DNA of 64,000 nucleotides from a virus. The DNA lies in the IMG/VR virus record IMGVR_UViG_3300035670_000026, positions 64,001 to 128,000 of that record; one strand, 5' to 3'. The notes beneath the pieces were generated by a model. That model worked only from the letters and a program-made list of their open reading frames with translations, did no database searches and was not told the DNA's origin. Each line of letters starts with the position of its first letter. The stretch's first letter is position 1. Positions 1 through 64,000 of this stretch are shown here, piece after piece. Both the position numbers and the translations under genes were made by a program.

Positions 1-660
1 CAAGGAGGACTAGGAGGGGTACCAGCAGCAGGTATGTTTGGACTTGGTATGGGTGGATATGCGGGGTATTTAATGATGCCTACAAGTTTTGCTATGCAAA
101 ATATTCAAGCTATTGAAATGCAAAACCAGGTAATGCTTTCAAATTATACCTTTAATGTTATAAACAATATATTATCTGTATTTCCAATTCCCGGAACTGG
201 TGATTTTGAATGGGGTATAGATGATGATGGTGGATTAGGATATGGACATTATTTAGTATTTGACTTTATTAAAATCCAAGATAGAATTGATGCTTCTTTT
301 GCTGACGGTACTAATAAAATTACCAATACCTCAGATGCTCCTTATTTAAATCCTACTTATGCTAAAATTAATTCAATAGGTAGAAGTTGGATTTTCGAAT
401 ATACTTTAGCTAAAGCTAAAGAAATGTTAGGTTTAACTCGTAACAAATATTCTCAAATACCAATCCCTGGAGCTGAAGTAACTTTAAATGGTGATTCGTT
501 AGCTACGCAAGGTATTGATGAACAAGAAAAATTAATTACAAGATTAAGAGAATATTTTGATCAAACTTCTCGCCAAGCTTTACTTGAAAGAAGACAAGCA
601 GAATCAGTAGCTCGAGTAGCTGAAATTAGTCAAGTACCAATGACAATTTTTATAGGATAA
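1..660 (+). CDS. Neck/head-completion protein (T4 gp13-like), 5'-truncated by the window edge
   Basis: Frame is open from base 1. C-terminal WIFEYTLAKAKEMLGLTRNKYSQIPIPGAEVTLNGD...PMTIFIG resembles gp13, and it precedes gp14/gp15-like genes. Confidence 0.75.
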   Translation, partial: QGGLGGVPAAGMFGLGMGGYAGYLMMPTSFAMQNIQAIEMQNQVMLSNYTFNVINNILSVFPIPGTGDFEWGIDDDGGLGYGHYLVFDFIKIQDRIDASFADGTNKITNTSDAPYLNPTYAKINSIGRSWIFEYTLAKAKEMLGLTRNKYSQIPIPGAEVTLNGDSLATQGIDEQEKLITRLREYFDQTSRQALLERRQAESVARVAEISQVPMTIFIG

Positions 661-661
661 T

Positions 662-1183
662 ATGGCACTATATGGACAAATGAGAGATATTAGTATGTTT
701 CGATTCATTAATCGTGAATTGATGCAAAATATTATTTCTCAACAAGTAGTATTTTACAAATACAATGTTACTACAACTAAAGTAAACATGTATGGTGAAT
801 CTGTTGAAGGTAGAAATTTTGCAGATCCGGTAATATTATTTGCTTTAATTGAAACAACAAATTTTGAATATCCTGTAAGTGATTTTGGTGCTGATTTTAA
901 TTGGCAGGTAACTTACAAATTTTTACGAGATGATTTAGTTGATGCTAATGTTTACCCAGAAATAGGAGATGTAGTTATGTTCCAAAATGGCTACTGGGAA
1001 ATAGATAATGTAAATACAACTCAATTCTTTGTTGGTAAAGATCCAGAATACCCGTATTTAGATGCAGCAGGAGATAACCCATATGAAGAGGATTTAGGAC
1101 AATTTGGATATAGTGTATCCGTAATTTGCACTTGTCACTATGTTCCTTCAGATAGAATTAATATTGAATTATCACGACTATAA
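662..1183 (+). CDS. Neck protein (T4 gp14-like)
   Basis: NMYGES and YPEIGDVVMF motifs; sits between gp13-like and gp15-like genes. Confidence 0.6.
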   Translation: MALYGQMRDISMFRFINRELMQNIISQQVVFYKYNVTTTKVNMYGESVEGRNFADPVILFALIETTNFEYPVSDFGADFNWQVTYKFLRDDLVDANVYPEIGDVVMFQNGYWEIDNVNTTQFFVGKDPEYPYLDAAGDNPYEEDLGQFGYSVSVICTCHYVPSDRINIELSRL

Positions 1184-2136
1184 TGGCTCAAAATAGACTA
1201 AATAAACCAACGCCAAAAACACAACGTGAGATAAGTGTAGAACAACACAAATCAACGTATTCACCCTCGGGTAATCCTAATTATGCGGATCCTGATGTTC
1301 CTGGTATTAATCGTGCATTACAAACATCATTTAAGGGGGATAATGTAAAACCTTTTAGTGTTGGTATTAAAGATATTGATGAAGCTGTATATTACTACTT
1401 TGAAAATGTAATCCAACCCTCAGTAATACAAAATGGATCTCGTTTACCTGTTCCTATTATATATGGTTCTCCTGAAAAATGGAAATCATACCAAAAAGAC
1501 GGGTATTACAGAGACCAAAAAGGTAAAATTATGGCTCCTTTGATTATGTTTAAAAGAGAGTCAATGGAAAAAAATAGGACTATTGGTAATAAATTAGATG
1601 CTAATAATCCTCATAACTATGGAGTTTCTCAGAAAAAATATGATGCTAGAAATTCATATGATAACTTTAAAGTATTAACTAATAGAATTCCTGAAAAGCA
1701 ATTTTATGCTACAGTAATTCCTGATTATGTAACTATAACTTATAGTTGTGCGATATTTACGTATTATGTAGAACAACTAAATAAAATAGTTGAATCTATT
1801 GAATATGCTTCTGATGCTTATTGGGGTGATCCTCAAAGATATAAATTTAAAACAATGATTGATTCGTTTGGTTTTCAAACAGAATTAACTCAAAATGATG
1901 AACGTATTGTAAGAAGTACATTTACTATAAGATTAAATGGATACATAGTACCTGAAATATTACAAAAAGATTTGAACTCAATTAAAAAATTCTCTGATAA
2001 AACTAAAATTATATTTTCAATTGAAGCTTCTTCAATAGATGCTCTATATACTGGCCAAGAAAATGCTAATGGAACAATTACAACCCCAGAAACAATTAAA
2101 GCACTAGAAATTAAGAAAAAAGTGAACGCAATATAA
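1183..2136 (+). CDS. Tail completion / sheath stabiliser (T4 gp15-like)
   Basis: VPIIYGSPEKW motif, PDYVTITYS..I.T..VEQLNKIVE and RIVRSTFTIRLNGY segments; synteny. Confidence 0.7.
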   Translation: MAQNRLNKPTPKTQREISVEQHKSTYSPSGNPNYADPDVPGINRALQTSFKGDNVKPFSVGIKDIDEAVYYYFENVIQPSVIQNGSRLPVPIIYGSPEKWKSYQKDGYYRDQKGKIMAPLIMFKRESMEKNRTIGNKLDANNPHNYGVSQKKYDARNSYDNFKVLTNRIPEKQFYATVIPDYVTITYSCAIFTYYVEQLNKIVESIEYASDAYWGDPQRYKFKTMIDSFGFQTELTQNDERIVRSTFTIRLNGYIVPEILQKDLNSIKKFSDKTKIIFSIEASSIDALYTGQENANGTITTPETIKALEIKKKVNAI

Positions 2137-2170
2137 TCTTACCATATTTATATGAGATAAATCCTAAAGA

Positions 2171-5100
2171 ATGGCTCAAGTAAGATTCCTAGACCAAGTT
2201 CCAGTTGGCGTATATAATGTAGATCCTACGGGTACCGGTGCTGGTACCATTGATATATACCAAAATGGTACACTAGTAAGCGCTAGTGTTCCATATATTA
2301 ATATCAGCGGTTCAGCTGAGGTTTTAGGATTTGCACCATTCGGTACAAATAATGGTGTTACAATATACGTTTCTGGAGTAGGATTTCCATTTTCAGGTTC
2401 AGCCGAAATTACAGGATCTTTAGTAATCTCAGGTTCTGAGACTTATCCTATTATAATTCAAACCCTTCCGGTTCAAGATATTGAGTACGTAGTAACGTAC
2501 AACCCAATAACAGGTACTTTAGGATATGTAAATGCTACTTCTGGAACAAGCGGTATTTCAGGAACATCAGGAGCTTCAGGACAATCAGGCACTTCAGGAA
2601 CAAGTGGTACAGCAGGTACTACAGGAACTGCGGGTAACTCAGGTAATTCTCAAACTTCAGGTACAAGCGGTACCTCAGGTACAAATGGTTCAAGTGGTAC
2701 AGAAGGTATCTCAGGAATAAGTGCAACTTCTGGCACTAGTGGTACTAGTGGTTCAACAGGTACTTCAGGAAATAGTGAAAATTCAGGAACTAGTGGAACG
2801 AGTGGTACAAGTGGTACTAATGGTTCTGCTGGTACTTCTGGTATAAGTGAAAATAGTGGTACTTCAGGTACTTCCGGTACAAGTGGAACTAATGGTTCAT
2901 TAGGTACATCAGGAGAAAGCCAAACATCAGGTACTTCAGGTACTTCTGGGACAGCAGGTTCTTCAGGAACTGCGGGTGAATCAGGAAATAGTAAAACATC
3001 AGGAACTAGCGGTACTAGCGGTACTAGCGGTACTAGCGGTACTAGTGGTACAAGTGGTACAAACGGTAGCGCAGGTACAGCTGGTATAAGTGAAACCTCA
3101 GGTACAAGTGGTACCTCAGGAACAAGCGGTACAAATGGTTCTTCAGGAACTGCGGGTGAATCAAGCATAAGTGAAACTTCAGGCACTTCAGGCACTTCAG
3201 GTACCTCAGGAACAGCAGGTTCATCTGGAACCGCTGGTGAATCAGGTATAAGTGAAACCTCAGGTACAAGTGGTACTTCAGGTACTAATGGTAGTGCAGG
3301 TACAGCAGGTGCTTCACAAACAAGTGGTACAAGTGGTACTTCAGGTACCTCAGGTACAAATGGTAGTTCAGGTACTTCAGGAGAAAGTAATGTAAGTGGT
3401 ACTTCAGGAACATCTGGAACCTCAGGTAGTACTGGTACTTCTGGTACTTCAGGTAATGATGGTACTTCTGGCATATCTAGTACTTCAGGTACTAGTGGAA
3501 CTTCAGGTACTAGTGGTACAAGTGGTACAACAGGTACTGCTGGTTTAGATGGATTTGATGGTGTAAGTGGTGCTAGTGGTTCTTCAGGTTCTTCAGGTAC
3601 TAGTGGAACTTCAGGTTCTGTAGGTACAGCAGGTACTTCAGGAGTATCACAAACAGCAGGTACATCTGGTACTTCAGGTACATCTGGTACCAATGGTACA
3701 GCCGGTACATCAGGAAATAGTCAAACTTCAGGTACAAGCGGAACATCAGGTTCTTCAGGTACTTCTGGAGAAGATGGTACAAGTGGTACATCTGGTATTT
3801 CAGCTACAAGTGGAACTTCAGGTACCAACGGTTCAAACGGTACAGCAGGAGCTGCTGGACAATCAGGAGCAAGCGCTACTTCAGGTACTAGTGGAACTTC
3901 AGGTAGTACAGGTACTTCAGGGTTAAGTGGAAATTCAGATTCTTCAGGTACTAGTGGTACATCAGGTACTTCTGGTACATCTGGTACTGCAGGTTCTGCT
4001 GGTACTGCAGGTACAGCAGGAAATAGTGAAACAGCAGGTACATCAGGTACTTCAGGTACAAGCGGAACTAACGGTTCAGCTGGTACATCAGGTAATAGTG
4101 AAACCTCAGGTACTTCAGGAACTAGTGGTACTTCAGGAACAAATGGTTCTGCAGGTACAGCAGGTGCTACTGGACAGTCAGGTGCAAGTGCAACAAGTGG
4201 TACATCAGGAACTAGCGGTTCTACAGGTACTTCTGGTTTAAGTGGAAATAGTGAAACCTCTGGTACAAGTGGTACATCAGGTACTTCTGGTACGAGTGGT
4301 ACAACAGGTTCATCAGGAACCGCTGGTGAGTCAGGTACTAGTGAAACCTCAGGTACTAGCGGTACTAGTGGTACTAGCGGAACAAATGGTTCTTCTGGTA
4401 CAGCTGGTATTTCTGGTAATAGTGAAACTTCAGGTACATCTGGTACTTCAGGTACAAGTGGAACCAACGGTTCAGCAGGTACAGCTGGAGTTGCAGGTCA
4501 ATCAGGTGCAAGCGCTACTTCAGGTACAAGTGGAACAAGTGGTTCTACAGGTACATCAGGTTTAGCAGGAGTTAGTGAAACTTCAGGCACTTCGGGTACA
4601 AGTGGAACTTCAGGTACATCAGGAACAACAGGTTCATCTGGAACAGTTGGTGAATCAGGTACAAGTGGCACTTCAGGTACTTCAGGTACTTCAGGCACTT
4701 CAGGCACTTCAGGCACTTCAGGTACAAACGGTTCATCAGGAACATCAGGCGAATCAGGTACTAGTGCAACTTCAGGTACATCAGGTACAAGCGGAACTAA
4801 TGGTTCATCAGGAACTGCCGGAGCTGCAGGTCAATCAGGTGCAAGTGCAACTAGTGGTACCTCAGGTACTTCAGGTAGTACTGGTACTTCAGGTTTAGCA
4901 GGCGAAAGCAAAACATCAGGTACATCAGGTACTTCAGGTACTTCAGGTACAAACGGTTCATCAGGAACAGCAGGCGAATCAGGAAATAGTGAAACTTCTG
5001 GTACAAGTGGTACTAGTGGTACTAGTGGTACTAGTGGTACAAACGGTTCTTCAGGAACGGCAGGTGCTTCTGGTAATAGTGAAACATCAGGAACAAGTGG

Positions 5101-8100
5101 CACTTCAGGTACTTCAGGTACTAATGGTAGTACGGGTACAGCAGGTGCTGCTGGTCAGTCAGGTGCTAGTGCAACCTCAGGTACAAGTGGAACAAGTGGT
5201 TCTACAGGTACATCAGGTTTAGCAGGTGAAAGTAAAACTTCAGGTACAAGTGGAACTAGCGGTACTAATGGTAGCGCTGGAACAGCCGGTGCTTCTCAAA
5301 CAAGTGGTACTAGCGGTACATCAGGTACTAATGGTAGTGTAGGTACAGCTGGAGTTGCAGGTATTTCTGAAACAAGTGGTACTTCTGGTACAAGCGGTAC
5401 TAATGGTAGTGCTGGAACAACCGGTACTTCTCAAACAAGCGGAACTTCAGGTACTAGTGGTACTAACGGTTCAGCAGGTACTGCTGGAGCCGCTGGACAA
5501 TCAGGAGCTAGTGCAACAAGTGGTACAAGCGGAACAAGTGGTTCTACAGGTACTTCAGGATTAAGTAGCGACTCAGGTTCTGCAGGTACAAGTGGTACTA
5601 GTGGTACTTCCGGAACGAGCGGAACAAATGGTTCTTCTGGTACAGCAGGTGCTTCGGGCAATTCAAGAACTTCAGGAACTAGTGGTACAAGCGGTACAAA
5701 TGGTAGCGCAGGTACTTCTGGTATAAGTGATATATCAGGTACAAGTGGTACTTCAGGCACTTCAGGTACTTCAGGAACAAATGGTTCAAATGGTACAGCA
5801 GGTGCTGCTGGACAATCAGGAGCTAGTGCAACAAGTGGCACTTCAGGCACTTCAGGTTCTACAGGTACTTCAGGATTAGCAGGTGAAAGCAAAACATCAG
5901 GTACTAGCGGTACTTCAGGTACAAATGGTAGTGCAGGTACAGCAGGCGCTTCACAAACAAGTGGAACTTCTGGTACAAGCGGTACAAACGGTAGCGCAGG
6001 TACAGCAGGTGCTGCTGGATTAAGCAGAACATCAGGTACCTCAGGTACAAGCGGAACTAACGGTTCAGCAGGTACTGCCGGTAACTCAGGAAATAGTCAA
6101 ACTTCAGGTACAAGCGGTACCTCAGGAACAAATGGTAGCACGGGTACAGCCGGAGCTGCAGGACAATCAGGTGCAAGTGCTACAAGTGGTACTAGTGGTA
6201 CCTCAGGTAGTACAGGTACTTCAGGTTTAGCAGGCGCTTCTCAAACATCAGGTACAAGTGGTACTTCTGGTACTTCTGGTACTTCAGGCACAAATGGTAG
6301 CGTTGGAACAGCAGGCATTTCAGGTGATAGTAAAACATCAGGTACAAGTGGTACAAGCGGTACTAATGGTTCATCAGGTACTAACGGTAACGCAGGTGTT
6401 TCAGGTTTAAGTTCAACTTCAGGCACTAGCGGAACTTCAGGTTCATCAGGTACCTCAGGTTTAGCACGTACATCAGGTACTAGTTCAACAAGTGGAACTA
6501 GTGGTACAAGTGGAACAAATGGTTCTTCTGGTACAGCAGGTGCTTCAGGAAATAGTCAAACATCTGGAACTTCAGGTACTAGCGGTACAACAGGCAGTGC
6601 AGGTACAGCAGGCCAATCAGGTAATTCTCAAACAAGTGGCACCTCAGGTACAAGCGGTACAAGTGGAACAAATGGTTCTTCTGGTACAGCAGGTGCTGCT
6701 GGATTAAGTAGAACATCCGGTACAAGTGGTACTAGCGGAACTAATGGTTCAAATGGCACTTCAGGAAATGCAGGTACAGCAGGTGCAAGTGCGACTTCAG
6801 GTACAAGTGGTACAAGCGGTACTAATGGTTCATCAGGTACTAACGGTAACGCAGGTGTTTCAGGATTAAGTTCAACTTCAGGCACTAGTGGCACTTCAGG
6901 TTCATCAGGTACCTCAGGTTTAGCCCAAAATTCAGGAACATCAGGCACAAGTGGTACTAGCGGAACAAATGGCTCTGCAGGTACAAACGGTGCCTCAGGA
7001 AATAGTAGAACTTCTGGTACTAGTGGTACTAGTGGTACAGCTGGTACCTCAGGTACAGCAGGAGCTTCAGGAAATAGTCAAACATCAGGTACTAGTGGTA
7101 CAAGTGGCACAGCAGGTTCTGCTGGTACTGCAGGTACAGCAGGTGCTTCAGGTGATAGTAAAACATCAGGTACTAGCGGTACATCAGGAACTAATGGTTC
7201 AGCAGGTACAGCAGGAGCTGCTGGATTAAGTCAGACATCAGGTACTAGTGGTACTAGCGGAACTAATGGCTCAACAGGTACAGCGGGAGTTTCAGGTAAT
7301 AGTAGAACAGCGGGTACATCCGGTACAAGCGGTACAAGTGGTACTAACGGTTCAAACGGAACTTCAGGTAATGCAGGTGTTTCAGGATTAAGCTCTACAA
7401 GTGGCACTTCAGGAACAAGTGGTTCAAGTGGTACTTCAGGTTTAGCTCAAACAGCTGGTTCAAGTTCAGCTTCTCAAACAAGCGGCACCTCAGGTACTAG
7501 TGGTACATCAGGAGCTACTCAAACAGCAGGTTCAAGTTCATCATCACAAACTAGTGGTACAAGCGGTACTTCAGGAACTAATGGTTCATCAGGTACGGCA
7601 GGTGCATCCGGTAATAGTAGAACATCAGGAACATCAGGAACTAGCGGAACAAACGGTTCAGCTGGTACAGCAGGTTCTTCACAAACTTCTGGCACTTCAG
7701 GTACAAGCGGTACAGCTGGTTCAAATGGTACAGCCGGTGTAGCAGGTGCTTCTCAAACAAGTGGTACAAGCGGTACAAGTGGTACAAACGGTAGTGCTGG
7801 TACAGCAGGTGCTTCTGGATTAAGTAGAACATCAGGCACAAGTGGTACTTCAGGTACAAACGGTTCATCAGGTACTAATGGAAACGCAGGTGTTTCAGGA
7901 TTAAGCTCTACAAGTGGCACTTCAGGCACTTCAGGTTCATCAGGTACTTCAGGTTTAGCCCAAAATTCAGGCACTTCAGGTACTTCAGGTACAAGCGGAA
8001 CAAATGGTTCATCTGGTACAAATGGTGCTGCTGGAAACAGCAGAACTTCAGGAACAAGTGGTACTAGCGGTACAGCAGGTTCTGCAGGTACAAATGGTAC

Positions 8101-9877
8101 AGCAGGTGCTTCTGGATTAAGCCGGACATCAGGTACAAGTGGTACTAGTGGTACTAATGGTAGTTCAGGTACTGCCGGTACAGCAGGAGCTTCAGGTAAT
8201 AGTAGAACATCAGGAACATCAGGTACTAGTGGAACAAATGGTTCTTCAGGTACAGCAGGTGTTGCAGGTATATCACAAACTTCAGGAACAAGTGGTACTA
8301 GCGGAACTAATGGTTCAGCAGGTACAGCTGGTAACTCAGGTCAATCAAGTACATCAGGAACTAGTGGTACTTCAGGTACTAATGGTTCAGCAGGTACAAA
8401 CGGTAACGCAGGTGTTTCAGGTTTAAGTTCAACTTCAGGCACTTCAGGAACAAGTGGTTCATCAGGAACTTCAGGTTTAGCTCGTACAGCAGGTTCAAGT
8501 TCAGCTTCTCAAACAAGTGGTACATCAGGTACAAGCGGTACTTCAGGTGCAACACAAACAGCCGGTTCTAGTTCTGCGTCACAAACTAGCGGAACAAGTG
8601 GTACTAGCGGAACTTCAGGTTCAACAGGAACTGCAGGACAAGCAGGTGCTTCACGGACCTCAGGTACAAGCGGTACAAGCGGAACTAACGGTTCTTCAGG
8701 TACTAATGGTGCTTCAGGAAATAGTAGAACTTCAGGTACTAGCGGTACAAGTGGTAGTACAGGTACAGGAGGTAATGCAGGTGCATCTCAAACAAGTGGT
8801 ACTAGTGGAACAAATGGTTCTTCTGGTACAAATGGAGCTTCAGGTAATAGTAGAACTTCAGGTACAAGCGGTACTTCAGGTACTAATGGTTCAGCAGGTA
8901 CAAACGGTAACGCAGGTGTTTCAGGTTTAAGTTCAACTTCAGGCACTTCAGGAACAAGTGGTTCAAGTGGTACCTCAGGTTTAGCACGTACTTCAGGAAC
9001 AAGTGGTACTAGTGGTACAGCAGGTTCTTCAGGTACAAATGGTGCCTCAGGAAATAGTAGAACATCAGGCACAAGTGGTACTTCAGGTACAAGTGGTTCA
9101 TTAGGTACTTCAGGTAACGCTGGAGGTAGTGGTGTAAGTAATACTTCAGGTACAAGTGGTACCTCAGGTTCAAGTGGTACTGGTGGTGCATCAGGTGCAA
9201 GTAGAACATCTGGTACTTCAGGTACTAGTGGTACAAGCGGTATTTCAGGTAATGTTGGTACAGCTGGTACTTACGTGTCTATAATCGCAGGAAATGGTTT
9301 AACTGGAGGTGGTCAATTAACTACAGATAGAACATTAGATGTAGGAGCAGGTATTGGTATAACAGTTAATGCAAATGATGTTGCTTTAGCATTAGTATCA
9401 AATAGCCCCCCAGAATTATTATATTGGGATGGTTCTCAATTTATAGAATTTACAAGTGGTCCTTTAAGTGCTGGTCCTAATTTCTTAGATGGTAACGGAC
9501 TAATCGATTTAAATAATTTCAATAACTTCTCAGCTAATAGTAAATCGTTTGATATTGTTCACCCAACAAAAGGCGAACCTTGGAGATTAAGATATGGTGT
9601 TTTAGAAGGTCCTGAACATGGTGTTTACTTTAGAGGTTATACAACTGAAAAAGTAATCGAATTACCTGATTACTGGACTGGATTAGTACACGATAATAGC
9701 TACACAGTACAATTAACTCCTGTAGGGAATTGTATGCACTACGTAGTAGAAATTAAAGATAATAAAGTACACATTGATTCAGCTTGTGGAGAAGTAACAT
9801 GTTATTACTTGATTCAAGCAGAAAGAAAAGATGTTGAAAAAGTACTTCTCGAATATAAAAGAGATACAAAAGGATAA
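2171..9877 (+). CDS. Giant Gly-Thr-Ser repeat fibre-like virion protein (2568 aa)
   Basis: About 120-aa unique N-terminus, then about 2250 aa of (G-T-S)n triplets. The C-terminal domain KSFDIVHP...LEGPEHGVYFRG...LPDYW...TVQLTP...AERKD resembles C-termini of phage fibre proteins. An ATATTTATA motif lies upstream. Confidence 0.75.
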   Translation: MAQVRFLDQVPVGVYNVDPTGTGAGTIDIYQNGTLVSASVPYINISGSAEVLGFAPFGTNNGVTIYVSGVGFPFSGSAEITGSLVISGSETYPIIIQTLPVQDIEYVVTYNPITGTLGYVNATSGTSGISGTSGASGQSGTSGTSGTAGTTGTAGNSGNSQTSGTSGTSGTNGSSGTEGISGISATSGTSGTSGSTGTSGNSENSGTSGTSGTSGTNGSAGTSGISENSGTSGTSGTSGTNGSLGTSGESQTSGTSGTSGTAGSSGTAGESGNSKTSGTSGTSGTSGTSGTSGTSGTNGSAGTAGISETSGTSGTSGTSGTNGSSGTAGESSISETSGTSGTSGTSGTAGSSGTAGESGISETSGTSGTSGTNGSAGTAGASQTSGTSGTSGTSGTNGSSGTSGESNVSGTSGTSGTSGSTGTSGTSGNDGTSGISSTSGTSGTSGTSGTSGTTGTAGLDGFDGVSGASGSSGSSGTSGTSGSVGTAGTSGVSQTAGTSGTSGTSGTNGTAGTSGNSQTSGTSGTSGSSGTSGEDGTSGTSGISATSGTSGTNGSNGTAGAAGQSGASATSGTSGTSGSTGTSGLSGNSDSSGTSGTSGTSGTSGTAGSAGTAGTAGNSETAGTSGTSGTSGTNGSAGTSGNSETSGTSGTSGTSGTNGSAGTAGATGQSGASATSGTSGTSGSTGTSGLSGNSETSGTSGTSGTSGTSGTTGSSGTAGESGTSETSGTSGTSGTSGTNGSSGTAGISGNSETSGTSGTSGTSGTNGSAGTAGVAGQSGASATSGTSGTSGSTGTSGLAGVSETSGTSGTSGTSGTSGTTGSSGTVGESGTSGTSGTSGTSGTSGTSGTSGTNGSSGTSGESGTSATSGTSGTSGTNGSSGTAGAAGQSGASATSGTSGTSGSTGTSGLAGESKTSGTSGTSGTSGTNGSSGTAGESGNSETSGTSGTSGTSGTSGTNGSSGTAGASGNSETSGTSGTSGTSGTNGSTGTAGAAGQSGASATSGTSGTSGSTGTSGLAGESKTSGTSGTSGTNGSAGTAGASQTSGTSGTSGTNGSVGTAGVAGISETSGTSGTSGTNGSAGTTGTSQTSGTSGTSGTNGSAGTAGAAGQSGASATSGTSGTSGSTGTSGLSSDSGSAGTSGTSGTSGTSGTNGSSGTAGASGNSRTSGTSGTSGTNGSAGTSGISDISGTSGTSGTSGTSGTNGSNGTAGAAGQSGASATSGTSGTSGSTGTSGLAGESKTSGTSGTSGTNGSAGTAGASQTSGTSGTSGTNGSAGTAGAAGLSRTSGTSGTSGTNGSAGTAGNSGNSQTSGTSGTSGTNGSTGTAGAAGQSGASATSGTSGTSGSTGTSGLAGASQTSGTSGTSGTSGTSGTNGSVGTAGISGDSKTSGTSGTSGTNGSSGTNGNAGVSGLSSTSGTSGTSGSSGTSGLARTSGTSSTSGTSGTSGTNGSSGTAGASGNSQTSGTSGTSGTTGSAGTAGQSGNSQTSGTSGTSGTSGTNGSSGTAGAAGLSRTSGTSGTSGTNGSNGTSGNAGTAGASATSGTSGTSGTNGSSGTNGNAGVSGLSSTSGTSGTSGSSGTSGLAQNSGTSGTSGTSGTNGSAGTNGASGNSRTSGTSGTSGTAGTSGTAGASGNSQTSGTSGTSGTAGSAGTAGTAGASGDSKTSGTSGTSGTNGSAGTAGAAGLSQTSGTSGTSGTNGSTGTAGVSGNSRTAGTSGTSGTSGTNGSNGTSGNAGVSGLSSTSGTSGTSGSSGTSGLAQTAGSSSASQTSGTSGTSGTSGATQTAGSSSSSQTSGTSGTSGTNGSSGTAGASGNSRTSGTSGTSGTNGSAGTAGSSQTSGTSGTSGTAGSNGTAGVAGASQTSGTSGTSGTNGSAGTAGASGLSRTSGTSGTSGTNGSSGTNGNAGVSGLSSTSGTSGTSGSSGTSGLAQNSGTSGTSGTSGTNGSSGTNGAAGNSRTSGTSGTSGTAGSAGTNGTAGASGLSRTSGTSGTSGTNGSSGTAGTAGASGNSRTSGTSGTSGTNGSSGTAGVAGISQTSGTSGTSGTNGSAGTAGNSGQSSTSGTSGTSGTNGSAGTNGNAGVSGLSSTSGTSGTSGSSGTSGLARTAGSSSASQTSGTSGTSGTSGATQTAGSSSASQTSGTSGTSGTSGSTGTAGQAGASRTSGTSGTSGTNGSSGTNGASGNSRTSGTSGTSGSTGTGGNAGASQTSGTSGTNGSSGTNGASGNSRTSGTSGTSGTNGSAGTNGNAGVSGLSSTSGTSGTSGSSGTSGLARTSGTSGTSGTAGSSGTNGASGNSRTSGTSGTSGTSGSLGTSGNAGGSGVSNTSGTSGTSGSSGTGGASGASRTSGTSGTSGTSGISGNVGTAGTYVSIIAGNGLTGGGQLTTDRTLDVGAGIGITVNANDVALALVSNSPPELLYWDGSQFIEFTSGPLSAGPNFLDGNGLIDLNNFNNFSANSKSFDIVHPTKGEPWRLRYGVLEGPEHGVYFRGYTTEKVIELPDYWTGLVHDNSYTVQLTPVGNCMHYVVEIKDNKVHIDSACGEVTCYYLIQAERKDVEKVLLEYKRDTKG
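2535..9270 (+). repeat. Degenerate 9-nt (Gly-Thr-Ser) coding tandem repeat with higher-order blocks
   Basis: ggtacttca/ggtacaagt-type units throughout; recurring blocks such as AGAAGQSGASATSGTSGTSGSTGTSGL. Confidence 0.95.
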
Positions 9878-9899
9878 AATATTTATATAAAAACATTAA

Positions 9900-12800
9900 A
9901 TGGCTAAAAATGTAACCATAATACCAGGTTCGGGTTCGTTAGAATTTACAGATTCTAATGGCAAGTCAATTAAAATGGTTCTTACCGGATCATTAAATGA
10001 CACTTTAATGTTTGTAAGTGGTAGTGTTCCTATTATGGAAATAAATCCCACTAATGGTTTGGATACAAATAAACCTCCTAAATTTAATGAGGTACCAGAA
10101 GACAATAATTTACCAAATTACCTTGTATACAACGTAAATAATGGGTCTATAGGTTATAGATCAATAGCAAATGGTTCATCTGGTACAGCAGGTACTACAG
10201 GCACTAGTGGACCAAGTAGAACATCAGGCACATCAGGCACATCAGGAACAAACGGTTCTGCTGGTACAAATGGAGCATCAGGAGCAAGCCGTACTTCAGG
10301 TACATCAGGAACAAGTGGTACAGCAGGTAGTGCGGGTACTAGTGGTGCTGCACGGACAGCAGGTTCAAGCTCAGCATCACAAACTTCAGGTACAAGTGGT
10401 ACAAGCGGTACTTCAGGAGCTACTCAAAACGCTGGTTCTAGTTCTGCATCACGGACTTCAGGTACATCCGGTACTAGTGGAACAAATGGTTCTACAGGTA
10501 CAAATGGAGCCGCAGGTGCTTCAGGTACTTCTAGAACCTCAGGTACTAGTGGTACAAATGGTAGTGCTGGTACAAATGGTAATGCCGGTGTCTCAGGGGC
10601 TAGTTCAACCTCAGGTACTTCAGGGACTAGTGGTTCCTCAGGCACTTCAGGTTTAGCACAGACCGCAGGTTCAAGCTCAAACAGCCGGACTTCAGGTACA
10701 AGTGGTACAAGCGGTACTTCAGGTGCTGCACGGAATGCTGGTACAAGCTCTGCATCTCAAACCTCAGGAACCTCAGGTACAAGCGGTACAAATGGTAGTA
10801 TAGGTACAGGAGGTGCAGCTGGAGCATCAGGACAATCACGGACTTCTGGTACAAGCGGAACTTCAGGTACAGCAGGTAGCGCAGGTACTTCAGGTGCTTC
10901 ACGTACTGCCGGTTCAAGCTCATCTTCACAAACCTCAGGAACTAGTGGTACAAGTGGTACCTCAGGAGCAACCCAATCTGCAGGTTCAAGCTCAGCATCA
11001 CAAACTTCAGGTACAAGCGGCACAAGCGGTACTAATGGTAGTGCTGGTACAAACGGAATAGCAGGAGCATCAGGTGTAAGCCGAACTTCAGGAACGTCAG
11101 GAACAAATGGCTCAAATGGTACTTCAGGTGCTAATGGGGCTTCAGGAAATAGTAGAACCTCAGGAACTAGTGGTACAAGCGGTACTAATGGTTCATCAGG
11201 TACAAATGGTAACGCAGGTGTTTCAGGAGTTTCTCCAACCTCAGGTACAAGTGGAACTAGTGGTTCTTCAGGAACAAGTGGTTTAGCACAGACCGCAGGT
11301 TCAAGCTCAAACAGCCGGACTTCAGGTACAAGTGGTACCTCAGGTACATCAGGAGCTGCACGGAATGCAGGTTCAAGTTCTGCAAGCTTTACTTCAGGTA
11401 CAAGTGGTACCTCAGGAACAAATGGTAGTGCAGGTACAGGAGGTGCAGCTGGAGCATCAGGACAATCACGAACTTCTGGTACTTCAGGAACAAACGGTTC
11501 AGCAGGTACAAACGGAGCTTCAGGAGCTTCACGAACTTCAGGCACTAGTGGTACTTCAGGTACAGCAGGTAGCGCAGGTACTTCAGGTGCTGCACGGACA
11601 GCAGGTTCAAGTTCATCATCTCAAACCTCAGGTACAACAGGTACAAGTGGTACCTCAGGAGCAACCCAATCTGCAGGTTCAAGTTCTGCATCACGGACTT
11701 CAGGTACTTCCGGTACCTCAGGTACAAATGGTTCAGCTGGTACTAATGGCAACGCCGGTGCTTCAGGCGTAAGCCGGACTTCAGGTACTTCAGGTACAAA
11801 TGGTTCAAGTGGTACTTCAGGAGCAAATGGTGCCTCTGGAGTATCAAGAACTTCCGGAACTAGTGGTACTAATGGCTCTTCAGGTACAAGTGGTAATGCT
11901 GGAGCTTCAGGAGTTGCTTCAACTTCAGGCACAAGTGGTACTTCAGGTTCTTCAGGTACTTCAGGTTTAGCACGAACAGCAGGACAAAGTACCTCATCTC
12001 AAACCTCAGGTACAAGTGGTACAAATGGTTCAAGTGGTGCTGGTAGAACAGCTGGTACAAGTTCAGCATCACAAACTTCAGGTACAAGCGGCACAAGCGG
12101 TACTTCAGGTGCTGTACAAACAGCAGGTTCAAGCTCAAACAGTCGGACTTCAGGTACAACAGGTACTTCAGGAACATCAGGTGCAAACCAAAATGCTGGT
12201 TCAAGCTCAGCATCACGGACTTCAGGTACATCAGGTACTTCAGGTACAAATGGTAGTTCGGGTACTTCAGGTATTTCAGGTGCTGCTGGTGTAAGTGGAG
12301 CAAGCCAAACCTCAGGTACAACAGGTACAAGTGGTACCTCAGGAGCAACCCAATCTGCAGGTTCAAGTTCTGCATCACGGACTTCAGGAACAAGTGGCAC
12401 TTCAGGAACGTCAGGAGCTACACGGACATCAGGTTCAAGTTCATTATCACAAACCTCAGGTACAAGTGGTACAAATGGTTCAAGTGGTGCTGGTAGAACA
12501 GCTGGTACAAGTACCGCCTCTCAAACTAGTGGTACAAGTGGTACAAGTGGTACAGGAGGTGCAACTACAAACGCAGGTGCTAGTTCAGCATCACGGACTT
12601 CAGGCACAAGTGGTACTAGCGGTACTTCTGGACAAGGACGGAGTGCAGGTACAAGTACAGCAAGTTTTACCTCAGGCACATCAGGTACAAGTGGTTCAAC
12701 AGGTGCTGCACGTACTGCAGGACAAAGTACAGCATCACAAACCTCAGGTACTTCAGGTTCAAGTGGAACATCAGGTGCGGCCACAGTCGCAGGTTCAAGT

Positions 12801-13328
12801 TCAAACAGCCGAACTTCAGGTACAACAGGTACTTCAGGAACATCAGGTGCTGCTAGAACAGCTGGACAAAGTTCAGCAAGCCGGACTTCAGGAACCAATG
12901 GTACATCAGGTACTTCAGGTGCTGCAAGAACTTCAGGTACAAGTTCAGCTTCTGGAACTTCAGGAACAAGTGGCGTATCAGGTACCTCAGGTTTATCATT
13001 TAATGGTACTAGTGGTATTAGTGGTGGTGTATTTACTAACCAACCAGATTATTTAGTTAAAACTACAGGAACAACTACAATACAAAGTGTATCATTTTTA
13101 TCAGTTTCAGGTGCTACTTTAAATGTAACAGGTACTGTTGCTACTAGTTTTTTACAAGTAGATAATGCAGGTGGGTTTTTTAATTTTCAACCCCCAGGTG
13201 GTCCTAACGGAGTAGATCAAGTTTATACAAATATAAACCCAAATTTTGTATTAGGTGAACCAGATGTTTGGTTGATAGTAAACGTAAATGGAATTGATTA
13301 TGTATTTCCGGGATATGCAGCTCCGTAA
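9900..13328 (+). CDS. Second Gly-Thr-Ser repeat fibre-like protein (1142 aa)
   Basis: About 90-aa unique N-terminus, about 950 aa of GTS/GSS/SRT triplets and about 100-aa unique C-terminus; ATATTTATA upstream. Confidence 0.75.
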   Translation: MAKNVTIIPGSGSLEFTDSNGKSIKMVLTGSLNDTLMFVSGSVPIMEINPTNGLDTNKPPKFNEVPEDNNLPNYLVYNVNNGSIGYRSIANGSSGTAGTTGTSGPSRTSGTSGTSGTNGSAGTNGASGASRTSGTSGTSGTAGSAGTSGAARTAGSSSASQTSGTSGTSGTSGATQNAGSSSASRTSGTSGTSGTNGSTGTNGAAGASGTSRTSGTSGTNGSAGTNGNAGVSGASSTSGTSGTSGSSGTSGLAQTAGSSSNSRTSGTSGTSGTSGAARNAGTSSASQTSGTSGTSGTNGSIGTGGAAGASGQSRTSGTSGTSGTAGSAGTSGASRTAGSSSSSQTSGTSGTSGTSGATQSAGSSSASQTSGTSGTSGTNGSAGTNGIAGASGVSRTSGTSGTNGSNGTSGANGASGNSRTSGTSGTSGTNGSSGTNGNAGVSGVSPTSGTSGTSGSSGTSGLAQTAGSSSNSRTSGTSGTSGTSGAARNAGSSSASFTSGTSGTSGTNGSAGTGGAAGASGQSRTSGTSGTNGSAGTNGASGASRTSGTSGTSGTAGSAGTSGAARTAGSSSSSQTSGTTGTSGTSGATQSAGSSSASRTSGTSGTSGTNGSAGTNGNAGASGVSRTSGTSGTNGSSGTSGANGASGVSRTSGTSGTNGSSGTSGNAGASGVASTSGTSGTSGSSGTSGLARTAGQSTSSQTSGTSGTNGSSGAGRTAGTSSASQTSGTSGTSGTSGAVQTAGSSSNSRTSGTTGTSGTSGANQNAGSSSASRTSGTSGTSGTNGSSGTSGISGAAGVSGASQTSGTTGTSGTSGATQSAGSSSASRTSGTSGTSGTSGATRTSGSSSLSQTSGTSGTNGSSGAGRTAGTSTASQTSGTSGTSGTGGATTNAGASSASRTSGTSGTSGTSGQGRSAGTSTASFTSGTSGTSGSTGAARTAGQSTASQTSGTSGSSGTSGAATVAGSSSNSRTSGTTGTSGTSGAARTAGQSSASRTSGTNGTSGTSGAARTSGTSSASGTSGTSGVSGTSGLSFNGTSGISGGVFTNQPDYLVKTTGTTTIQSVSFLSVSGATLNVTGTVATSFLQVDNAGGFFNFQPPGGPNGVDQVYTNINPNFVLGEPDVWLIVNVNGIDYVFPGYAAP
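10170..13025 (+). repeat. Degenerate Gly-X-Y coding tandem repeat
   Basis: Same 9-nt periodicity as the first repeat; recurrent blocks AGSSSASQTSGTSG and SRTSGTSG. Confidence 0.95.
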
Positions 13329-13334
13329 TTAAAC

Positions 13335-13363
13335 TTGGATATTTAAATATTTTTATTTATATT
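13335..13363 (+). promoter_or_regulatory. TTGG-N19-TATATT promoter for the glycosylation cassette
   Basis: TTGG at 13335-13338 and TATATT at 13358-13363; the same spacing occurs at nine other sites upstream of gene starts. Confidence 0.65.
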
Positions 13364-13381
13364 TATTGGAAATATTCTGTT

Positions 13382-15373
13382 ATGAAAAAATTGTTATATA
13401 TTGCTCCACATTTATCTACAGGTGGACTACCTCAATATTTAACTAAAAAAATTGAATTACTTAAAGATGAATTCGACATCTACCTTGTAGAATGGGCAGA
13501 TGTTACGGGTGGTGTTTTAGTAGTAACACGAAATAAAATTCTTAAATTAGTTAAACCTGATAATTTTTTTACATTAGGTGAAAATAAAATAGAATTAATT
13601 GATATAATTAATCGTGTTCAACCCGATATTGTTCATACTGAAGAAATTCCTGAGTTTTATATGGATTTTGATGTAGCATCTAAATTATATAAAACAGACC
13701 GCAAATATATTATTGTAGAAACCTCACACGATTCATCATTTGATACAACCCAGAAAAAATTTTACCCAGATAAATTTATGTTTGTATCAAATTGGCAAAT
13801 TGAACAATATAAAGATATTGATATTCCACGCGTATTAGTCGAATATCCTATCGAATATATTGAACGCCCTAACCGCGAAGAGGCACTGCGTAAATTACAA
13901 TTAGACCCCGCTAAAAAACACATTTTACACGTTGGGTTATATACCTCTCGCAAAAATCAAGCTGAATTTTTTGAATATGCTCGTTCAATGCCTGAATATG
14001 AATTTCATAGTTTAGGTAATAGAGCTGATAATTTTAAATGGTATTGGGAACCATTATCTAATGATACTCCTCCAAATTTAACCTGGTGGAATGAACGCAC
14101 AGATGTAGATGCTTTTTATCAAGCAATGGATTTATTTTTATTTACATCTCGTGGTTCAGCAAATGATAAAGAAACAATGCCTTTAGTTATTCGTGAAGCA
14201 ATTTCATACCAAACTCCAGTTTTGATTTATAATTTAGGTGTTTATCAAAATTATTTTGATAAATTTAAAGGAGTAAAATATCTTGAATTTGATAATTTTG
14301 AAAAAAATTGTGAATTAATTAAAGAAGTTGTAGAAACAAAAGAAACAATCGATATTGAACAAGAAGCAATTATTATTTCTACATATCCTATTCAACAAAG
14401 TGTAATAGATTCTACAAAAGAATGCATTGAATCTTTTAAACAAACAGGAAGAAAAATTATATTAACTTCTCACGTTCCTATTCCTGAAGAATTACAAGAA
14501 TTAGTTGATTATTGTGTTTATGATAAAAATAATTTATTAACTAAACACGATTTTTATTATCATTGCTGGGTTGATTATGGACATTTTAAAGTAAATACAA
14601 TTTTACAAGGTGAAGACAATGATGTTTATCATGGTCCTGCTGTTTATACAAATTATTATAACGCAGCTTCATTAGCAAAAAATATAGGAACTAAAAAATT
14701 ATTTTTTATTAATTACGACTATATCCTTACTAACCCAGAATTTATAAATGAAATTTCTTTTAAATTAAATAAGAAAAAAGCATTTGTTGATGAAAGAAAA
14801 TATTCAGAGGGTGAAGTAAGTAGTACTTTCTTTATAGGTATTCAAACAGATTTATTCTTTAAAACTCACGAATTTATTTCTACAGCTGCTGGATATGATA
14901 ATTTAAAACATAAAGTAGGTAGTTTATCTAATGGTTATGAAAATATATTCTATTTTGCTTTACAACCTTTTAGAAATCAAATTCATATAGAATCAGCTGA
15001 AAATTGGGATAAATTAATTAGTGAAAATTTTAAACACAATAATTTTTCTCGTATAGAATATACTACTGTTTTACCAACTAATGTTGAAAATCATTTTGCT
15101 ATTTACTATCAAAATTCAAATGAAGTAGATAGTAGAAATTTAGTTGTAAGCGCTATAGAAGAAGGACAAGAAATTTTTAATGAAACTATTAACATTACTA
15201 GTAAATTTGCTTGGTATAGACTTCATCAAATCAATGATAAAGAACTTATAATTAATTTTGAGTTTTATGATGCTCATAATAATAAGTTTTTAAGTAAAAA
15301 AACTATTGTTGTAAATAAAGATTACATTGATAATAAATTACAAACAAACGGACTTTTAGAAAAAGTATTATGA
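13382..15373 (+). CDS. GT-B (GT4-like) glycosyltransferase with additional C-terminal domain
   Basis: HLSTGGLPQY N-terminal motif; HVGLYTSRKNQ; FYQAMDLFLFTS...ETMPLVIREAIS (E-X7-E). Confidence 0.85.
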   Translation: MKKLLYIAPHLSTGGLPQYLTKKIELLKDEFDIYLVEWADVTGGVLVVTRNKILKLVKPDNFFTLGENKIELIDIINRVQPDIVHTEEIPEFYMDFDVASKLYKTDRKYIIVETSHDSSFDTTQKKFYPDKFMFVSNWQIEQYKDIDIPRVLVEYPIEYIERPNREEALRKLQLDPAKKHILHVGLYTSRKNQAEFFEYARSMPEYEFHSLGNRADNFKWYWEPLSNDTPPNLTWWNERTDVDAFYQAMDLFLFTSRGSANDKETMPLVIREAISYQTPVLIYNLGVYQNYFDKFKGVKYLEFDNFEKNCELIKEVVETKETIDIEQEAIIISTYPIQQSVIDSTKECIESFKQTGRKIILTSHVPIPEELQELVDYCVYDKNNLLTKHDFYYHCWVDYGHFKVNTILQGEDNDVYHGPAVYTNYYNAASLAKNIGTKKLFFINYDYILTNPEFINEISFKLNKKKAFVDERKYSEGEVSSTFFIGIQTDLFFKTHEFISTAAGYDNLKHKVGSLSNGYENIFYFALQPFRNQIHIESAENWDKLISENFKHNNFSRIEYTTVLPTNVENHFAIYYQNSNEVDSRNLVVSAIEEGQEIFNETINITSKFAWYRLHQINDKELIINFEFYDAHNNKFLSKKTIVVNKDYIDNKLQTNGLLEKVL

Positions 15374-16317
15374 AAATATGCCAAGTAAATCCAGGTTGTG
15401 GTATTCCTATTCCTCCTCCAGCATGGGGAGCAATTGAAAAAATTGTATGGGAATTTATGTGCAATCTAAAAAAATTAGGACACGAAGTAGATTTAAAATG
15501 GGCCAATGAAGTACAACCAGGTGAATATGATGTTGTGATGGTTCACGTTGCTAATTTAGCAATTGAATTAGCTAACAGAGGTATTCCCTATGTATTTCAA
15601 CATCACGACCACCATGCATATCATTACGGAAAAGATTCATTTATTTATAAAGAAAATAGAGAAGCAATGGAACGCTCTGTTTTTTCTTTAGTTCCTGCTC
15701 GTTATTTAGTTGAATATTTTGATTTACCTAATGTGTATTATTTTTCACACGGGGCGGATACAAAAAGTTTTTATCCAAATCAAACACCTCCATTAATGCA
15801 TAATTTATTAATGGTTGCAAATAATGGTTTAGGTGGTTATGGAGCATATGATAGAAAAGGATTTGGATTAGGAGTCCAAATAGCAATGTCTCGTAATTTA
15901 CCTATTACAATTGCTGGTCCTAAAAATAATGAAAAATGGCTTAAAGATAATCCTTGGGTATTAGGTTATCCTAAATTAACAATGGCTTGGGATATTCCAA
16001 ATGAGGAATTAAGACAACTTTATACATCACATACAATATTTTTACATCCAAGTGAATTAGAAGCTGGACATCCTAATTTAACCTTACTAGAGGCAGCAGC
16101 TTGTGGTTTACCTATTTTAGGATGGATTGAGATGGAAACTACATTTCATGGATTATGGAGAGCACCTCGTGATTTAAACTTGCTTCTTAAAGGATTAGAT
16201 GTTATTATTAATGAATATGGAGACTATAGACAACGTTCACTTAATACAGCAAAAGAATTATCATGGTTAAATCGCTCAAAAGAATTAATAGAATTATTTA
16301 AAAAACATGCGCACTAA
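15370..16317 (+). CDS. GT4-family glycosyltransferase
   Basis: IPPPAWGAIEKIV; RKG; FLHPSELEAGHPNLTLLEAAACGLPI. Confidence 0.9.
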   Translation: MKICQVNPGCGIPIPPPAWGAIEKIVWEFMCNLKKLGHEVDLKWANEVQPGEYDVVMVHVANLAIELANRGIPYVFQHHDHHAYHYGKDSFIYKENREAMERSVFSLVPARYLVEYFDLPNVYYFSHGADTKSFYPNQTPPLMHNLLMVANNGLGGYGAYDRKGFGLGVQIAMSRNLPITIAGPKNNEKWLKDNPWVLGYPKLTMAWDIPNEELRQLYTSHTIFLHPSELEAGHPNLTLLEAAACGLPILGWIEMETTFHGLWRAPRDLNLLLKGLDVIINEYGDYRQRSLNTAKELSWLNRSKELIELFKKHAH

Positions 16318-16993
16318 ATTTTATACAAAAAACGACCAAATAATTGATATTTCAACTTGGGATACATCCTTAAGCCAAAATGAAATGGGAGATAAATATG
16401 GTTGGGAAGGATCTATGGCTTTTGGAAATTTAATTCACGATGAATTAAATCAATGGGGTCCTGGTATGCAATATGGAGATATTTATCTTGATTTAGGAGC
16501 AAATATTGGTATGTCTGCTCTTAGAGCAGAATCAAAAGGTTGCTCAAAAATATACTGTGTAGAACCAGACCCAGGAGTATTTGAAGCTTTAAATAAAAAT
16601 AAAAACTATAATTGGATTGTTGATAATATAGCTATTGGTTCCGAAAGAGGATACATTGACATTCCAAAATGGCCTAACTGGTGGGATACTCAACCTATCC
16701 AATGTATTACTTTAGATGAATTTTTTGCAAAACATAATCTTACAAAAGTAGATTACATGAAAGTTGATATTGAAGGACATGAAAAATATGTTTTTAATAA
16801 TGTTAGTCAAATTACATGGGATAAAATTAATAAAATATTTTTTGAATTTCATGAAGATGTAGATACATTAAGCACTGAACAACGAAATGAAGAAAGAATA
16901 AAATTCTGCCAATTCTATTCAGATAAAGGTTTTAATAATCATCATGTCGATTTAGGATACTATCAAAGTTTTATTTATTTTTGGAAATCATGA
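16307..16993 (+). CDS. FkbM-family SAM methyltransferase
   Basis: YLDLGANIG, CVEPDP, ITLDEF, VDYMKVDIEGHE and FEFH motifs. Confidence 0.9.
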   Translation: MRTKFYTKNDQIIDISTWDTSLSQNEMGDKYGWEGSMAFGNLIHDELNQWGPGMQYGDIYLDLGANIGMSALRAESKGCSKIYCVEPDPGVFEALNKNKNYNWIVDNIAIGSERGYIDIPKWPNWWDTQPIQCITLDEFFAKHNLTKVDYMKVDIEGHEKYVFNNVSQITWDKINKIFFEFHEDVDTLSTEQRNEERIKFCQFYSDKGFNNHHVDLGYYQSFIYFWKS

Positions 16994-18192
16994 AAGAAGT
17001 TTTAATAAACGAATATAACAATACTGAAATTTTAAGGATATCTCATAGAGAACCTGAAAATACTTTTAATATTAATTTTTTAGATGGACCTTTTGTAGAA
17101 GTTTTAGGTCCTTTACAAAAAGAATATCTTATTAAATTTGTTAATACTAAAACTAATCGTGTTTTATTCGAGAATACTATTACTAATAATATGTGGACTC
17201 GTTCTAATATAAAATACTTAGTTAAATGGCGTATTGAAATTTATGATAAAAAAACAGGTGAAAAAATTATTGAACATACATTTAATCCTCAAGGAAAACG
17301 AGTTTATATTCATTTAGATTCATCTGCTGTAGGTGATACATTAGCATGGTTTCCTCTTATTGAAGAATTTAGAAAAGAAAATAATTGTGAAGTAGCTTGT
17401 TCAACTTTTCATAATGAATGGTTTGAAAAAAACTACCCTAAATTAGAATTTATAAAACCAGGTACTGAAGTACGTGATTTATATGCTATGTTTACTATTG
17501 GGTGGTTTTATGATAATAAAAAAGTTGTATTTGATAGAACACCAATTGATTTTAAAAAATATCCTTTACAACAAACCGCTACAGAAATTTTAGGATTAAA
17601 ATATAAAGAAGTTAAACCTCAATTAGTAACTCCTGAACGAAAAACAGATATTGAAGGAAAATATGTTGTAATTGCTCCCCATGCTTCAGCACATGCTAAG
17701 TATTGGATGTATCCAGGAGGATGGCAAACAGTTATTGATTATTTAAACGAAAAAGGATATAAAGTAGCAATGATTACTGGTGAACCTTTAAATGATGATT
17801 GGCACGATTCAAAACTTGGAGGTACATTAACTGGAGTAATCGATAAAACAGGATTTCACATTGATTTAGAAGATAGAATGATAGACATTCGTGATGCTTC
17901 TGCTTTTATTGGTTTAGGAAGTGGATTAAGTTGGTTATCTTGGGCATTAAATACTCCTACAGTTTTAATTTCCGGATTTAGTTATCCATATACTGAATTT
18001 CAGGATTGTGAAAGAATTTACCCTAAAGATCCTAAAACATGTAGAGGATGTTTTAACCGCCATTGGTTAAACCCAGGAGATTGGGAATGGTGTCCTGATC
18101 ATAAAAATACTCCTCGTCAATTTGAATGTACAAAAGTTATTGAACCTTCTCAAATAATAGAATCTCTTAATAAACTTCTTAATATTTATTAA
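16990..18192 (+). CDS. Autotransporter heptosyltransferase-like (TibC/Aah, BAHT) protein O-glycosyltransferase
   Basis: SAVGDTLAWFP, PLQQTATEILGL, AKYW..PGGWQTVIDYL, FIGLGSGLSWLSWALNTPTVLISGFSYPYTEF, and the four-Cys iron finger CRGCFN...WCPDHKNTPRQFECTK. ATG at 16990. Confidence 0.85.
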   Translation: MKEVLINEYNNTEILRISHREPENTFNINFLDGPFVEVLGPLQKEYLIKFVNTKTNRVLFENTITNNMWTRSNIKYLVKWRIEIYDKKTGEKIIEHTFNPQGKRVYIHLDSSAVGDTLAWFPLIEEFRKENNCEVACSTFHNEWFEKNYPKLEFIKPGTEVRDLYAMFTIGWFYDNKKVVFDRTPIDFKKYPLQQTATEILGLKYKEVKPQLVTPERKTDIEGKYVVIAPHASAHAKYWMYPGGWQTVIDYLNEKGYKVAMITGEPLNDDWHDSKLGGTLTGVIDKTGFHIDLEDRMIDIRDASAFIGLGSGLSWLSWALNTPTVLISGFSYPYTEFQDCERIYPKDPKTCRGCFNRHWLNPGDWEWCPDHKNTPRQFECTKVIEPSQIIESLNKLLNIY

Positions 18193-18193
18193 C

Positions 18194-18442
18194 ATGGAAA
18201 ATAAAGTTTTAACACCAGAAGAGTTATCTAAATTACAAGAACTAAATAATAAAAGAGGAGATTTAGTTGAACGTTTTGGAGTTATCGAAATCAATATTCA
18301 AGATTTAGAACTTCAAAAAGAACAATTAATCGAAGAGTTATCACAAATTAAAAAAGCCGAGTTAGAAATTGGAGCTTTGTTACAACAAAAATATGGTGAT
18401 TCAAACATAAATTTATCCACCGGAGAAATAACTCCAAGATAA
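18194..18442 (+). CDS. Small coiled-coil hypothetical protein
   Basis: Heptad-rich 82 aa ending in YGDSNINLSTGEI; directly upstream of the sheath gene. Confidence 0.7.
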   Translation: MENKVLTPEELSKLQELNNKRGDLVERFGVIEINIQDLELQKEQLIEELSQIKKAELEIGALLQQKYGDSNINLSTGEITPR

Positions 18443-18461
18443 TATTTTGAAAAGACTTAAC

Positions 18462-18470
18462 ATATTTATA
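18462..18470 (+). promoter_or_regulatory. ATATTTATA putative late promoter (representative copy)
   Basis: Copies at 2144, 9879, 18462, 20241, 20812, 21877, 24503, 39373 and 60259 (+) and 41012-41020 (-), each shortly before a start codon in the same orientation. Confidence 0.7.
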
Positions 18471-18494
18471 ACAAAACATTAACATAATCTAACA

Positions 18495-20225
18495 ATGGCA
18501 GAAACATTAATATCTCCTGGTGTATTAGCGTTAGAAAACGACAATTCATTTGTATCGTCTCAACCTGTAACCGTAGGAGCAGCTATTATCGGTCCTACTG
18601 TAAAAGGTCCTGTAAACGTACCAACAATTGTTACATCTTATAGCGATTACCAAAATAAATTTGGTACTACTTTTTTAAGTGCAAGCCAAGTTTACAGCTA
18701 CTTTACTTCAATTGCTGCTTACAACTATTTCAACAATGGTGGTCAAACCTTATTAGTTTCAAGAGTAGTAACTGGTTCATTTACTAGCGCAACTACAGCT
18801 ACTGGTTCAGGTACTCCCATAATAGAATCAACTAATATTGAAGCTTTAGTATTAAAAACTATTTCTCAAGGTGAAATTATGAATAACACTGGATCTATGG
18901 ATATCAGTGGTTCTTTAGTTTCTGGTTCAGTCGATAATATTAGATGGCAAGTTACTAACAGAGATACATCATCTGGTACATTTAGTTTATTAGTTAGACA
19001 AGGTGATGATAATGCAAATACTCCAATTGTACTAGAAACTTGGACTAATTTATCAATGGACCCAACAGCTCCTAACTATGTATCTAGAATAATTGGTGAC
19101 CAATACAGACAATATAATTCAACAGATAACCAAATTGAAGTAATTGGAACTTATCCTAACAACTCAAGATATGTCTATGTATCTAGTGTTAATACTCCTA
19201 CACCATTATATTTTGATAACAATGGTTTAGCTAAAGCAGCATTTACCGGTTCAATTCCTATAAATGGTAGTGGTTCATTTGGAGCAGCTACCGGTGCTTT
19301 ATTTGTAGGAGTTGCTGATTATTACAATGCTATTGATTTAGCTACAACAACTCCACAAGGTATTTCAGCAAGTGCTTACACTAATATGGTTAATTTATTA
19401 GGTAATGCTGATGATTATAGATATAATGTATTATTAACCCCTGGTTTATTCTCTTCAACAGCTAATTTAGGTGCTTCTCAAGTAACTACAGCAATCAATA
19501 ATACTCAAAATAGAGGAGATGCAATTTACGTAACCGATTTAGTACCATTTAGTTCAAGTATCTCAGAAGTAACTACTCAAGCAAATGCTAAAAATACTTC
19601 ATATGCTGCTGCTTACTGGCCTTGGTTACAAACCATCGATCCAGATTCAGCTCAATTAGTATGGGTACCAGCTTCAACAATGATTGGTGGTGTTTATGCT
19701 TACAACGATAACGTAAGTGAGCCATGGTTTGCACCAGCAGGTATTAACAGAGGTGGATTAGGTAACGTAGTAAGAGCTGAAAAGAAATTGTCTCAAGCTA
19801 ACCGCGATACTTTATATACAAATAAAGTTAACCCAATTGCAACATTCCCTGGAACAGGAGTTGTAGTATACGGACAGAAAACATTACAAACTAAAGCATC
19901 TGCACTTGACCGTGTAAACGTTCGTAGATTGTTAATCCAACTTAAGTCTTATATTTCTCAAGTAGCTCAAAACTTAGTGTTCGAACAAAACACAATCGCT
20001 ACAAGAAACCAATTCTTAAGCCAAGTTAACCCATACTTAGAATCAGTACAACAACGTCAAGGTTTGTACGCGTTTAAGGTGATCATGGACGATAGCAATA
20101 ATACAGCTGATGTAATTGATAGAAACCAGATGGTAGGTCAAATTTATATTCAACCTACTAAAACAGCAGAATTTATTTACTTGGATTTCAACATCTTACC
20201 TACAGGTGCTACTTTCCCAGCGTAA
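18495..20225 (+). CDS. Tail sheath protein (gp18-like)
   Basis: ISPGV..E.D.S; IIGPTVKGP; PWFAPAGINRG; VNPIATFPGTGVVVYGQKTL; RVNVRRLL; IQPTKTAEFIYLDF. Confidence 0.97.
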   Translation: MAETLISPGVLALENDNSFVSSQPVTVGAAIIGPTVKGPVNVPTIVTSYSDYQNKFGTTFLSASQVYSYFTSIAAYNYFNNGGQTLLVSRVVTGSFTSATTATGSGTPIIESTNIEALVLKTISQGEIMNNTGSMDISGSLVSGSVDNIRWQVTNRDTSSGTFSLLVRQGDDNANTPIVLETWTNLSMDPTAPNYVSRIIGDQYRQYNSTDNQIEVIGTYPNNSRYVYVSSVNTPTPLYFDNNGLAKAAFTGSIPINGSGSFGAATGALFVGVADYYNAIDLATTTPQGISASAYTNMVNLLGNADDYRYNVLLTPGLFSSTANLGASQVTTAINNTQNRGDAIYVTDLVPFSSSISEVTTQANAKNTSYAAAYWPWLQTIDPDSAQLVWVPASTMIGGVYAYNDNVSEPWFAPAGINRGGLGNVVRAEKKLSQANRDTLYTNKVNPIATFPGTGVVVYGQKTLQTKASALDRVNVRRLLIQLKSYISQVAQNLVFEQNTIATRNQFLSQVNPYLESVQQRQGLYAFKVIMDDSNNTADVIDRNQMVGQIYIQPTKTAEFIYLDFNILPTGATFPA

Positions 20226-20264
20226 TTTTTTAAAAGTTGAATATTTATAATAAAATAAAATAAA

Positions 20265-20753
20265 ATGGCAGTATTAGATCCAAACGAAATATTTTTCACA
20301 GCTTTTGAACCAAAGCAAACCAATCGATTTATTATGTATATCGATGGTATTCCTGCTTACGAAATCAAAGGTGTGGGTGCTGTAAACTTAACTCAAAGCA
20401 CAGTACCTCTTAATCACATTAACGTACAACGTTTCGTTAAAGGTAAAACAACTTGGGGTACTATCCAGTTTACACTATTTGATCCAATTACTCCTTCAGG
20501 TGCTCAAGCTGTAATGGAATGGGTTCGTTTACATCACGAATCTGTAACTGGTAGAGATGGTTACAGTGATTTCTATAAGAAAGATTTAACTTTCAACGTA
20601 TTAGGACCTGTAGGTGATATCGTATCAGAATGGATTATTAAAGGTGCATTAATTACTGAATCAAATTTTGGTGATTATAACTGGGATGATGATGGTACTG
20701 CCGTAAACATCACAATGACAGTTCAACCAGATTACTGTATCTTGAACTTCTAA
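20265..20753 (+). CDS. Tail tube protein (gp19-like)
   Basis: FEPKQTNRF; GKTTWGTIQFTLFDP; FYKKDL; SEWIIKGA; follows the sheath gene. Confidence 0.92.
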   Translation: MAVLDPNEIFFTAFEPKQTNRFIMYIDGIPAYEIKGVGAVNLTQSTVPLNHINVQRFVKGKTTWGTIQFTLFDPITPSGAQAVMEWVRLHHESVTGRDGYSDFYKKDLTFNVLGPVGDIVSEWIIKGALITESNFGDYNWDDDGTAVNITMTVQPDYCILNF

Positions 20754-20770
20754 TTAATAAAAATAAATTT

Positions 20771-20807
20771 AAAAGAGCTCGCGATTTTTCGCGAGCTTCT
20801 TTTTTTC
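20771..20807 (+). terminator. Rho-independent terminator after tail tube
   Basis: AGCTCGCGA-tttt-TCGCGAGCT hairpin followed by a T run. Confidence 0.85.
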
Positions 20808-20852
20808 TCATATATTTATATACGACAACAAAGTTATTAATAAAAACAATTT

Positions 20853-21611
20853 ATGACCGAATTTAAGTTCCCAACCGAAACAATCGATTTACCTTCAAAA
20901 GGTTTATTATATCCTGAAGGTTCACCTCTAGCAGAAGGTAAAATCGAAATGAAATACATGACTGCTAGAGAAGAAGATATTTTAAGCAATACAAACTATC
21001 TTAAGCAAGGTATTTGGTTAGACAAATTACTCCAATCAATGATTATAAGTAAAATTAATTATGATGATTTGTTACTTGGTGATAAAGATGCTATTATATT
21101 AGCAGCTCGTATTTTAGGTTATGGTAAAGATTATAGTTTTAGATATACTTTCCCATTATCAGATGTAGAAGAAACTGTTACTGTAGATTTAAGTTCTTTG
21201 AAAGAAAAAGAATTTGATACTTCTTTAATAAAAGAATCTAGAAAAAATGAATTTACTTTTGAATTTCCAACTACAGGTAATGTAATTACATTTAAATTGT
21301 TAACAGTTGGTGATGAAAAAGCTATAGAAAAAGAAATTCTTGGTTTGAAAAAAATTGATCCTAAAGGTTCATTTGAAATTTCAACTCGATTAAAAAATAT
21401 GATTATTTCTGTTAATGGTGATTATGAAAAGAAAACCATTAGAGAATTTGTAGATTATGGGTTATTAGCTCGCGACGCTAAAGCACTTAGAGAATACATT
21501 GGTAATATAAACCCAGGTGTAGATATGTCTTATACTCACATAACTGAAAACGGTGTAGAGGAGGACATCGTTATACCAGTAGGGCTTAACTTTTTTTGGC
21601 CTGACGCCTGA
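20853..21611 (+). CDS. Baseplate hub assembly / tail assembly chaperone (gp26-like)
   Basis: LPSKGLLYP; MTAREEDIL; GDKDAIILAARILGYG; ends GLNFFWPDA; lies between the tube and tape measure genes. Confidence 0.8.
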   Translation: MTEFKFPTETIDLPSKGLLYPEGSPLAEGKIEMKYMTAREEDILSNTNYLKQGIWLDKLLQSMIISKINYDDLLLGDKDAIILAARILGYGKDYSFRYTFPLSDVEETVTVDLSSLKEKEFDTSLIKESRKNEFTFEFPTTGNVITFKLLTVGDEKAIEKEILGLKKIDPKGSFEISTRLKNMIISVNGDYEKKTIREFVDYGLLARDAKALREYIGNINPGVDMSYTHITENGVEEDIVIPVGLNFFWPDA

Positions 21612-21867
21612 GTATAGAGCTTCACTCTTTATCCAAATACATGAAATTGTATTTCATGGACAAGGAGGATACAGCTGGGATATAATTTATGACATGCCTA
21701 TTTGGTTGCGAAATTTTACATACAATAAAATAAAAGAATTTCACGAAAAGAAAAACACACCAAAAGACACAGTTCAAGAATCAATCAAAAATATGAAATC
21801 AGCTGGAGCTACAGCTAGTACAAAAATACAAGTTCCAACCTATGTTACAAAGGCATCTAAAAAATGA
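21583..21867 (+). CDS. gp51-like chaperone extension in the +1 frame (no suitable start codon; probable frameshift product)
   Basis: Not in the ORF track. Reads FFGLTPEYRASLFIQIHEIVFHGQGGYSWDIIYDMPIWLRNFTY...KASKK*. Bounded upstream by TAG at 21580-21582 and overlaps the T7 run at 21591-21597. Confidence 0.7.
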   Translation, partial: GLTFFGLTPEYRASLFIQIHEIVFHGQGGYSWDIIYDMPIWLRNFTYNKIKEFHEKKNTPKDTVQESIKNMKSAGATASTKIQVPTYVTKASKK

Positions 21868-21875
21868 TGCCTTTT
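21849..21875 (+). terminator. Terminator-like hairpin at the end of the +1-frame ORF
   Basis: AAAGGCATC-taaaaaat-GATGCCTTT followed by T. Confidence 0.6.
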
Positions 21876-21896
21876 AATATTTATAACAAAAACTAA

Positions 21897-24497
21897 ATGG
21901 CTAAACAAAATTCTACTCAAAGACTTAATGAAGAATTAGGATTTCTGAGAGACCAAATTACATCAATTGGTGCTCAGATTGGTGAAGCTATTAATGAAAG
22001 ATTAGAAGAAACAGGAAATATTGTTGATAGAGTATCATCAACTATTAATAAAACAACTGCAAAAGCAGCTGTAAAATCTGTTACTGATTTAACTAAAGGT
22101 TTAGATAGTGCCCTTCAAAATCAATTAAAAATAAATCAAGGTGCTCTTAAGTTATCTGATATAACTAAAGCACAACAAGGTTTAGAATCTAGAAGATTAA
22201 CTTTAAAACAAAATCTTCAAAACCTAGAAAATTTAGGTTTAATTACAGCTAAGGAAAGAGCAAAACAAGAACAAGAATTATCAGAAGCTTTAAATAACGA
22301 AGCTAAAATTCTTAACAATCAAGCAAAAGAATATGACACTATTAACCAAAAATTAGGTGTTACTGGTAAATTAATAGGTGGTATTTCTAAAATTCCTGTC
22401 TTAGGAAATTTAATAGATGCTGAAGAAGCTTTAGGAGCGGCTCAATTAGAAGCAGCTAAAAAAGGTTCTACATCAGCAACTGTAATGAAAAAAGCATTCA
22501 GTTCATTAGGAAGTAGTTTAAAAACTAGTTTAATGGACCCTTTAACTGGTATAACATTAGTATTAGCTGGTGTTAAACAGTTATATAACATATTTAAAAA
22601 AGTTGATACCGAAACTGGTAACTTTGCTAAAGAAATGGGTATATCCTATAATGAAGCAAGAGCTACCAGAAAAGAATTTGAAGATATAGCAGCTAGCTCA
22701 GGTGATGTTAATATAACAGCATCTAAATTACTTCAATCTCAATTAGAAATTAATAAAGCATTAGGAGCTAATGCTAAGGTATCAGAAGAAGATTTAAAAA
22801 CATATACTCAATTAAGAGATGTTGCTGGAGTTGAACCAGAACTTTTAAATGAATCTCTTAAATTAAGTAAACTCCGTAATGTATCTTTAAAACAAGCTAC
22901 AACTTCTTTATTAGGTCAATTAAAAGTTACTAAAGCACAATTAGGTATTAACTTTAGTAATAAAGAAATAATGTCTGAAGTTGCTAAAACTTCAAATGTT
23001 ACTAAAATAGCATTAGGAGGTAGCACAGAAGCATTAGTAAAAGGTGTAGCACAAGCAAAAGCATTAGGTACAAGTTTAGATAAATTAGATAATTTAGCCG
23101 GTTCTTTACTTAATTTTGAAGAATCAATCTCAGCAGAATTAGAAGCTGAATTATTAACTGGTAGAGATTTAAATTTAGAAGGAGCTAGAAGAGCTGCTTT
23201 AAATAATGATTTAGTAGGATTAGGTCGTGAATTAAAAGCTCAGGGAGTTGATGCTGTTAAATTCGGTAAAATGAATAGACTTCAACAAGAGTCTATTGCT
23301 AAAGCTATGGGTATGAGCCGTGAAGAAATGGCTGACATGCTTATGGAACAACAAGCCCTTCAAACACTTGGTAAACAAAATATGGACCAAGTAAAAGAAG
23401 AGTATGAATTAGCACGTAAACAAGGTAAAGAAGCAGAATTTTTAGCTAAATTAGGTAATGATGAATTAGCATCCCAACTAAAAAATCAGTCTGTACAAGA
23501 AAGGATGGCCGTTGCTCAAGAAAAAATGCTTGCTGCTTTTGAAAAGTTATCTCCAATTATCGAATCTATTGTAACTCCAATTGCAAATGTTGCTGGAGCA
23601 TTAGCATCTTCAAAACCATTAATGGATGCTATTGTAAAAGGTGCTCTTATATTAGCTGGTATTAAATTTGCGAACTTCCTTAGTTTAGGAAAATCATTAG
23701 GAGGTATGAGTAGTATGTTTGGTGGAGGTGGTGCCGCGGGAGGTGCTGCTAAATCTTTAAGTGAAAAACAAATTGCTGCTGGTTTTGGGGGTAAAGCTGC
23801 TAAAGAAGCTCTTAAAACAGGAGGAATGGAAGCCGCACAAGCTGCTATGAAAGGTGGTGGTGGTGGATTATTTGGTAAGATTGGAGGATTTTTTAGCAAT
23901 ATGAATCCTTTAAAAGCCGTTAAAGGTAAAATAGGAAAAATAGCACCAAAATTATTAAAAATTCCTTTAATAAGTACTGTATTAGAAGGTATATTTGCTG
24001 GTCAAGATATTGCTAACCTAATTTCTGGGGGTGGTTCACTTAACGAAATATACAAAGGTATAGGTGTAAGAGGTGGTGAAGCTATTGGTGGTATTGGTGG
24101 GGCAGCTTTAGGAGCCGTAGTAGGATCACTAATCCCAGGTCCTGGTACTCTTATAGGTGGTATTTTAGGAGATGCTTTAGGAAGATGGGTAGGTGGTAGC
24201 TTAACAGAAGCATTAGGTGCTGAAGGATTTGGTAAAACAATTGCTTCAACTTTTGGATATGATAAAGACATTGAATCTGGAATTAAAGGGGGTGCGATAC
24301 AAGCTGAAGATTATGTAATTAAAACTTTACCTAAAGATACAGTAGTAGGTGCCGGTGGTACTAAATTAGGTAGAACAGATGAAATGGTAGCGTTGCTACA
24401 AGAACTTATAACTGCTGTTAAAACAGGTGGTAATGTTTATCTTGATGGTAATAAGGTTGGTACCGCAATGGGTATTAGTGCTTATAAAACTCAATAA
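21897..24497 (+). CDS. Tape measure protein
   Basis: Long helical Ala/Leu/Lys-rich protein, FEESISAELEAELLTG motif, C-terminal glycine-zipper hydrophobic segments; position after the chaperone. Confidence 0.85.
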   Translation: MAKQNSTQRLNEELGFLRDQITSIGAQIGEAINERLEETGNIVDRVSSTINKTTAKAAVKSVTDLTKGLDSALQNQLKINQGALKLSDITKAQQGLESRRLTLKQNLQNLENLGLITAKERAKQEQELSEALNNEAKILNNQAKEYDTINQKLGVTGKLIGGISKIPVLGNLIDAEEALGAAQLEAAKKGSTSATVMKKAFSSLGSSLKTSLMDPLTGITLVLAGVKQLYNIFKKVDTETGNFAKEMGISYNEARATRKEFEDIAASSGDVNITASKLLQSQLEINKALGANAKVSEEDLKTYTQLRDVAGVEPELLNESLKLSKLRNVSLKQATTSLLGQLKVTKAQLGINFSNKEIMSEVAKTSNVTKIALGGSTEALVKGVAQAKALGTSLDKLDNLAGSLLNFEESISAELEAELLTGRDLNLEGARRAALNNDLVGLGRELKAQGVDAVKFGKMNRLQQESIAKAMGMSREEMADMLMEQQALQTLGKQNMDQVKEEYELARKQGKEAEFLAKLGNDELASQLKNQSVQERMAVAQEKMLAAFEKLSPIIESIVTPIANVAGALASSKPLMDAIVKGALILAGIKFANFLSLGKSLGGMSSMFGGGGAAGGAAKSLSEKQIAAGFGGKAAKEALKTGGMEAAQAAMKGGGGGLFGKIGGFFSNMNPLKAVKGKIGKIAPKLLKIPLISTVLEGIFAGQDIANLISGGGSLNEIYKGIGVRGGEAIGGIGGAALGAVVGSLIPGPGTLIGGILGDALGRWVGGSLTEALGAEGFGKTIASTFGYDKDIESGIKGGAIQAEDYVIKTLPKDTVVGAGGTKLGRTDEMVALLQELITAVKTGGNVYLDGNKVGTAMGISAYKTQ

Positions 24498-24526
24498 TTT
24501 TAATATTTATAATAAAAAATACAACT

Positions 24527-24769
24527 ATGGGACTATTAGATTTACTTAAAAAAGGATCTGTATTAACTGATTTAGATGGTAAAACCCCAAAATCATATGA
24601 TGGTGTAACTCAATATGAAAAAGGTTTAGCAACATCTCAATTAGATTTAGATGGTAAAACACCTCTTGCATACGACAGACTCACTCAATACCAGAAAAGT
24701 TTAGCTGCATCTCAATTAGATTTAGACGGTACAACTCCTGAAAAATATTTGGATAACTTACCTGGGTAA
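24527..24769 (+). CDS. Small protein with 25-aa tandem repeats (DLDGKTP)
   Basis: GATTTAGAYGGT recurs at 24569, 24644 and 24719 (75-nt period). Confidence 0.7.
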   Translation: MGLLDLLKKGSVLTDLDGKTPKSYDGVTQYEKGLATSQLDLDGKTPLAYDRLTQYQKSLAASQLDLDGTTPEKYLDNLPG

Positions 24770-26733
24770 TGCCTTTAATCGATTTAAAGACTGACTTAAA
24801 GTCCCTGCGATATGGGAAGGATACTCTTGGAGGAGGGTATAGTGGACAACCCTATATTCAAACTCCAATTCCTGATGGCTTTAATGATTTAGGACCACGT
24901 GAAGATTTTATTTTAAGGGGAGGTGTAAACGCAATAGAAGATTCTCTTACTGACGTTAAACGCTTAACTAAAATGTTTATAGACACTAAATCACCAAATG
25001 GTTTATTGTTTATAGCAAAGCAACAGCTATTATCTCGTACAGCAGTTCGTACTCAAACAAGTGGTATTTTAAATGAAGGTATTTATTCCCCATTAAATAC
25101 ATTAGCTCAAGCCGGTGTTATAGCGTTTGGTACACATTTAAATAAACAAGGTATAAATCCGTTTGCCCAAACGGGAGCATATGCTAACAACAATTCTTTA
25201 TACGGTACTAGAGTTAAATCTACTCAACCTAATATTGAAAACAGATTAGTTAAATTATATAATGCTGTATCTGGTTCTACAATAGGTAATGACAATGGTA
25301 TAAAACTAAATGATGGTCAAAATGTTATAGTTTATACAGGAGGCCCTGGTTCTATTTTAGGAATAGGAAATACTGGTATAAGATATGTTGATAATATTAA
25401 CAGAACAGGTTTAAATAATTATCAAGCTAAATCCCCTACATTAAAACCTTATTTTGAAGGTAAAGCTCCAAAAATTGTAACTCCTGGAGATTATTTAAAA
25501 ACTATAGGAGATGCTATAAGTGATAAAGGTGTTTCTGGAAAATATTTAAGATTAACAGGAGATCGTTTAATTAATGCTTTTAATAGTGAAGGTAAACCTG
25601 TAGATGACTATTTTCATAATGTATATGAACCTGCTACTGAAGGTAATACATGGCCTGTAAATACTCCTTTAATTTACGCTAATAATACCTTTACTTATAA
25701 TCAAGAAGATATTATATCTACTGAAAATAATGTAGGTAAATTAGACGGTAGTCCAAGAACTCAAGATTTTAGAGCTATTTTAAGAACTAAATTACAAGGT
25801 ACTCAAAAGACTAAAGCAGAACAAACAGGCGCTACACCCGATGCTCCTAATTACAATACAAAAAACATAGAAAATAGAGTATTATTAGGAGACCCAGGTC
25901 AACGCTCAGGAAAAAGCTATGTTAATTATGAAAAAGGAGTTCAAACAATAAATGGATCTTCTATTTATTCTTCAATAGACATTGCTGGAATAGGATCATA
26001 CCAACCAGGATTAGATAAAATTACATCTATTCCTGTATATAGAAGTGAAAATGTAGCTTCTGAAAAATATGTAAATGATTTAGTTAAATTTAGAATTGCT
26101 ATTATAGATAATGATTCTCCTAATTTTAAAACATTCATACATTTTAGAGCATTTTTAGATTCAATGTCAGATTCTTACTCATCTACATGGAATGGATTTA
26201 ATTATTTAGGAAGAGGTGAACAATTTTACACTTATGGTGGGTTTACTCGACAAATGTCATTATCTTGGACAGTTGTTGCTCAGTCAAAGCAAGAACTTAT
26301 TCCAATGTATAAAAAATTAAATTATCTTGCCTCATCACTTACCCCAGATTATAGTCCAAATGGGTATATGAGAGGTAATTTAGTACAATTAACAATAGGT
26401 GGTTATGTTTATGAACAACCTGGTTTTATAACTGCTTTAACATATGATGTACCAAGTGAATCACCTTGGGAAATTGGTTTAGGTTCTAGTGAAGCTGGAA
26501 ATGAGGATTCCTCAGTTAAGGAATTACCACACATGATTAAAGTAACAGGATTTAGCTTTACCCCAATCCAAAGATTTATCCCAAGACTTCAAAATAATAC
26601 TTACGCATTTAATAATAACACAACAGGAAGTGTTGAAGATGATTTTGGATTTGTAAGTACCTATGGTCCTGAAAGATATATTGCTCTAGCTAATGGTGCA
26701 AATACTGTAAATAATAATTATGATAGTAATTAA
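24769..26733 (+). CDS. Baseplate / tube-initiator-type structural protein
   Basis: C-terminal FRAFLDSMSDSYSSTW...YLGRGEQFYTYGGFTRQMSLSW...LTIGGY...PGFITAL is consistent with a tube-fold baseplate protein; synteny. Confidence 0.6.
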   Translation: MPLIDLKTDLKSLRYGKDTLGGGYSGQPYIQTPIPDGFNDLGPREDFILRGGVNAIEDSLTDVKRLTKMFIDTKSPNGLLFIAKQQLLSRTAVRTQTSGILNEGIYSPLNTLAQAGVIAFGTHLNKQGINPFAQTGAYANNNSLYGTRVKSTQPNIENRLVKLYNAVSGSTIGNDNGIKLNDGQNVIVYTGGPGSILGIGNTGIRYVDNINRTGLNNYQAKSPTLKPYFEGKAPKIVTPGDYLKTIGDAISDKGVSGKYLRLTGDRLINAFNSEGKPVDDYFHNVYEPATEGNTWPVNTPLIYANNTFTYNQEDIISTENNVGKLDGSPRTQDFRAILRTKLQGTQKTKAEQTGATPDAPNYNTKNIENRVLLGDPGQRSGKSYVNYEKGVQTINGSSIYSSIDIAGIGSYQPGLDKITSIPVYRSENVASEKYVNDLVKFRIAIIDNDSPNFKTFIHFRAFLDSMSDSYSSTWNGFNYLGRGEQFYTYGGFTRQMSLSWTVVAQSKQELIPMYKKLNYLASSLTPDYSPNGYMRGNLVQLTIGGYVYEQPGFITALTYDVPSESPWEIGLGSSEAGNEDSSVKELPHMIKVTGFSFTPIQRFIPRLQNNTYAFNNNTTGSVEDDFGFVSTYGPERYIALANGANTVNNNYDSN

Positions 26734-27032
26734 TGAACAGATATCAAAACATACCGAAAACAAAAATTGAAGGAAATTTAGTATATCAAACATCAAGATA
26801 TCCTGAGGTACCTTTATCATCAAATGATATCTATGTTTATACTACTATAGGTGATAGGTTTGATACTTTATCTCAACAATATTATGGTAATAGTTCTTTG
26901 TGGTGGGTTATTTCAATTGCTAATACTGATAAAGTAAACCAAAGTACTTTAATAATTCCTGAAGGATTACAAATACGAATCCCAGCAAATTATTCTATCA
27001 TTGTTCAAGATTTTAATATAATAAACGCTTAA
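26733..27032 (+). CDS. LysM-like baseplate protein (gp53/tail X-like)
   Basis: GDRFDTLSQQYYGNSSLWWVISIAN...GLQIRIP. Confidence 0.85.
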   Translation: MNRYQNIPKTKIEGNLVYQTSRYPEVPLSSNDIYVYTTIGDRFDTLSQQYYGNSSLWWVISIANTDKVNQSTLIIPEGLQIRIPANYSIIVQDFNIINA

Positions 27033-27033
27033 T

Positions 27034-29883
27034 ATGGCTAACATAGTAGGGGAAGGTTTTAATCCAATAATTATAAGTCAAATAAAACAACGACAAAAAA
27101 TCTATGGTGCTAGTGATAGAGATAATCAAATATTATCTTTTTTACAAGCTCGAACAGGTTGGTGTAAGATGGTTTCATCTGTTGATGTAACATCTCCAGT
27201 TAGAGGAATACCTTATAGTGGAACTGAATTAGCTTCAAGATTTGTTTTATTTAATGGAACTACAAATGAATCACCTACTAGAGGAGCCCAAGAAACTTAT
27301 CAAAGAGGTGGTATATGGCCTGGTGTAGGAGATTTTAATAATTATGCTTATGGTATGGGAGGTACAGCATTTGGTTTAAATCCAATGCCTGGTATTACTC
27401 AAGCTACTATCAAAACCGAAACTAGAGGTTCATTAAAAACAGCTACTATTAATATTAGAGCAAATAATAGAAATCAATTTGATATTATTGATGTTTTATA
27501 TTTGCGTTTAGGATATTCAATGTTATTAGAATGGGGTAATAGTTCATATTATGATAATAATAATGTTTATATAACTGATAATCCTCATAGTTTAGCAGAT
27601 GATTTTTTAACTGGTAAAGTAAAATACAATAATTATTATTCTAAAATATCTTCTAAAATAGAAGCATCTTGTGGAAACTACGATGCTATTATAGGAAAAG
27701 TAGTTAATTTTACTTGGACATTTACAAAAGAAGGAACTTATGATATTACTGTAACTTTAAGAAGTTTAGGTGATGTTATAGAATCATTAAAAACAAATGC
27801 TCTTTTACCTGGTGGCACCTCAGAAAATACATCAGGCACCTCAGGTACAGCAGGTACATCAGGTACTGCGGGGGTTGCCGGTCCTCCACCTGAACCAACC
27901 CCAGAAGATGTAATTAAATCTTTTGCAAATGTACATCAAATAGGAAAAAAACTTTACAACTTACAACAAAAACTTCAACCTTTAGGAGCAACTGAAGCTG
28001 GTATTTCTAGATTAACAGGAACTAATTCTTCGGATACTATTGCTTTTAGACAACAATATGAAGGAAGCCCAGCTCAATATTATGTTAGATTAGGATATTT
28101 CTTAGAATATATTCAAAATACTATCCTTCCATATATTGATACTCCTGATGTTCCTATTCAAAAAATAGATACTAATGTAGAGTCTAATATTATTTATTTA
28201 ATGGCTCGCCAAATTAGTACTAATCCTGGAATTTGTATTTTTAATAAAGTTTTTGATACTCCTAATGGATTTATAGAGTTTGCAGCAGGAACAAATAATT
28301 TTATAGTTTCAGCACCCAACGGTAAAAATCAATATGGTAAGATAATGAATGCATATTTTAATATGCAATATATTCTTACTCAAATGGATTCATTAAAAAA
28401 TGAAGATGGTAAAGTTCCATTGTATGATTTATTAAATTGTTTATGTCAAGGATGGAATAATGCAACTGGTAATTTTAATAAATTAGAACCTACTGTTGAT
28501 GCAGACGAAAGTATTATTAGATTTACAGATGAAGTTGTCCTCCCAGATAGAGATTCATGGTTAGGAAAACAAGGAAAATCAACAGAATTAGCTTCATTTG
28601 ATGTTTATGGATATTATTATGGGAAAGGTGATGATGGATATCTTAAAGGCCAATCCCATGCTGGTTTTATTAGAGATTTAAGTTTTAATACTACAATTCC
28701 ACCTAATTTAGCAACTATGATTACTATAGGTGCTACCTCAAATGGATATGTAGTAGGACAAGATTCAACAGCTTTATCTCGTATGAATGCTGGTTTAGAT
28801 GATAGATTTAAAAAAACTATTAAAACACACCAAGATACTAATACAACTGGAAGTGGTTCAATTAATGAAAATTATAAAGGTGCCCTAGAAGCATTTCAAG
28901 TATTTGCTCGTGATTTAGGTTCTTATAAAGGTACTGTAAAACCAAAATGGAACCAAGAAGCAATTACTAATTTTACTAATACTGCCGTTACATTTTACGA
29001 ATATGATCAAGCTAAACAATCATTAGAAGCTGCTGGATTAACTTCTGAAGAAGCTTCAGTATCAGCTCAGAAAAATGATTTTTCAATTTTGTCTACAAAA
29101 CCTGCTTCTCCAAACATTGGATTTTTACCATTTGATTTACAATTAACAATGGATGGACTTTCAGGAATGAAAGTTTACCAAAAATATGTAGCAGATTCTA
29201 GTTTTTTACCTTCAAACTATCCCACATCATTAGAATTTTTAATTAAAGGTATAACTAATAATATTCAAAATAATGAATGGACTACTACTTTAGAATCAAT
29301 TGCTGTACCTAAAAATCCATTTGGTTCTTCAATTGCTAAAGGTACTGTAGCAGCCGGTTCTGCAAGAGATACAAGTAGAGGTGCTGCTCCTACACCAACC
29401 GAATCTACACCAAACGCTGATAGATTAAGAACAATCTTAGCAAGTTTAGGGTACCGTGAAAAAGGTAGAGAATTATCTAACGGTGGAGATATTTCAAATG
29501 ATCTAGTAAATTATGCTGCTTCAGTATTTAGAGAAATTAAAAAACAATTTCCAAGTTTAATAATTACAGTAACTGGAGGTAATGATGCTTATCACCAAAG
29601 ATTATCTTATAAATCATCTCATACCTTAGGCCAAGGATTAGATTTTGTAATTTCTCCCCTAACAACAGCTAATAAAAATGCTGTTGATAAAATATTAGGT
29701 GGATTTGCAGCCGGTAACCAAAATAAAGTTGTTAGCTTTATTAATGAGTACGATTATCCATCATCAGCTGCAACTGCCGGTCATTTCCATATTAGAATAG
29801 GTGGTAAAATTGAAAGTAAAAGAATTGCTACATTTATAGCTCAAGCCGATAAAGGTCAATTAACAACATATCCAATAGTATAA
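27034..29883 (+). CDS. Baseplate hub protein with C-terminal M15-like zinc peptidase domain
   Basis: PMPGIT..GSLKTATINI..LYLRLGYSMLLEWG hub-like N-terminus; C-terminal SSHTLGQGLDF...GHFHIRI (H-X6-D...HXH). Confidence 0.65.
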   Translation: MANIVGEGFNPIIISQIKQRQKIYGASDRDNQILSFLQARTGWCKMVSSVDVTSPVRGIPYSGTELASRFVLFNGTTNESPTRGAQETYQRGGIWPGVGDFNNYAYGMGGTAFGLNPMPGITQATIKTETRGSLKTATINIRANNRNQFDIIDVLYLRLGYSMLLEWGNSSYYDNNNVYITDNPHSLADDFLTGKVKYNNYYSKISSKIEASCGNYDAIIGKVVNFTWTFTKEGTYDITVTLRSLGDVIESLKTNALLPGGTSENTSGTSGTAGTSGTAGVAGPPPEPTPEDVIKSFANVHQIGKKLYNLQQKLQPLGATEAGISRLTGTNSSDTIAFRQQYEGSPAQYYVRLGYFLEYIQNTILPYIDTPDVPIQKIDTNVESNIIYLMARQISTNPGICIFNKVFDTPNGFIEFAAGTNNFIVSAPNGKNQYGKIMNAYFNMQYILTQMDSLKNEDGKVPLYDLLNCLCQGWNNATGNFNKLEPTVDADESIIRFTDEVVLPDRDSWLGKQGKSTELASFDVYGYYYGKGDDGYLKGQSHAGFIRDLSFNTTIPPNLATMITIGATSNGYVVGQDSTALSRMNAGLDDRFKKTIKTHQDTNTTGSGSINENYKGALEAFQVFARDLGSYKGTVKPKWNQEAITNFTNTAVTFYEYDQAKQSLEAAGLTSEEASVSAQKNDFSILSTKPASPNIGFLPFDLQLTMDGLSGMKVYQKYVADSSFLPSNYPTSLEFLIKGITNNIQNNEWTTTLESIAVPKNPFGSSIAKGTVAAGSARDTSRGAAPTPTESTPNADRLRTILASLGYREKGRELSNGGDISNDLVNYAASVFREIKKQFPSLIITVTGGNDAYHQRLSYKSSHTLGQGLDFVISPLTTANKNAVDKILGGFAAGNQNKVVSFINEYDYPSSAATAGHFHIRIGGKIESKRIATFIAQADKGQLTTYPIV

Positions 29884-29884
29884 A

Positions 29885-30547
29885 ATGTATTATCCTAAAT
29901 CTCAAATAAAGACTAATTTATACACTAATGGGGATGAGTATGTTATTGAATTAACCCAAACCCCCTATACAGGATATTATTACTTAACAAGTACAGGAAG
30001 AGCATTTACTGGAAGAACACCTGATGATAGACCAAATCAAGAATTAATTAAAGTTGAACCGGTAACAAAAGATGAAGGTGATTCTTCAACAGTAATAAGA
30101 CCCTCAACAGCTACTATTTTTTCATCTCATAATCCGGGAGCAATAGATGCAGTTACTTCTTTAGATTATAATTCGGCTTTAAATTATGCCCAATTAAAAA
30201 ATATAAACGTATATAATCCTCCAATTAAAATTTTACCTTATTATTCTCCAACCCAACCAACCCAACAAGATTATCAAAATGGAGAATTTCAAAGATATTT
30301 TTGTAAACAAACAAATCAAATTTCATATATTGAGATTAATCAAGAACAATTTGACAAATTAGTTGCTCAAGATCCTCAAATTGAATTTTCTCTTTATCAA
30401 CCATTTACTATAACTTGGATATTAACTGGAGATAAAGAACAAGTTACTCGTAATAATAAAAATATAGTTGAGTTAGCTATTTTTAGACAAAAACTACCTA
30501 AATTTGGAGATTACCTAAAATTTGATTATATTAAATACTATCAATAA
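29885..30547 (+). CDS. Hypothetical protein (end of the tail module)
   Basis: Intact 220-aa ORF tightly coupled to the upstream gene. Confidence 0.7.
   Translation: MYYPKSQIKTNLYTNGDEYVIELTQTPYTGYYYLTSTGRAFTGRTPDDRPNQELIKVEPVTKDEGDSSTVIRPSTATIFSSHNPGAIDAVTSLDYNSALNYAQLKNINVYNPPIKILPYYSPTQPTQQDYQNGEFQRYFCKQTNQISYIEINQEQFDKLVAQDPQIEFSLYQPFTITWILTGDKEQVTRNNKNIVELAIFRQKLPKFGDYLKFDYIKYYQ
30504..30532 (+). promoter_or_regulatory. TTGG-N19-TATATT promoter
   Basis: Exact spacing; TATATT ends 28 nt before the polA-like start. Confidence 0.6.
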
Positions 30548-30560
30548 ATGGTTATAATAA

Positions 30561-31841
30561 ATGTTTTGGTTAATCGAGACTCAATCTCAAATTGAGTATT
30601 TAATAAATAGGCAATACAAAGAGGTATTTATAGAAATAGTACCTCATCATGATAAAGTACATCCTGCTTTAAATGATGTATCCTTAGTGTATTTTAGACC
30701 GTCTATAGAAACAAAAGGGTTTATGTTATGTATTGACCATAGCGAGACTTTAAGTATTAATAAGACACTAGTAAACACACTATTACAAGAAATAGAACAA
30801 TTATGGGTGCGTGATAAGAAAAATGCATTATACTATTTTCAAATTAAGAGCTTGCTCGATATAAACATACTTACGAATCCGTATATACCAGAACAAACTC
30901 CAACTCATACATATTTTTATAACAAATACCCGGATAACAAAGAAATTAACAAAATTATTCCGGTAGTTAAACATTATGAGGTATGTGAGAATATTTATAA
31001 TAAAGTAAAACCTCATTTTACAACGGATTTACCCTCGTATTTTGATTTTTACAACAACAAAACCACACTCGCATTCTTTGGAATCGAAAAAAATGGAGTA
31101 AATATAGATGAAACAATTTTTGAACAACATTTTAAACCTACAAAAGATTTCTACTCTATTAGTAACGGACGGGTTTATACAAATTACAACCTTTCTACAA
31201 CTACACGTAGACCAAGTAACTCTTTTAATGGCATTAATTTTGCCGCACTAAATAAGGATAATGGCGCAAGGGGGAGCTTCATATCGAGTCATGAGTTTGT
31301 GGAGCTTGATATTAGTGCATATCATCCTCATCTCGCTAGTCGCTTGGTTGCCTATGATTTTGGCGGTGTCGATGTCCACCAAGCGTTCGCAGATCTCTAC
31401 GGTACGAGCTACAAAGAAGCCAAAGAACTCACGTTTAAGCAACTATACGGAGGCGTATTTAAAGAGTATGAGCACCTTGAATTTTTTCAACAAATAAAGA
31501 AATTTATTGATAATAACTGGAAAGAGTTTAATAACTCGGGTCAAGTTATCGTGCCGAACTCAAGTTATTGCTTTAAAAAAAGCGAGCTGGATAATATGAA
31601 TCCACAAAAGCTATTTAATTATATTTTACAAAACTTGGAGACATCAACAAACGTTTGTATCTTAATGGAAATACATAAATTGTTAAGAGGTAAAAATACT
31701 AAGTTAGTATTATATACGTATGATAGTTTTTTATTCGATTACGATGCAGAAGAAAATTTAATGAATGATATAGAAAATGTATTTAAAAATAAAGGTTTAC
31801 AAATAAAGGTTAAAAATGGAAACAGTTACGATTTTGAATAG
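30561..31841 (+). CDS. Divergent family A DNA polymerase-like protein (no 5' nuclease domain)
   Basis: TTTRRPSN..INFAAL; motif A FVELDISAYHP; motif B AKELTFKQLYGG; motif C LYTYDSFLFD. Confidence 0.8.
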   Translation: MFWLIETQSQIEYLINRQYKEVFIEIVPHHDKVHPALNDVSLVYFRPSIETKGFMLCIDHSETLSINKTLVNTLLQEIEQLWVRDKKNALYYFQIKSLLDINILTNPYIPEQTPTHTYFYNKYPDNKEINKIIPVVKHYEVCENIYNKVKPHFTTDLPSYFDFYNNKTTLAFFGIEKNGVNIDETIFEQHFKPTKDFYSISNGRVYTNYNLSTTTRRPSNSFNGINFAALNKDNGARGSFISSHEFVELDISAYHPHLASRLVAYDFGGVDVHQAFADLYGTSYKEAKELTFKQLYGGVFKEYEHLEFFQQIKKFIDNNWKEFNNSGQVIVPNSSYCFKKSELDNMNPQKLFNYILQNLETSTNVCILMEIHKLLRGKNTKLVLYTYDSFLFDYDAEENLMNDIENVFKNKGLQIKVKNGNSYDFE

Positions 31842-32274
31842 TTATTATGATATTTATTGGGAGAAAACCCAACTAAATATTAAAGATTTGAACAACAAGT
31901 TATTTTGTACGTTTGTAGACGAAGAGTCACTTGACAGTATGGTTTCGAGCATATCGAAAACATATTCTATTATGTACAATAAAATGTTTGTGTTATTTGT
32001 TAAAAGTACGGGTGAATATGTAATTACTTACAATGTTGAACAAGTTAATGTAAACAACATTCCTGTAAATACGATTTTAGTACATCGTAAAAAAGAAACA
32101 AATACACTATATACAATTAATGCCCTAAATGATTTAATTAAAAAATTAAATGGTGGAGTAGTTGATACTTCATATCGTGTAAATTGGCAACACTATAAAA
32201 ATTGTATCCTTCTCACCCAGAATGGAGACCTAAAGCAATTAAATACAAAAGTTTACCAAATTATTGAACTTTAG
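31816..32274 (+). CDS. Hypothetical protein
   Basis: Intact ORF (NKLFCTF; TILVHRKKETNTLYTINALN). Confidence 0.7.
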   Translation: METVTILNSYYDIYWEKTQLNIKDLNNKLFCTFVDEESLDSMVSSISKTYSIMYNKMFVLFVKSTGEYVITYNVEQVNVNNIPVNTILVHRKKETNTLYTINALNDLIKKLNGGVVDTSYRVNWQHYKNCILLTQNGDLKQLNTKVYQIIEL

Positions 32275-32275
32275 T

Positions 32276-32304
32276 TTGGTAATTGAATAAATAGTTATTA
32301 TATT
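32276..32304 (+). promoter_or_regulatory. TTGG-N19-TATATT promoter
   Basis: Exact spacing, upstream of SSB. Confidence 0.65.
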
Positions 32305-32331
32305 AATGTTACAAACAAAATTTGATTAGTT

Positions 32332-33159
32332 ATGGATTTAAATGAAATGAGAAATCGACTGTCTTCAATGCAGTCAAAGCAATCTGGTAAAGGCAGCGGA
32401 GAAAAAAAATCTGTCTTTTGGAAACCCTCAGTAGGTAAGCAAGTAGTTCGAGTTGTACCCTCTAAGTACAACAAGAAAAACCCATTCACTGAAATGTATT
32501 TCCATTATGGTATTGGAAAAAATACTATGGTATCTCCAATTAACTGGGGTGAAAAAGACCCAATCGTAGAATTTGCAAAACAATTGCGTAGTACTAGTGA
32601 CAAGGAAAATTGGCGTATGGCTAAAAAGCTTGATCCTAAAATGCGTATTTTTGTTCCTGTTGTGGTTCGCGGTGAAGAAAGCGAAGGAGTAAAATTGTGG
32701 CAGTTTGGTAAAGAATTATATATGGATTTCTTGAACCTTGCTGACAACGAAGATGTTGGTGATTTTACCGACGTAATGAATGGTCGTGATATTACATTGA
32801 CCACTGTAGGTCCTGAGGTAACAGGCACAAACTACAACAAAACTACTATCATGCCTAAAGTTAAAGAAACTTTATTGGCCGATGATAAAGCAACTATTGA
32901 AGCATTGCTTTCAAATCAACCTAATCCTATGGAAGTATTTAAAAAATACCCATATGATGAAATGAAGACAGCTCTCCAAGAATGGTTGTCTCCTGAAGAC
33001 GAATATTCCGAAGGTGATATTATCGATGATGAAAAGGAAGAAGTTGTAGAAAAACCTGCTAAAGCTTATTCACTTAAGACCCCTGCGTCTGAAAAAGTAA
33101 GTAAGGCAGATAAGTTTGATGCTTTGTTTGACGAAGAAGATAACGACTTACCTTTTTAA
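32332..33159 (+). CDS. Single-stranded DNA-binding protein (gp32-like)
   Basis: FWKP..G..VVRVVP; GVKLWQFGK; GRDITL; acidic tail DEEDNDLPF. Confidence 0.85.
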   Translation: MDLNEMRNRLSSMQSKQSGKGSGEKKSVFWKPSVGKQVVRVVPSKYNKKNPFTEMYFHYGIGKNTMVSPINWGEKDPIVEFAKQLRSTSDKENWRMAKKLDPKMRIFVPVVVRGEESEGVKLWQFGKELYMDFLNLADNEDVGDFTDVMNGRDITLTTVGPEVTGTNYNKTTIMPKVKETLLADDKATIEALLSNQPNPMEVFKKYPYDEMKTALQEWLSPEDEYSEGDIIDDEKEEVVEKPAKAYSLKTPASEKVSKADKFDALFDEEDNDLPF

Positions 33160-33170
33160 TTTAAACATAC

Positions 33171-34253
33171 ATGGCAAGAAGTAAAAAAAGCGAATCGCTA
33201 ACGGCTGCTCTATCCTCTGAACTTAGATCTAAATTTGATTTGACTAAGTTTAAGGAGAAAAAAATGCTTAACTCAAATGTAAAGTTTAAAGAGCAAAAAT
33301 GGATTCCACTAAGTACAGCATTTCAAGATGTAACATCAGTACCAGGGATTCCAATGGGTCACATTGTACTTCTTCGTGGACACAGTGATACAGGTAAAAC
33401 AACCGCTATGATTGAAGCAGCAGTTTCAGCCCAAAAAATGGGCGTTTTACCTGTGTTTATTGTAACTGAGATGAAATGGAATTGGGAACATGCTGTCCAA
33501 ATGGGTCTTCATGTAAACGAAATTGTAGATGAAGAAACAGGTGAAATTTCAAATTACGAAGGCAATTTTATTTATGTTGACCGTGAAACTCTACACACTA
33601 TTGAAGACGTAGCAGCATTTGTTTTAGATTTATTAGACGAACAGAAAAAAGGTAATCTACCTTATGACTTATTATTCCTTTGGGATTCAATTGGTTCAAT
33701 TCCTTGTGAAATGTCTGTTAAATCAAACAAAAACAACAACGAATGGAATGCGGGAGCAATGTCAACCCAATTTGGTAACAATGTTAACCAGAAAATTACA
33801 CTATCACGTAAAGAATCATCACCATACACTAATACACTAGTATGTGTTAATAAAGTATGGACTGCAAAAGCAGAAGTACCAATGGGTCAACCAAAGTTGA
33901 TGAACAAAGGTGGATTTGCAATGTGGTTTGATGCTACATTCGTAGTAACATTTGGTAATATTTCAAATGCAGGTACATCTAAAATCAAAGCAATTAAAGA
34001 TGGTAAGCAAGTTGAATTTGCTAAACGTACAAACATCCAAATTGATAAAAACCACATTAATGGGGTTCAATCAAGAGGAAAAATTATCATGACTCCACAC
34101 GGATTCATTAATGATACTGACAAGGAACTTAAATCGTATAAAGATGCACACGCATCTGAGTGGATGAAAATACTTGGAGGTATGGACTTTGATATTTTTG
34201 AGGAACAAGATTTATTTGAACCCGAAACTATCTTTACACAAGAACCAGATTAA
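33171..34253 (+). CDS. uvsX: RecA/UvsX-like recombinase
   Basis: Walker A GHSDTGKTT; Walker B FLWDSIGS; KGG.AMWFDA. Confidence 0.85.
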   Translation: MARSKKSESLTAALSSELRSKFDLTKFKEKKMLNSNVKFKEQKWIPLSTAFQDVTSVPGIPMGHIVLLRGHSDTGKTTAMIEAAVSAQKMGVLPVFIVTEMKWNWEHAVQMGLHVNEIVDEETGEISNYEGNFIYVDRETLHTIEDVAAFVLDLLDEQKKGNLPYDLLFLWDSIGSIPCEMSVKSNKNNNEWNAGAMSTQFGNNVNQKITLSRKESSPYTNTLVCVNKVWTAKAEVPMGQPKLMNKGGFAMWFDATFVVTFGNISNAGTSKIKAIKDGKQVEFAKRTNIQIDKNHINGVQSRGKIIMTPHGFINDTDKELKSYKDAHASEWMKILGGMDFDIFEEQDLFEPETIFTQEPD

Positions 34254-34254
34254 T

Positions 34255-35292
34255 ATGAAAAGAAAAGAATTACTTAAACTCCTTGATAATCTTGAGGAGC
34301 AGGAAACAGTCTCCTCAAATCGTTACGATCGTGTGCTTTTAATTGATGGTTTAAATTTGTTTTTTAGAAATTTTGCCATGATGAATATAGTAAACTCTCA
34401 AGGAGTACACGTAGGTGGTTTAGGTGGTTTTATTCGCTCATTAGGATCTTTAATTAATCAAATTCAACCTACATCTGTGTTTGTAGTATTCGACGGGATT
34501 GGTTCTTCCACAAATAGGAAGAACCTACTCCCCGAGTACAAATCAGGTCGTAATCAACACAGAATTACAAACTGGGAAGTATTTGAAGATTTAGAAGATG
34601 AAGATGATGCTAAAATTAATCAAATAGTTCGTATTGCTCACTATTTAAAATGTTTGCCTGTTAAAACGGTTGCAATTGATAAAGCAGAAGCAGACGATAT
34701 TATAGCGTATTATAGTGATTATCTTCCTTCAACACACGGTTCCAAGGTTTTTATAGTATCATCAGATAAAGACTTTATACAACTGGTAAATGACGATGTT
34801 ATTGTATATCGTCCAATCGAAAAAGAATATTATACTAAAGATACAGTTAAAGAAAAATTTGGTGTATTAGCCGAAAATTTTATTTTGTATAAAATGTTAC
34901 TTGGAGATAATTCGGATAAAGTAGCAGGTGTAAAAGGATTAGGTGAAAAAGGTTTATTCAAGAAATTCCCTGAATTATCTACTGATATATTAACATTAGA
35001 TGACATTTTTAACCTATCAGAAGCTAAGTATAAAGAACATGTTATTTATTCTCGCATTGCTTTTGAACGCGATAGATTAGAACAGAATTATAAAATTATG
35101 AACTTAAAAAAACCTTTATTAGATGATGGCGATAAAGAGTTTTTAAGGGAATTTGCTGAAGATGATACTTTAGTTTTGAATATTGAAGCTTTTTTACGAT
35201 TTTACCACGATGATGGTTTAGGTCATTTAATTAAGAACGTTGAGTTTTGGGTTAATGACACATTTAAAGTATTAAACAGTTTTAGAAAATAA
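34255..35292 (+). CDS. 5'-3' exonuclease / flap endonuclease (Pol I N-terminal, T4 RNase H-like)
   Basis: LLIDGLNLFFR; VVFDG; YKSGR; EADDIIA; SSDKDFIQL; LGDNSDKVAGVKGLGEK. Start reassigned to ATG at 34255. Confidence 0.93.
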   Translation: MKRKELLKLLDNLEEQETVSSNRYDRVLLIDGLNLFFRNFAMMNIVNSQGVHVGGLGGFIRSLGSLINQIQPTSVFVVFDGIGSSTNRKNLLPEYKSGRNQHRITNWEVFEDLEDEDDAKINQIVRIAHYLKCLPVKTVAIDKAEADDIIAYYSDYLPSTHGSKVFIVSSDKDFIQLVNDDVIVYRPIEKEYYTKDTVKEKFGVLAENFILYKMLLGDNSDKVAGVKGLGEKGLFKKFPELSTDILTLDDIFNLSEAKYKEHVIYSRIAFERDRLEQNYKIMNLKKPLLDDGDKEFLREFAEDDTLVLNIEAFLRFYHDDGLGHLIKNVEFWVNDTFKVLNSFRK

Positions 35293-35297
35293 GTTAT

Positions 35298-36668
35298 ATG
35301 ACATTAAGTAATCTTTCGCAGTACGGTATTGGCTTTCAAATTAAAGTCTTATCTTCACTTTTAACACATAAAGAGTTTTTGCTTAACATCCATGATGTTA
35401 TTAGTGAAGAATATTTTGACAACCAGGCACACCGTTGGGTTATTAAAGAAATTTTAAAGTATTATCAAAAATACCACACTACACCTTCAATGGATGTTTT
35501 GAAGGTAGAATTGAAAAAAATTGACAACGAAGTACTTCAAGTATCTATTAAAGAACAACTTCGCGAAGCTTATAAAGCATCAGATGAAGATCTTAAATAT
35601 GTTGAAGAAGAATTTTCTAATTTTTGTAAAAACCAACAACTTAAGAAAGCGTTGTTAACAAGCGTAGATTTTTTGAATGCGGGAGACTATGATTCAATTC
35701 GTTCATTAATTGATAACGCACTTAAATCAGGTCAAGACAAAAATGTAGGTCATGAATATAATAAAGATGTTGAATCTCGCTATAGAGAAGACCACAGAGT
35801 TGTAGTACCTTGTCCTTGGGAATCATTTAATATGCTACTTCAAGGTGGTTTAGGAAATGGTGATTTTGGTTTAATTTTTGGTAATCCTGGTGGTGGCAAA
35901 TCTTGGACACTCATTGCACTAGGTGGTTATGCTGTTAAGATGGGTTATAATGTTCTTCACTATACACTTGAATTAGGTGAAGATTATGTTGGACGTCGTT
36001 ATGATGCTTTTTTTACTAATATTCCTGTAAATAAAATTACTGAACAAAAGAATAGAGGTAAAGTAGAAGAAACAGTAGAAACTTTGCAAGGTCAATTGAT
36101 TATTAAAGAATATTCTCCTGGAAAGGCATCAATGTCAACTATTGAATCCCATATTAAAAAATGTATTGACCAAGATTTCAAACCAGATTTGGTTATTATC
36201 GACTATGTAGATCTTCTTCGCTCTAAAAAGACAAATCGTGAGCGTAAAGACGAAATAGATGATATTTATGTAAGCACAAAAGCTTTGGCTCGCGAGTTAA
36301 ATATTCCTGTATGGTCTGTTTCACAAGTAAACCGAGCTGGTGCAAAAGATGATGTAATTGAAGGCGATAAAGCAGCAGGATCATATGATAAAATTATGAT
36401 TACTGATGTAGCTATATCCCTTTCACGTAAACGTCAAGATAAAATTAACGGCACAGGAAGATTTCACATTATGAAAAATAGATATGGTATGGATGGTATG
36501 ACTTTTAATGTTAAGGCAGATACATCTACTGGCCATTTTGAAGTCTCAGAACGTATTGAAGATGATGAAGAAGAAACAACAACAACTTCTAAATCATCCG
36601 TTTTTTCTACTATAGATGCTGTAGACAAAAAAGAGTTGCGAAATAAATTTTTTGAACTTAACTCCTAA
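35298..36668 (+). CDS. Replicative DnaB/gp41-type helicase
   Basis: GNPGGGKS; HYTLEL; IIDYVDLL; SQVNR; KNRYG. Confidence 0.93.
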   Translation: MTLSNLSQYGIGFQIKVLSSLLTHKEFLLNIHDVISEEYFDNQAHRWVIKEILKYYQKYHTTPSMDVLKVELKKIDNEVLQVSIKEQLREAYKASDEDLKYVEEEFSNFCKNQQLKKALLTSVDFLNAGDYDSIRSLIDNALKSGQDKNVGHEYNKDVESRYREDHRVVVPCPWESFNMLLQGGLGNGDFGLIFGNPGGGKSWTLIALGGYAVKMGYNVLHYTLELGEDYVGRRYDAFFTNIPVNKITEQKNRGKVEETVETLQGQLIIKEYSPGKASMSTIESHIKKCIDQDFKPDLVIIDYVDLLRSKKTNRERKDEIDDIYVSTKALARELNIPVWSVSQVNRAGAKDDVIEGDKAAGSYDKIMITDVAISLSRKRQDKINGTGRFHIMKNRYGMDGMTFNVKADTSTGHFEVSERIEDDEEETTTTSKSSVFSTIDAVDKKELRNKFFELNS

Positions 36669-36677
36669 TTAAAAATT

Positions 36678-37655
36678 ATGACAAATATTATACAACCCAG
36701 ATTAGTGTACAAACCATTTGAATACCAAGAAGCAGCCGATTATTGGCTCAAGCAACAACAAGCCCATTGGCTTCATACAGAAGTACCTATGATGTCGGAT
36801 TTAACAGATTGGAGTTCAAATTTAAACGCAACTGAAAAAAATATTATTGGTTCTATTTTAAAAGGTTTTGCTCAAACAGAAACAGTAGTAAATGATTATT
36901 GGTCAGGATTAGTAACAAAATGGTTTCGCAAACCAGAAATTATTATGATGGCTACAACTTTTGGTGCTTTTGAAACAATCCATGCTGAAGCTTATTCGTT
37001 GTTAAATGAAACTTTAGGTCTTGATAATTTTGATGAATTTTTAGAAGATGAAGCTACAATGGCTAAAATTGAAAATTTAATGAATGTGAGAGATAGTTTC
37101 CAAGGTGAAACAGATTGGCATGAAGTAGCAAAATCACTAGCAATATTTTCAGCATTTACTGAAGGCGTTAATTTATTTTCTTCGTTCGCAGTGTTGTTAA
37201 GTTTTAAAATGCGTAATAAACTTAAAGGTGTAGGTCAAATCGTTGAATGGTCTATTAGAGACGAATCATTGCATTCAGAAGCTGGATGTTGGTTATTTAG
37301 AACATTAGTTCAAGAAAATCCTAAACTTAAAACCCAAGAACTTGAAGCCGCTATTAATGAAGCAGCATTACTTTCTCTTAAACTTGAGCTTGATTTTATC
37401 AATAAGGTTTATGAACTTGGAGATTTAGAAGGTTGTTCACAATATGATTTAGAACATTTTATTAAAAATAGAGTAAATACTAAATTAGGTGATTTAGGAT
37501 ATAAACCAATCATTTCGAATGTAGATATGACCGCAGTAGAAAGAATGAAATGGTTTGACCACTTATCCGCAGGTAAACAACATACTGATTTCTTTGCAAA
37601 TCGTGTAACTAATTATTCAAAAGGTCATTTAACTTGGGACGAATCAATTTTTTAA
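36678..37655 (+). CDS. nrdB: Ribonucleotide reductase class I beta subunit
   Basis: YKPFEY; HWLHTEV; FETIHAEAYS; FTEGVNLFSSF; IRDESLH; HTDFF. Confidence 0.96.
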   Translation: MTNIIQPRLVYKPFEYQEAADYWLKQQQAHWLHTEVPMMSDLTDWSSNLNATEKNIIGSILKGFAQTETVVNDYWSGLVTKWFRKPEIIMMATTFGAFETIHAEAYSLLNETLGLDNFDEFLEDEATMAKIENLMNVRDSFQGETDWHEVAKSLAIFSAFTEGVNLFSSFAVLLSFKMRNKLKGVGQIVEWSIRDESLHSEAGCWLFRTLVQENPKLKTQELEAAINEAALLSLKLELDFINKVYELGDLEGCSQYDLEHFIKNRVNTKLGDLGYKPIISNVDMTAVERMKWFDHLSAGKQHTDFFANRVTNYSKGHLTWDESIF

Positions 37656-37661
37656 TAAATA

Positions 37662-39371
37662 ATGGACAATAATTTATCAGTAGACTATACACAGTGGGAG
37701 CGTGGAAAAGACTATCCCGAATATTTTGATGAAGTAGCTCTTAGTACTATTTCTAAAGGTTATTTACTTCCAGGTGAAAATCCAAAAAAAGCATATAGAA
37801 GAGTAGCACACGCTGTAGCGATGCGTTTAAATCGCCCTGACTTAGAAAATAAATTTTTTAAATATATTTGGAATGGCTGGATTGGATTGGCTAGCCCTGT
37901 ACTCTCAAACACAGGGACAGACCGCGGATTGCCGATTAGCTGCTTTGGTATCGATACTCCAGATTCAATCAGAGGTATTGGCCTTACAAACGCTGAACTC
38001 ATGCGACTTACCTCTTACGGAGGTGGAGTTGGAATCTCCCTCTCAAGAATTAGAGGTAGAGGATCAAATATTACCGGAAACGGAAAATCTGAAGGAGTAG
38101 TTCCTTGGGCTAAAATTTATGATTCTACTATTATTGCAACTAATCAAGGTTCAGTACGTAGAGGAGCAGCTTCAGTAAATCTTGATATTAACCACGTTGA
38201 TATTAAAGAATTTTTACAAATTCGTAGACCTAAAGGCGATCCTAATAGACAGTGTCTTAATTTACACCAGTGTGTGGTTGTTGATGATGCGTTTATGAAG
38301 CGCTTAAATGATCGCGACAGCGAAGCTATGTCATTATGGCTTGAAATACTTAAATCACGTGTAGAAACGGGTGAACCATATATTATGTTTAAGGATAACG
38401 TCAATAAAGATAATCCTTTAGCATATAGAATGAATAACTTAGATGTTTCTATGACTAATATTTGTACTGAAATTACTCTACACACAGACGAGGAACATTC
38501 ATTTATTTGTTGTTTAAGTTCACTTAATTTAGCTAAATATGATGAATGGAAAAATACAGATGTAGTTGAAACTGCAATCTATTTTCTTGATGGTGTAATG
38601 GAAGAATTTATTGTTAAAACAAACGGTAAAGAATCTATGATTCGTTCACACCGTCACGCTAAAAAAGGTCGTGCACTTGGTTTAGGTGTAATGGGTTGGC
38701 ATACATTTCTACAACAAAAGAATTTACCATTTAATTCTATTGCTTCAACAGCTTGGACACATACTATCTTTAGTCAAATTAAAACACAAGCTGAGGCCGC
38801 ATCTCGTAAATTAGCAGTTGAATATGGTGAACCACTTTGGTGTAAAGGTACAGGTATGAGAAATACTCATTTATTAGCTATTGCTCCTACAGTATCAAAT
38901 TCACGTATTAATGCTTGTTCAGCAGGTATTGAACCTCAACCAGCAAACGTTTATGTTTTTAATGGTGCTAAAGGAACATTTATTGTTAAAAACCCAGAAT
39001 TAGAGGCATTACTTGAATCTAAAGGTAAAAATAATAATAGAGTTTGGGATCAAATCCTAGCAGATAATGGTTCAGTACAAAATTTATCTCATGAAATTTT
39101 AACTGATAATGAAAAAGAAATTTTCTTAACATTCCCAGAAATTAACCAGTTGGCACTAGTTCAACAAGCAGCAGTTCGTCAACGTTATATTGACCAAACT
39201 CAATCACTAAACCTTTCATTTGACCCAACTGATTCACCAAAATGGATTAATCAAGTACATATGGAAAGTTGGAAATTAGGAATTAAAACATTATATTACT
39301 TACGCACAGACTCAGTTATCAAAGGTGATTTAGGTTCACGAACTGTAGACTGTGTTGCCTGTGATGGATAA
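37662..39371 (+). CDS. nrdA: Ribonucleotide reductase class I alpha subunit (short, no ATP cone)
   Basis: PISCF; GGGVG; TNICTEI; LLAIAPT; IDQTQSLNL; KTLYY; terminal CVAC. Confidence 0.96.
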   Translation: MDNNLSVDYTQWERGKDYPEYFDEVALSTISKGYLLPGENPKKAYRRVAHAVAMRLNRPDLENKFFKYIWNGWIGLASPVLSNTGTDRGLPISCFGIDTPDSIRGIGLTNAELMRLTSYGGGVGISLSRIRGRGSNITGNGKSEGVVPWAKIYDSTIIATNQGSVRRGAASVNLDINHVDIKEFLQIRRPKGDPNRQCLNLHQCVVVDDAFMKRLNDRDSEAMSLWLEILKSRVETGEPYIMFKDNVNKDNPLAYRMNNLDVSMTNICTEITLHTDEEHSFICCLSSLNLAKYDEWKNTDVVETAIYFLDGVMEEFIVKTNGKESMIRSHRHAKKGRALGLGVMGWHTFLQQKNLPFNSIASTAWTHTIFSQIKTQAEAASRKLAVEYGEPLWCKGTGMRNTHLLAIAPTVSNSRINACSAGIEPQPANVYVFNGAKGTFIVKNPELEALLESKGKNNNRVWDQILADNGSVQNLSHEILTDNEKEIFLTFPEINQLALVQQAAVRQRYIDQTQSLNLSFDPTDSPKWINQVHMESWKLGIKTLYYLRTDSVIKGDLGSRTVDCVACDG

Positions 39372-39384
39372 AATATTTATAACT

Positions 39385-40746
39385 ATGAAAAAGTACTTAT
39401 TACCCTTAGTAATAGCACTCTCCGCCCTGTCAGTGTCAGCTTCAGCTGCATTTTATTCAGTGACTGGCCTCAGCATGTTGTTTGCTGGGGCTAGTTTTGC
39501 TGTATTAATAATGGCTTCTTCATTAGAAGTAGCTAAATTGGTGATTGCTTCTTTATTATACCAATATTGGGAAAATTTAAATAAAATTTTAAGAATATAT
39601 CTTACCATAGCAGCTTGTGTATTAGTATTAATTACATCAGCTGGTATTTATGGTTTTTTATCTGCTGCTTACCAAGAAACAGCAACTAAATCAGAAATCG
39701 TTGATAAACAAATTGCTGCCTTAGAAACTAAAAAGAAATTATACGAAGATAATAGAGATAATATTTTACAAGAAAAACAATCACTTGCAGATTTAAGAGG
39801 AACCTTATCTAAAGGTTCAACTACTCAATATACTGATAAAAATGGTAATTTAGTAGTTAGAACAAATAATGCTGCTATTCGTAATATTGAATCTGCATCT
39901 AAATCAGATGAAAAATTATCAAGTAAAATTGATATTGTAAATGATTCTATTTTTAGTTTAGAAAATCAAATATTAGAAATTAAAGTAAATAGTGAAGCAA
40001 CAAGTGAGCTAGGACCTCTTAAATATATTTCTAAGTTAACAGGTCAACCAATGGATAAAATTATCAACTGGTTCTTACTTGTTATTATTTTTGTGTTTGA
40101 TCCATTAGCTATTTCTTTAGTAATTGCTGCTAATTTTGCTTTTGCTCAAATCCGTCCTAAAAAAGAACCTTCATTAGAAGAAAATGTTGATGGAATGAGA
40201 AAAGTAGTAGAAGCATATGATGATTTAGAAGATGAAATAAAAGAATGGGATGTAACTTTAGAAGATGGATTAGAAGATTTTGAATGGGATGAATATGGTA
40301 ATCCTCTTCCCATTACAGATAAAGAACCAAATGATGTCTTAAAACAAGCTGCTGAAAAATATAAAACCCAAATTGGTATCCCAGTAATGGTTGACCCTAA
40401 AACAGGAAAACTCTTTTATGAAGAACCAGATTCCGATCCTTTAGATTTAGATAGTGATAGAATAATTGAAGAAGAAGAAATTCAACAAGTATTTGAACAA
40501 GCTGATATTGATAATGATGGTGTTATAGACGAAAAAGAAGCTAATTTATCTAATTTATCAGAAGAACAAACACAAGAACTTAATGATTTAAAACAATCTT
40601 TAGATGTTTTAGAAAATATTAATCAGAATACTAATTATGAATTTCAGTGGAAAAAAGATAAAATCACCGAAGAAATTAAAAAAATAAAAGAAAAATTATT
40701 AAAGAAATTTAATAAAGATGATGATACTACAATAACGTATTTTTAA
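39385..40746 (+). CDS. Multi-pass membrane protein with coiled coil and acidic EF-hand-like tail
   Basis: Three N-terminal hydrophobic segments, coiled coil, further TM segment FLLVIIFVFDPLAISLVIAA, and a DIDNDGVIDEKE loop. Start reassigned to ATG at 39385. Confidence 0.75.
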   Translation: MKKYLLPLVIALSALSVSASAAFYSVTGLSMLFAGASFAVLIMASSLEVAKLVIASLLYQYWENLNKILRIYLTIAACVLVLITSAGIYGFLSAAYQETATKSEIVDKQIAALETKKKLYEDNRDNILQEKQSLADLRGTLSKGSTTQYTDKNGNLVVRTNNAAIRNIESASKSDEKLSSKIDIVNDSIFSLENQILEIKVNSEATSELGPLKYISKLTGQPMDKIINWFLLVIIFVFDPLAISLVIAANFAFAQIRPKKEPSLEENVDGMRKVVEAYDDLEDEIKEWDVTLEDGLEDFEWDEYGNPLPITDKEPNDVLKQAAEKYKTQIGIPVMVDPKTGKLFYEEPDSDPLDLDSDRIIEEEEIQQVFEQADIDNDGVIDEKEANLSNLSEEQTQELNDLKQSLDVLENINQNTNYEFQWKKDKITEEIKKIKEKLLKKFNKDDDTTITYF

Positions 40747-40770
40747 AAAAGGAGCGCTTAATTGCGCTCC
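40745..40770 (-). terminator. Terminator between convergent genes
   Basis: GGAGCGC-ttaatt-GCGCTCC hairpin preceded by A6, which is a U tract on the minus strand. Confidence 0.7.
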
Positions 40771-40973
40771 TCTCTATTTGTTATTGATACGGCTATAATT
40801 TTATTATATTCATCTAATGTTAATCTAGTTCGAGTAACTATAATAACGTGGTCCTCATAAATTAATGCTTGTCTGGTTATTTTAGGAGTTTCACTTACTT
40901 TATGAGCTACAAAATTAGTTGAAGAACAAGCAGTCATAACTAACACAACCCCAATTAATAATAGTTTTTTCAT
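40758..40973 (-). CDS. Small lipoprotein
   Basis: MKKLLLIGVVLVMTAC-SS signal II/lipobox from the ATG at 40973. It is the only credible minus-strand gene, with ATATTTATA upstream on the minus strand. Confidence 0.7.
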   Translation of the reverse strand: MKKLLLIGVVLVMTACSSTNFVAHKVSETPKITRQALIYEDHVIIVTRTRLTLDEYNKIIAVSITNREERN

Positions 40974-41063
40974 TTTGTTTTTTGGTTTTAGGGTTAAACT
41001 AATATTACGTGTATAAATATTAGTCATTTTAACGTCATTTCAAATTCATAAAAAACGTCATAT

Positions 41064-41126
41064 TAAAAATTTGGCTTTCCGAAATTTCGTTCGTATATTT
41101 ACCCCATAATAGAAATAAAGGTTATG
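41064..41126 (+). promoter_or_regulatory. Promoter/leader repeat, copy 1
   Basis: TTGG 41071-41074, TATATT 41094-41099, then cccataatagaaataaaggttATG; near-identical to 41352-41415. Confidence 0.8.
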
Positions 41127-41354
41127 ATAAGTCAAGAAGAAATTTACCAAGCAGAACAAGAATTAGCTCGTTTTAATGAGTTGATGAGCAAAGAGATTCT
41201 TAATCAAGAAGAGTATGAATTTTGTAAAGCATGGGATGCTGAAGAAGCTAAAAATTTATTCTATAATGCTTGGAATAATACCTATCTCAACTTAAATGTT
41301 TATTCTGAGGTTGAACATGAGTGTCGCCAATTTGAAATGGAAAGAGGTTTTTAA
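41124..41354 (+). CDS. Hypothetical early protein
   Basis: Own promoter and GGTT-ATG start; acidic 76 aa. Confidence 0.75.
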   Translation: MISQEEIYQAEQELARFNELMSKEILNQEEYEFCKAWDAEEAKNLFYNAWNNTYLNLNVYSEVEHECRQFEMERGF

Positions 41355-41415
41355 AAATTTGGTTTCCTAAAAAATATTTCGTATATTCATCCCATAATAA
41401 AAAATAAAGGTTATG
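41352..41415 (+). promoter_or_regulatory. Promoter/leader repeat, copy 2
   Basis: TTGG 41359-41362, TATATT 41382-41387, then cccataataaaaaataaaggttATG. Confidence 0.8.
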
Positions 41416-41619
41416 ACAAGAGTAAGTTTATTAATCCAAAGTCACTTAAGTGATGTGTTAATTGAAATGAATATTCCACAACTTCAAGAACAAGCTCAAG
41501 AACGTTTAGAGTTCGTAAAATGGTTAGTCCATATGTTTCCTGAAACCGATGTACGTGTTGATGCTGATGTGGTTTACAAACAATTTAGATTAAAACAACA
41601 AGTAAGTTTGGAAAATTAA
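41413..41619 (+). CDS. Hypothetical early protein
   Basis: Own promoter and GGTT-ATG start. Confidence 0.75.
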   Translation: MTRVSLLIQSHLSDVLIEMNIPQLQEQAQERLEFVKWLVHMFPETDVRVDADVVYKQFRLKQQVSLEN

Positions 41620-41636
41620 AAAATTATTATTATATT
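41608..41636 (+). promoter_or_regulatory. TTGG-N19-TATATT promoter
   Basis: Exact spacing. Confidence 0.65.
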
Positions 41637-41650
41637 TAAATAAAAAAGTT

Positions 41651-41857
41651 ATGACACAAGAAGAATTCGACTACAAACACACAGACATGATTAATTATTT
41701 GATTGATTTGAATCATGAAGCTGCAGAAGTATGGAAATTTCATCCTAAGAATCCCAATCGCATTGATCCTGTTCAGTACCATGAAATTTTGGTAGCAAAA
41801 ATTGCTCAAGTAGAAGCAGAAGAAGCAGAATTCGTTGCACAATATGGGAACCTATAG
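41651..41857 (+). CDS. Hypothetical early protein
   Basis: AAGTT-ATG start; WKFHPKNPNR. Confidence 0.7.
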   Translation: MTQEEFDYKHTDMINYLIDLNHEAAEVWKFHPKNPNRIDPVQYHEILVAKIAQVEAEEAEFVAQYGNL

Positions 41858-42440
41858 TTTTATTAAAGCTAGTTGCATAAAACATAGTCGAGAGGTAGTT
41901 ACGGAGCGTATTAAAAAGCTCCAACCTCTCAACTATAATAAATTTATGTGGTGGCGTCAATTTACTGATAATGTTAAGCCATTAGGTAAACGTGCTACTC
42001 TTAAAGATCGAATCGCAAACCGTGAATTTGAACCATCAACTTATTTATGGCAGGCGCAATATGCTTTGTATCAAGCATTAGACAAAATCAATCTTCAAAC
42101 TGATGATCATCAAAAGCAAATGGAAAATCTTGCTGTTGATTTGGCTCGTTATAAACGTTTGATGGAAGATTATGAAAAAGAAGAATCACAACGCATGGAA
42201 GCATTATATGATGCTTTTATATCTGCTTTCAAAATTACTAGAGAAGAATTAGAAGAAAAATTTCTTAATTGGCCCGGTGATATTGCTTCATTTTATAATC
42301 ATGCTGAAAACTTTCTTTATACAACCCCAGCTGAAAATCGTAAAAATATGAGAGGTCGTCCTAAAAAAATACAACCTATACAAGTTCAAAACAAACTAAA
42401 ACGTGGGAGAGGACGTCCTCGTAAAAATGAAATGTTTTAA
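41844..42440 (+). CDS. Hypothetical protein with C-terminal AT-hook motifs
   Basis: RGRPKK and KRGRGRPRK near the C-terminus; ATG at 41844. Confidence 0.7.
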   Translation: MGTYSFIKASCIKHSREVVTERIKKLQPLNYNKFMWWRQFTDNVKPLGKRATLKDRIANREFEPSTYLWQAQYALYQALDKINLQTDDHQKQMENLAVDLARYKRLMEDYEKEESQRMEALYDAFISAFKITREELEEKFLNWPGDIASFYNHAENFLYTTPAENRKNMRGRPKKIQPIQVQNKLKRGRGRPRKNEMF

Positions 42441-42442
42441 AA

Positions 42443-42592
42443 ATGATAGAAATTATTAGACATAGTTTAGGATTTTGTGGTGATCATTACCATCCAAATC
42501 TTTTTACAATTTTAGCTAGTGGGCTTGGAGTCCTCCCAGCTTTTAATTATATTTATTTCAAATATATTAAGCGTTATGACAAAAAGAATTAA
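42443..42592 (+). CDS. Small hypothetical membrane-associated protein (49 aa, not in ORF track)
   Basis: MIEIIRHSLGFCGDHYHPNLFTILASGLGVLPAFNYIYFKYIKRYDKKN; fills the gap and starts 2 nt after the upstream stop. Confidence 0.6.
   Translation: MIEIIRHSLGFCGDHYHPNLFTILASGLGVLPAFNYIYFKYIKRYDKKN
42525..42553 (+). promoter_or_regulatory. TTGG-N19-TATATT promoter
   Basis: Exact spacing, upstream of the DpdA-like gene. Confidence 0.65.
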
Positions 42593-43373
42593 GGTTTCAC
42601 ATGAAGTTCCTTTTAGTTTATTGAATTATAGTCGTGAATTTAATGATTACGATTATTGTCTTCCTCATTTGTTAGACCAAAATGAAGAATATTTGGCTTA
42701 TTTTAAACAAGCTAAGACAGAAGGTCGTTATATTATAATGGATAATTCGCTTCACGAGTTGGGTGAAGCTTATGATTCAAATCGTTTATGGCACTGGATA
42801 AACGAATTACAACCAAATGAATTTATTGTACCTGATGTTTGGGAAAATAAAACACAGAGTGTTGTAAACGCTCGTCAGTGGATTAAATATGAATATCCCG
42901 AAAATACTATCCCAGTAGCAGTAGTTCAAGCCCAAACACTTCATGAAGCATTTGAATGCACTCAAACTTATAAAGATTTGGGATACCAGAAAATTGCTTA
43001 TTCATATGGTGCTTCTTATTATAACGATGTTTGTGTTCATCCTAATAAACATTTAGGTAAAGCACTTGGTCGTGTATATGTAATTTCTACTTTGTATAAG
43101 CAAGGAGTTTTAACTCCAAATGACCGAGTACATCTATTAGGTTGCCAAGTACCTCAAGAATTTGGTTGGTATCAAGGTATTGAATGTATTGAATCAATTG
43201 ATACATCAAACCCAATCATGGCCGCACTAGATGGTAATACTATTAATTTCTTTGGTTTAACAGAAAAACCAGAAGCCAACATGAATAATTTTCAAGAATT
43301 ACCTTCAGAAGATATTGATTTGGATATTATTGATAATAATGTTGAAATGTTTCGTTTAATTAATAATTTATAA
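42576..43373 (+). CDS. TGT-fold DpdA-like DNA deazaguanine transglycosylase
   Basis: IIMDNSLHE, IVPDV, VAVVQ, VHLLG and ESIDTS match the order of TGT/DpdA motifs; clustered with queC/D/E and folE. Start reassigned to ATG at 42576. Confidence 0.65.
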   Translation: MTKRIKVSHEVPFSLLNYSREFNDYDYCLPHLLDQNEEYLAYFKQAKTEGRYIIMDNSLHELGEAYDSNRLWHWINELQPNEFIVPDVWENKTQSVVNARQWIKYEYPENTIPVAVVQAQTLHEAFECTQTYKDLGYQKIAYSYGASYYNDVCVHPNKHLGKALGRVYVISTLYKQGVLTPNDRVHLLGCQVPQEFGWYQGIECIESIDTSNPIMAALDGNTINFFGLTEKPEANMNNFQELPSEDIDLDIIDNNVEMFRLINNL

Positions 43374-43376
43374 GTT

Positions 43377-43580
43377 ATGGACACACAAACCGAATATAAA
43401 TCATTGTTTGATTATCTAGGTCACGCCGCTGGTAGTGATCTGGGAAAACAAGTAGCTGCAGCTGCATCAGCAGAAAAAGTAAGAATTTCTGCCAAGTACG
43501 TTCAAAATTCAAAATATAAAGGAGAAATTTTGATGTATCCTATTGATTGGTTAGACTATTACTTTTCAAATAAAAAATAA
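43377..43580 (+). CDS. Hypothetical protein
   Basis: AAGTT-ATG start; SLFDYLGHAAGSDLGKQV. Confidence 0.7.
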   Translation: MDTQTEYKSLFDYLGHAAGSDLGKQVAAAASAEKVRISAKYVQNSKYKGEILMYPIDWLDYYFSNKK

Positions 43581-43581
43581 T

Positions 43582-43716
43582 ATGAACCAACAACAAATAA
43601 ACCCAGCTTGGGAAGCTGAAATTAAGAAAGTTTTAGACGAACTTTGGAAAAATCGTTTTAATTTAAGTTTGCGTAATGTAGAAACTTTACGTAGATTCGC
43701 TAATAAAAAATCGTAA
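43582..43716 (+). CDS. Small hypothetical protein (44 aa, not in ORF track)
   Basis: MNQQQINPAWEAEIKKVLDELWKNRFNLSLRNVETLRRFANKKS; 1-nt gaps to both neighbours. Confidence 0.6.
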   Translation: MNQQQINPAWEAEIKKVLDELWKNRFNLSLRNVETLRRFANKKS

Positions 43717-43717
43717 T

Positions 43718-44593
43718 ATGGCAAAACATGTAGTAGTTAGTCTTAGCGGAGGGATGGACTCCTCAACATTGTTACTTCGTTGCTTAAAAGAGTACGATAC
43801 AGTAACAGCACTTTCATTTGATTATGGACAAAAACATAGAGTTGAACTTGAACGTGCTCAATCGTTAGTAGATTATTTGAATTCTAATTGTGAAGAAAAT
43901 AATTGTTATGGGGGTTGTAAAGTAAACTACCGAGTTATTAAGCTCGATGGTTTAGTTGATTTACTTAATTCAGCACTCGTAACAGGTGGAGATGAAGTAC
44001 CTGAAGGACATTATGCTGAAGAAAATATGAAAGCAACAGTTGTTCCTAATCGTAACAAAATCTTTGCTTCAATTACTCAAGCAGTTGCACTTTCAATTGC
44101 TGATAAAACAGGTGAACCATGTGACATTGCAATGGGTATTCACGCGGGTGATCATGCAATTTATCCTGATTGTCGCCAAGAATTCCGTGATGCAGATGAT
44201 GCAGCATTTAGAATTGGTAACTGGGGTTCTGAGAAAGTAGGTTACTTTACACCATATCTTGAAGGTGATAAATTTACCATTTTACAAGATGGAGAAGTAT
44301 TGTGTAGTGAATTAGGACTTGATTTTGATGAAGTATATTCTCGTACAAACACTTCATATAAACCAATTTATATTCCTTATCCTGAAAGTAAATCAAGAGT
44401 AGAAGAAACACTTAGAACTAAATTTGGTGAATGGTATTCTGATTACAAATCAGCATCGTCAGTTGAACGTGTAGAAGCGTTTATTAAATTAGGTCGCCCT
44501 GATCCAGTAGAATATGCTGACGAGACCGGTCCTGTAACTTGGGAACATGTAGTAACAGAAGTATTTAAAGTACTAGAAAGTTATGAAAAATAA
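43718..44593 (+). CDS. queC: 7-cyano-7-deazaguanine synthase
   Basis: SLSGGMDSST; FDYGQKH; VPNRN; HAGDHAIYPDCRQEF. Confidence 0.93.
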   Translation: MAKHVVVSLSGGMDSSTLLLRCLKEYDTVTALSFDYGQKHRVELERAQSLVDYLNSNCEENNCYGGCKVNYRVIKLDGLVDLLNSALVTGGDEVPEGHYAEENMKATVVPNRNKIFASITQAVALSIADKTGEPCDIAMGIHAGDHAIYPDCRQEFRDADDAAFRIGNWGSEKVGYFTPYLEGDKFTILQDGEVLCSELGLDFDEVYSRTNTSYKPIYIPYPESKSRVEETLRTKFGEWYSDYKSASSVERVEAFIKLGRPDPVEYADETGPVTWEHVVTEVFKVLESYEK

Positions 44594-45146
44594 TCCTTTT
44601 AAACGTCTTCAAGAATTAGCAGGAATTATTACCGAAGAAAAACAAACATACGATTATGGTTGTGCTATGTTGTATTTTAATCTTCCAGAAATGAATAAAA
44701 TCCATGATGCTATTAATCCTAATGATGTTTATATTCAAGAGGGTGATCGCTCATTTGGATTTGAGACTGAACCACATTGTACTTTGCTTTATGGTTTACA
44801 CGAGGGAGTAACAACAGAAGATATTGAAAAAGTATTAGATAAGTATACTTATTATACTTGTAAAGCACATAACGCCTCTTTGTTTGAGAATCCTGAGTTT
44901 GATGTTTTAAAATTTGATGTTAAGGGGGATAATTTAAATGAGACAAATGCTGATTTACAACAATATCCATTTACTTCTAATTTCCCTGATTATCACCCAC
45001 ACATGACTATTGCTTATTTGAAATCAGGTAGTGGAAAAAGATATGTTCAAATGCTTAAAGGTGTGGAATTTGATTTGGCACCTCAGTATGCTGTGTATTC
45101 AAAACCAAATGGTGATAAAGATAAAATCAATATTAAAATAGATTAG
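44583..45146 (+). CDS. 2H phosphoesterase, T4 57B/Acb1-like
   Basis: Two HxT motifs, EPHCTLLYG and DYHPHMTIAY. Confidence 0.75.
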   Translation: MKNNPFKRLQELAGIITEEKQTYDYGCAMLYFNLPEMNKIHDAINPNDVYIQEGDRSFGFETEPHCTLLYGLHEGVTTEDIEKVLDKYTYYTCKAHNASLFENPEFDVLKFDVKGDNLNETNADLQQYPFTSNFPDYHPHMTIAYLKSGSGKRYVQMLKGVEFDLAPQYAVYSKPNGDKDKINIKID

Positions 45147-45149
45147 ACT

Positions 45150-45434
45150 ATGAGTGATGGAATTACAGAAGCTCGTAGAGGTACTTATTGGAAAAACGAC
45201 AAATACGACAAAAGTATAATTAATTGGGAATTACATCAACAATTAAATAGTAAAAAATCAAAAATAGATAAAGATTTTAAACATATGCCTAACCAAAAAT
45301 GGCATAAAATTATAAGCTTTATCAAATCAGGAGTGCGTATCTTAGGATACGCTCTTCTCCCATTTAATTTGGTAGTTGCAACAATTGTACTTATATTTAG
45401 CGAAGTTATTGGAATTATAGAAGAATTAGTATGA
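45150..45434 (+). CDS. Hypothetical membrane protein
   Basis: Hydrophobic C-terminus ISFIKSGVRILGYALL...EVIGIIEELV. Confidence 0.65.
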   Translation: MSDGITEARRGTYWKNDKYDKSIINWELHQQLNSKKSKIDKDFKHMPNQKWHKIISFIKSGVRILGYALLPFNLVVATIVLIFSEVIGIIEELV

Positions 45435-45637
45435 TAAAAAGACACTACCGAAAATCACTTCCCCAACCTGAAATGTACATTATAGTAAATCAGGATGGAA
45501 AAGTATTTATTGGTTTAAAAGGTGGTTACCCTGAATATTCTTCAGATTGGTCTCAAGCCAAACCACTATTTATAGAGAACACAAAACATCTTTTAAGAGA
45601 AAAAGGAACAGAATTAATTAAAGAATCAGAATTATGA
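45431..45637 (+). CDS. Hypothetical protein
   Basis: Overlapping start/stop coupling with both neighbours. Confidence 0.65.
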   Translation: MIKRHYRKSLPQPEMYIIVNQDGKVFIGLKGGYPEYSSDWSQAKPLFIENTKHLLREKGTELIKESEL

Positions 45638-45882
45638 AACAACTATGGTATTTTTCGGCTCCCTGGTGTGGACCGTGTAAACAATTTGGTCCTACTATGG
45701 ACCGTGTATCCAACCAAGGTATCCCCGTTAATAAAGTAAATGTAGATTATGAACCAGATGCTACTACTAAATTTGGAATTAAAAGTGTCCCTACAGTTAT
45801 TTTAGTAGAAAACGGACAAGAAATAAAACGCTTTACAGGTGTAAAATCAGAACAAGACGTAATTAATTTTTATAATGGGTAG
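45634..45882 (+). CDS. trxA: Thioredoxin
   Basis: FSAPWCGPCK; GIKSVPT. Confidence 0.93.
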   Translation: MKQLWYFSAPWCGPCKQFGPTMDRVSNQGIPVNKVNVDYEPDATTKFGIKSVPTVILVENGQEIKRFTGVKSEQDVINFYNG

Positions 45883-46339
45883 TTTTAGATCAACAAAAAT
45901 ATTTGATGGTTATTCAACAGTATTTCGTCAATGGAAAGCTACAGATACCCATTGTCGTTTTTTACATGGTTACGGAGTAAGTTTAAAAGTATGGTTTGAA
46001 GGCGATCTTGATCACCGCAATTGGGTTTGGGACTTTGGGGGTATGAAACGTACTAAAGGTACCATTGATGGTATGAATCCTAAAGAATGGATGGATTATA
46101 TGCTTGATCATACTACAATTATAGCAGAAGACGATCCATATCTTTCTTATTTTCGTAACATGGATTCCGAAGGTATAATTCAATTACGAGTAATACCCAA
46201 TACAGGAGCAGAATGTTTTGCTCAATATTTTTATTACAAACTAAATACATTTATTCAAAAAGAAACAAATAAGCGTGTAAAAGTAGTTCAAGTTGAATTC
46301 CGTGAACACGAGAAAAATACAGCATTTTATAAAGGTTAA
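45875..46339 (+). CDS. queD: 6-carboxy-5,6,7,8-tetrahydropterin synthase
   Basis: HCRFLHGY; WVWDFGG; LDHT; GAECFA; EHEKNTA. Confidence 0.88.
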   Translation: MGSFRSTKIFDGYSTVFRQWKATDTHCRFLHGYGVSLKVWFEGDLDHRNWVWDFGGMKRTKGTIDGMNPKEWMDYMLDHTTIIAEDDPYLSYFRNMDSEGIIQLRVIPNTGAECFAQYFYYKLNTFIQKETNKRVKVVQVEFREHEKNTAFYKG

Positions 46340-46340
46340 T

Positions 46341-47123
46341 ATGGCATTAAAAAGAATTGAAGATTATAGTAAAAAGCTTCCAATTGTAGAGCTTTATACT
46401 TGCGTACAATCAGAAGGCAGTAGAGCAGGTCGTCCTACTGTTGCTGTACGCACAACAGGATGTACTCACCGTTGTTATTTCGGTGAAGGAGGATGGTGTG
46501 ACTCTTGGTACACTAGTATCCACCCAGAAAAAGGTAAATATTCATTTCAGGATATTGTAGACATTTATGATGCTCATCCTGAAATTACTGAAATGATGCT
46601 TACTGGAGGTTCTCCTACTATGCATCCAGCACTAGTAAATGAATTGACTCATTTTGCTCACGAAAGAGGAATTATTATTACTATTGAAACTGAAGGATCT
46701 CATTTCCTAGAAACTGATCATCCTATTGGTCTTATTAGTTTTAGTCCTAAATTTAACAATTCAGTTCCTGTTTTAGGAGTACTTACACCTCAAGGTTCAG
46801 TTACTGATCAAAAGATGATTGACAAACACAATAGTTTACGTTTAAATAAAGTAGCTATTAAACAATCAATGGAATATCATGCTGATTACCATATGAAAGT
46901 TGTAGTTAATCCTGTTGAAGACCCTGAAACTTGGAATGAAATCAAAACATTCTTGGATGAATTGGAAGTACCTAAAAATAAAATTTGGATTATGCCTCCT
47001 GGAGATAACCGACAAGAATTGATTCGAGTTTATCCTATGGTAATTCAATGGTGTACAGACAACTATTATAATTTTACAGGTCGTGAACACATCATTGCCT
47101 TTGATACAAAGCGTGAAGTTTAA
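46341..47123 (+). CDS. queE: 7-carboxy-7-deazaguanine synthase (radical SAM)
   Basis: ELYTCVQSEGSRAGRPTVAVRTTGCTHRC...WCDS; LTGGSP; TIETEGS; SFSPK. Start reassigned to ATG at 46341. Confidence 0.9.
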   Translation: MALKRIEDYSKKLPIVELYTCVQSEGSRAGRPTVAVRTTGCTHRCYFGEGGWCDSWYTSIHPEKGKYSFQDIVDIYDAHPEITEMMLTGGSPTMHPALVNELTHFAHERGIIITIETEGSHFLETDHPIGLISFSPKFNNSVPVLGVLTPQGSVTDQKMIDKHNSLRLNKVAIKQSMEYHADYHMKVVVNPVEDPETWNEIKTFLDELEVPKNKIWIMPPGDNRQELIRVYPMVIQWCTDNYYNFTGREHIIAFDTKREV

Positions 47124-47134
47124 TATTTATTTTT

Positions 47135-47647
47135 ATGGGTAGTAAACAAGTATTATTTACTGAATTAGAATTACAAAACAAAGTAGGCGAACTTGCTTAT
47201 AACATTAAAAAACAAAAACATGATTTTCCTCCCGTGTTTATATGCGTTTTAAACGGCGCATTTATGTTTTTTACGGATTTAGTGAAGCGAATGGATGAAT
47301 GCGAAATAGACTTTATACGCGCGAAATCATACGAGGGAATTACACAGAGTACAGTCAAAATTACTAAATCTATTGAAATTGATATTTCAAGAAAAGATGT
47401 TTATCTTGTAGATGATATTTACGATACAGGAGAAACAATGAAAGAACTTACTAACCACCTTAAATTATATAATCCTCGATCAATCACTCCAGTTACTTTA
47501 TTTAAACGTTGGAGTGCAAAACATCCCGATTTAATTTATGGATTTGAATTGTATGATGAGGCCTGGCTTGTAGGTTATGGTTTAGACAATGAAAAAGGTC
47601 TCCAACGAAATCTTAAACATATCCTTGGAATCCCAAGAGAAGATTAG
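47135..47647 (+). CDS. hpt: Hypoxanthine-guanine phosphoribosyltransferase-like protein
   Basis: CVLNGAFMFFTDL; KSY; PRPP loop VYLVDDIYDTGETM; WLVGYGLD...RNL. Confidence 0.9.
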   Translation: MGSKQVLFTELELQNKVGELAYNIKKQKHDFPPVFICVLNGAFMFFTDLVKRMDECEIDFIRAKSYEGITQSTVKITKSIEIDISRKDVYLVDDIYDTGETMKELTNHLKLYNPRSITPVTLFKRWSAKHPDLIYGFELYDEAWLVGYGLDNEKGLQRNLKHILGIPRED

Positions 47648-47653
47648 TATATT
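47625..47653 (+). promoter_or_regulatory. TTGG-N19-TATATT promoter
   Basis: Exact spacing, upstream of the DIP1984-like gene. Confidence 0.65.
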
Positions 47654-47670
47654 ATATAAAAATAAAAGTC

Positions 47671-48099
47671 ATGAATGTATCTCAAGCATTAAAGCAAAAA
47701 AACAAATTAACTGTTGAATTAAAAAAACAGTACCAAATTGCACAAAAATTTAATTCCCAAGAAGAAGGGAATATTAGACGTTATTCAGTGCAGGACGCAT
47801 TGGATAAAGCTGCCGAGTTAACTATGGAGTTAACTGACCTAAAAACCAAGATCCACTTGGCAAACGCTCCTGTATACGATAAGATCTTTCGTATGGCTGA
47901 GTTAAAAGGCCGTATCAAGGAATTAAGAAAAATTCCAACGGAAGAAGGAAAAGCTGAATCACGATACAGTTCAGTAGTATCTGTAAAAGAAGTGGAAATT
48001 AATATTACCCAACTTGATGAAATGGTCCAAACACTAGAAGCAAGAATTGAAGAAATTCAAGCTGAGTTGGACGTTCATAACGCAACAACCCAAATTTAA
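47671..48099 (+). CDS. DIP1984-like coiled-coil protein
   Basis: Pattern MNVSQAL...LKTKIHLAN...IEEIQAELDVHNATTQI resembles the DIP1984 family (recognised from memory). Confidence 0.6.
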   Translation: MNVSQALKQKNKLTVELKKQYQIAQKFNSQEEGNIRRYSVQDALDKAAELTMELTDLKTKIHLANAPVYDKIFRMAELKGRIKELRKIPTEEGKAESRYSSVVSVKEVEINITQLDEMVQTLEARIEEIQAELDVHNATTQI

Positions 48100-48101
48100 T
48101 T

Positions 48102-48296
48102 TGAGTAGGGAGTGATGATGAATTAATTTTTGATGTCTTACAATTCTACTATGAGCCACATAGCGGATAAGTGATGATGATAAGGTTTATCCAACATCAA
48201 AATTTAAAAACTCAAAACATCAATCCTCGCGCACTTCAATAAATTTAAACCTCTTTGAACAGGACTAAAATTATTGATTCTGACTCGCTCCCCTCA
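48102..48296 (+). ncRNA. Putative structured non-coding RNA (about 195 nt)
   Basis: End pairing GGGAGTG (48108-48114)/CGCTCCC (48286-48292); GAATTAAT (48120-48127)/ATTGATTC (48273-48280); TTTTGATGT (48128-48136)/ACATCAAAA (48194-48202); hairpins at 48149-48163 and 48165-48192; no credible ORF in the interval. Confidence 0.6.
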
Positions 48297-48303
48297 TTTT
48301 AAT

Positions 48304-48332
48304 TTGGATATTTTAAATATCCTTTATATATT
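48304..48332 (+). promoter_or_regulatory. TTGG-N19-TATATT promoter
   Basis: Exact spacing, upstream of folE. Confidence 0.65.
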
Positions 48333-48354
48333 AAAAACATAAAATAAATAAGTT

Positions 48355-49059
48355 ATGGAAAATATCGAAAATAAACGTCGTAAAAAACACGAAGACATTG
48401 AGTGTGTTCCTGTAGGTTATGCTAATGGAGTAGCAGCAGGTTTTCCTTTTACTGATAAAGAAAAGGAATCAATGATTGAAGAAGCAGCCGAAGCATTTGG
48501 CCAGTTTCTTGATGCACTAAAATGTGATTGGCGAAAGGATCCTAATTCAATGGAAACTCCTCGTCGCGTAGCCAAAGCATATGTAAATGATTTGTGGAAA
48601 GGTCGTTATAATAATTTTACTGAAATTACTTCATTTCCTTCAGATGGTTATGATGGAATTATTATTGAACGTAATATTCAACTTACGTCAATGTGTTCTC
48701 ACCATCACCAAACAATTCGTGGTGTAGTACATATTGGTTATGTAGCTGGAAACGAAGGTCAAGTAATTGGTTTGTCTAAATTAAATCGTATTGTAGAACA
48801 TTTTGGTCGTAGAGGTGCTATTCAAGAACAACTTACATCCGCTATTCACCAAGCAGTAGATAAAGTGTGTGAAGCTAATCGTGGTGTAATTGTAACTGTA
48901 GTTGCTACTCATAATTGTGTAAGTTGCAGAGGTATTAATCACCAAGGTGCTGCAATGGTAACTACTAAAGCATCAGGTGTGTTTATGGATAATAATAATC
49001 AAGCACGTAAAGAATTTTTTGATTCACTTAAAATTAATAATGGTCATGTCTCAATCTAA
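48355..49059 (+). CDS. folE: GTP cyclohydrolase I
   Basis: ETPRRVAKAY; SMCSHHH; IGLSKLNRIV; IQEQLT; ATHNCVSCRG. Confidence 0.95.
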   Translation: MENIENKRRKKHEDIECVPVGYANGVAAGFPFTDKEKESMIEEAAEAFGQFLDALKCDWRKDPNSMETPRRVAKAYVNDLWKGRYNNFTEITSFPSDGYDGIIIERNIQLTSMCSHHHQTIRGVVHIGYVAGNEGQVIGLSKLNRIVEHFGRRGAIQEQLTSAIHQAVDKVCEANRGVIVTVVATHNCVSCRGINHQGAAMVTTKASGVFMDNNNQARKEFFDSLKINNGHVSI

Positions 49060-49534
49060 GGAAAATTATGTCCCGTTTGTAAGCGAAGTTGAAGAATTTA
49101 ACGCTTTAATGAATAAACCCAATAACTATGAACCAACAATTCCAGAAAATAGAGCTGAATGGGAATTTGTTTATAACTTCATTCTCGAAGAACTTGAAGA
49201 ATATAAACAAGCTTGCGAACGTGGGGACATCGTGGAAGTTTTGGATGCGTTGTGTGATATTACTTATGTATCCCTTGGGAACGGTGCTATGCTTCATGGT
49301 CTTAAGGATAAAGTTTGGCCCGCTTATATGGAAGTACAGGCATCAAATTTATCAAAAGCTTGTTCTACACAAGAAGAGGCACAAGCGACTGTTGACTTAC
49401 GTTCCCGAGAGCAAGGCGAAGGATGTCACTATGAACAGGTTGCTGACAAGTATGTTGTATATCGTACTAGAGACCGTAAAGTAATGAAGTCTATCAATTA
49501 CTTTAAACCTAATCTTAAGCAGTTTTTTAAATAA
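49046..49534 (+). CDS. MazG-like (PRA-PH family) NTP pyrophosphohydrolase
   Basis: FILEELEEY...EVLDALCDITYV...EVQASNLSK...KVMKS. Start reassigned to ATG at 49046. Confidence 0.85.
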   Translation: MSQSKENYVPFVSEVEEFNALMNKPNNYEPTIPENRAEWEFVYNFILEELEEYKQACERGDIVEVLDALCDITYVSLGNGAMLHGLKDKVWPAYMEVQASNLSKACSTQEEAQATVDLRSREQGEGCHYEQVADKYVVYRTRDRKVMKSINYFKPNLKQFFK

Positions 49535-52137
49535 TGTATCAATCCATCTATTACGATAGAGAGGAATACCAGTACTACTTAAGAGATGATAAGCGAGGTT
49601 GGAAGGTATTTAATTACCAGCCAACCTGCTATGTTGCTGATCCAGATGGTGAATTGGAAACTCTTGATGGTATTCGTGTATCACCAATCAAAAAGATTGA
49701 TTGGAAAGATTCTAGATTTTATGAAAAAGATGTAGATAAGAACACTCGTGTGTTAGTAGATTTATATCACGAGTCTGATGAAACACCTTCATACCATAAT
49801 TTAGTTTATCTCGATATTGAGTGTGAGATTGCTGGAGCACTTACACCTGAAAATATTAAAGACCCTAAAGGTAAAATTACATCTGTTGCTTTGTACGATA
49901 ATAATAGTAAAAAATATTACTGTTTATTATTAGATGAAGTAGGTAAAATGTCTGAAGCCAAATCTGAAGGTAAAGAGGTGATTCCTTACCCTACAGAAAA
50001 AGATTTGCTCAATGGATTTCTTGATTTATGGATTAAATTAGATCCTACTATCATTTCAGGATGGAATAGTGAATTCTTTGATATTCCTTATTTGTATTAT
50101 CGTATTTCTAAAGTATTAAGTGAAGATATTGCTCAGTATTTATCTCCTATTCGTAAGGTAAAATCTACAGCAATGTTTGATGCGGGGGTAATGACTGATT
50201 TTGTAGTTGTAGGTGGTATTAATCACTTAGATTACATGAATTTGTTTAAAAAGTTTATTACTAAACAAGAATCAAGTTATGCTTTAGGTAATATCGGAGA
50301 AAAATATGTTAAATTAGGTAAAATTGATTACAAAGGTTCACTCGATAGACTATTCCAGGAAGATATAGAAAAATTTATTGAATATAACCTTCGAGACGTT
50401 GAAATTATTGTTGAATTAGAAAAATCACTTAAATTCATTGAATTAACAGTTACAATTGCTCATTTGTGTCATACAACTTATGAATCAATCTATTATTCAA
50501 CTGTGTTAAATGATGGAGCTATTTTAACTTATCTAAAACGTAAAGGTATTGTATCTCCTAATAAACCAACCACATATAATCCTGCACTTAAAGAAATTAA
50601 GGAAGAATATGCTGGGGGTTATTTAAAAGATCCAGTACCTGGTTTGTATGAATGGGTTATTGACCTCGATTTTACTTCGTTGTATCCCTCAATCATTCGC
50701 TCACTTAATATGGGTATTGAAACACTAGTAGGACGCGTTGTAAACCGAGATAAATTTGATAATCAATGGTCTTTACGTGAACTTAAGGCAATGGATCCTA
50801 ATAAAATTATCGAAATTGAAAAAGTTAAAAAAGATAGATCATTGGTTCGTTCTGAAGTAAAAGTAAAAGACATTATAGAACTTATTAAAGAAGGAAATTT
50901 ACTAATTTCAGCTCCTGGAGTAATATTCCGTAAAGATAAATCAAGTGTTGTGTGTGAAATTCTAGCAGACTGGTTTGCTAAACGTCAAGAATATAAGGCG
51001 TTGATGAAAAAAGCATATAAAATCGACAACGACCCTGTTATGGGAGAGTTTTATAATAAACGTCAACACGCGTATAAGATTAAATTAAATGATGTTTACG
51101 GGGTATTTGCTATCAATGGTTGGAGATACACTGATGGACATAAATTTATTAGTAAAGCTATTACTCTTACTGGTCAAAGATTAACTCAAGAGTCTATTAA
51201 GTTTGTTAATAAATGGATGAATGAAGAATTAGGTACTAAAGATAAAGATTACATTGTTACATCAGATACCGATTCACTGTTTATTCAAACTAAAGAACTA
51301 ATATTACAACGTAATCCTGAATTAGCAGATGGTACACAAGATGAAATTGTAAAAGCAGTACTTAAAGTTGCTACCGAAATTCAAAAATTAGCAAATGATC
51401 ATTTACATGTTTTAGTACAAGAGTTATTTAATGTTAAATATCCTGATGAACCACATTATTTTGAGTTAAAACAGGAGGTTGTACTTGATAGAGGTTATTT
51501 TGCGGGTAAACGTAGATATGCAATGCATATTGTAAATAAAGAAGGTGTACCAACAGATGAACTAGATATGAAGGGTTTAGATTTGATGAAATCAAATTTT
51601 CCTCCACTATTTAGAAAGTTTGGTGAACATATTTTAAATGAAATTATGTTCGGTACTTCTAAAGCTAGTATTGATAAGCAAGTCCTTGAATTTAGAGAAT
51701 CACTTAGAACAGTAGGTTGGGAACAAATTTTAAAACCTACAGGATTAAAGAAAATGAGTGAATATATCGCTTCAGGTCCTACAGCTGGTGAAATATTTAG
51801 TAAATTAGGTTTAAAATGTCCTATTAATACTAAAGCAGCAATTTATTACAATGATTTATTGCGTTTTAAAGGATTAGATAAAAAACATCCAACTTTTCAA
51901 ATAGGAGATAAAATGTATATTGGATACCTGAAAGAAAATCCGTATCGTATCGATGTGATTGGTTTTAACGGATATAATGATCCTCCAGAAATTATGGAAT
52001 TCATAGAAAAATATATTGACAGAGATGGATTATTTGATTCAGTTATGAAAAATAAATTAGAAGGCATTTATAAAGATCTTAAATGGGGTATGCCTGTACT
52101 TAATAAAAAAGTTAATAAATTCTTTACATTCGAATAA
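49534..52137 (+). CDS. Family B DNA polymerase (gp43-like)
   Basis: Exonuclease motifs LDIECE, GWNSEFFDIPY and YNLRDV; polymerase motifs DFTSLYPSII, KIKLNDVYG, TSDTDS and KRRY. Confidence 0.96.
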   Translation: MYQSIYYDREEYQYYLRDDKRGWKVFNYQPTCYVADPDGELETLDGIRVSPIKKIDWKDSRFYEKDVDKNTRVLVDLYHESDETPSYHNLVYLDIECEIAGALTPENIKDPKGKITSVALYDNNSKKYYCLLLDEVGKMSEAKSEGKEVIPYPTEKDLLNGFLDLWIKLDPTIISGWNSEFFDIPYLYYRISKVLSEDIAQYLSPIRKVKSTAMFDAGVMTDFVVVGGINHLDYMNLFKKFITKQESSYALGNIGEKYVKLGKIDYKGSLDRLFQEDIEKFIEYNLRDVEIIVELEKSLKFIELTVTIAHLCHTTYESIYYSTVLNDGAILTYLKRKGIVSPNKPTTYNPALKEIKEEYAGGYLKDPVPGLYEWVIDLDFTSLYPSIIRSLNMGIETLVGRVVNRDKFDNQWSLRELKAMDPNKIIEIEKVKKDRSLVRSEVKVKDIIELIKEGNLLISAPGVIFRKDKSSVVCEILADWFAKRQEYKALMKKAYKIDNDPVMGEFYNKRQHAYKIKLNDVYGVFAINGWRYTDGHKFISKAITLTGQRLTQESIKFVNKWMNEELGTKDKDYIVTSDTDSLFIQTKELILQRNPELADGTQDEIVKAVLKVATEIQKLANDHLHVLVQELFNVKYPDEPHYFELKQEVVLDRGYFAGKRRYAMHIVNKEGVPTDELDMKGLDLMKSNFPPLFRKFGEHILNEIMFGTSKASIDKQVLEFRESLRTVGWEQILKPTGLKKMSEYIASGPTAGEIFSKLGLKCPINTKAAIYYNDLLRFKGLDKKHPTFQIGDKMYIGYLKENPYRIDVIGFNGYNDPPEIMEFIEKYIDRDGLFDSVMKNKLEGIYKDLKWGMPVLNKKVNKFFTFE

Positions 52138-52140
52138 GTT

Positions 52141-52881
52141 ATGATTAATAAATTAGACCTTACATCAGTTATTTCAAAATATTACCTAAATGGTATGGTT
52201 GAAGCTGTTAAATGGGATATTCAAGATGAAAATATGGTTATTAAATTTAATGCACCAACTAAAGAAATGATTGGTCGTGTTGAATTTAAAGGTATGCCTC
52301 TTGAAGATTCAACTATTGCAATCAGCAATACTACTCAATTGAATAAATTAATTGGTATTACAAATGGTTATTTAGACTTAAAATATGAAAAAATTAATAA
52401 GTATATTACCAAATTAATCATTGCTGATAATCAGTTTACACTTAATTATGCTCTAGCAGATGCTATGATTATTCCTAAAGCTGGAGAAATAACAGGTGAA
52501 ATGTCCTGGAATATTGAAGCTCCACTTGATAATGAAAGTATTAATGCTATTGTAAAAGCTAAAGGAGCATTAGCTGAAAGCGAAACCGTAGTTATTAAAC
52601 CATTTGAAAATGCAGATGGTGAATTTCAAATTGAAATGCAGTTTGGTGGTAACGTAGAACATGCTAATAAAGTTTCATTTTACATTCCAGGTGCTGAAAC
52701 AACTGATTTACCAGATGACTTTAAAGAACATTATAATTCAAATATGATTAAAGAAATCATGTATTGTAATAAAGATATGGCTGGAGGTAATATTAGTATT
52801 AACTTAGAAGGCATTATGAAGTTAGAATTTGAAAACGAGAATTTAAAAAGTACTTATTACCTTGTGTCAAAAGAAATCTAA
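52141..52881 (+). CDS. Sliding clamp (gp45-like)
   Basis: Size 246 aa, follows PolB, C-terminal GIMKLEF...STYYLV. Confidence 0.7.
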   Translation: MINKLDLTSVISKYYLNGMVEAVKWDIQDENMVIKFNAPTKEMIGRVEFKGMPLEDSTIAISNTTQLNKLIGITNGYLDLKYEKINKYITKLIIADNQFTLNYALADAMIIPKAGEITGEMSWNIEAPLDNESINAIVKAKGALAESETVVIKPFENADGEFQIEMQFGGNVEHANKVSFYIPGAETTDLPDDFKEHYNSNMIKEIMYCNKDMAGGNISINLEGIMKLEFENENLKSTYYLVSKEI

Positions 52882-53258
52882 TGAAAAAACCAGACAATGT
52901 ATCAGATAACCCAGGACTTTTACCTTATGCTAGTAATATAGGAGCACCTGCTATTCGCCCAGATAATATTGATGATTGGAAGCTTAGAGGAGTAAATAAG
53001 GTAAACAAACAACTCGAAACTAAATTTTTAGAATTAAAAGAAGAATACTTAAAATTAGTAGAAGAATATAAATGGAATGAATTAGTTTATCAAGCTAAAT
53101 TTGCATATGAACCTATAATTGGTGGAGTATATCACTTGTATGTTGGTAGAGATGGAAATCCTTTTTTATCTTTAATAGCACCAAATGAATGGAATATGGA
53201 ATATATTGGTTCTTTTAAACTAAATAGTGAACAAAAATGGATCAAAATTGAATTTTGA
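52881..53258 (+). CDS. Hypothetical protein (DUF2452-like)
   Basis: LPYASNIGAPAI; FAYEPIIGGVYHLY; LSLIAPNEW. Confidence 0.6.
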   Translation: MKKPDNVSDNPGLLPYASNIGAPAIRPDNIDDWKLRGVNKVNKQLETKFLELKEEYLKLVEEYKWNELVYQAKFAYEPIIGGVYHLYVGRDGNPFLSLIAPNEWNMEYIGSFKLNSEQKWIKIEF

Positions 53259-53272
53259 TATATGTATAATAG

Positions 53273-53798
53273 ACAAAACCACAACTTTAGGGAGCAAGTT
53301 TTGTTAATGTTTAACCCGCTGATCTTCGGACAGCATAAATTTAAAATGATATGAGTACATTATTTAGAGAAAATTACATTTCACCTTTTGATCTCTTGTT
53401 TAGAGATTTTTTCAAGTCTGAATTAGACTTCCAACCAGCTGCACAAGCTAAAATTACCCACCCCGTAGATATTTTTGAAACCCAACATGGACTTCATTTT
53501 GAAGTTGCTTGTACTGGTCTTTCTAAAGACGATGTTGAAATCAATATCGAAGGGGACATCCTTAGAATTTCTTATAATAAAGAAACTGGGGAATATGTTG
53601 AACGTAATTACATCCATAAAGGTGTAGCTAAGCGTTCATTTAATTTAGGTTATAAAATCGCTTCTAAATTTGATTTATTAAAATCAGAGGCAATGATGGA
53701 AAATGGATTACTCGCAATTCGAATCCCATTTGCTGAAGAAGCAAAACCAAAATCCCTTAAAATAAAATAATAAAAAGCTCCCTAAAGCTTGGTTTTGT
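53273..53798. repeat. Imperfect 22-23 nt inverted repeats flanking hsp20
   Basis: ACAAAACCacaaCTTTAGGGAGC (53273-53295) versus GCTCCCTAAAGcttGGTTTTGT (53777-53798). Confidence 0.75.
53351..53770 (+). CDS. Small heat-shock protein (Hsp20)
   Basis: HPVDIFE; EVACTGLSKDDV; YIHKGVAKRSF; AMMENGLLAIRIP. Confidence 0.92.
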   Translation: MSTLFRENYISPFDLLFRDFFKSELDFQPAAQAKITHPVDIFETQHGLHFEVACTGLSKDDVEINIEGDILRISYNKETGEYVERNYIHKGVAKRSFNLGYKIASKFDLLKSEAMMENGLLAIRIPFAEEAKPKSLKIK

Positions 53799-53817
53799 TA
53801 AAAAAAGTTCGTATATT
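53789..53817 (+). promoter_or_regulatory. TTGG-N19-TATATT promoter
   Basis: Exact spacing, upstream of the groES/groEL unit. Confidence 0.65.
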
Positions 53818-53836
53818 AACGGAAATAAAAAAAGTT

Positions 53837-54154
53837 ATGGACAAAAAAGAAGAATTTTCATCTCTCACAGTTATTCGAGATCCCAAAATTGAACCTTATT
53901 TTATAGGCAAGGATTCCTACTGCTACACTGTTTACCAAACAATCACCCCAGACACCAAATATACTGAGGGTAATAAACCTGGTAAGGATTATACTAAAGC
54001 ATTAGGTCATTACAGTAGTTTTGGAAGTTGTCTTAAATCAATTGCTAAGAATAAAGTAGATGATAAGAAAAATTATAATTCTATTCAAGAATATATTGAA
54101 ATGTTTAATCAAGTAACAAAAGAAATTGAAAAATTAACTAACGTTGGAATTTAA
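53837..54154 (+). CDS. Hypothetical protein
   Basis: AAGTT-ATG start at 53837. Confidence 0.7.
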   Translation: MDKKEEFSSLTVIRDPKIEPYFIGKDSYCYTVYQTITPDTKYTEGNKPGKDYTKALGHYSSFGSCLKSIAKNKVDDKKNYNSIQEYIEMFNQVTKEIEKLTNVGI

Positions 54155-54157
54155 ATT

Positions 54158-54448
54158 ATGGCACTAGAAGCAATTTATAATGCGGTTATTGTAAAACCCA
54201 TTGAAGCAGAAGAAACCTCACATGGAGGTATTATCGTTCCCGATTTGGGAAATGAAAAAAACAAACTTGGAGAAGTAGTAGCAGTAGGTGCTGGTTACTG
54301 GTCAGTAACTGGAGCTTATATTGAAACTGTTCTTAAAGTTGGTGATGTAGTAGTATTACCTACTATGGGATTTAGTAAACTGGAATATGAAGGTGATGAA
54401 TACTGGATTGGTCCTGAAAATCAAGTTTTAGCAAAAGTAAATAAATAA
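54158..54448 (+). CDS. groES: Co-chaperonin GroES
   Basis: ETSHGGIIVPD; GEVVAVGAG; LKVGDVV. Confidence 0.92.
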   Translation: MALEAIYNAVIVKPIEAEETSHGGIIVPDLGNEKNKLGEVVAVGAGYWSVTGAYIETVLKVGDVVVLPTMGFSKLEYEGDEYWIGPENQVLAKVNK

Positions 54449-56062
<1,614 letters not shown>

Positions 56063-56073
56063 ATTTAAGTAAA

Positions 56074-56274
56074 ATGCAAGATGCAGTATCTCTCATAGGA
56101 AAATTTATTAAAATTGGAGATGAAGTATTAGAAATAACAAATGTATATTTTGTTCCTCTAGCAATTTCTCCAAAACACTCCATATATTTTGGTCTTAAAC
56201 ACCCAGGTAAAGGTACTATAAATTATTCTTATGAGTCGATACTGCCTTACTTAAATCAACAAATTAAGTTATGA
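56074..56274 (+). CDS. Hypothetical protein
   Basis: Intact ORF within the operon. Confidence 0.6.
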   Translation: MQDAVSLIGKFIKIGDEVLEITNVYFVPLAISPKHSIYFGLKHPGKGTINYSYESILPYLNQQIKL

Positions 56275-56531
56275 AAACAGAAATCCAAGAAAAATTAATT
56301 GAATTTGCTCAACGTGTTCCTCCTGGTGATCGTTGGCAAGTAATGCATGTTAAGGCTGTTCAAGATGGTTTAACAGAAGCATTAGAAGCTTATTATCAAG
56401 CCGTAGTTATAAAACCTAAAGCATTTCGTTTAGATTTGGTTGATGGAAAACTTTATGGTATCTTCAACAATGAAGTAGAAATTAAAGAACCAGAACCAAA
56501 GAAATATAACATTTATGGTGAACTCGAGTAA
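56271..56531 (+). CDS. Hypothetical protein
   Basis: AAGTT-ATG start; RVPPGDRW. Confidence 0.65.
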   Translation: MKTEIQEKLIEFAQRVPPGDRWQVMHVKAVQDGLTEALEAYYQAVVIKPKAFRLDLVDGKLYGIFNNEVEIKEPEPKKYNIYGELE

Positions 56532-57453
56532 AAAACAACATACATTATGGGTTGAGAAACATCGTTCAGCAACACTGAATGATTATGTGGGGAATGAAAA
56601 TATTAAAAAAACTATTCAACAATACCTAGATCAAAATGACATTCAGCATTTTATTTTCTTTGGCCCAGCTGGCACTGGTAAAACTACTCTTGCTAAGCTC
56701 ATTGTTAATAATCTTGATTGCGATTATCTCTATATTAACGCTTCCGACGAGCGTGGTATTGAAACTATTAGAGATAAAGTACAAGGTTTCGCATCAGTGG
56801 CTTCCTTCAAATCACTCAAAGTTATTATCTTGGATGAAGCAGATTTTCTCACAATCCAAGCGCAAGCATCGCTCCGAAACATAATTGAAACGTTTTCACG
56901 CACAACACGTTTTATTTTAACTTGTAATTTTGTTGAACGTATTATTGATCCTCTTCAATCACGTTGTCAAGTACTTAAAATTGTACCTCCTTCAAAATCT
57001 GATATTGCAAAACACGTTGCTAGTATTTTAGAACAAGAAGAAGTTGAATACGAAATTGATAATTTAAAAATTGTTGTAAATCAGTTTTACCCTGATCTTC
57101 GTAAAATGCTTAACACACTTCAAATGAGTGTTAAGGATAACAAGATTGTAATTGATAAATCAATACTTGTTTCAAATAGTTATATAAATCAGGTATTGAA
57201 AGAATTACAACAAAAATCACCTAACTGGAGAAATATTCGACAAATTATTGCTGATTCAAATTCTAGCGATTTTGACGAGTTATATAAGTTTTTATACGAT
57301 TCAGCAAGTGAATTCGCCCCAGGTAATGAAGGTATGGTAGCTATTTATATAAACGAATATTCTTATCAATCACAATTTCGTATTGATAAAGAAATCAATT
57401 GTATGGCTTTGATTTCACGTTTGATTGAATTAGCTAAACCTAAATTACTATGA
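56515..57453 (+). CDS. Clamp loader AAA+ subunit (gp44/RFC-like)
   Basis: LWVEKHR; GPAGTGKTT; INASDERGI; IILDEAD; LQSRC. Confidence 0.95.
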   Translation: MVNSSKKQHTLWVEKHRSATLNDYVGNENIKKTIQQYLDQNDIQHFIFFGPAGTGKTTLAKLIVNNLDCDYLYINASDERGIETIRDKVQGFASVASFKSLKVIILDEADFLTIQAQASLRNIIETFSRTTRFILTCNFVERIIDPLQSRCQVLKIVPPSKSDIAKHVASILEQEEVEYEIDNLKIVVNQFYPDLRKMLNTLQMSVKDNKIVIDKSILVSNSYINQVLKELQQKSPNWRNIRQIIADSNSSDFDELYKFLYDSASEFAPGNEGMVAIYINEYSYQSQFRIDKEINCMALISRLIELAKPKLL

Positions 57454-57854
57454 TGACTCTTCTAGCAACACATCCCGTTAAAAAATCTGACTTAGGTTTT
57501 CACGGAAATTTATTTGGAGGAAAATTAATGGCTTGGATTGATGCTGCAGCTGCTGCTTATGCAATGGAAGTTTGTCATAATCGTAGAATGGTTACAATTT
57601 CAATTGAGCAATGCATCTTTAAAAAACCAGCTAAAGAAGGATCGTTAGTTAAAATTTATGGTGAAGTAACAAAAATAGGAAACACTTCAATTGCTTTAAA
57701 TCTTGAAGCTAGATCATATAATGTATACACATCTGAAGAATTAGTAGTTTTACATACAGGAATTACATTTGTTAGAATAGATGAAGATGGATCCCCAATT
57801 CCTATTTCAGAACAAGTAAAAAATAAATATAAAATTCCAACATCAAAGTTATGA
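57450..57854 (+). CDS. Hot-dog fold acyl-CoA thioesterase
   Basis: HGNLFGGKLMAWID.AA; VT.S; FKKP; GNTSI; TFVRID. Confidence 0.88.
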   Translation: MMTLLATHPVKKSDLGFHGNLFGGKLMAWIDAAAAAYAMEVCHNRRMVTISIEQCIFKKPAKEGSLVKIYGEVTKIGNTSIALNLEARSYNVYTSEELVVLHTGITFVRIDEDGSPIPISEQVKNKYKIPTSKL

Positions 57855-58063
57855 AACATTTTATAGTATATCTTTTAACTTGGATATCCAGTAACTTGTC
57901 CGTACCTTTTTGGATGATAGGACATGTTCATTTAACTATGAATGTATACCAAGACATACATGAAATCCTTATGTCATTTGGTATGAATATTATTGTAGCA
58001 ATAGGATTTTACTTAGATTATAAAAAATATAAAAATGAGCAAACAACAACAAATGAATCTTAA
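57851..58063 (+). CDS. Hypothetical membrane protein
   Basis: Two hydrophobic segments; AAGTT-ATG start. Confidence 0.65.
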   Translation: MKHFIVYLLTWISSNLSVPFWMIGHVHLTMNVYQDIHEILMSFGMNIIVAIGFYLDYKKYKNEQTTTNES

Positions 58064-58280
58064 TATTGATATTAAGAACACTCGCCCTGTATTGTCACCT
58101 GAAGGCAATGCTGTATTTCAAGAAGGTGTAATCCTTCGTAAAGTATCTCGTTTTGTAACTGGTACTTCTGAAGATGGAATTATCCCAGTACCATGTTTCT
58201 TTGATGTAGTTACAGGTAAAGTATTAGTAGAATTGCTTCCTAAGGAATTAAGAGAAGAATTTGAAAATGACAATATTTGA
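58035..58280 (+). CDS. Hypothetical protein
   Basis: VFQEGVILRKVSRFVTGT...LLPKELR. Confidence 0.65.
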   Translation: MSKQQQMNLNIDIKNTRPVLSPEGNAVFQEGVILRKVSRFVTGTSEDGIIPVPCFFDVVTGKVLVELLPKELREEFENDNI

Positions 58281-58689
58281 TTGGTTAAATCAAATCACCT
58301 ACGATAAAAAATCTTGGGAAGATTTCACAGAAGATCAACAAGAATCGTTCAATTCTTACATGGTTCATAGATTTTTAAGTATGTATGAGGGATATATTGA
58401 TATAACAAATGTCGTCCAAAAATTCCCTCTTACTGAAAAAAAATTAATTTATAACACTTATCGCTCCATGATTCCCAAGAAAAAAATCTTCCTTAAGTAT
58501 GTAAAAAATCAAAAGAAAAACACTTACGATAACCTATTAAAATATGTAGCTGACTATTATCAATGTAGTCTAGGAGAAGCAGAAGAATATATTGATATTA
58601 TTCGTGAAGCTGGTGTAAGAGGTATACTTTGGGAAATGGGAATAAACGAAAAAGAAACTGAAAAATTAATTAAACAAGCAAAGTTATGA
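58267..58689 (+). CDS. Clamp loader small subunit (gp62-like)
   Basis: IFDWLNQI...FNSYMVHRFLS...IPKKKIFLKY...YYQCS..EAEEYI pattern; close to gp44. Confidence 0.7.
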   Translation: MTIFDWLNQITYDKKSWEDFTEDQQESFNSYMVHRFLSMYEGYIDITNVVQKFPLTEKKLIYNTYRSMIPKKKIFLKYVKNQKKNTYDNLLKYVADYYQCSLGEAEEYIDIIREAGVRGILWEMGINEKETEKLIKQAKL

Positions 58690-58910
58690 ATATGAGAAAT
58701 ACAATCCTATCAGCAGTATACAAACATGCTGAAGGACACATCGCAAAACACAAAGCGAATATTGAAGTTTATCTCCACCAACCAGTTGGAATCGGAGAAC
58801 ATTCAGATATTATTGAAGCAATAGAAATTGAACTTAAAGCTATTGCTGAATATCAAGATCAGATTGAAATTTTAAATTTATATTTTCCATTAGACAAAAA
58901 AATTATTTAA
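58686..58910 (+). CDS. Hypothetical phage protein
   Basis: KHKANIEVYLHQPVGIGEHSDI. Confidence 0.7.
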   Translation: MNMRNTILSAVYKHAEGHIAKHKANIEVYLHQPVGIGEHSDIIEAIEIELKAIAEYQDQIEILNLYFPLDKKII

Positions 58911-58913
58911 GTT

Positions 58914-59288
58914 ATGACTACTAAAAAAGATCACGATCACACAGGAGGCAGTAAAGCTGTTGCTGATTTTGAAAAAACATACCCAACACTAGCACAAGCT
59001 TGGAAAGAAACCCAAGATGAACAATATATTTTGTTTGCTAGAAAAATGATGGATTATGGACTTTCAAATATTGCTTTAGGTACAAATCTAGAAGAACCAG
59101 AAGATATTGAGTTATCTCTAACAGGGATTTGGCTTCGTGTTAATGATAAAATCAATCGTTTAAAAAATTTACTAAAACGTAAAGGAAAAAATTACGTTGA
59201 AGATGAACCAATGATTGATAGCTTTCTTGATATTGCTAATTATGGTATTATTGCTATGTTAGTAATGAAAGGTAAGTGGAAAAAATAA
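58914..59288 (+). CDS. Nucleotide-modification-associated domain protein (Nmad1/DUF1599-like)
   Basis: KMMDYG; RVNDKINRLKNL; DSFLDIANYGII. Confidence 0.7.
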   Translation: MTTKKDHDHTGGSKAVADFEKTYPTLAQAWKETQDEQYILFARKMMDYGLSNIALGTNLEEPEDIELSLTGIWLRVNDKINRLKNLLKRKGKNYVEDEPMIDSFLDIANYGIIAMLVMKGKWKK

Positions 59289-59292
59289 AGTT

Positions 59293-60246
59293 TTGGCTAA
59301 AAAGAAAAAAGTCCCTCAAATTGTAAAGCAGATTAAGAATCAACCTTTACGAGAAATGAATTATGCCTTTGAAAAGGCGATTTCATATAGCCAATTTTCT
59401 GTATTTCAATCGTGTCCACGTAAATGGGCTTTACAATATAGAGATGGTTTTTACACGTCTGAATCATCAATTCACATGACTTTCGGTACGGCATTACACG
59501 AAACTTTACAACATTATATAACAACTATATACGAAGTTAGTGGTGCTGCTGCTGATAGAATTGATTTAAAAGAATATTTTGAAGAACGATTTAGAGAAAC
59601 TTATCTAAAAGATTACAAATCTAATAAAAATACCCACTTTAGCAATTCAGTCGAAATGAATGAATTTTTTGAAGATGGATTAGCTATTTTAGATTTTGTA
59701 AAGAAAAAACGAAGCGGTTATTTTGGTAAAAGAGGTTGGCACTTAGTAGGATGTGAATTACCACTTGTAGTTACTCCAAATCCTAAATATTCAAATATTT
59801 TATATAAAGGTTATTTAGATGTTGTTTTATACAATGAAACTCTAAATAAAATAAAAATTCTAGATATTAAAACCTCAACTAGAGGATGGACTGATAAAGA
59901 AAAAAAAGATGAAATAAAACAATTTCAACTTGTTCTTTATAAAAAATTCTTTAGCCAACAATTTAACATTCCCATTGAAGATATTGATGTAGAGTTCTTT
60001 ATTGTACGAAGAAAAATTTGGGAAAACTCAGAATTTAATATTGGTAGGATACAAGAATTTAAACCAGCTTCAGGTAAAGTAAAATTAAACAAAGCATATA
60101 ATGCTATTAATGAGTTTATAGGAGAAGCATTTAATACAGACGGTTCTCACAATTCTAGAAACCATCAACCACAACCCTCAGCTTATAATTGTAGATTTTG
60201 TCCTTTTAAAGATAATAAAGAACTTTGTGATAAAGAAGTGTTTTAG
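59293..60246 (+). CDS. PD-(D/E)XK exonuclease, Cas4/RecB-like with Cys cluster
   Basis: ISYSQ...CPRKW; FGTALHE; GYLDVV; ILDIKTS; QLVLY; CRFCPF...C; TTG start preceded by AAGTT. Confidence 0.85.
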   Translation: MAKKKKVPQIVKQIKNQPLREMNYAFEKAISYSQFSVFQSCPRKWALQYRDGFYTSESSIHMTFGTALHETLQHYITTIYEVSGAAADRIDLKEYFEERFRETYLKDYKSNKNTHFSNSVEMNEFFEDGLAILDFVKKKRSGYFGKRGWHLVGCELPLVVTPNPKYSNILYKGYLDVVLYNETLNKIKILDIKTSTRGWTDKEKKDEIKQFQLVLYKKFFSQQFNIPIEDIDVEFFIVRRKIWENSEFNIGRIQEFKPASGKVKLNKAYNAINEFIGEAFNTDGSHNSRNHQPQPSAYNCRFCPFKDNKELCDKEVF

Positions 60247-60291
60247 AAGAATCCTAATATATTTATATACGATAATTAATTAATAAAAGCT

Positions 60292-60477
60292 ATGGAAAAA
60301 AAAGATATGACGTTAACAAGCGTAAAAGTTAAAAGCGACTTGTTTGACAACTTTAAAATTGCTTGTGTTAAGTATAAATTTTCTCTACAAAAACTTGCTG
60401 ATCGCACTATTCATTTGTATCTTACTGATGAAGATTTTAGAAAAAAAGTACACAACCACAACAATTTAGACATTTAA
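60292..60477 (+). CDS. Small putative DNA-binding (ribbon-helix-helix-like) protein
   Basis: LTSVKV strand followed by two short helices; ATATTTATA upstream. Confidence 0.5.
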   Translation: MEKKDMTLTSVKVKSDLFDNFKIACVKYKFSLQKLADRTIHLYLTDEDFRKKVHNHNNLDI

Positions 60478-60497
60478 TAAAAATTTAAAAAAGTTAT

Positions 60498-61943
60498 ATG
60501 AACAATAGTTTTGCTTATCTGCCACCAGAGCAGCGTAAAAAAATTTTACTTATTACAGACGATATCAGAGCACACTCAGGCGTAGCTACTGTTTCTAGGG
60601 AAATTGTAATTCACACCGCCCATCACTTTAATTGGGTAAATGTTGGAGGTTCTATTAAACATCCAGATGCTGGTAAACGATTTGATTTATCTCAATCAAC
60701 CAATGAACAACTTGGAATTACTGATTCTTCAGTAATTGTATATCCTGTTCACGAATATGGAGGACCAGATTTAATCCGTCAACTTATTGATATTGAAAAA
60801 CCAGATGCTATAATGTTGGTTACAGACCCACGTTATTTTGTTTGGTTATTCATGATGGAAAATGAAATCCGTAAAAATATTCCTATTACTTATCTTAACA
60901 TTTGGGATGATTATCCAGCACCTTTGTATAATAAAGCATTTTATGAAGCGTGTGATTTGTTGATGGGTATCTCTAAACAAACTGTAAATATTAATCAAAT
61001 TGTTTTAGGGAATAAATCGAAAAATAAAATTTTACGTTATGTTCCTCATGGTTTGAATAGTGATATTATGTCTCCCATTACTTCTGAAAATACAGAAAAA
61101 TGGAATCATTTACAGGAATTTAAGAAAAATTTGTTTGGTGGTAAAGAATATGATTTTGTTTTATTTTTTAATTCTAGAAATATTCGCCGTAAACAAATTC
61201 CTGATACAATGTTAGCTTACAAGTACTTTATTGATAAATTACCTGTTGAAAAAGCTAAAAAATGTGCTTTAGTTCTTCATACCGAATTAGTAACAGAACA
61301 TGGAACGGATTTGTTAGCCATTCAAGAATTATTCTTAAATGGAGATCAGTATAATGTAATTTTTACTAATAAAGTATTTAACACATACGAAATGAGTTTA
61401 CTTTATAATAGTACTGATTGTCAAATTCTTTTAACATCTAATGAGGGTTGGGGATTAAGCATTACAGAAGCTATTTTATGTGGTAATCCAATAATTGCTA
61501 ATGTAACAGGAGGTATGCAAGACCAAATGCGTTTTGAAGATGAAGAAGGTAATTGGTTTACTCCATCACCTGAAATTCCTTCAAACCATACTGGACGATA
61601 TAAAAAACATGGTAAATGGGCTTTCCCAGTATTCCCTACTAATCGTTCAATTCAGGGTTCTCCTCAAACACCTTATATTTGGGATGATAGATGCCGATCC
61701 GAAGATGCAGCTGAACAAATTATGAATGTTTATAATTTAGGAAGCAAAGACAGAAAAGAAGCTGGTTTGGCTGGTCGTGAATGGGCTTTAAACGAAGCCG
61801 GATTTACCATGACTAAACAAGCTGAAAGAGTTATTGAAGCATTTGATACTTTATTTGAAAATTGGACTCCAAGAGAAAAATTTGAGTTCATTAATGTAAA
61901 TGAAGTAGAAGATAGAATTGTTAAACACGAATTGTTATATTAA
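60498..61943 (+). CDS. GT4-like glycosyltransferase
   Basis: DDIRAHSGVA; YVPHG; RNIRRKQ; SNEGWGLSITEAILCGNPIIANVTGG. Confidence 0.88.
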   Translation: MNNSFAYLPPEQRKKILLITDDIRAHSGVATVSREIVIHTAHHFNWVNVGGSIKHPDAGKRFDLSQSTNEQLGITDSSVIVYPVHEYGGPDLIRQLIDIEKPDAIMLVTDPRYFVWLFMMENEIRKNIPITYLNIWDDYPAPLYNKAFYEACDLLMGISKQTVNINQIVLGNKSKNKILRYVPHGLNSDIMSPITSENTEKWNHLQEFKKNLFGGKEYDFVLFFNSRNIRRKQIPDTMLAYKYFIDKLPVEKAKKCALVLHTELVTEHGTDLLAIQELFLNGDQYNVIFTNKVFNTYEMSLLYNSTDCQILLTSNEGWGLSITEAILCGNPIIANVTGGMQDQMRFEDEEGNWFTPSPEIPSNHTGRYKKHGKWAFPVFPTNRSIQGSPQTPYIWDDRCRSEDAAEQIMNVYNLGSKDRKEAGLAGREWALNEAGFTMTKQAERVIEAFDTLFENWTPREKFEFINVNEVEDRIVKHELLY

Positions 61944-61944
61944 T

Positions 61945-63237
61945 ATGAAACCGTTATTTGTAATAAGTTCTCCTTTCGACACATACAGTGGTTATGGTGC
62001 TCGTTCTAGAGATTTGATTAAAGCTATTGTCGAAACTGACAAATATAATGTAAGACTACTATCTCAGAGATGGGGTATTACACCATTTGGATTTTGTAAA
62101 GATAATCCTGAATGGAAGTTCCTTTATGATTTAACATTACCAAACAATCAACTTCCCAAACAACCAGAAATTTGGGCTCAAGTAACCATCCCAAATGAAT
62201 TCCAACCTGTTGGAAAATACAATATTGGATTTACTGCTGGTATTGAAACTACGTTGTGTGCTGGAGATTGGATTGAAGGAATGAATAGAATGGATATCAA
62301 CTTTGTATCCTCAGAACATTCGAAAAAAGTATTCCAAGAAACAACTTTTGAAAAAAGAAATAAACATACTAATGCTTTAGAAGGTAATGTTAAATTAGAA
62401 AAACCTATTGAAGTATTATTTGAAGGAGCAAATATTAATATCTACAAACCAGATGATAGACCTTGTTTAATTGATTTTAATATTCCTGAAAAATTTGCTT
62501 ATTTATTTGTTGGTCATTGGATTAATGGAGATTTAGGTGAAGATCGAAAAAATGTAGGTTTGTTAATTAAAGCGTTTTATGAAACATTTAAAAACAAAAC
62601 TAACAAACCAGCACTTATTTTAAAAACATCTCAAGCTGGTTCTTCATATGTTGACAGAGAAGAAATTCTTAAAAAAATTAGACAAATCCGTAAAACAGTA
62701 AATTCTAAAAATCTTCCTAATGTTTATTTACTTCATGGTGAATTTACAGATGAAGAAATGAATTCACTTTATAACCATTCTAAGGTAAAAGCGATGATTA
62801 GTTTAACTAAAGGTGAAGGTTTTGGACGCCCATTACTTGAATTTACTTTAAATAAAAAACCATTAATTACTACAGGTTGGTCGGGACAAATGGATTTTCT
62901 TAATCCTGAATTTACTACTTTGATTGGAGGTCAATTAACTAATGTTCATCCAAGTTCTGTTAATCAATGGTTGTTAGCTGAAAGCCAATGGTTATCTCCC
63001 GACCACGGACAAATTGGACATTTCTTAAAAGATGTTTTTGAAAACTATAAAAACTATACTGATGGAGCTAAACGTCAAGCATTTTATAGCAAAACAAACT
63101 TTAGTTGGGATAAAATGAAGGAAAAATTAGCTGATTTTTTAACAAAAAATGTTCCTGAATTTCCTGCTGAAGTAAAATTAAAAATGCCTTCAATGAAAAA
63201 AATTGAATTACCTAAATTAGAAAAAATAAATGGATAA
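61945..63237 (+). CDS. GT4-like glycosyltransferase
   Basis: SGYGARSRD; FVGHW...DRKNVG; KGEGFGRPLLEF...TGWSG. Start reassigned to ATG at 61945. Confidence 0.88.
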   Translation: MKPLFVISSPFDTYSGYGARSRDLIKAIVETDKYNVRLLSQRWGITPFGFCKDNPEWKFLYDLTLPNNQLPKQPEIWAQVTIPNEFQPVGKYNIGFTAGIETTLCAGDWIEGMNRMDINFVSSEHSKKVFQETTFEKRNKHTNALEGNVKLEKPIEVLFEGANINIYKPDDRPCLIDFNIPEKFAYLFVGHWINGDLGEDRKNVGLLIKAFYETFKNKTNKPALILKTSQAGSSYVDREEILKKIRQIRKTVNSKNLPNVYLLHGEFTDEEMNSLYNHSKVKAMISLTKGEGFGRPLLEFTLNKKPLITTGWSGQMDFLNPEFTTLIGGQLTNVHPSSVNQWLLAESQWLSPDHGQIGHFLKDVFENYKNYTDGAKRQAFYSKTNFSWDKMKEKLADFLTKNVPEFPAEVKLKMPSMKKIELPKLEKING

Positions 63238-63685
63238 CCTAATTAATTGCACTCGTTGTGGTTCTGATGCTTGTTATATAGATGAAGTAAATCAGGATAT
63301 TAAAACTTATTTTTGTTATGGATGCGGTTTTCAAACTAATTCATTAATGAAAGTAGGAGAATCATTTTATGAAGAACAAATAAATATTTTACCTGAACTC
63401 TATAAAGACTTAATGGTTGAAGACCAAGATGGTAAAATTTGGATGCCCTCAACTATAAATTTACCTCAACAAGGTATGATTTTTGCTAATGGGTCTGATT
63501 CAAGAAATTGGGGATGGTCAGCAGTAAAAGCTGTTCCTGTTAGTGAAGAAGAAAAAGAAAAATATCCTATTCCTGGTAAAAAAGGAGAATTTTATGAATG
63601 GAGAATGGATATGACTACTATAAAAAACTTTGTTGAACGTGATTTTATAGATGCTCTTTCGTACATTGGAGTTTTACCGGAATAA
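63230..63685 (+). CDS. Zinc-ribbon hypothetical protein
   Basis: CTRC...C and CYGCGF motifs. Confidence 0.65.
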   Translation: MDNLINCTRCGSDACYIDEVNQDIKTYFCYGCGFQTNSLMKVGESFYEEQINILPELYKDLMVEDQDGKIWMPSTINLPQQGMIFANGSDSRNWGWSAVKAVPVSEEEKEKYPIPGKKGEFYEWRMDMTTIKNFVERDFIDALSYIGVLPE

Positions 63686-63696
63686 AATATAATAAT

Positions 63697-64000
63697 ATGA
63701 AAAAAATATGGTACGCCCCTTATAAATTTGAATCTTATGGGGAAGAAGAAATCAAAGCTGTAGAAGAATCACTCCGTTCAGGATGGTTAGGTGGACAAGG
63801 TCCTAAATCAGTTGAATTTGAAGAAAAAATTGCTAAGCGATTTGGTAAAAAATATGGTATATTTGTCAACTCAGGTTCATCTGCATGTTTATTAGCTATT
63901 GCTGCTTTAAATTTACCTAAAGGGTGTAAAATTATTACTCCATCCTGTACATTTTCAACAACATTAGCTCCTATCCTTCAACTTGGTTACAAACCAGTAT
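63697..64000 (+). CDS. DegT/DnrJ/RfbH-family PLP-dependent sugar enzyme, 3'-truncated by the window edge
   Basis: Hand translation: MKKIWYAPYKFESYGEEEIKAVEESLRSGWL...FEEKIAKRFGKKYGIFVNSGSSA...ITPSCTFSTTLAPILQLGYKPV. Confidence 0.88.
   Translation, partial: MKKIWYAPYKFESYGEEEIKAVEESLRSGWLGGQGPKSVEFEEKIAKRFGKKYGIFVNSGSSACLLAIAALNLPKGCKIITPSCTFSTTLAPILQLGYKPV

What the first reader, a model, noticed from the sequence alone, without database searches (positions are those of the whole stretch)
2171..18192. Candidate phage protein O-glycosylation system: giant Ser/Thr fibres next to their own glycosylation cassette
Seen: two huge proteins made almost entirely of Gly-Thr-Ser triplets (by eye, half or more of the repeat residues are Ser/Thr). 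They are followed immediately by GT4, GT4, an FkbM methyltransferase and a TibC/Aah-like enzyme, all placed between the tail-completion and sheath genes. Established: TibC/Aah (BAHT) enzymes hyper-glycosylate serines in repetitive passenger domains of neighbouring autotransporters. FkbM-family enzymes commonly occur in glycan loci as O-methyltransferases. Inference: the BAHT homologue primes the fibre Ser/Thr residues, the GT4 enzymes extend the glycan and FkbM caps it. This would give a mucin-like glycosylated virion appendage, possibly for shielding, adhesion, drag or host recognition.
Basis: partly seen in the sequence, partly recalled or inferred. Interest (0 to 1): 0.87.

Follow-up and report, generated by a model that had tools for sequence, protein, structure and literature searches.

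The report
Phage collagen fibres with glycosylation cassette
A 150-kb aquatic phage encodes two very long, proline-free, serine/threonine-rich collagen-like fibres directly beside a TibC-type protein sugar-transferase and its helper enzymes, and the same pairing recurs in many other phage contigs, so the fibres are probably sugar-coated, though nobody has shown this experimentally.

Summary
The two giant proteins (2568 and 1142 aa) are collagen-like Gly-X-Y proteins with X mostly Thr, Y mostly Ser and almost no Pro. Every interruption keeps the triplet register.

The BAHT passes NCBIfam TIGR04414 and keeps the catalytic Asp and the four iron-finger Cys. The "tail-completion" label on the upstream genes was not verified.

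- More than 536 IMG/VR contigs encode a relative of the BAHT.
- On a tree, the phage-type clade is separate from the bacterial clade that sits next to AIDA-type adhesins.
- In the phage-type clade, 62 of 79 informative loci have a collagen-like ORF within 10 kb. This holds across at least four gene arrangements, two of them with GT4–BAHT fusions.
- The linked collagens are almost all G-(T/S)-S type, which is rare among viral collagens in general (3 of 62 sampled). Two of those three also have a BAHT gene about 6 kb away or less.

Glycosylation itself, the donor sugar and the order of enzyme action remain inference. No paper describing this pairing was found. Earlier first-stage notes of this scan cover the same genome only. 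I rate it a new variant of a known kind.

The parts
2145..2152 (+). Promoter-like motif (A)TATTTATA, 26 nt upstream of the first fibre gene. The same motif lies at 9880, 13354, 18463, 20242, 20813 and 21878, ahead of the second fibre, GT4a, sheath, tube, hub-like and 21897 genes.
   Evidence: The motif sits 19-40 nt before these gene starts, and 15 of the 16 window matches are on one strand. Function as a late promoter is inferred, not shown.
2171..9877 (+). Collagen-like fibre protein 1 (P0001, 2568 aa). It has an N-terminal domain of about 124 aa. A Gly-X-Y array of about 2240 aa follows (X=Thr, Y=Ser, no Pro), with in-register Gly->Q/R/A/E/S/K substitutions every 7-8 triplets or so. After the array comes a fibre motif (AGNGLTGGG...RTLDV) and a C-terminal beta-sandwich knob.
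9900..13328 (+). Collagen-like fibre protein 2 (P0002, 1142 aa). Its Gly-X-Y array of about 950 aa has frequent 12-residue in-register interruptions. Its N- and C-terminal domains differ from those of P0001.
   Evidence: The C-terminal 98 aa recur at the ends of the collagen ORFs in related loci (the col2C hits).
13382..15373 (+). GT4a (663 aa). The N-terminal half is a GT4 glycosyltransferase. The C-terminal ~330 aa are unassigned and have look-alikes only in viruses.
   Evidence: Conserved next to BAHT in nearly all related loci.
15370..16317 (+). GT4b (315 aa) glycosyltransferase. Its start overlaps the end of GT4a.
16307..16993 (+). FkbM-family methyltransferase (228 aa), overlapping both neighbouring genes.
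   Evidence: TIGR01444 78.7 bits, cut-off 37.7. In sister loci it is present, absent, or replaced by other tailoring enzymes.
16981..18192 (+). BAHT-family (TibC/Aah-type) protein O-glycosyltransferase (403 aa from the TTG start; an ATG lies at 16990).
   Evidence: The match to TibC is full length. D119, K240, R, W318 and the four Cys (354, 357, 371, 383) are conserved. TibC residues were taken from PMC4358343.
18194..18442 (+). Small conserved ORF (82 aa) starting 1 nt after the BAHT gene. Function unknown.
   Evidence: no family match. Conserved between BAHT and sheath in most loci of arrangement A.
60498..64000 (+). Start of a second glycan gene cluster that may supply or extend the sugar. 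In the window it has two more GT4 genes (60498-61943, 61918-63237), an unassigned ORF, and the start of a DegT aminotransferase gene. It continues outside the window to about G000:136.7 kb with RmlD-like, GT2, DUF707, an rfaE-domain-I-like heptose-7-P kinase, RmlC-like, SDR dehydratase/epimerases and a CmcI-like methyltransferase.
   Evidence: The link to the fibre cassette is inferred only.

Best explanation
This is a late-expressed module for glycosylating a virion fibre.

**What is shown or predicted for the proteins**
- The two collagen-like proteins carry phage-fibre end domains.
- If the arrays form continuous triple helices at 0.286 nm per residue, the fibres would be about 0.64 um and 0.27 um long. 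These lengths are my own calculation from the array lengths.

**Proposed mechanism (inferred)**
- While the chains are still unfolded in the host cytoplasm, the BAHT-type enzyme transfers a nucleotide-activated sugar onto Ser hydroxyls. The donor is probably ADP-heptose or a derivative.
- The Y position of the triplets is the obvious acceptor, because it is Ser in nearly all BAHT-linked collagens.
- The GT4 enzymes then extend the sugar and FkbM O-methylates it.
- The glycan would hydrate and stabilise a triple helix that has no proline. It would also shield or functionalise the fibre.

**Status of each step**
- Shown: gene identities, conserved catalytic residues, linkage statistics, fusions and composition.
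- Inferred: that the fibres are the acceptor, the donor sugar, the enzyme order and the effect on the helix.
For: 1. **Enzyme identity.** The BAHT scores 292.6 bits on TIGR04414 (cut-off 200). It aligns with TibC end to end at E 8e-55. The catalytic Asp110, Lys230, Arg286, Trp305 and all four Fe-binding Cys are conserved.
2. **Compartment.** By established knowledge of the family, BAHTs act in the cytoplasm directly on proteins (PMC4358343). That is where phage fibres are made.
3. **Linkage from the enzyme side.** More than 536 viral contigs carry a relative.
   - On a tree of 126 representatives clustered at 90% identity, the phage-type clade (97 rows) separates with support 100 from a purely bacterial clade (29 rows).
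   - Bacterial-clade genes are typically followed directly by a large Gly- and Ser/Thr-rich ORF; the four scanned are AIDA-repeat adhesins. None of its 16 loci with full flanks has a collagen neighbour.
   - In the phage-type clade, 62 of 79 informative loci have a collagen-like ORF within 10 kb.
4. **The linkage survives rearrangement.**
   - Arrangement A is fibre, GT4, GT4, [FkbM], BAHT, sheath.
   - In arrangement B the cassette follows the gp23 capsid gene, with the collagen gene convergent downstream.
   - Microcystis phage Mel-JY01 has a collagen ORF, a structural protein and a GT4-...-BAHT fusion.
   - The huge phage LR756501 has a collagen ORF, a GT4 and a GT4-BAHT fusion.
5. **Composition.** In 61 deduplicated BAHT-linked loci, Ser is the commonest Y residue in 58, and median Pro is 0.
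   - In an arbitrary sample of 62 viral collagen loci, only 3 are of this type.
   - Two of those 3 have a BAHT gene about 6 kb away or less. None of the other 59 had one in the DNA held. If the two BAHT loci fell among the 62 at random, the chance of both landing in the group of three is 3/1891.
6. **Co-expression signals.** GT4a, GT4b, FkbM and BAHT overlap or abut. No terminator-like site with a strong stem lies between 2171 and the hairpin at 20775. The fibres, the cassette, the sheath and the tube share an upstream ATATTTATA motif.
7. **Fibre identity.** P0001 has a fibre motif and a confident beta-sandwich C-terminal knob, shared with phage tail-fibre-like and collagen-repeat proteins.
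8. **Sugar supply.** The genome has a second cluster with an rfaE-domain-I-like heptose kinase, an RmlC-like epimerase, SDR enzymes, an aminotransferase and more GTs.
9. **Precedent.** The collagen-like BclA proteins are glycosylated, and C. difficile BclA3 is glycosylated by the SgtA transferase (PMC8968730; PMC7157674 abstract).
Against: - There is no experimental evidence of glycosylation, or even that these proteins are in the virion.
- The known BAHT acceptors are Ser residues in beta-helical AIDA/TibA repeats, which TibC holds inside a dodecameric ring. A collagen chain is a very different substrate.
- The TibC thumb-tip residues (F265/V266) are K/L here. The C6 stereoselectivity residue P300 is Gly, and T226 is Ser. 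Oligomeric state and donor sugar are therefore uncertain.
- Seventeen clade-II loci with full flanks lack a collagen neighbour. Thirteen of them form one subclade that instead has a giant non-collagen S74 fibre; in the one read in full (L192) a (Pro-Thr)n-linker protein follows it. The partner is therefore 'a long fibre' rather than strictly collagen.
- The rfaE-like kinase scores below its family cut-off, and no GmhA (SIS_2) was found.
- Fibre genes and glycosyltransferases also share hypervariable islands in T4-like aquatic phages for other proposed reasons (PMC7029224).
- The linkage counts come from related sequences and are not fully independent.
- The tree is a FastTree run with some long branches.
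Confidence: 0.6

Rival explanations
1. The cassette, and the second sugar cluster, remodel the host cell surface during infection. The target would be the LPS core or O-chain, and the purpose would be to block superinfection or prevent progeny from re-adsorbing. On this view the genes lie beside fibre genes only because both occupy the hypervariable host-recognition island.
For: - This is the published reading for glycosyltransferases and rfaE in the tail-fibre hypervariable region of pelagimyophages and cyanomyophages (PMC7029224).
- GT9 is chiefly an LPS heptosyltransferase family, and weak RfaQ/heptosyltransferase I hits are present.
- The genome carries a large nucleotide-sugar cluster.
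Against: - The enzyme matches the protein-specific BAHT model at 292.6 bits, against 36 bits or less for the LPS heptosyltransferase models. It also has the TibC-specific N-terminal barrel and iron finger.
- The link is specifically to Ser-at-Y, Pro-free collagens and holds in both directions. Island sharing does not predict that.
- The link persists when the cassette sits beside the capsid gene rather than the tail genes.
Confidence: 0.15
2. The cassette glycosylates other virion proteins, and the collagen-like fibres are neighbours but not substrates. Candidates are the capsid, the sheath, non-collagen parts of fibres such as the beta-helical segments and knobs, or linker-rich proteins.
For: - In arrangement B the cassette directly follows the gp23 major capsid gene.
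- In one subclade the neighbours are a non-collagen S74 fibre and, in L192, a (PT)n-linker protein.
- L038/L040 have a Gly/Ser/Thr-rich non-collagen fibre ending in a Peptidase_S74 domain; by eye its repeats look beta-helix-like, which would be closer to known BAHT acceptors.
- Mycobacteriophages are reported to have extensively glycosylated virion proteins (Freeman 2023, cited in PMC12582341).
Against: - The only neighbour common to arrangements A and B, Mel-JY01 and LR756501 is the collagen-like gene.
- The Ser-rich composition of the linked collagens is hard to explain if they are bystanders.
Confidence: 0.13
3. The BAHT homologue works mainly as a ring-shaped assembly chaperone or scaffold for threading and trimerising very long fibre chains. 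Sugar transfer would be secondary or lost.
For: - TibC forms a dodecameric ring that holds six substrate molecules inside (PMC4358343).
- Collagen chains this long need help with register.
Against: - The catalytic Asp and the donor-binding Lys and Trp are invariant across seven divergent phage homologues. The adenine-binding Arg is kept in the window protein but not in the most distant homologues.
- The enzyme always travels with further GTs and sugar-tailoring enzymes, which implies a real glycan product.
- The thumb residues used for ring assembly are not conserved.
Confidence: 0.05

Closest known systems
TibC / Aah bacterial autotransporter heptosyltransferases (BAHT family, GT9; PDB 4RAP/4RB4)
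   Same: - The architecture is the same from end to end: N-terminal barrel, GT-B core and 4-Cys iron finger.
- The catalytic Asp and the Lys/Arg/Trp that bind ADP-heptose are conserved.
- It passes the TIGR04414 cut-off.
- It is encoded next to a huge repetitive Ser-rich surface protein that is its presumed substrate.
   Different: - It belongs to a separate, phage-dominated clade.
- Its neighbour is a collagen-like Gly-X-Ser fibre, not an AIDA-repeat beta-helix.
- It is accompanied by GT4 enzymes, sometimes fused to it, and by methyl-, carbamoyl- or sulfo-transferases. This implies an extended, decorated glycan rather than single heptoses.
- The thumb-tip and C6-selectivity residues differ.
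BclA-type collagen-like spore glycoproteins of Bacillus and C. difficile (BclA3 with its SgtA glycosyltransferase)
   Same: - These are collagen-like Gly-X-Y surface filaments rich in hydroxy-amino acids.
- They are O-glycosylated, in C. difficile by the SgtA transferase.
- The glycan is thought to help hydration and stability (PMC8968730; PMC7157674).
   Different: - Their repeats are mostly G-P-T, with Thr at Y and Pro at X. Here the repeats are G-T-S with no Pro.
- The transferase family is different.
- Those are spore appendages tens of nanometres long, by my recollection. These would be phage fibres that could reach hundreds of nanometres.
Mycobacteriophage virion glycosylation (Freeman et al. 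2023, Cell Host Microbe 31:1216)
   Same: Virion proteins of a phage are extensively glycosylated. The phage-encoded glycosyltransferases and the cytoplasmic site of O-glycosylation are from my recollection of Freeman 2023. I could cite the paper only through PMC12582341; it is not held in the library.
   Different: By my recollection, the acceptors there are C-terminal extensions of capsid and tail-tube subunits, and the enzymes are not BAHT-type. The hosts are Actinobacteria, and no collagen-like fibres are involved.
Glycosyltransferase- and rfaE-rich hypervariable tail-fibre regions of pelagimyophages and cyanomyophages
   Same: These are T4-like aquatic myoviruses in which tail fibres, collagen-repeat proteins, many GTs and rfaE lie together (PMC7029224).
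   Different: The published reading is modification of the host O-chain. No link between a BAHT enzyme and collagen-like fibres is made there.

Membership tests
BAHT (TIGR04414 hepto_Aah_TibC) | Whole-protein score above the curated equivalog cut-off | tested here: met
   292.6 bits against a cut-off of 200, E 4.1e-87.
BAHT (TIGR04414 hepto_Aah_TibC) | Full TibC architecture: N-terminal beta-barrel plus GT-B catalytic domain | tested here: met
   The phmmer alignment runs from query 24-399 to TibC 20-386, E 8.3e-55. The fused Mel-JY01 homologue hits PF21129 TibC_1st weakly (E 5e-4, 20.5 bits, below the 27-bit cut-off).
BAHT (TIGR04414 hepto_Aah_TibC) | Catalytic base Asp110 and donor-binding Lys230, Arg286 and Trp305 | tested here: met
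   All four are conserved in the window protein (with residue roles from PMC4358343). D, K and W are invariant in 7 divergent phage homologues. Thr226 is Ser here.
BAHT (TIGR04414 hepto_Aah_TibC) | Four-Cys iron finger (TibC C339, C342, C358, C370) | tested here: met
   C354, C357, C371 and C383 are invariant in alignment A1.
BAHT (TIGR04414 hepto_Aah_TibC) | Beta-hairpin thumb contacts (F265/V266) used for dodecamer assembly | tested here: inconclusive
   The aligned residues are K and L, and the region contains gaps. The oligomeric state cannot be read from sequence.
BAHT (TIGR04414 hepto_Aah_TibC) | Encoded beside an autotransporter with AIDA-type repeats as substrate | tested here: not met
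   The neighbours are collagen-repeat proteins only. All four bacterial-clade downstream ORFs that were scanned do have PF16168 AIDA repeats. This is a contextual feature, not a sequence feature.
BAHT (TIGR04414 hepto_Aah_TibC) | Transfers heptose from ADP-heptose to protein Ser | not testable with these tools
   The residue that selects between D,D- and L,D-heptose (Pro300 in TibC, Ser294 in Aah) is Gly here. An rfaE-domain-I-like kinase is present but scores below its cut-off.
Collagen triple-helix repeat proteins (PF01391) | Gly at every third residue over long runs | tested here: met
   Pfam E 5e-204 and 1e-47. P0001 has 647 triplets in 87 runs and P0002 has 212 in 39 runs. Every gap but P0002's last (2 residues, at the array's end) is a multiple of 3 residues.
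Collagen triple-helix repeat proteins (PF01391) | Pro/Hyp or charged residues at X/Y to stabilise the helix | tested here: not met
   X is Thr and Y is Ser, with essentially no Pro and few charged residues. This is atypical compared with bacterial collagens, where X is 19-31% Pro and Y is 32-48% Thr (PMC8968730).
Collagen triple-helix repeat proteins (PF01391) | Actually forms a trimeric triple helix nucleated by a terminal domain | not testable with these tools
   The C-terminal knob is a confident beta-sandwich (pLDDT >90), shared with phage fibre proteins. Trimerisation was not modelled.
FkbM methyltransferase family (TIGR01444 / PF05050) | Score above the curated cut-off | tested here: met
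   78.7 bits against 37.7, and 59.3 bits against 22.7. The substrate is unknown.
GT4 glycosyltransferases (PF00534) | Score above the Pfam gathering threshold | tested here: met
   39.3 and 33.0 bits against 26.4.

The most novel reading that the evidence does not exclude
A phage-specific branch of the BAHT family glycosylates the Y-position serines of proline-free (Gly-Thr/Ser-Ser)n chains, and that glycan is what allows these chains to fold into stable triple helices. If so, abundant aquatic phages, including a Microcystis cyanophage and 0.6-0.7 Mb huge phages, would carry sugar-dependent collagen fibres up to about 0.6 um long. This would be a second, independent solution to collagen stabilisation besides hydroxyproline, and a widespread form of virion glycosylation.
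Probability: 0.3. Interest if true: 0.85.

Novelty: new variant of a known kind. Interest (0 to 1): 0.72.

Why it matters
- **Virion glycosylation.** To my knowledge it has been demonstrated in phages only for mycobacteriophages. This module occurs in more than 500 viral contigs, at least some from lake and other aquatic metagenomes, in a cultured Microcystis phage and in huge phages. Sugar-coated fibres could therefore be common in environmental phages. They could affect adsorption, host range, particle stability, aggregation or sinking, and recognition by grazers or immune systems.
- **Reach of the BAHT family.** It would extend a family known as a modifier of bacterial virulence adhesins to a new substrate class (collagen) and a new biological setting (viruses).
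- **Collagen folding.** It offers a testable answer to how collagens with no proline can fold.
- **Alternative to a published reading.** The many glycosyltransferases in the tail-fibre variable regions of aquatic T4-like phages are currently read as host O-antigen modification. This gives another reading.
- **Practical use.** A cytoplasmic enzyme that decorates simple G-T-S repeats would be a useful glyco-engineering tool.

Tried and rejected
- **Close relatives in GenBank phages.** A megablast of the cassette found nothing.
- **Upstream genes.** Pfam, PHROGs and PDB sequence searches on 662-1183 and 1183-2136 found nothing, so 'tail completion' could not be confirmed.
- **Fibre end domains.** The N-terminal domains of both fibres and the C-terminal domain of P0002 match no family. 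The two N-termini are not significantly alike.
- **P0001 knob.** Foldseek against the PDB gave no significant fold match.
- **GT4a C-terminal half.** There is no PDB or Pfam match. The ESM Atlas gave only viral hypothetical-protein clusters, with weak leads to GT25/WavE.
- **ADP-heptose pathway.** I found a kinase-like gene scoring below its cut-off and a weak cytidylyltransferase-like protein of 559 aa. There was no SIS_2/GmhA. Self-sufficiency for ADP-heptose is therefore unproven.
- **T4-type late promoter.** The total count of TATAAATA is no higher than in shuffles. Only the reverse motif's position ahead of gene starts is notable.
- **Artefact hypotheses.** I considered an assembly or low-complexity artefact and spurious ORFs, and rejected both. 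The DNA repeats are diverged, the frames are open for 7.7 and 3.4 kb, and homologous ORFs recur in dozens of contigs.
- **Literature.** The Mel-JY01 paper and Freeman 2023 are not held in the library.

Full report
**What is there**

The window is bases 64001-128000 of a 149.8-kb IMG/VR virus record estimated to be 92% complete. Between a weak head-tail-adaptor-like gene (34-660) and the tail sheath (18495-20225) and tube (20265-20753) genes lie two giant ORFs, at 2171-9877 (2568 aa) and 9900-13328 (1142 aa). Five tightly packed genes follow.

Both giant proteins are collagen-like. Pfam Collagen scores E 5e-204 and 1e-47.
- In P0001, 647 Gly-X-Y triplets fall in 87 runs averaging 7-8 triplets. 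X is Thr in 393 of them and Y is Ser in 422. There is no proline in the runs.
- Eighty of the 86 gaps between runs in P0001 are exactly one triplet in which Gly is replaced by Q, R, A, E, S or K. All the others are 6, 9 or 12 residues, so the register is never lost.
- P0002 behaves the same way but has many 12-residue interruptions, and its last gap, at the end of the array, is 2 residues.
- Residue shuffles of the repeat region give at most 273 residues in such runs, against 1932 observed.
- At DNA level the repeats are only 67-82% alike, with periods that are multiples of 9 nt. This argues for protein-level constraint and against an assembly artefact.
- These are the only collagen-like ORFs in the genome.

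**The fibre ends**

After the collagen array, P0001 carries the AGxGLTGGGxL...RTLxV motif seen in phage fibres. The only PDB hit for it is weak, to the tail collar fibre gp4 of 9d93.

P0001 ends in a domain of about 110 residues that AlphaFold models as a beta-sandwich with pLDDT above 90.
- This domain has 5137 homologues with E up to 0.001, lying at the C-terminus in most of the 150 best hits, whose proteins run from 150 to 3078 aa.
- Its structural neighbours in BFVD are phage 'collagen triple helix repeat', minor-tail and tail-fibre-like proteins, including ones from Prochlorococcus phage P-SSM2 and Synechococcus phage S-SM2.
- No solved fold matched significantly.

I therefore read both proteins as virion fibres. 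Where they attach is unknown. At 0.286 nm per residue (my calculation), uninterrupted helices would be about 640 nm and 270 nm long.

**The enzymes**

- 13382-15373 is a GT4 enzyme with an unassigned C-terminal half that has look-alikes only in viruses.
- 15370-16317 is a second GT4.
- 16307-16993 is an FkbM methyltransferase (TIGR01444 78.7 bits, cut-off 37.7).
- 16981-18192 is a BAHT. It scores 292.6 bits on TIGR04414 (cut-off 200) and aligns with TibC from residue 20 to 386 at E 8.3e-55.

I used the TibC structure paper (PMC4358343) to check functional residues.
- Conserved: the catalytic Asp110, the phosphate-binding Lys230, the adenine-binding Arg286, the heptose-binding Trp305, and the four Fe-binding Cys (339, 342, 358, 370).
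- Changed: Thr226 is Ser. The C6 stereoselectivity residue Pro300 is Gly. The thumb-tip residues Phe265/Val266 are Lys/Leu.
- Asp, Lys, Trp and the four Cys are invariant across seven phage homologues that share as little as 38% identity.

GT4a, GT4b, FkbM and BAHT overlap, and the 82-aa ORF starts one base after the BAHT gene. No terminator-like site with a strong stem appears between 2171 and the hairpin at 20775 after the tube gene. An ATATTTATA motif sits 19-40 nt upstream of both fibre genes, GT4a, and the sheath, tube, hub-like and 21897 genes. I infer that the fibres, the cassette and the tail genes are expressed together.

**Is the pairing more than neighbourhood?**

*From the enzyme side.* A first scan of IMG/VR found 232 contigs with a close relative, and a profile-based scan found more than 536.
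- Among the 80 closest loci (63-84% identity), almost every one that reached past the genes directly upstream of GT4a held a collagen-like ORF there. The order is fibre, GT4a, GT4b, [FkbM], BAHT, small ORF, sheath, tube.
- The exceptions with enough DNA carry other fibres or extra enzymes.
  - L038/L040 have a Gly/Ser/Thr-rich non-collagen fibre with a Peptidase_S74 chaperone, plus a sulfotransferase.
  - L028/L024 have a GT2-methyltransferase and a 2OG-Fe(II) oxygenase inserted.
- A second arrangement (L058-L063, L066, L068, L069) places the cassette directly after the prohead protease and gp23 capsid genes. There, FkbM lies between the two GT4 genes in most loci (it was not found in L060 or L066), a carbamoyltransferase (identified in L066, with an ORF of the same size in L063) follows GT4b, and a 2718-aa collagen gene with an S74 domain is convergent downstream.
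- The only GenBank phages with a homologue are Microcystis phage Mel-JY01 and three huge-phage assemblies.
  - In Mel-JY01 the BAHT domain ends a 1226-aa protein that begins with a GT4 domain. Two genes upstream lies an 805-aa collagen ORF, which the record annotates wrongly on the opposite strand.
  - In LR756501 a GT4-BAHT fusion sits beside another GT4 and a collagen-repeat gene.
  - LR756504 has no collagen ORF within 15 kb.

*Tree.* I combined the viral loci with 79 loci from bacterial genomes and clustered them at 90% identity, giving 126 representatives. A FastTree run splits them with support 100.
- Clade I has 29 rows, all bacterial. None of its 16 full-flank loci has a collagen neighbour.
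- In clade I a large Gly- and Ser/Thr-rich ORF typically starts about 100 nt after the BAHT gene. All four that I scanned carry PF16168 AIDA repeats. This is the classical system.
- Clade II has 97 rows: phage contigs, MAG contigs of Flavobacteriales, Ignavibacteria and Bacteroides, and a few chromosomal loci in Methylobacter and Arenicellales.
- In clade II, 62 of 79 informative rows have a collagen-like ORF within 10 kb.
- Thirteen of the 17 clade-II exceptions form one subclade. In the five loci inspected it has a 2000-2450-aa fibre (a Peptidase_S74 end was confirmed in L192), an ORF of about 550-760 aa (a GT4 fused to a TylF-type methyltransferase in L192) and the BAHT. L192 also has a (Pro-Thr)n-linker protein.

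*From the collagen side.* In 61 deduplicated BAHT-linked loci the commonest Y residue is Ser in 58. The median Ser+Thr share is 0.75 at X and 0.73 at Y, and the median Pro share is 0.

As a control, I scanned IMG/VR for any twelve consecutive GGN-N6 units and took the 80 loci returned.
- Sixty-two were real Gly-X-Y ORFs. They are mostly X = Pro/Ala/Asp and Y = Thr/Gln, as the literature describes (PMC8968730).
- Only three were Pro-free G-(T/S)-S.
- One of those three (L318) has a BAHT in the DNA held.
- A second (L302) lies about 5 kb from a 777-aa BAHT fusion in a complete 166-kb genome.
- The third is on a record that is only 29% complete.
- None of the other 59 had a BAHT in the DNA held, and neither of two large control records searched in full did.
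- If the two BAHT-positive loci fell at random among the 62, the chance that both land in the group of three is 3/1891.

These counts are not phylogenetically independent. Even so, the association holds across arrangements, fusions and deep branches.

**Mechanism**

*Shown.* There is a catalytically intact, TibC-like, Ser-directed enzyme family member. It travels with GT4 enzymes, sometimes fused to them. It also travels with interchangeable sugar-tailoring enzymes: FkbM, a TylF-like methyltransferase, a carbamoyltransferase and a sulfotransferase. And it sits beside long fibres that are overwhelmingly Ser-at-Y collagens.

*From established knowledge.* BAHTs act in the cytoplasm on Ser of repetitive proteins, using ADP-heptose. 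Collagen chains can only be modified before they trimerise. Glycosylation of BclA is thought to strengthen the hydration network of the helix (PMC4358343; PMC8968730).

*Inferred.* The BAHT primes Ser on nascent fibre chains, GT4a and GT4b extend the glycan, and FkbM methylates it. The glycan then stabilises and shields a proline-free helix.

The genome also has a second glycan cluster, from window 60498 to about G000:136.7 kb. It contains two GT4 genes, a DegT aminotransferase, an RmlD-like gene, a GT2, a DUF707 gene, an rfaE-domain-I-like kinase (E 1.6e-36 but below the cut-off), an RmlC-like epimerase, SDR enzymes and a CmcI-like methyltransferase. This cluster could make a modified heptose or deoxy-amino sugar. 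No GmhA was found.

**Rivals**

- The published reading of GT-rich tail-fibre islands in pelagimyophages is modification of the host O-chain (PMC7029224). It remains possible, especially for the second cluster. It does not explain the protein-specific enzyme type or the compositional link.
- Other virion proteins could be the acceptors: the capsid in arrangement B, PT-linker proteins, or beta-helical fibre segments.
- A purely chaperone role is unlikely given the invariant catalytic residues.

**Novelty**

Text searches found no paper that links BAHT enzymes to phages or to collagen-like proteins. Each component is known on its own: the BAHT family, glycosylated bacterial collagens, and virion glycosylation in mycobacteriophages. 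I therefore class this as a new variant of a known kind: a phage clade of BAHTs with a new presumed substrate class.

Earlier first-stage notes of this scan, on the same genome, had also flagged the intact four-Cys BAHT and the in-register proline-free Gly-X-Y arrays. My tests agree with them. I saw no notes on other DNA.

Noticed in passing
window 2145, 9880, 13354, 18463, 20242, 20813, 21878, 24504, 60260 (+ strand): The motif (A)TATTTATA(T/A) lies 19-40 nt upstream of many structural-gene starts. Fifteen of the 16 matches to the reverse-complement query are on one strand. It may be this phage's late-promoter element. The total count is no higher than in shuffles; only the placement is striking.
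   Followed up: partly
window 60498-64000, continuing to G000:C1:~136700 (L087): A second large glycan cluster: GT4, GT4, DegT aminotransferase, RmlD-like, GT2, DUF707, two unknown genes, an rfaE-domain-I-like PfkB kinase, RmlC-like epimerase, SDR dehydratase, CmcI-like methyltransferase and SDR epimerase. It resembles pathways for modified heptose or deoxy-amino sugars.
   Followed up: partly
window 54452-56062 (+): A phage-encoded GroEL-type chaperonin (PF00118 Cpn60_TCP1, E 8e-65).
   Followed up: no
L002 (Microcystis phage Mel-JY01, PP395634.1) 635-3052 (+): An 805-aa collagen-repeat ORF (Pfam Collagen E 1e-53) is not annotated. The GenBank record instead annotates an opposite-strand ORF (739-2298) and a short fragment (2519-3052). 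A further small collagen-like ORF lies at 9444-9986. The 1226-aa product annotated 'methyltransferase FkbM' is in fact a GT4-...-TibC-like fusion.
   Followed up: partly
L098, L099 (Arenicellales MAGs, one a 5.2-Mb chromosome); L091 (Methylobacter luteus): Chromosomal phage-type BAHT genes are flanked by small (146-287 aa) Ser-rich collagen-like ORFs. These could be prophage remnants, or a bacterial version of the same collagen-glycosylation pairing.
   Followed up: no
L192 6224-7384 (+) and sister loci: A 387-aa protein with long (Pro-Thr)n linkers lies between a giant S74 fibre and a GT4/TylF-methyltransferase fusion plus BAHT. It is another plausible O-glycosylation target in a lineage that lacks collagen.
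   Followed up: partly
L028 1745-2986 (also L024 3-1249); L040 6260-7078: Variant cassettes carry a 2OG-Fe(II) oxygenase (PF13640), a DUF6445 protein and a GT2-methyltransferase fusion (L028). L040 carries a sulfotransferase (PF13469). These suggest hydroxylation or sulfation steps in some lineages.
   Followed up: partly
L089, L090 (Winogradskyella and Flavobacteriales MAG contigs): The closest homologues in 'bacterial' genomes (62% and 55% identity) sit on short MAG contigs with the same collagen-GT-BAHT layout. They are probably phage contigs binned with their host. That hints at a Flavobacteriia host, which would fit the 31% G+C. This was not tested.
   Followed up: no
G000:C1:31586-33265 (L085 1435-3114): A 559-aa protein has a weak N-terminal cytidylyl/adenylyltransferase signature (TIGR00125, 29 bits). 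Mel-JY01 has a comparable 639-aa 'cytidylyltransferase-like' protein near its BAHT. It could be a nucleotide-sugar synthase.
   Followed up: no

Follow-up and report, generated by a model that had tools for sequence, protein, structure and literature searches.

Directly behind a small gene for a helical protein, in the 64,000-nt stretch of viral DNA analyzed here (the window, in whose numbering all coordinates are given), lies a structured RNA of about 200 nt. This RNA is real and under selection, and it is genetically inseparable from the DIP1984-fold gene in every locus examined, across many uncultured phages. We hold with moderate confidence that gene and RNA encode an RNP not described before, with a protein multimer reading periodic UYAA units, rather than a box C/D RNA. 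The features of the cassette are as follows:

47671-48099, + strand: gene for the 142-aa protein (ORF, stop codon included); helical, DIP1984 fold, three helices and a beta-hairpin
48100-48300, + strand: whole structured ncRNA element, ~200 nt, the span matched by the covariance models
48102-48115, + strand: closing helix P1, 5' strand; UGAG (48102-05), 2-nt bulge, GGAGUGA-type 8-mer (48108-15); duplex prediction
48116-48119, + strand: 4x4 internal loop, 5' half, UGAU; read from the sequence and the helices, giving U.C, G.A, A.G, U.U
48120-48127, + strand: helix P2, 5' strand, GAAUUAAU; pairs with 48273-80
48130-48139, + strand: inner rod extension; UU (48130-31) with 48269-70, GUCUU (48135-39) with 48261-65; duplex prediction
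48149-48163, + strand: hairpin P3; CUAUG, loop AGCCA, CAUAG
48166-48184, + strand: GAU-rich segment GAU..GAUGAUGAU..; most conserved single-stranded part, containing the second copy of AGUGAUGAUGA
48195-48250, + strand: G-poor array of six UYAA units, starting at 48197, 48204, 48212, 48220, 48236 and 48245
48261-48280, + strand: 3' strands of the inner rod and P2; AGGAC (48261-65), AA (48269-70), AUUGAUUC (48273-80)
48281-48284, + strand: 4x4 internal loop, 3' half, UGAC, facing UGAU (from the sequence; CUGA is 48280-83)
48285-48296, + strand: closing helix P1, 3' strand; UCGCUCCC (48285-92), CUCA (48293-96)
48306-48332, + strand: terminator-like AT-rich hairpin followed by a U-rich run; GGAUAU (48306-11) with AUAUCC (48317-22), an inverted repeat read from the sequence

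Organization of the locus

An earlier reading of the window, made from the letters alone (the sequence-only reading), had proposed a self-contained cassette consisting of a 142-aa coding frame and a following structured RNA. The ORF was confirmed at 47671-48099, and the sequence behind it is indeed non-coding, with no ORF up to the ATG of folE at 48355. The gap had also been called the longest of its kind; among stretches free of ORFs of at least 60 aa, 48100-48354 ranks second, after 21612-21896. The latter appears, on reading the sequence, to contain a small open frame, in which case the claim is in effect right. The covariance models R1 and R2 match the RNA element with 220 and 183 bits, respectively, both at full length and on the + strand, with a gap of 1-3 nt from the stop codon of the gene. 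The surroundings of the gene are nucleotide-metabolism genes of lytic-type large phages.

The promoters suggested at 47625 and 48304/5 could not be upheld: sigma-70-type matches are no commoner than in shuffled sequences (4 vs 5.0 +/- 2.1), and the supposed new promoter at 48304 overlaps the hairpin 48306-48322, which is better read as a terminator hairpin. This hairpin is too AT-rich for the consensus scan; distant relatives carry a strong G+C-rich terminator at the equivalent spot, directly past the 3' arm of the RNA.

Conservation and linkage of the gene and the RNA

Applied to an ordinary MAFFT alignment that combined the two clades, RNAalifold returned no pairs; it was therefore run on the close clade, followed by iterated covariance models. 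In 34 of the 34 related phage loci, R1 identified exactly one copy, of full length, on the + strand and immediately 3' of the gene (E values from 1e-55 to 8e-7), and R2 reported weaker matches at the same position and on the same strand in 15 more distant loci, two of which (L091 and L101) have a small ORF inserted between the two parts. When loci were sampled with a 15-mer of the RNA, 19 complete copies of the RNA were recovered, all with the gene upstream on the same strand and with 69-74 nt between the stop codon and the 15-mer motif; no RNA without the gene was found among these copies. The RNA is co-oriented with the gene throughout, with terminators downstream, and the co-inheritance of the two spans 40-100% protein identity. 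RNA identity (0.89, 0.70, 0.66) is about the same as the nucleotide identity of the gene, and third-codon identity is well below it (0.80, 0.54, 0.46). A metagenome scan returned only five contigs, all genomic-looking, and the contigs reached through the protein carried the label metagenomic DNA.

Whatever flanks the pair, all related loci examined have the RNA behind the gene, which bears out the idea of a self-contained cassette. According to the neighbor census the flanking genes are heterogeneous: folE is the downstream neighbor in the closest clade only, and elsewhere its place is taken by tRNAs, small ORFs or genes on the opposite strand. RNA ligases are found among the phage neighbor genes in 2 of 83 cases, which is not significant. 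RtcB was absent from this phage, from the 5 MAGs that hold relatives and from the scanned ORFs of at least 90 aa around six bacterial DUF6847 loci (up to about 7 kb away, as far as the contigs extended). We note that tRNA genes directly follow the RNA in the relatives L017/L053 and L019.

Fold of the RNA

The predicted pairing of the RNA ends with each other was recovered by duplex prediction (48102-05/48293-96 and 48108-15/48285-92). Inward of P1, the 4x4 loop leads to the 8-bp helix 48120-27/48273-80, beyond which more pairs reach as far as 48139/48261. The RNA region folds more stably than shuffled sequences (z = -2.95), and the closing rod predicted in 66 unique loci has a median z of -3.3; in nearly all loci its 5' strand starts 1-9 nt past the stop codon.

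The claim of a structured RNA is substantiated by a conserved fold with covariation downstream of the phage homologs (34 loci). In the alignment fitted to the covariance model, which as such favors structure in the pair counts, 87.5% of cells pair vs 42-48% in slid controls, 25 of 33 pairs show changes on both sides, and the covariation score is 0.38 vs 0.08-0.10 in the controls. In favor of the + strand, G.U pairs outnumber A.C pairs (115 vs 63); the opposite strand would also largely pair (82.8% vs 87.5%). Two-sided changes occur somewhere among the relatives in all counted pairs of helix 1 (8/8, with 90% of cells pairing), of helix 2 (10/10) and of P3 (4/4, with 96% of cells pairing). The P3 stem variants among the relatives include CUG/CAG, CUAA/UUAG, CUGA/UCAG and CUUG/CAAG. 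An independent column scan reported 48120-26/48274-80 as the best covarying run; searched for further helices or for a UGAUG/CAUCA pseudoknot, it supported P1, P2 and P3 only. The covariation of the inner rod extension gives partial support (columns 37-38/200-201).

The GAU-rich segment, with the consensus GAU.A..GA..A.GAuaa, is nearly invariant in 34 sequences, and distant clades too carry GAU-repeat segments. The 11-mer AGTGATGATGA, which had been noted as a repeat, is present at both 48111 and 48170; its duplication alone is near chance (3 matches with at most 1 mismatch vs 1.5 expected, a count reached by 19 of 100 shuffles).

The periodic UYAA array

Six NTYAA units had been pointed out in the 3' arm. 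All six TYAA are present, each starting one position after the place noted, and the conserved UCGCGCA at 48227-33 occupies one period of the array. At the window locus the count of 6 compares with 1.8 +/- 1.2 in shuffled sequences (6 is attained by 11 of 5000), and the G content of the array is 4.4% vs 18.9% for the window. The recurrence of short units is genuine, and its periodicity is family-wide: among 66 unique relatives the UYAA spacing peaks at 7-9 nt (156 observed vs about 11 expected), and the commonest number of units is 6. Such periodicity would fit an oligomeric protein that reads the units.

The DIP1984-fold protein

The AlphaFold2 model of the 142-aa protein (pLDDT 93) has as its top Foldseek match 3KDQ (TM 0.82/0.77, probability 1.0), the Corynebacterium diphtheriae crystal structure of the DIP1984 family (DUF6847, PF20935, NF038048). 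3KDQ occupies ranks 1-2 (TM 0.71-0.82), and the next match already has E = 1.6. The phage protein shares with DIP1984/DUF6847 the fold (TM 0.82 to 3KDQ), the length and a full-length, in-register alignment, but it scores under the family cut-offs (NCBIfam DIP1984_fam, NF038048: full-length alignment, 22.1 bits, cut-off 70; hhalign: probability 43%), and PF20935 was not reported for it in the Pfam search. It has, in other words, the DIP1984 fold and falls below the sequence cut-offs of the curated families. A sequence search against solved structures gave no match. In phage T5, neither NF038048 nor the profile of the phage protein found a match, which would still be compatible with a remote homolog there.

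DUF6847 members are among its nearest clusters in language-model features, the related Pfam families are without exception DUFs, and the protein family comprises 1815 clusters at 50% identity. Its invariant polar or aromatic residues are K8, K10, N11, K58, H62, N65, Q130 and N137, with Y69 nearly invariant; they sit on three helices and may meet at one site. DIP1984/DUF6847 proteins are often annotated as "septicolysin". To our knowledge the family has no known function, its only solved structure having stood unexplained since 2009, and membership therefore explains nothing about the mechanism.

All six bacterial DUF6847 genes examined are followed by at least 200 nt of ORF-free sequence, in which the covariance model of the phage RNA found no match. 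These bacterial 3' regions have a common GGCGA(G/A) start; two of them (L185 and L186) share a hairpin, and one contains a T-arm-like hairpin.

Searches for known RNAs and comparison with described systems

The Rfam scan matched no family at gathering score in the window or in the region, the Y RNA/Yrl models gave no match in the region at E up to 10 nor in the window at gathering score, and a tRNA search of the RNA element found none. Literature searches for DIP1984, DUF6847 and PF20935 turned up nothing bearing on such a gene-RNA system. With neither an Rfam match nor such literature, we likewise found no described system of this architecture. A riboswitch for folE (preQ1, THF or another type) or a folE leader was rejected, as Rfam gave no match, the downstream gene varies and a terminator follows the RNA. 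A candidate second copy of the RNA at 28670-28819 (R2, 22 bits) was dismissed as a chance match because it lies inside a 949-aa ORF.

Ro60 (Rsr) proteins bind Y RNAs, including the bacterial YrlA/YrlB, of 100-200 nt, encoded next to the partner gene. The phage module resembles them in a structured RNA closed by a long stem of the 5' and 3' ends with internal loops, in its position beside the partner gene, in a pairing that occurs in bacteria and phages, and in its ties to tRNA genes or tRNA-like parts. It differs in that the partner is a small helical bundle, unlike the HEAT-repeat ring of Ro60, and in that Y RNAs lack a periodic UYAA array. No TROVE/Ro gene was matched in the phage genome or found in the neighbor census.

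In Bacillus, TRAP (on the trp leader) and HutP (on the hut leader) are rings whose subunits read evenly spaced short units (triplets). The phage RNA likewise carries short units at regular intervals along a single-stranded tract (66 loci), and their spacing of 7-9 nt is close to that of HutP. The TRAP and HutP targets are, however, leader RNAs controlling attenuation of downstream genes, whereas the RNA described here follows its gene and ends in a terminator, and the protein folds are unrelated. The comparison concerns how the module might work, protein binding by the phage RNA being inferred.

Alternative explanations

Of the kink-turn-bearing box C/D guide RNA for 2'-O-methylation that the ends of the element had called to mind, the sequence elements proved to be in place (ATGATGA at 48115-48121, CTGA at 48280-48283 and the 8-bp helix), but the kink-turn did not. 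As in archaeal and eukaryotic box C/D RNAs, UGAUGA lies opposite CUGA beside a terminal helix that joins the two, giving the tandem G.A and A.G, U.U and G-C, a likeness confined to the window. The loop is nevertheless a symmetric 4x4 without the 3-nt bulge, RUGAUGA and CUGA occur together in just 9 of the 66 unique relatives (for the close clades, in 9 of 34), subclade B2 (e.g. L044) has tandem A.A where the window has G.A, CUGA reads UUGA in L026, L027 and L030, and the phage RNA is about three times the usual archaeal length. The CD-box models match weakly at 18-19 bits; the best overlapping Rfam matches score 18.6-19.4 bits (E = 1.7-5.1) against gathering scores of 47-50, equally weak ones fall inside neighboring coding sequences, and neither Fibrillarin (PF01269) nor L7Ae (PF01248) was found in the 92%-complete phage genome. 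The likeness is superficial, and we regard a methylation guide as scarcely credible. No more credence is due to an element acting at the DNA level, be it an iteron-bearing origin or a MITE-like inverted-repeat insertion bounded by the 9-bp direct repeat TTTAATTTG. The 9-mer does flank the RNA element at 48095 and 48298, the ends form an inverted repeat and short units are repeated; yet the element is a single copy in a 150-kb genome, keeps its position behind this gene even in deeply diverged loci, lacks the flanking 9-mer in the close relatives L014-L016, and shows compensatory changes and G.U pairs that point to selection on RNA. A MITE with TTTAATTTG as its target-site duplication was rejected on the single copy and on the flank not being kept in relatives. 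A pair of the type III toxin-antitoxin kind (ToxIN, CptIN, TenpIN), in which a toxic protein is neutralized by a repeat RNA, had also been considered in the sequence-only reading, and is very improbable. Like those systems the module joins a protein gene and a repeat-bearing RNA in one small cassette on mobile DNA, but the toxin fold is absent: like 3KDQ, the phage protein forms a helical bundle, no ToxN/AbiQ-type endoribonuclease was matched in Pfam, PHROGs or PADLOC, and the defence-system library (PADLOC) returned weak coiled-coil matches only. Moreover, the units recur at 7-9 nt within a larger fold instead of as tandem direct repeats of ~34-36 nt, the order of the parts is reversed, with the RNA after the gene and not before it, and the gene lies among the nucleotide-metabolism genes of lytic-type large phages.

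Two readings that accept the RNA without a dedicated particle deserve more weight. The RNA could be a cis-acting 3' UTR element that stays on the mRNA and either stabilizes it or allows the protein to control its own production by repression or timing, with no separate RNP. The tight placement of the rod, within 1-9 nt of the stop codon in nearly all loci, suits such an element equally well, the RNA was never found without the gene in the loci examined, the sigma-70-type scan gave no evident promoter of its own, and a terminator lies downstream. However, some 200 conserved nucleotides with a six-unit array and a nearly invariant GAU-rich segment far exceed what a stabilizer needs, the RNA is retained in L091 and L101 despite the intervening small ORF, and its ends are base-paired to one another, a feature of free stable RNAs; we consider a cis element unlikely, though a serious competitor. 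Alternatively, an independent trans-acting RNA (a regulator, sponge or decoy) could merely share the transcription unit, its UYAA tract pairing with host factors or being bound or cut by them. The G-poor, unstructured tract with repeated units recalls sponge RNAs, and the tRNA genes right after the RNA in L017/L053 and L019, as well as two tRNAs just upstream of one bacterial DUF6847 gene, may be taken in the same sense. Strict co-inheritance with one protein family in varied surroundings would be difficult to account for if the two had no direct functional link, and such an RNA seems to us decidedly improbable.

Proposed mechanism and implications

We thus return to the RNP with a protein multimer on the UYAA units as the preferred reading. 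The gene and the RNA would constitute one two-part module, transcribed co-directionally up to the terminator, with the RNA ends forming a long interrupted rod that encloses P3, the GAU-rich segment and the unstructured UYAA array. We propose that the protein assembles into a ring or a short filament in which each UYAA unit is taken by one subunit, and that the closing rod with its purine-rich symmetric loops could serve as the frame of a stable, nuclease-resistant particle. With the 5' strand of the rod starting 1-9 nt past the stop codon, a ribosome that terminates there has to open the rod, so that protein synthesis is probably coupled with the folding or processing of the RNA. Our best guess is a stable RNP that would bind or titrate a host RNA-handling factor, or protect RNA, during infection.

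More tentatively, the module may represent, on the phage side, an undescribed and widespread class of RNPs common to large phages and bacteria, in which a small helical protein multimerizes on a closed, possibly circularized, scaffold RNA and the particle acts on host RNA metabolism in infection, for instance on the damage and repair of tRNA or RNA, or through titration of a host factor that binds or cuts RNA; we regard this broader proposal as possible, with the odds somewhat against it. For RNA biology, the element adds a sizeable covariation-supported RNA class that is missing from Rfam. If the preferred reading is true, a protein-RNA particle would be carried by many large freshwater and other phages. 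A dedicated structured RNA accompanying DIP1984-fold members provides the first concrete handle on the role of this family.

Genomic context and the encoded protein

The virus record (149.8 kb, estimated 92% complete, with the window as bases 64001-128000) probably belongs to a phage of a flavobacterium, since its folE shares 71% DNA identity with the folE genes of Cellulophaga phage phiST and the Flavobacterium 'immuto' phages; the source samples of near-identical contigs are labelled metagenomic, and a metagenome scan yielded only contigs of genomic appearance. The gene of the 142-aa protein and the RNA element behind it lie within a block of 7-deazaguanine-type nucleotide genes (45431-49534).

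Genes around the module (window coordinates, strand, description)
45875-46339, +, queD-like gene (ORF and family match)
46293-47123, +, radical-SAM queE-like gene (ORF and family match)
47135-47647, +, phosphoribosyltransferase gene (ORF and family match)
47671-48099, +, gene of the 142-aa protein (ORF)
Between the 142-aa gene and folE, ORF-free gap of 255 nt
48355-49059, +, folE (ORF and family match)
Downstream of folE, +, MazG-like gene, then PolB

The same nucleotide block, with a non-specific endonuclease and a thioredoxin in addition, was found in close relatives (loci L124-L133), in which the MazG-like gene is sometimes swapped for a dCTP-deaminase-like gene. A single cluster of 26 tRNA genes is located outside the window, ~100 kb from the module (G000:C1:3895-9439 of the phage record). 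The longest stretch of the window without an ORF of at least 60 aa, 21612-21896, probably holds a small gene and not non-coding DNA, because inspection by eye suggests an open frame of ~70 codons that ends at a TGA near 21866.

The AlphaFold2 model of the 142-aa protein (pLDDT 93) predicts a helix (residues 3-27), a long helix (40-86), a β-hairpin (93-106) and a further helix (112-139). Its sole convincing structural match is 3KDQ, a protein of unknown function from Corynebacterium diphtheriae (TM 0.82, probability 1.0; next match E = 1.6), which we assume is DIP1984 itself, although the locus is not named in the PDB title. The sequence models of the DIP1984 family align over the full length of the protein with scores under the cut-offs, and its language-model neighbours include DUF6847 clusters. 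Phage T5 gave no match to the DIP1984-family profile or to a profile of the phage protein. By its predicted fold, the protein is a remote relative of DIP1984, in a family with 640 word-matched relatives and 1815 clusters at 50% identity. The invariant residues are mainly polar or aromatic (K8, K10, N11, K58, H62, N65, Q130 and N137, with Y69 nearly invariant) and, judging from the helix lengths, would converge on one site per subunit.

A conserved structured RNA behind the gene

Related phage loci were fetched via the protein (13, then 80, of 252 found), and each has ~200-260 nt of ORF-free sequence behind the gene. With a covariance model derived from the 11 nearest sequences, exactly one full-length copy per locus was identified in 34/34 loci of the two nearer clades, on the strand of the gene and with its start no more than a few bases from the stop codon (E from 1e-55 to 8e-7), in agreement with the structure that the sequence-only reading had expected downstream of homologues. 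With a second model, 15 loci of more distant phages were also matched, less strongly (E from 2e-5 to 0.08) but with position and strand unchanged; two of these loci have a small ORF between gene and RNA. The inserted ORFs (L091:2939-3150 and L101:2939-3136) encode paired-cysteine, zinc-ribbon-like motifs, and the RNA is kept behind them. A match within the window at 28670-28819 (22 bits, E = 0.02) was dismissed as chance, since a 949-aa ORF (27034-29883) spans it.

In the 34-sequence alignment, whose fit to the covariance model biases pair counts towards structure, 87.5% of the pair cells hold standard pairs (42-48% with the partner slid by 1-3 columns), 25 of 33 pairs have changed on both sides (10-16 when slid), and the covariation score is 0.38 (0.08-0.10 when slid). 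Two checks are independent of this fit. Inspection of the raw sequences shows compensatory changes, with GGGAG/CUCCC as closing helix in the window, GAUGUG/CACAUC in the related locus L053 and GCCACUAU/AUAGUGGC in L066; and the best covarying runs recovered by a blind column scan were those of P2, P3 and the top of P1. The RNA sequence is also subject to purifying selection, since its identity to relatives (0.89, 0.70, 0.66) about equals the nucleotide identity of the gene and is higher than that of third codon positions (0.80, 0.54, 0.46).

Anatomy of the RNA (window coordinates, + strand)
48102-05/48293-96 and 48108-15/48285-92, closing helix P1
48116-19 facing 48281-84, symmetric 4x4 loop (U.C, G.A, A.G, U.U)
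48120-27/48273-80, helix P2
Reaching 48139/48261, two more short helices
48149-53/48159-63, hairpin P3
48166-84, nearly invariant GAU-rich segment
48195-48250, UYAA array
48306-48322, behind the RNA, AT-rich terminator-like hairpin with a U-rich run after it

For 66 unique loci, folding predicts that the two RNA ends form a rod in every clade (median z = -3.3), and the 5' strand of this rod starts 1-9 nt past the stop codon. The UYAA units of these loci are spaced with a sharp peak at 7-9 nt (156 cases vs ~11 expected) and a second peak at double this period, six units per locus being commonest. In the window itself, the gap is more stably folded than shuffles (z = -2.95 for the + strand, -3.3 for the - strand), and contains 6 TYAA units, as compared to 1.8 +/- 1.2 in shuffles (11/5000 reach 6), in a tract with 4.4% G vs 18.9% for the window.

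The opposite strand retains 82.8% of pairing vs 87.5% on the + strand, with counts of 115 G.U vs 63 A.C. Element and gene are co-oriented in every case, the element is G-poor on the + strand, and the 3' arm is followed on that strand, in distant clades, by a strong intrinsic terminator rich in G+C; these three features point to the + strand as the RNA.

All sequence features listed in the sequence-only reading were found at their positions, and their interpretations fared unequally. The two proposed promoters are sigma-70-type matches no commoner than in shuffles, and the second overlaps the terminator-like hairpin at 48306-48322 and its U-rich run. The duplicated 11-mer is near chance expectation when taken alone, while it sits in the best conserved segment of the RNA. 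A 9-mer, TTTAATTTG, is present on both sides of the RNA (48095-48103 and 48298-48306); as close relatives do not keep the flanking copy, it is not a target-site duplication, but could represent a shared regulatory word.

Linkage of gene and RNA

The proposal that gene and RNA form one cassette was borne out when loci were sampled by RNA sequence. With a 15-nt motif from the second clade, 44 loci were retrieved; 19 contain a complete RNA, and in 19/19 of them the gene lies upstream with fixed spacing. Among the 25 loci that lack a gene match, 24 have no RNA (chance 15-mer matches), and in the remaining one, L134, the RNA is cut by the end of the fetched locus. The flanking genes vary between clades (83 neighbours scanned, among them 5 calcineurin-like phosphoesterases, 4 phosphoribosyltransferases, 3 UDP-galactopyranose mutases and 2 RNA ligases). 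Therefore, gene and RNA together are the unit of inheritance. tRNA genes adjoin the module in some loci; they are immediately 3' of the RNA in the related loci L017/L053 (from ~3640 in L017) and L019 (from ~3680).

Known systems, rival explanations and proposed mechanism

The RNA has no match to an Rfam family, even at E up to 10, and a tRNA search of its region found none. The box C/D likeness proposed from the sequence did not hold: the 4x4 loop lacks the kink-turn bulge, A.A replaces G.A in one subclade, the two boxes co-occur in only 9/66 relatives, CD-box models score 18-19 bits (47-50 required) and equally weakly inside the adjacent coding sequence, and the phage genome has no fibrillarin or L7Ae gene. 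The suggested type III toxin-antitoxin module is contradicted by protein fold, repeat size and order of the parts. Y RNAs have a closing stem in common with the phage RNA, but the phage genome encodes no TROVE protein and no Y RNA model matched. A folE riboswitch was rejected, the gene downstream of the RNA not being conserved, as was a mobile insertion, the element being single copy and its flanking direct repeat not conserved.

What stands behind the gene is a conserved, structured, end-paired RNA with a periodic, single-stranded array of six units, bounded by a terminator and inseparable from the DIP1984-fold gene. We somewhat favour the reading of gene and RNA as a ribonucleoprotein, in which a multimer of the protein would bind the UYAA array, each 7-9 nt unit taken up by one subunit, by analogy with the spaced triplets read by TRAP and HutP. 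The end-paired rod could then provide a stable frame for the particle, and its start at the stop codon may link the RNA's folding or processing to translation of the gene. A 3' UTR element acting purely in cis, from the same position behind the stop codon, seems unlikely, and an RNA acting without the protein with which it is inherited is more improbable still. For the ribonucleoprotein, recurrence of the module near tRNA genes gives only a hint of a tie to RNA or tRNA metabolism.

Full-text literature searches on DIP1984, DUF6847 and PF20935 returned nothing bearing on the module, and one on phage circular or non-coding RNA returned unrelated papers only. Given these results and the lack of an Rfam match, this class of RNA and the pair it forms with the DIP1984-fold family are undescribed as far as the libraries searched reach.

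Bacterial relatives

Bona fide DUF6847 genes were found in 2/401 sampled genomes of Bacteroidota and in 4/401 from the phylum to which a Polynucleobacter MAG belongs. All six are followed by 200-540 nt of ORF-free sequence starting with GGCGA(G/A). No RtcB gene was detected among the ORFs scanned near these six genes, in 5 MAGs, or in the phage itself.

ORF-free 3' regions of bacterial DUF6847 genes (fetched locus and positions)
L185:8891-9220
L186:7930-8349 (- strand)
L123:5212-5560
L122:7094-7628 (- strand)
L183:8535-8742
L184:8426-8643

Neither the phage RNA model nor Rfam matched these regions. L185 and L186, unrelated and of differing G+C content, have a common hairpin, GCGAGUG..CAAA..ACCCC/GGGGGUUGAAAA; the region of L123 contains a T-arm-like hairpin, GUGGGUUCGAUCCCCAC, and a CA-rich tract, then a terminator, and two tRNA genes (4469-4541 and 4605-4678) lie just upstream of its DUF6847 gene. 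The bacterial loci suggest that the superfamily as a whole may be accompanied by a 3' partner RNA.
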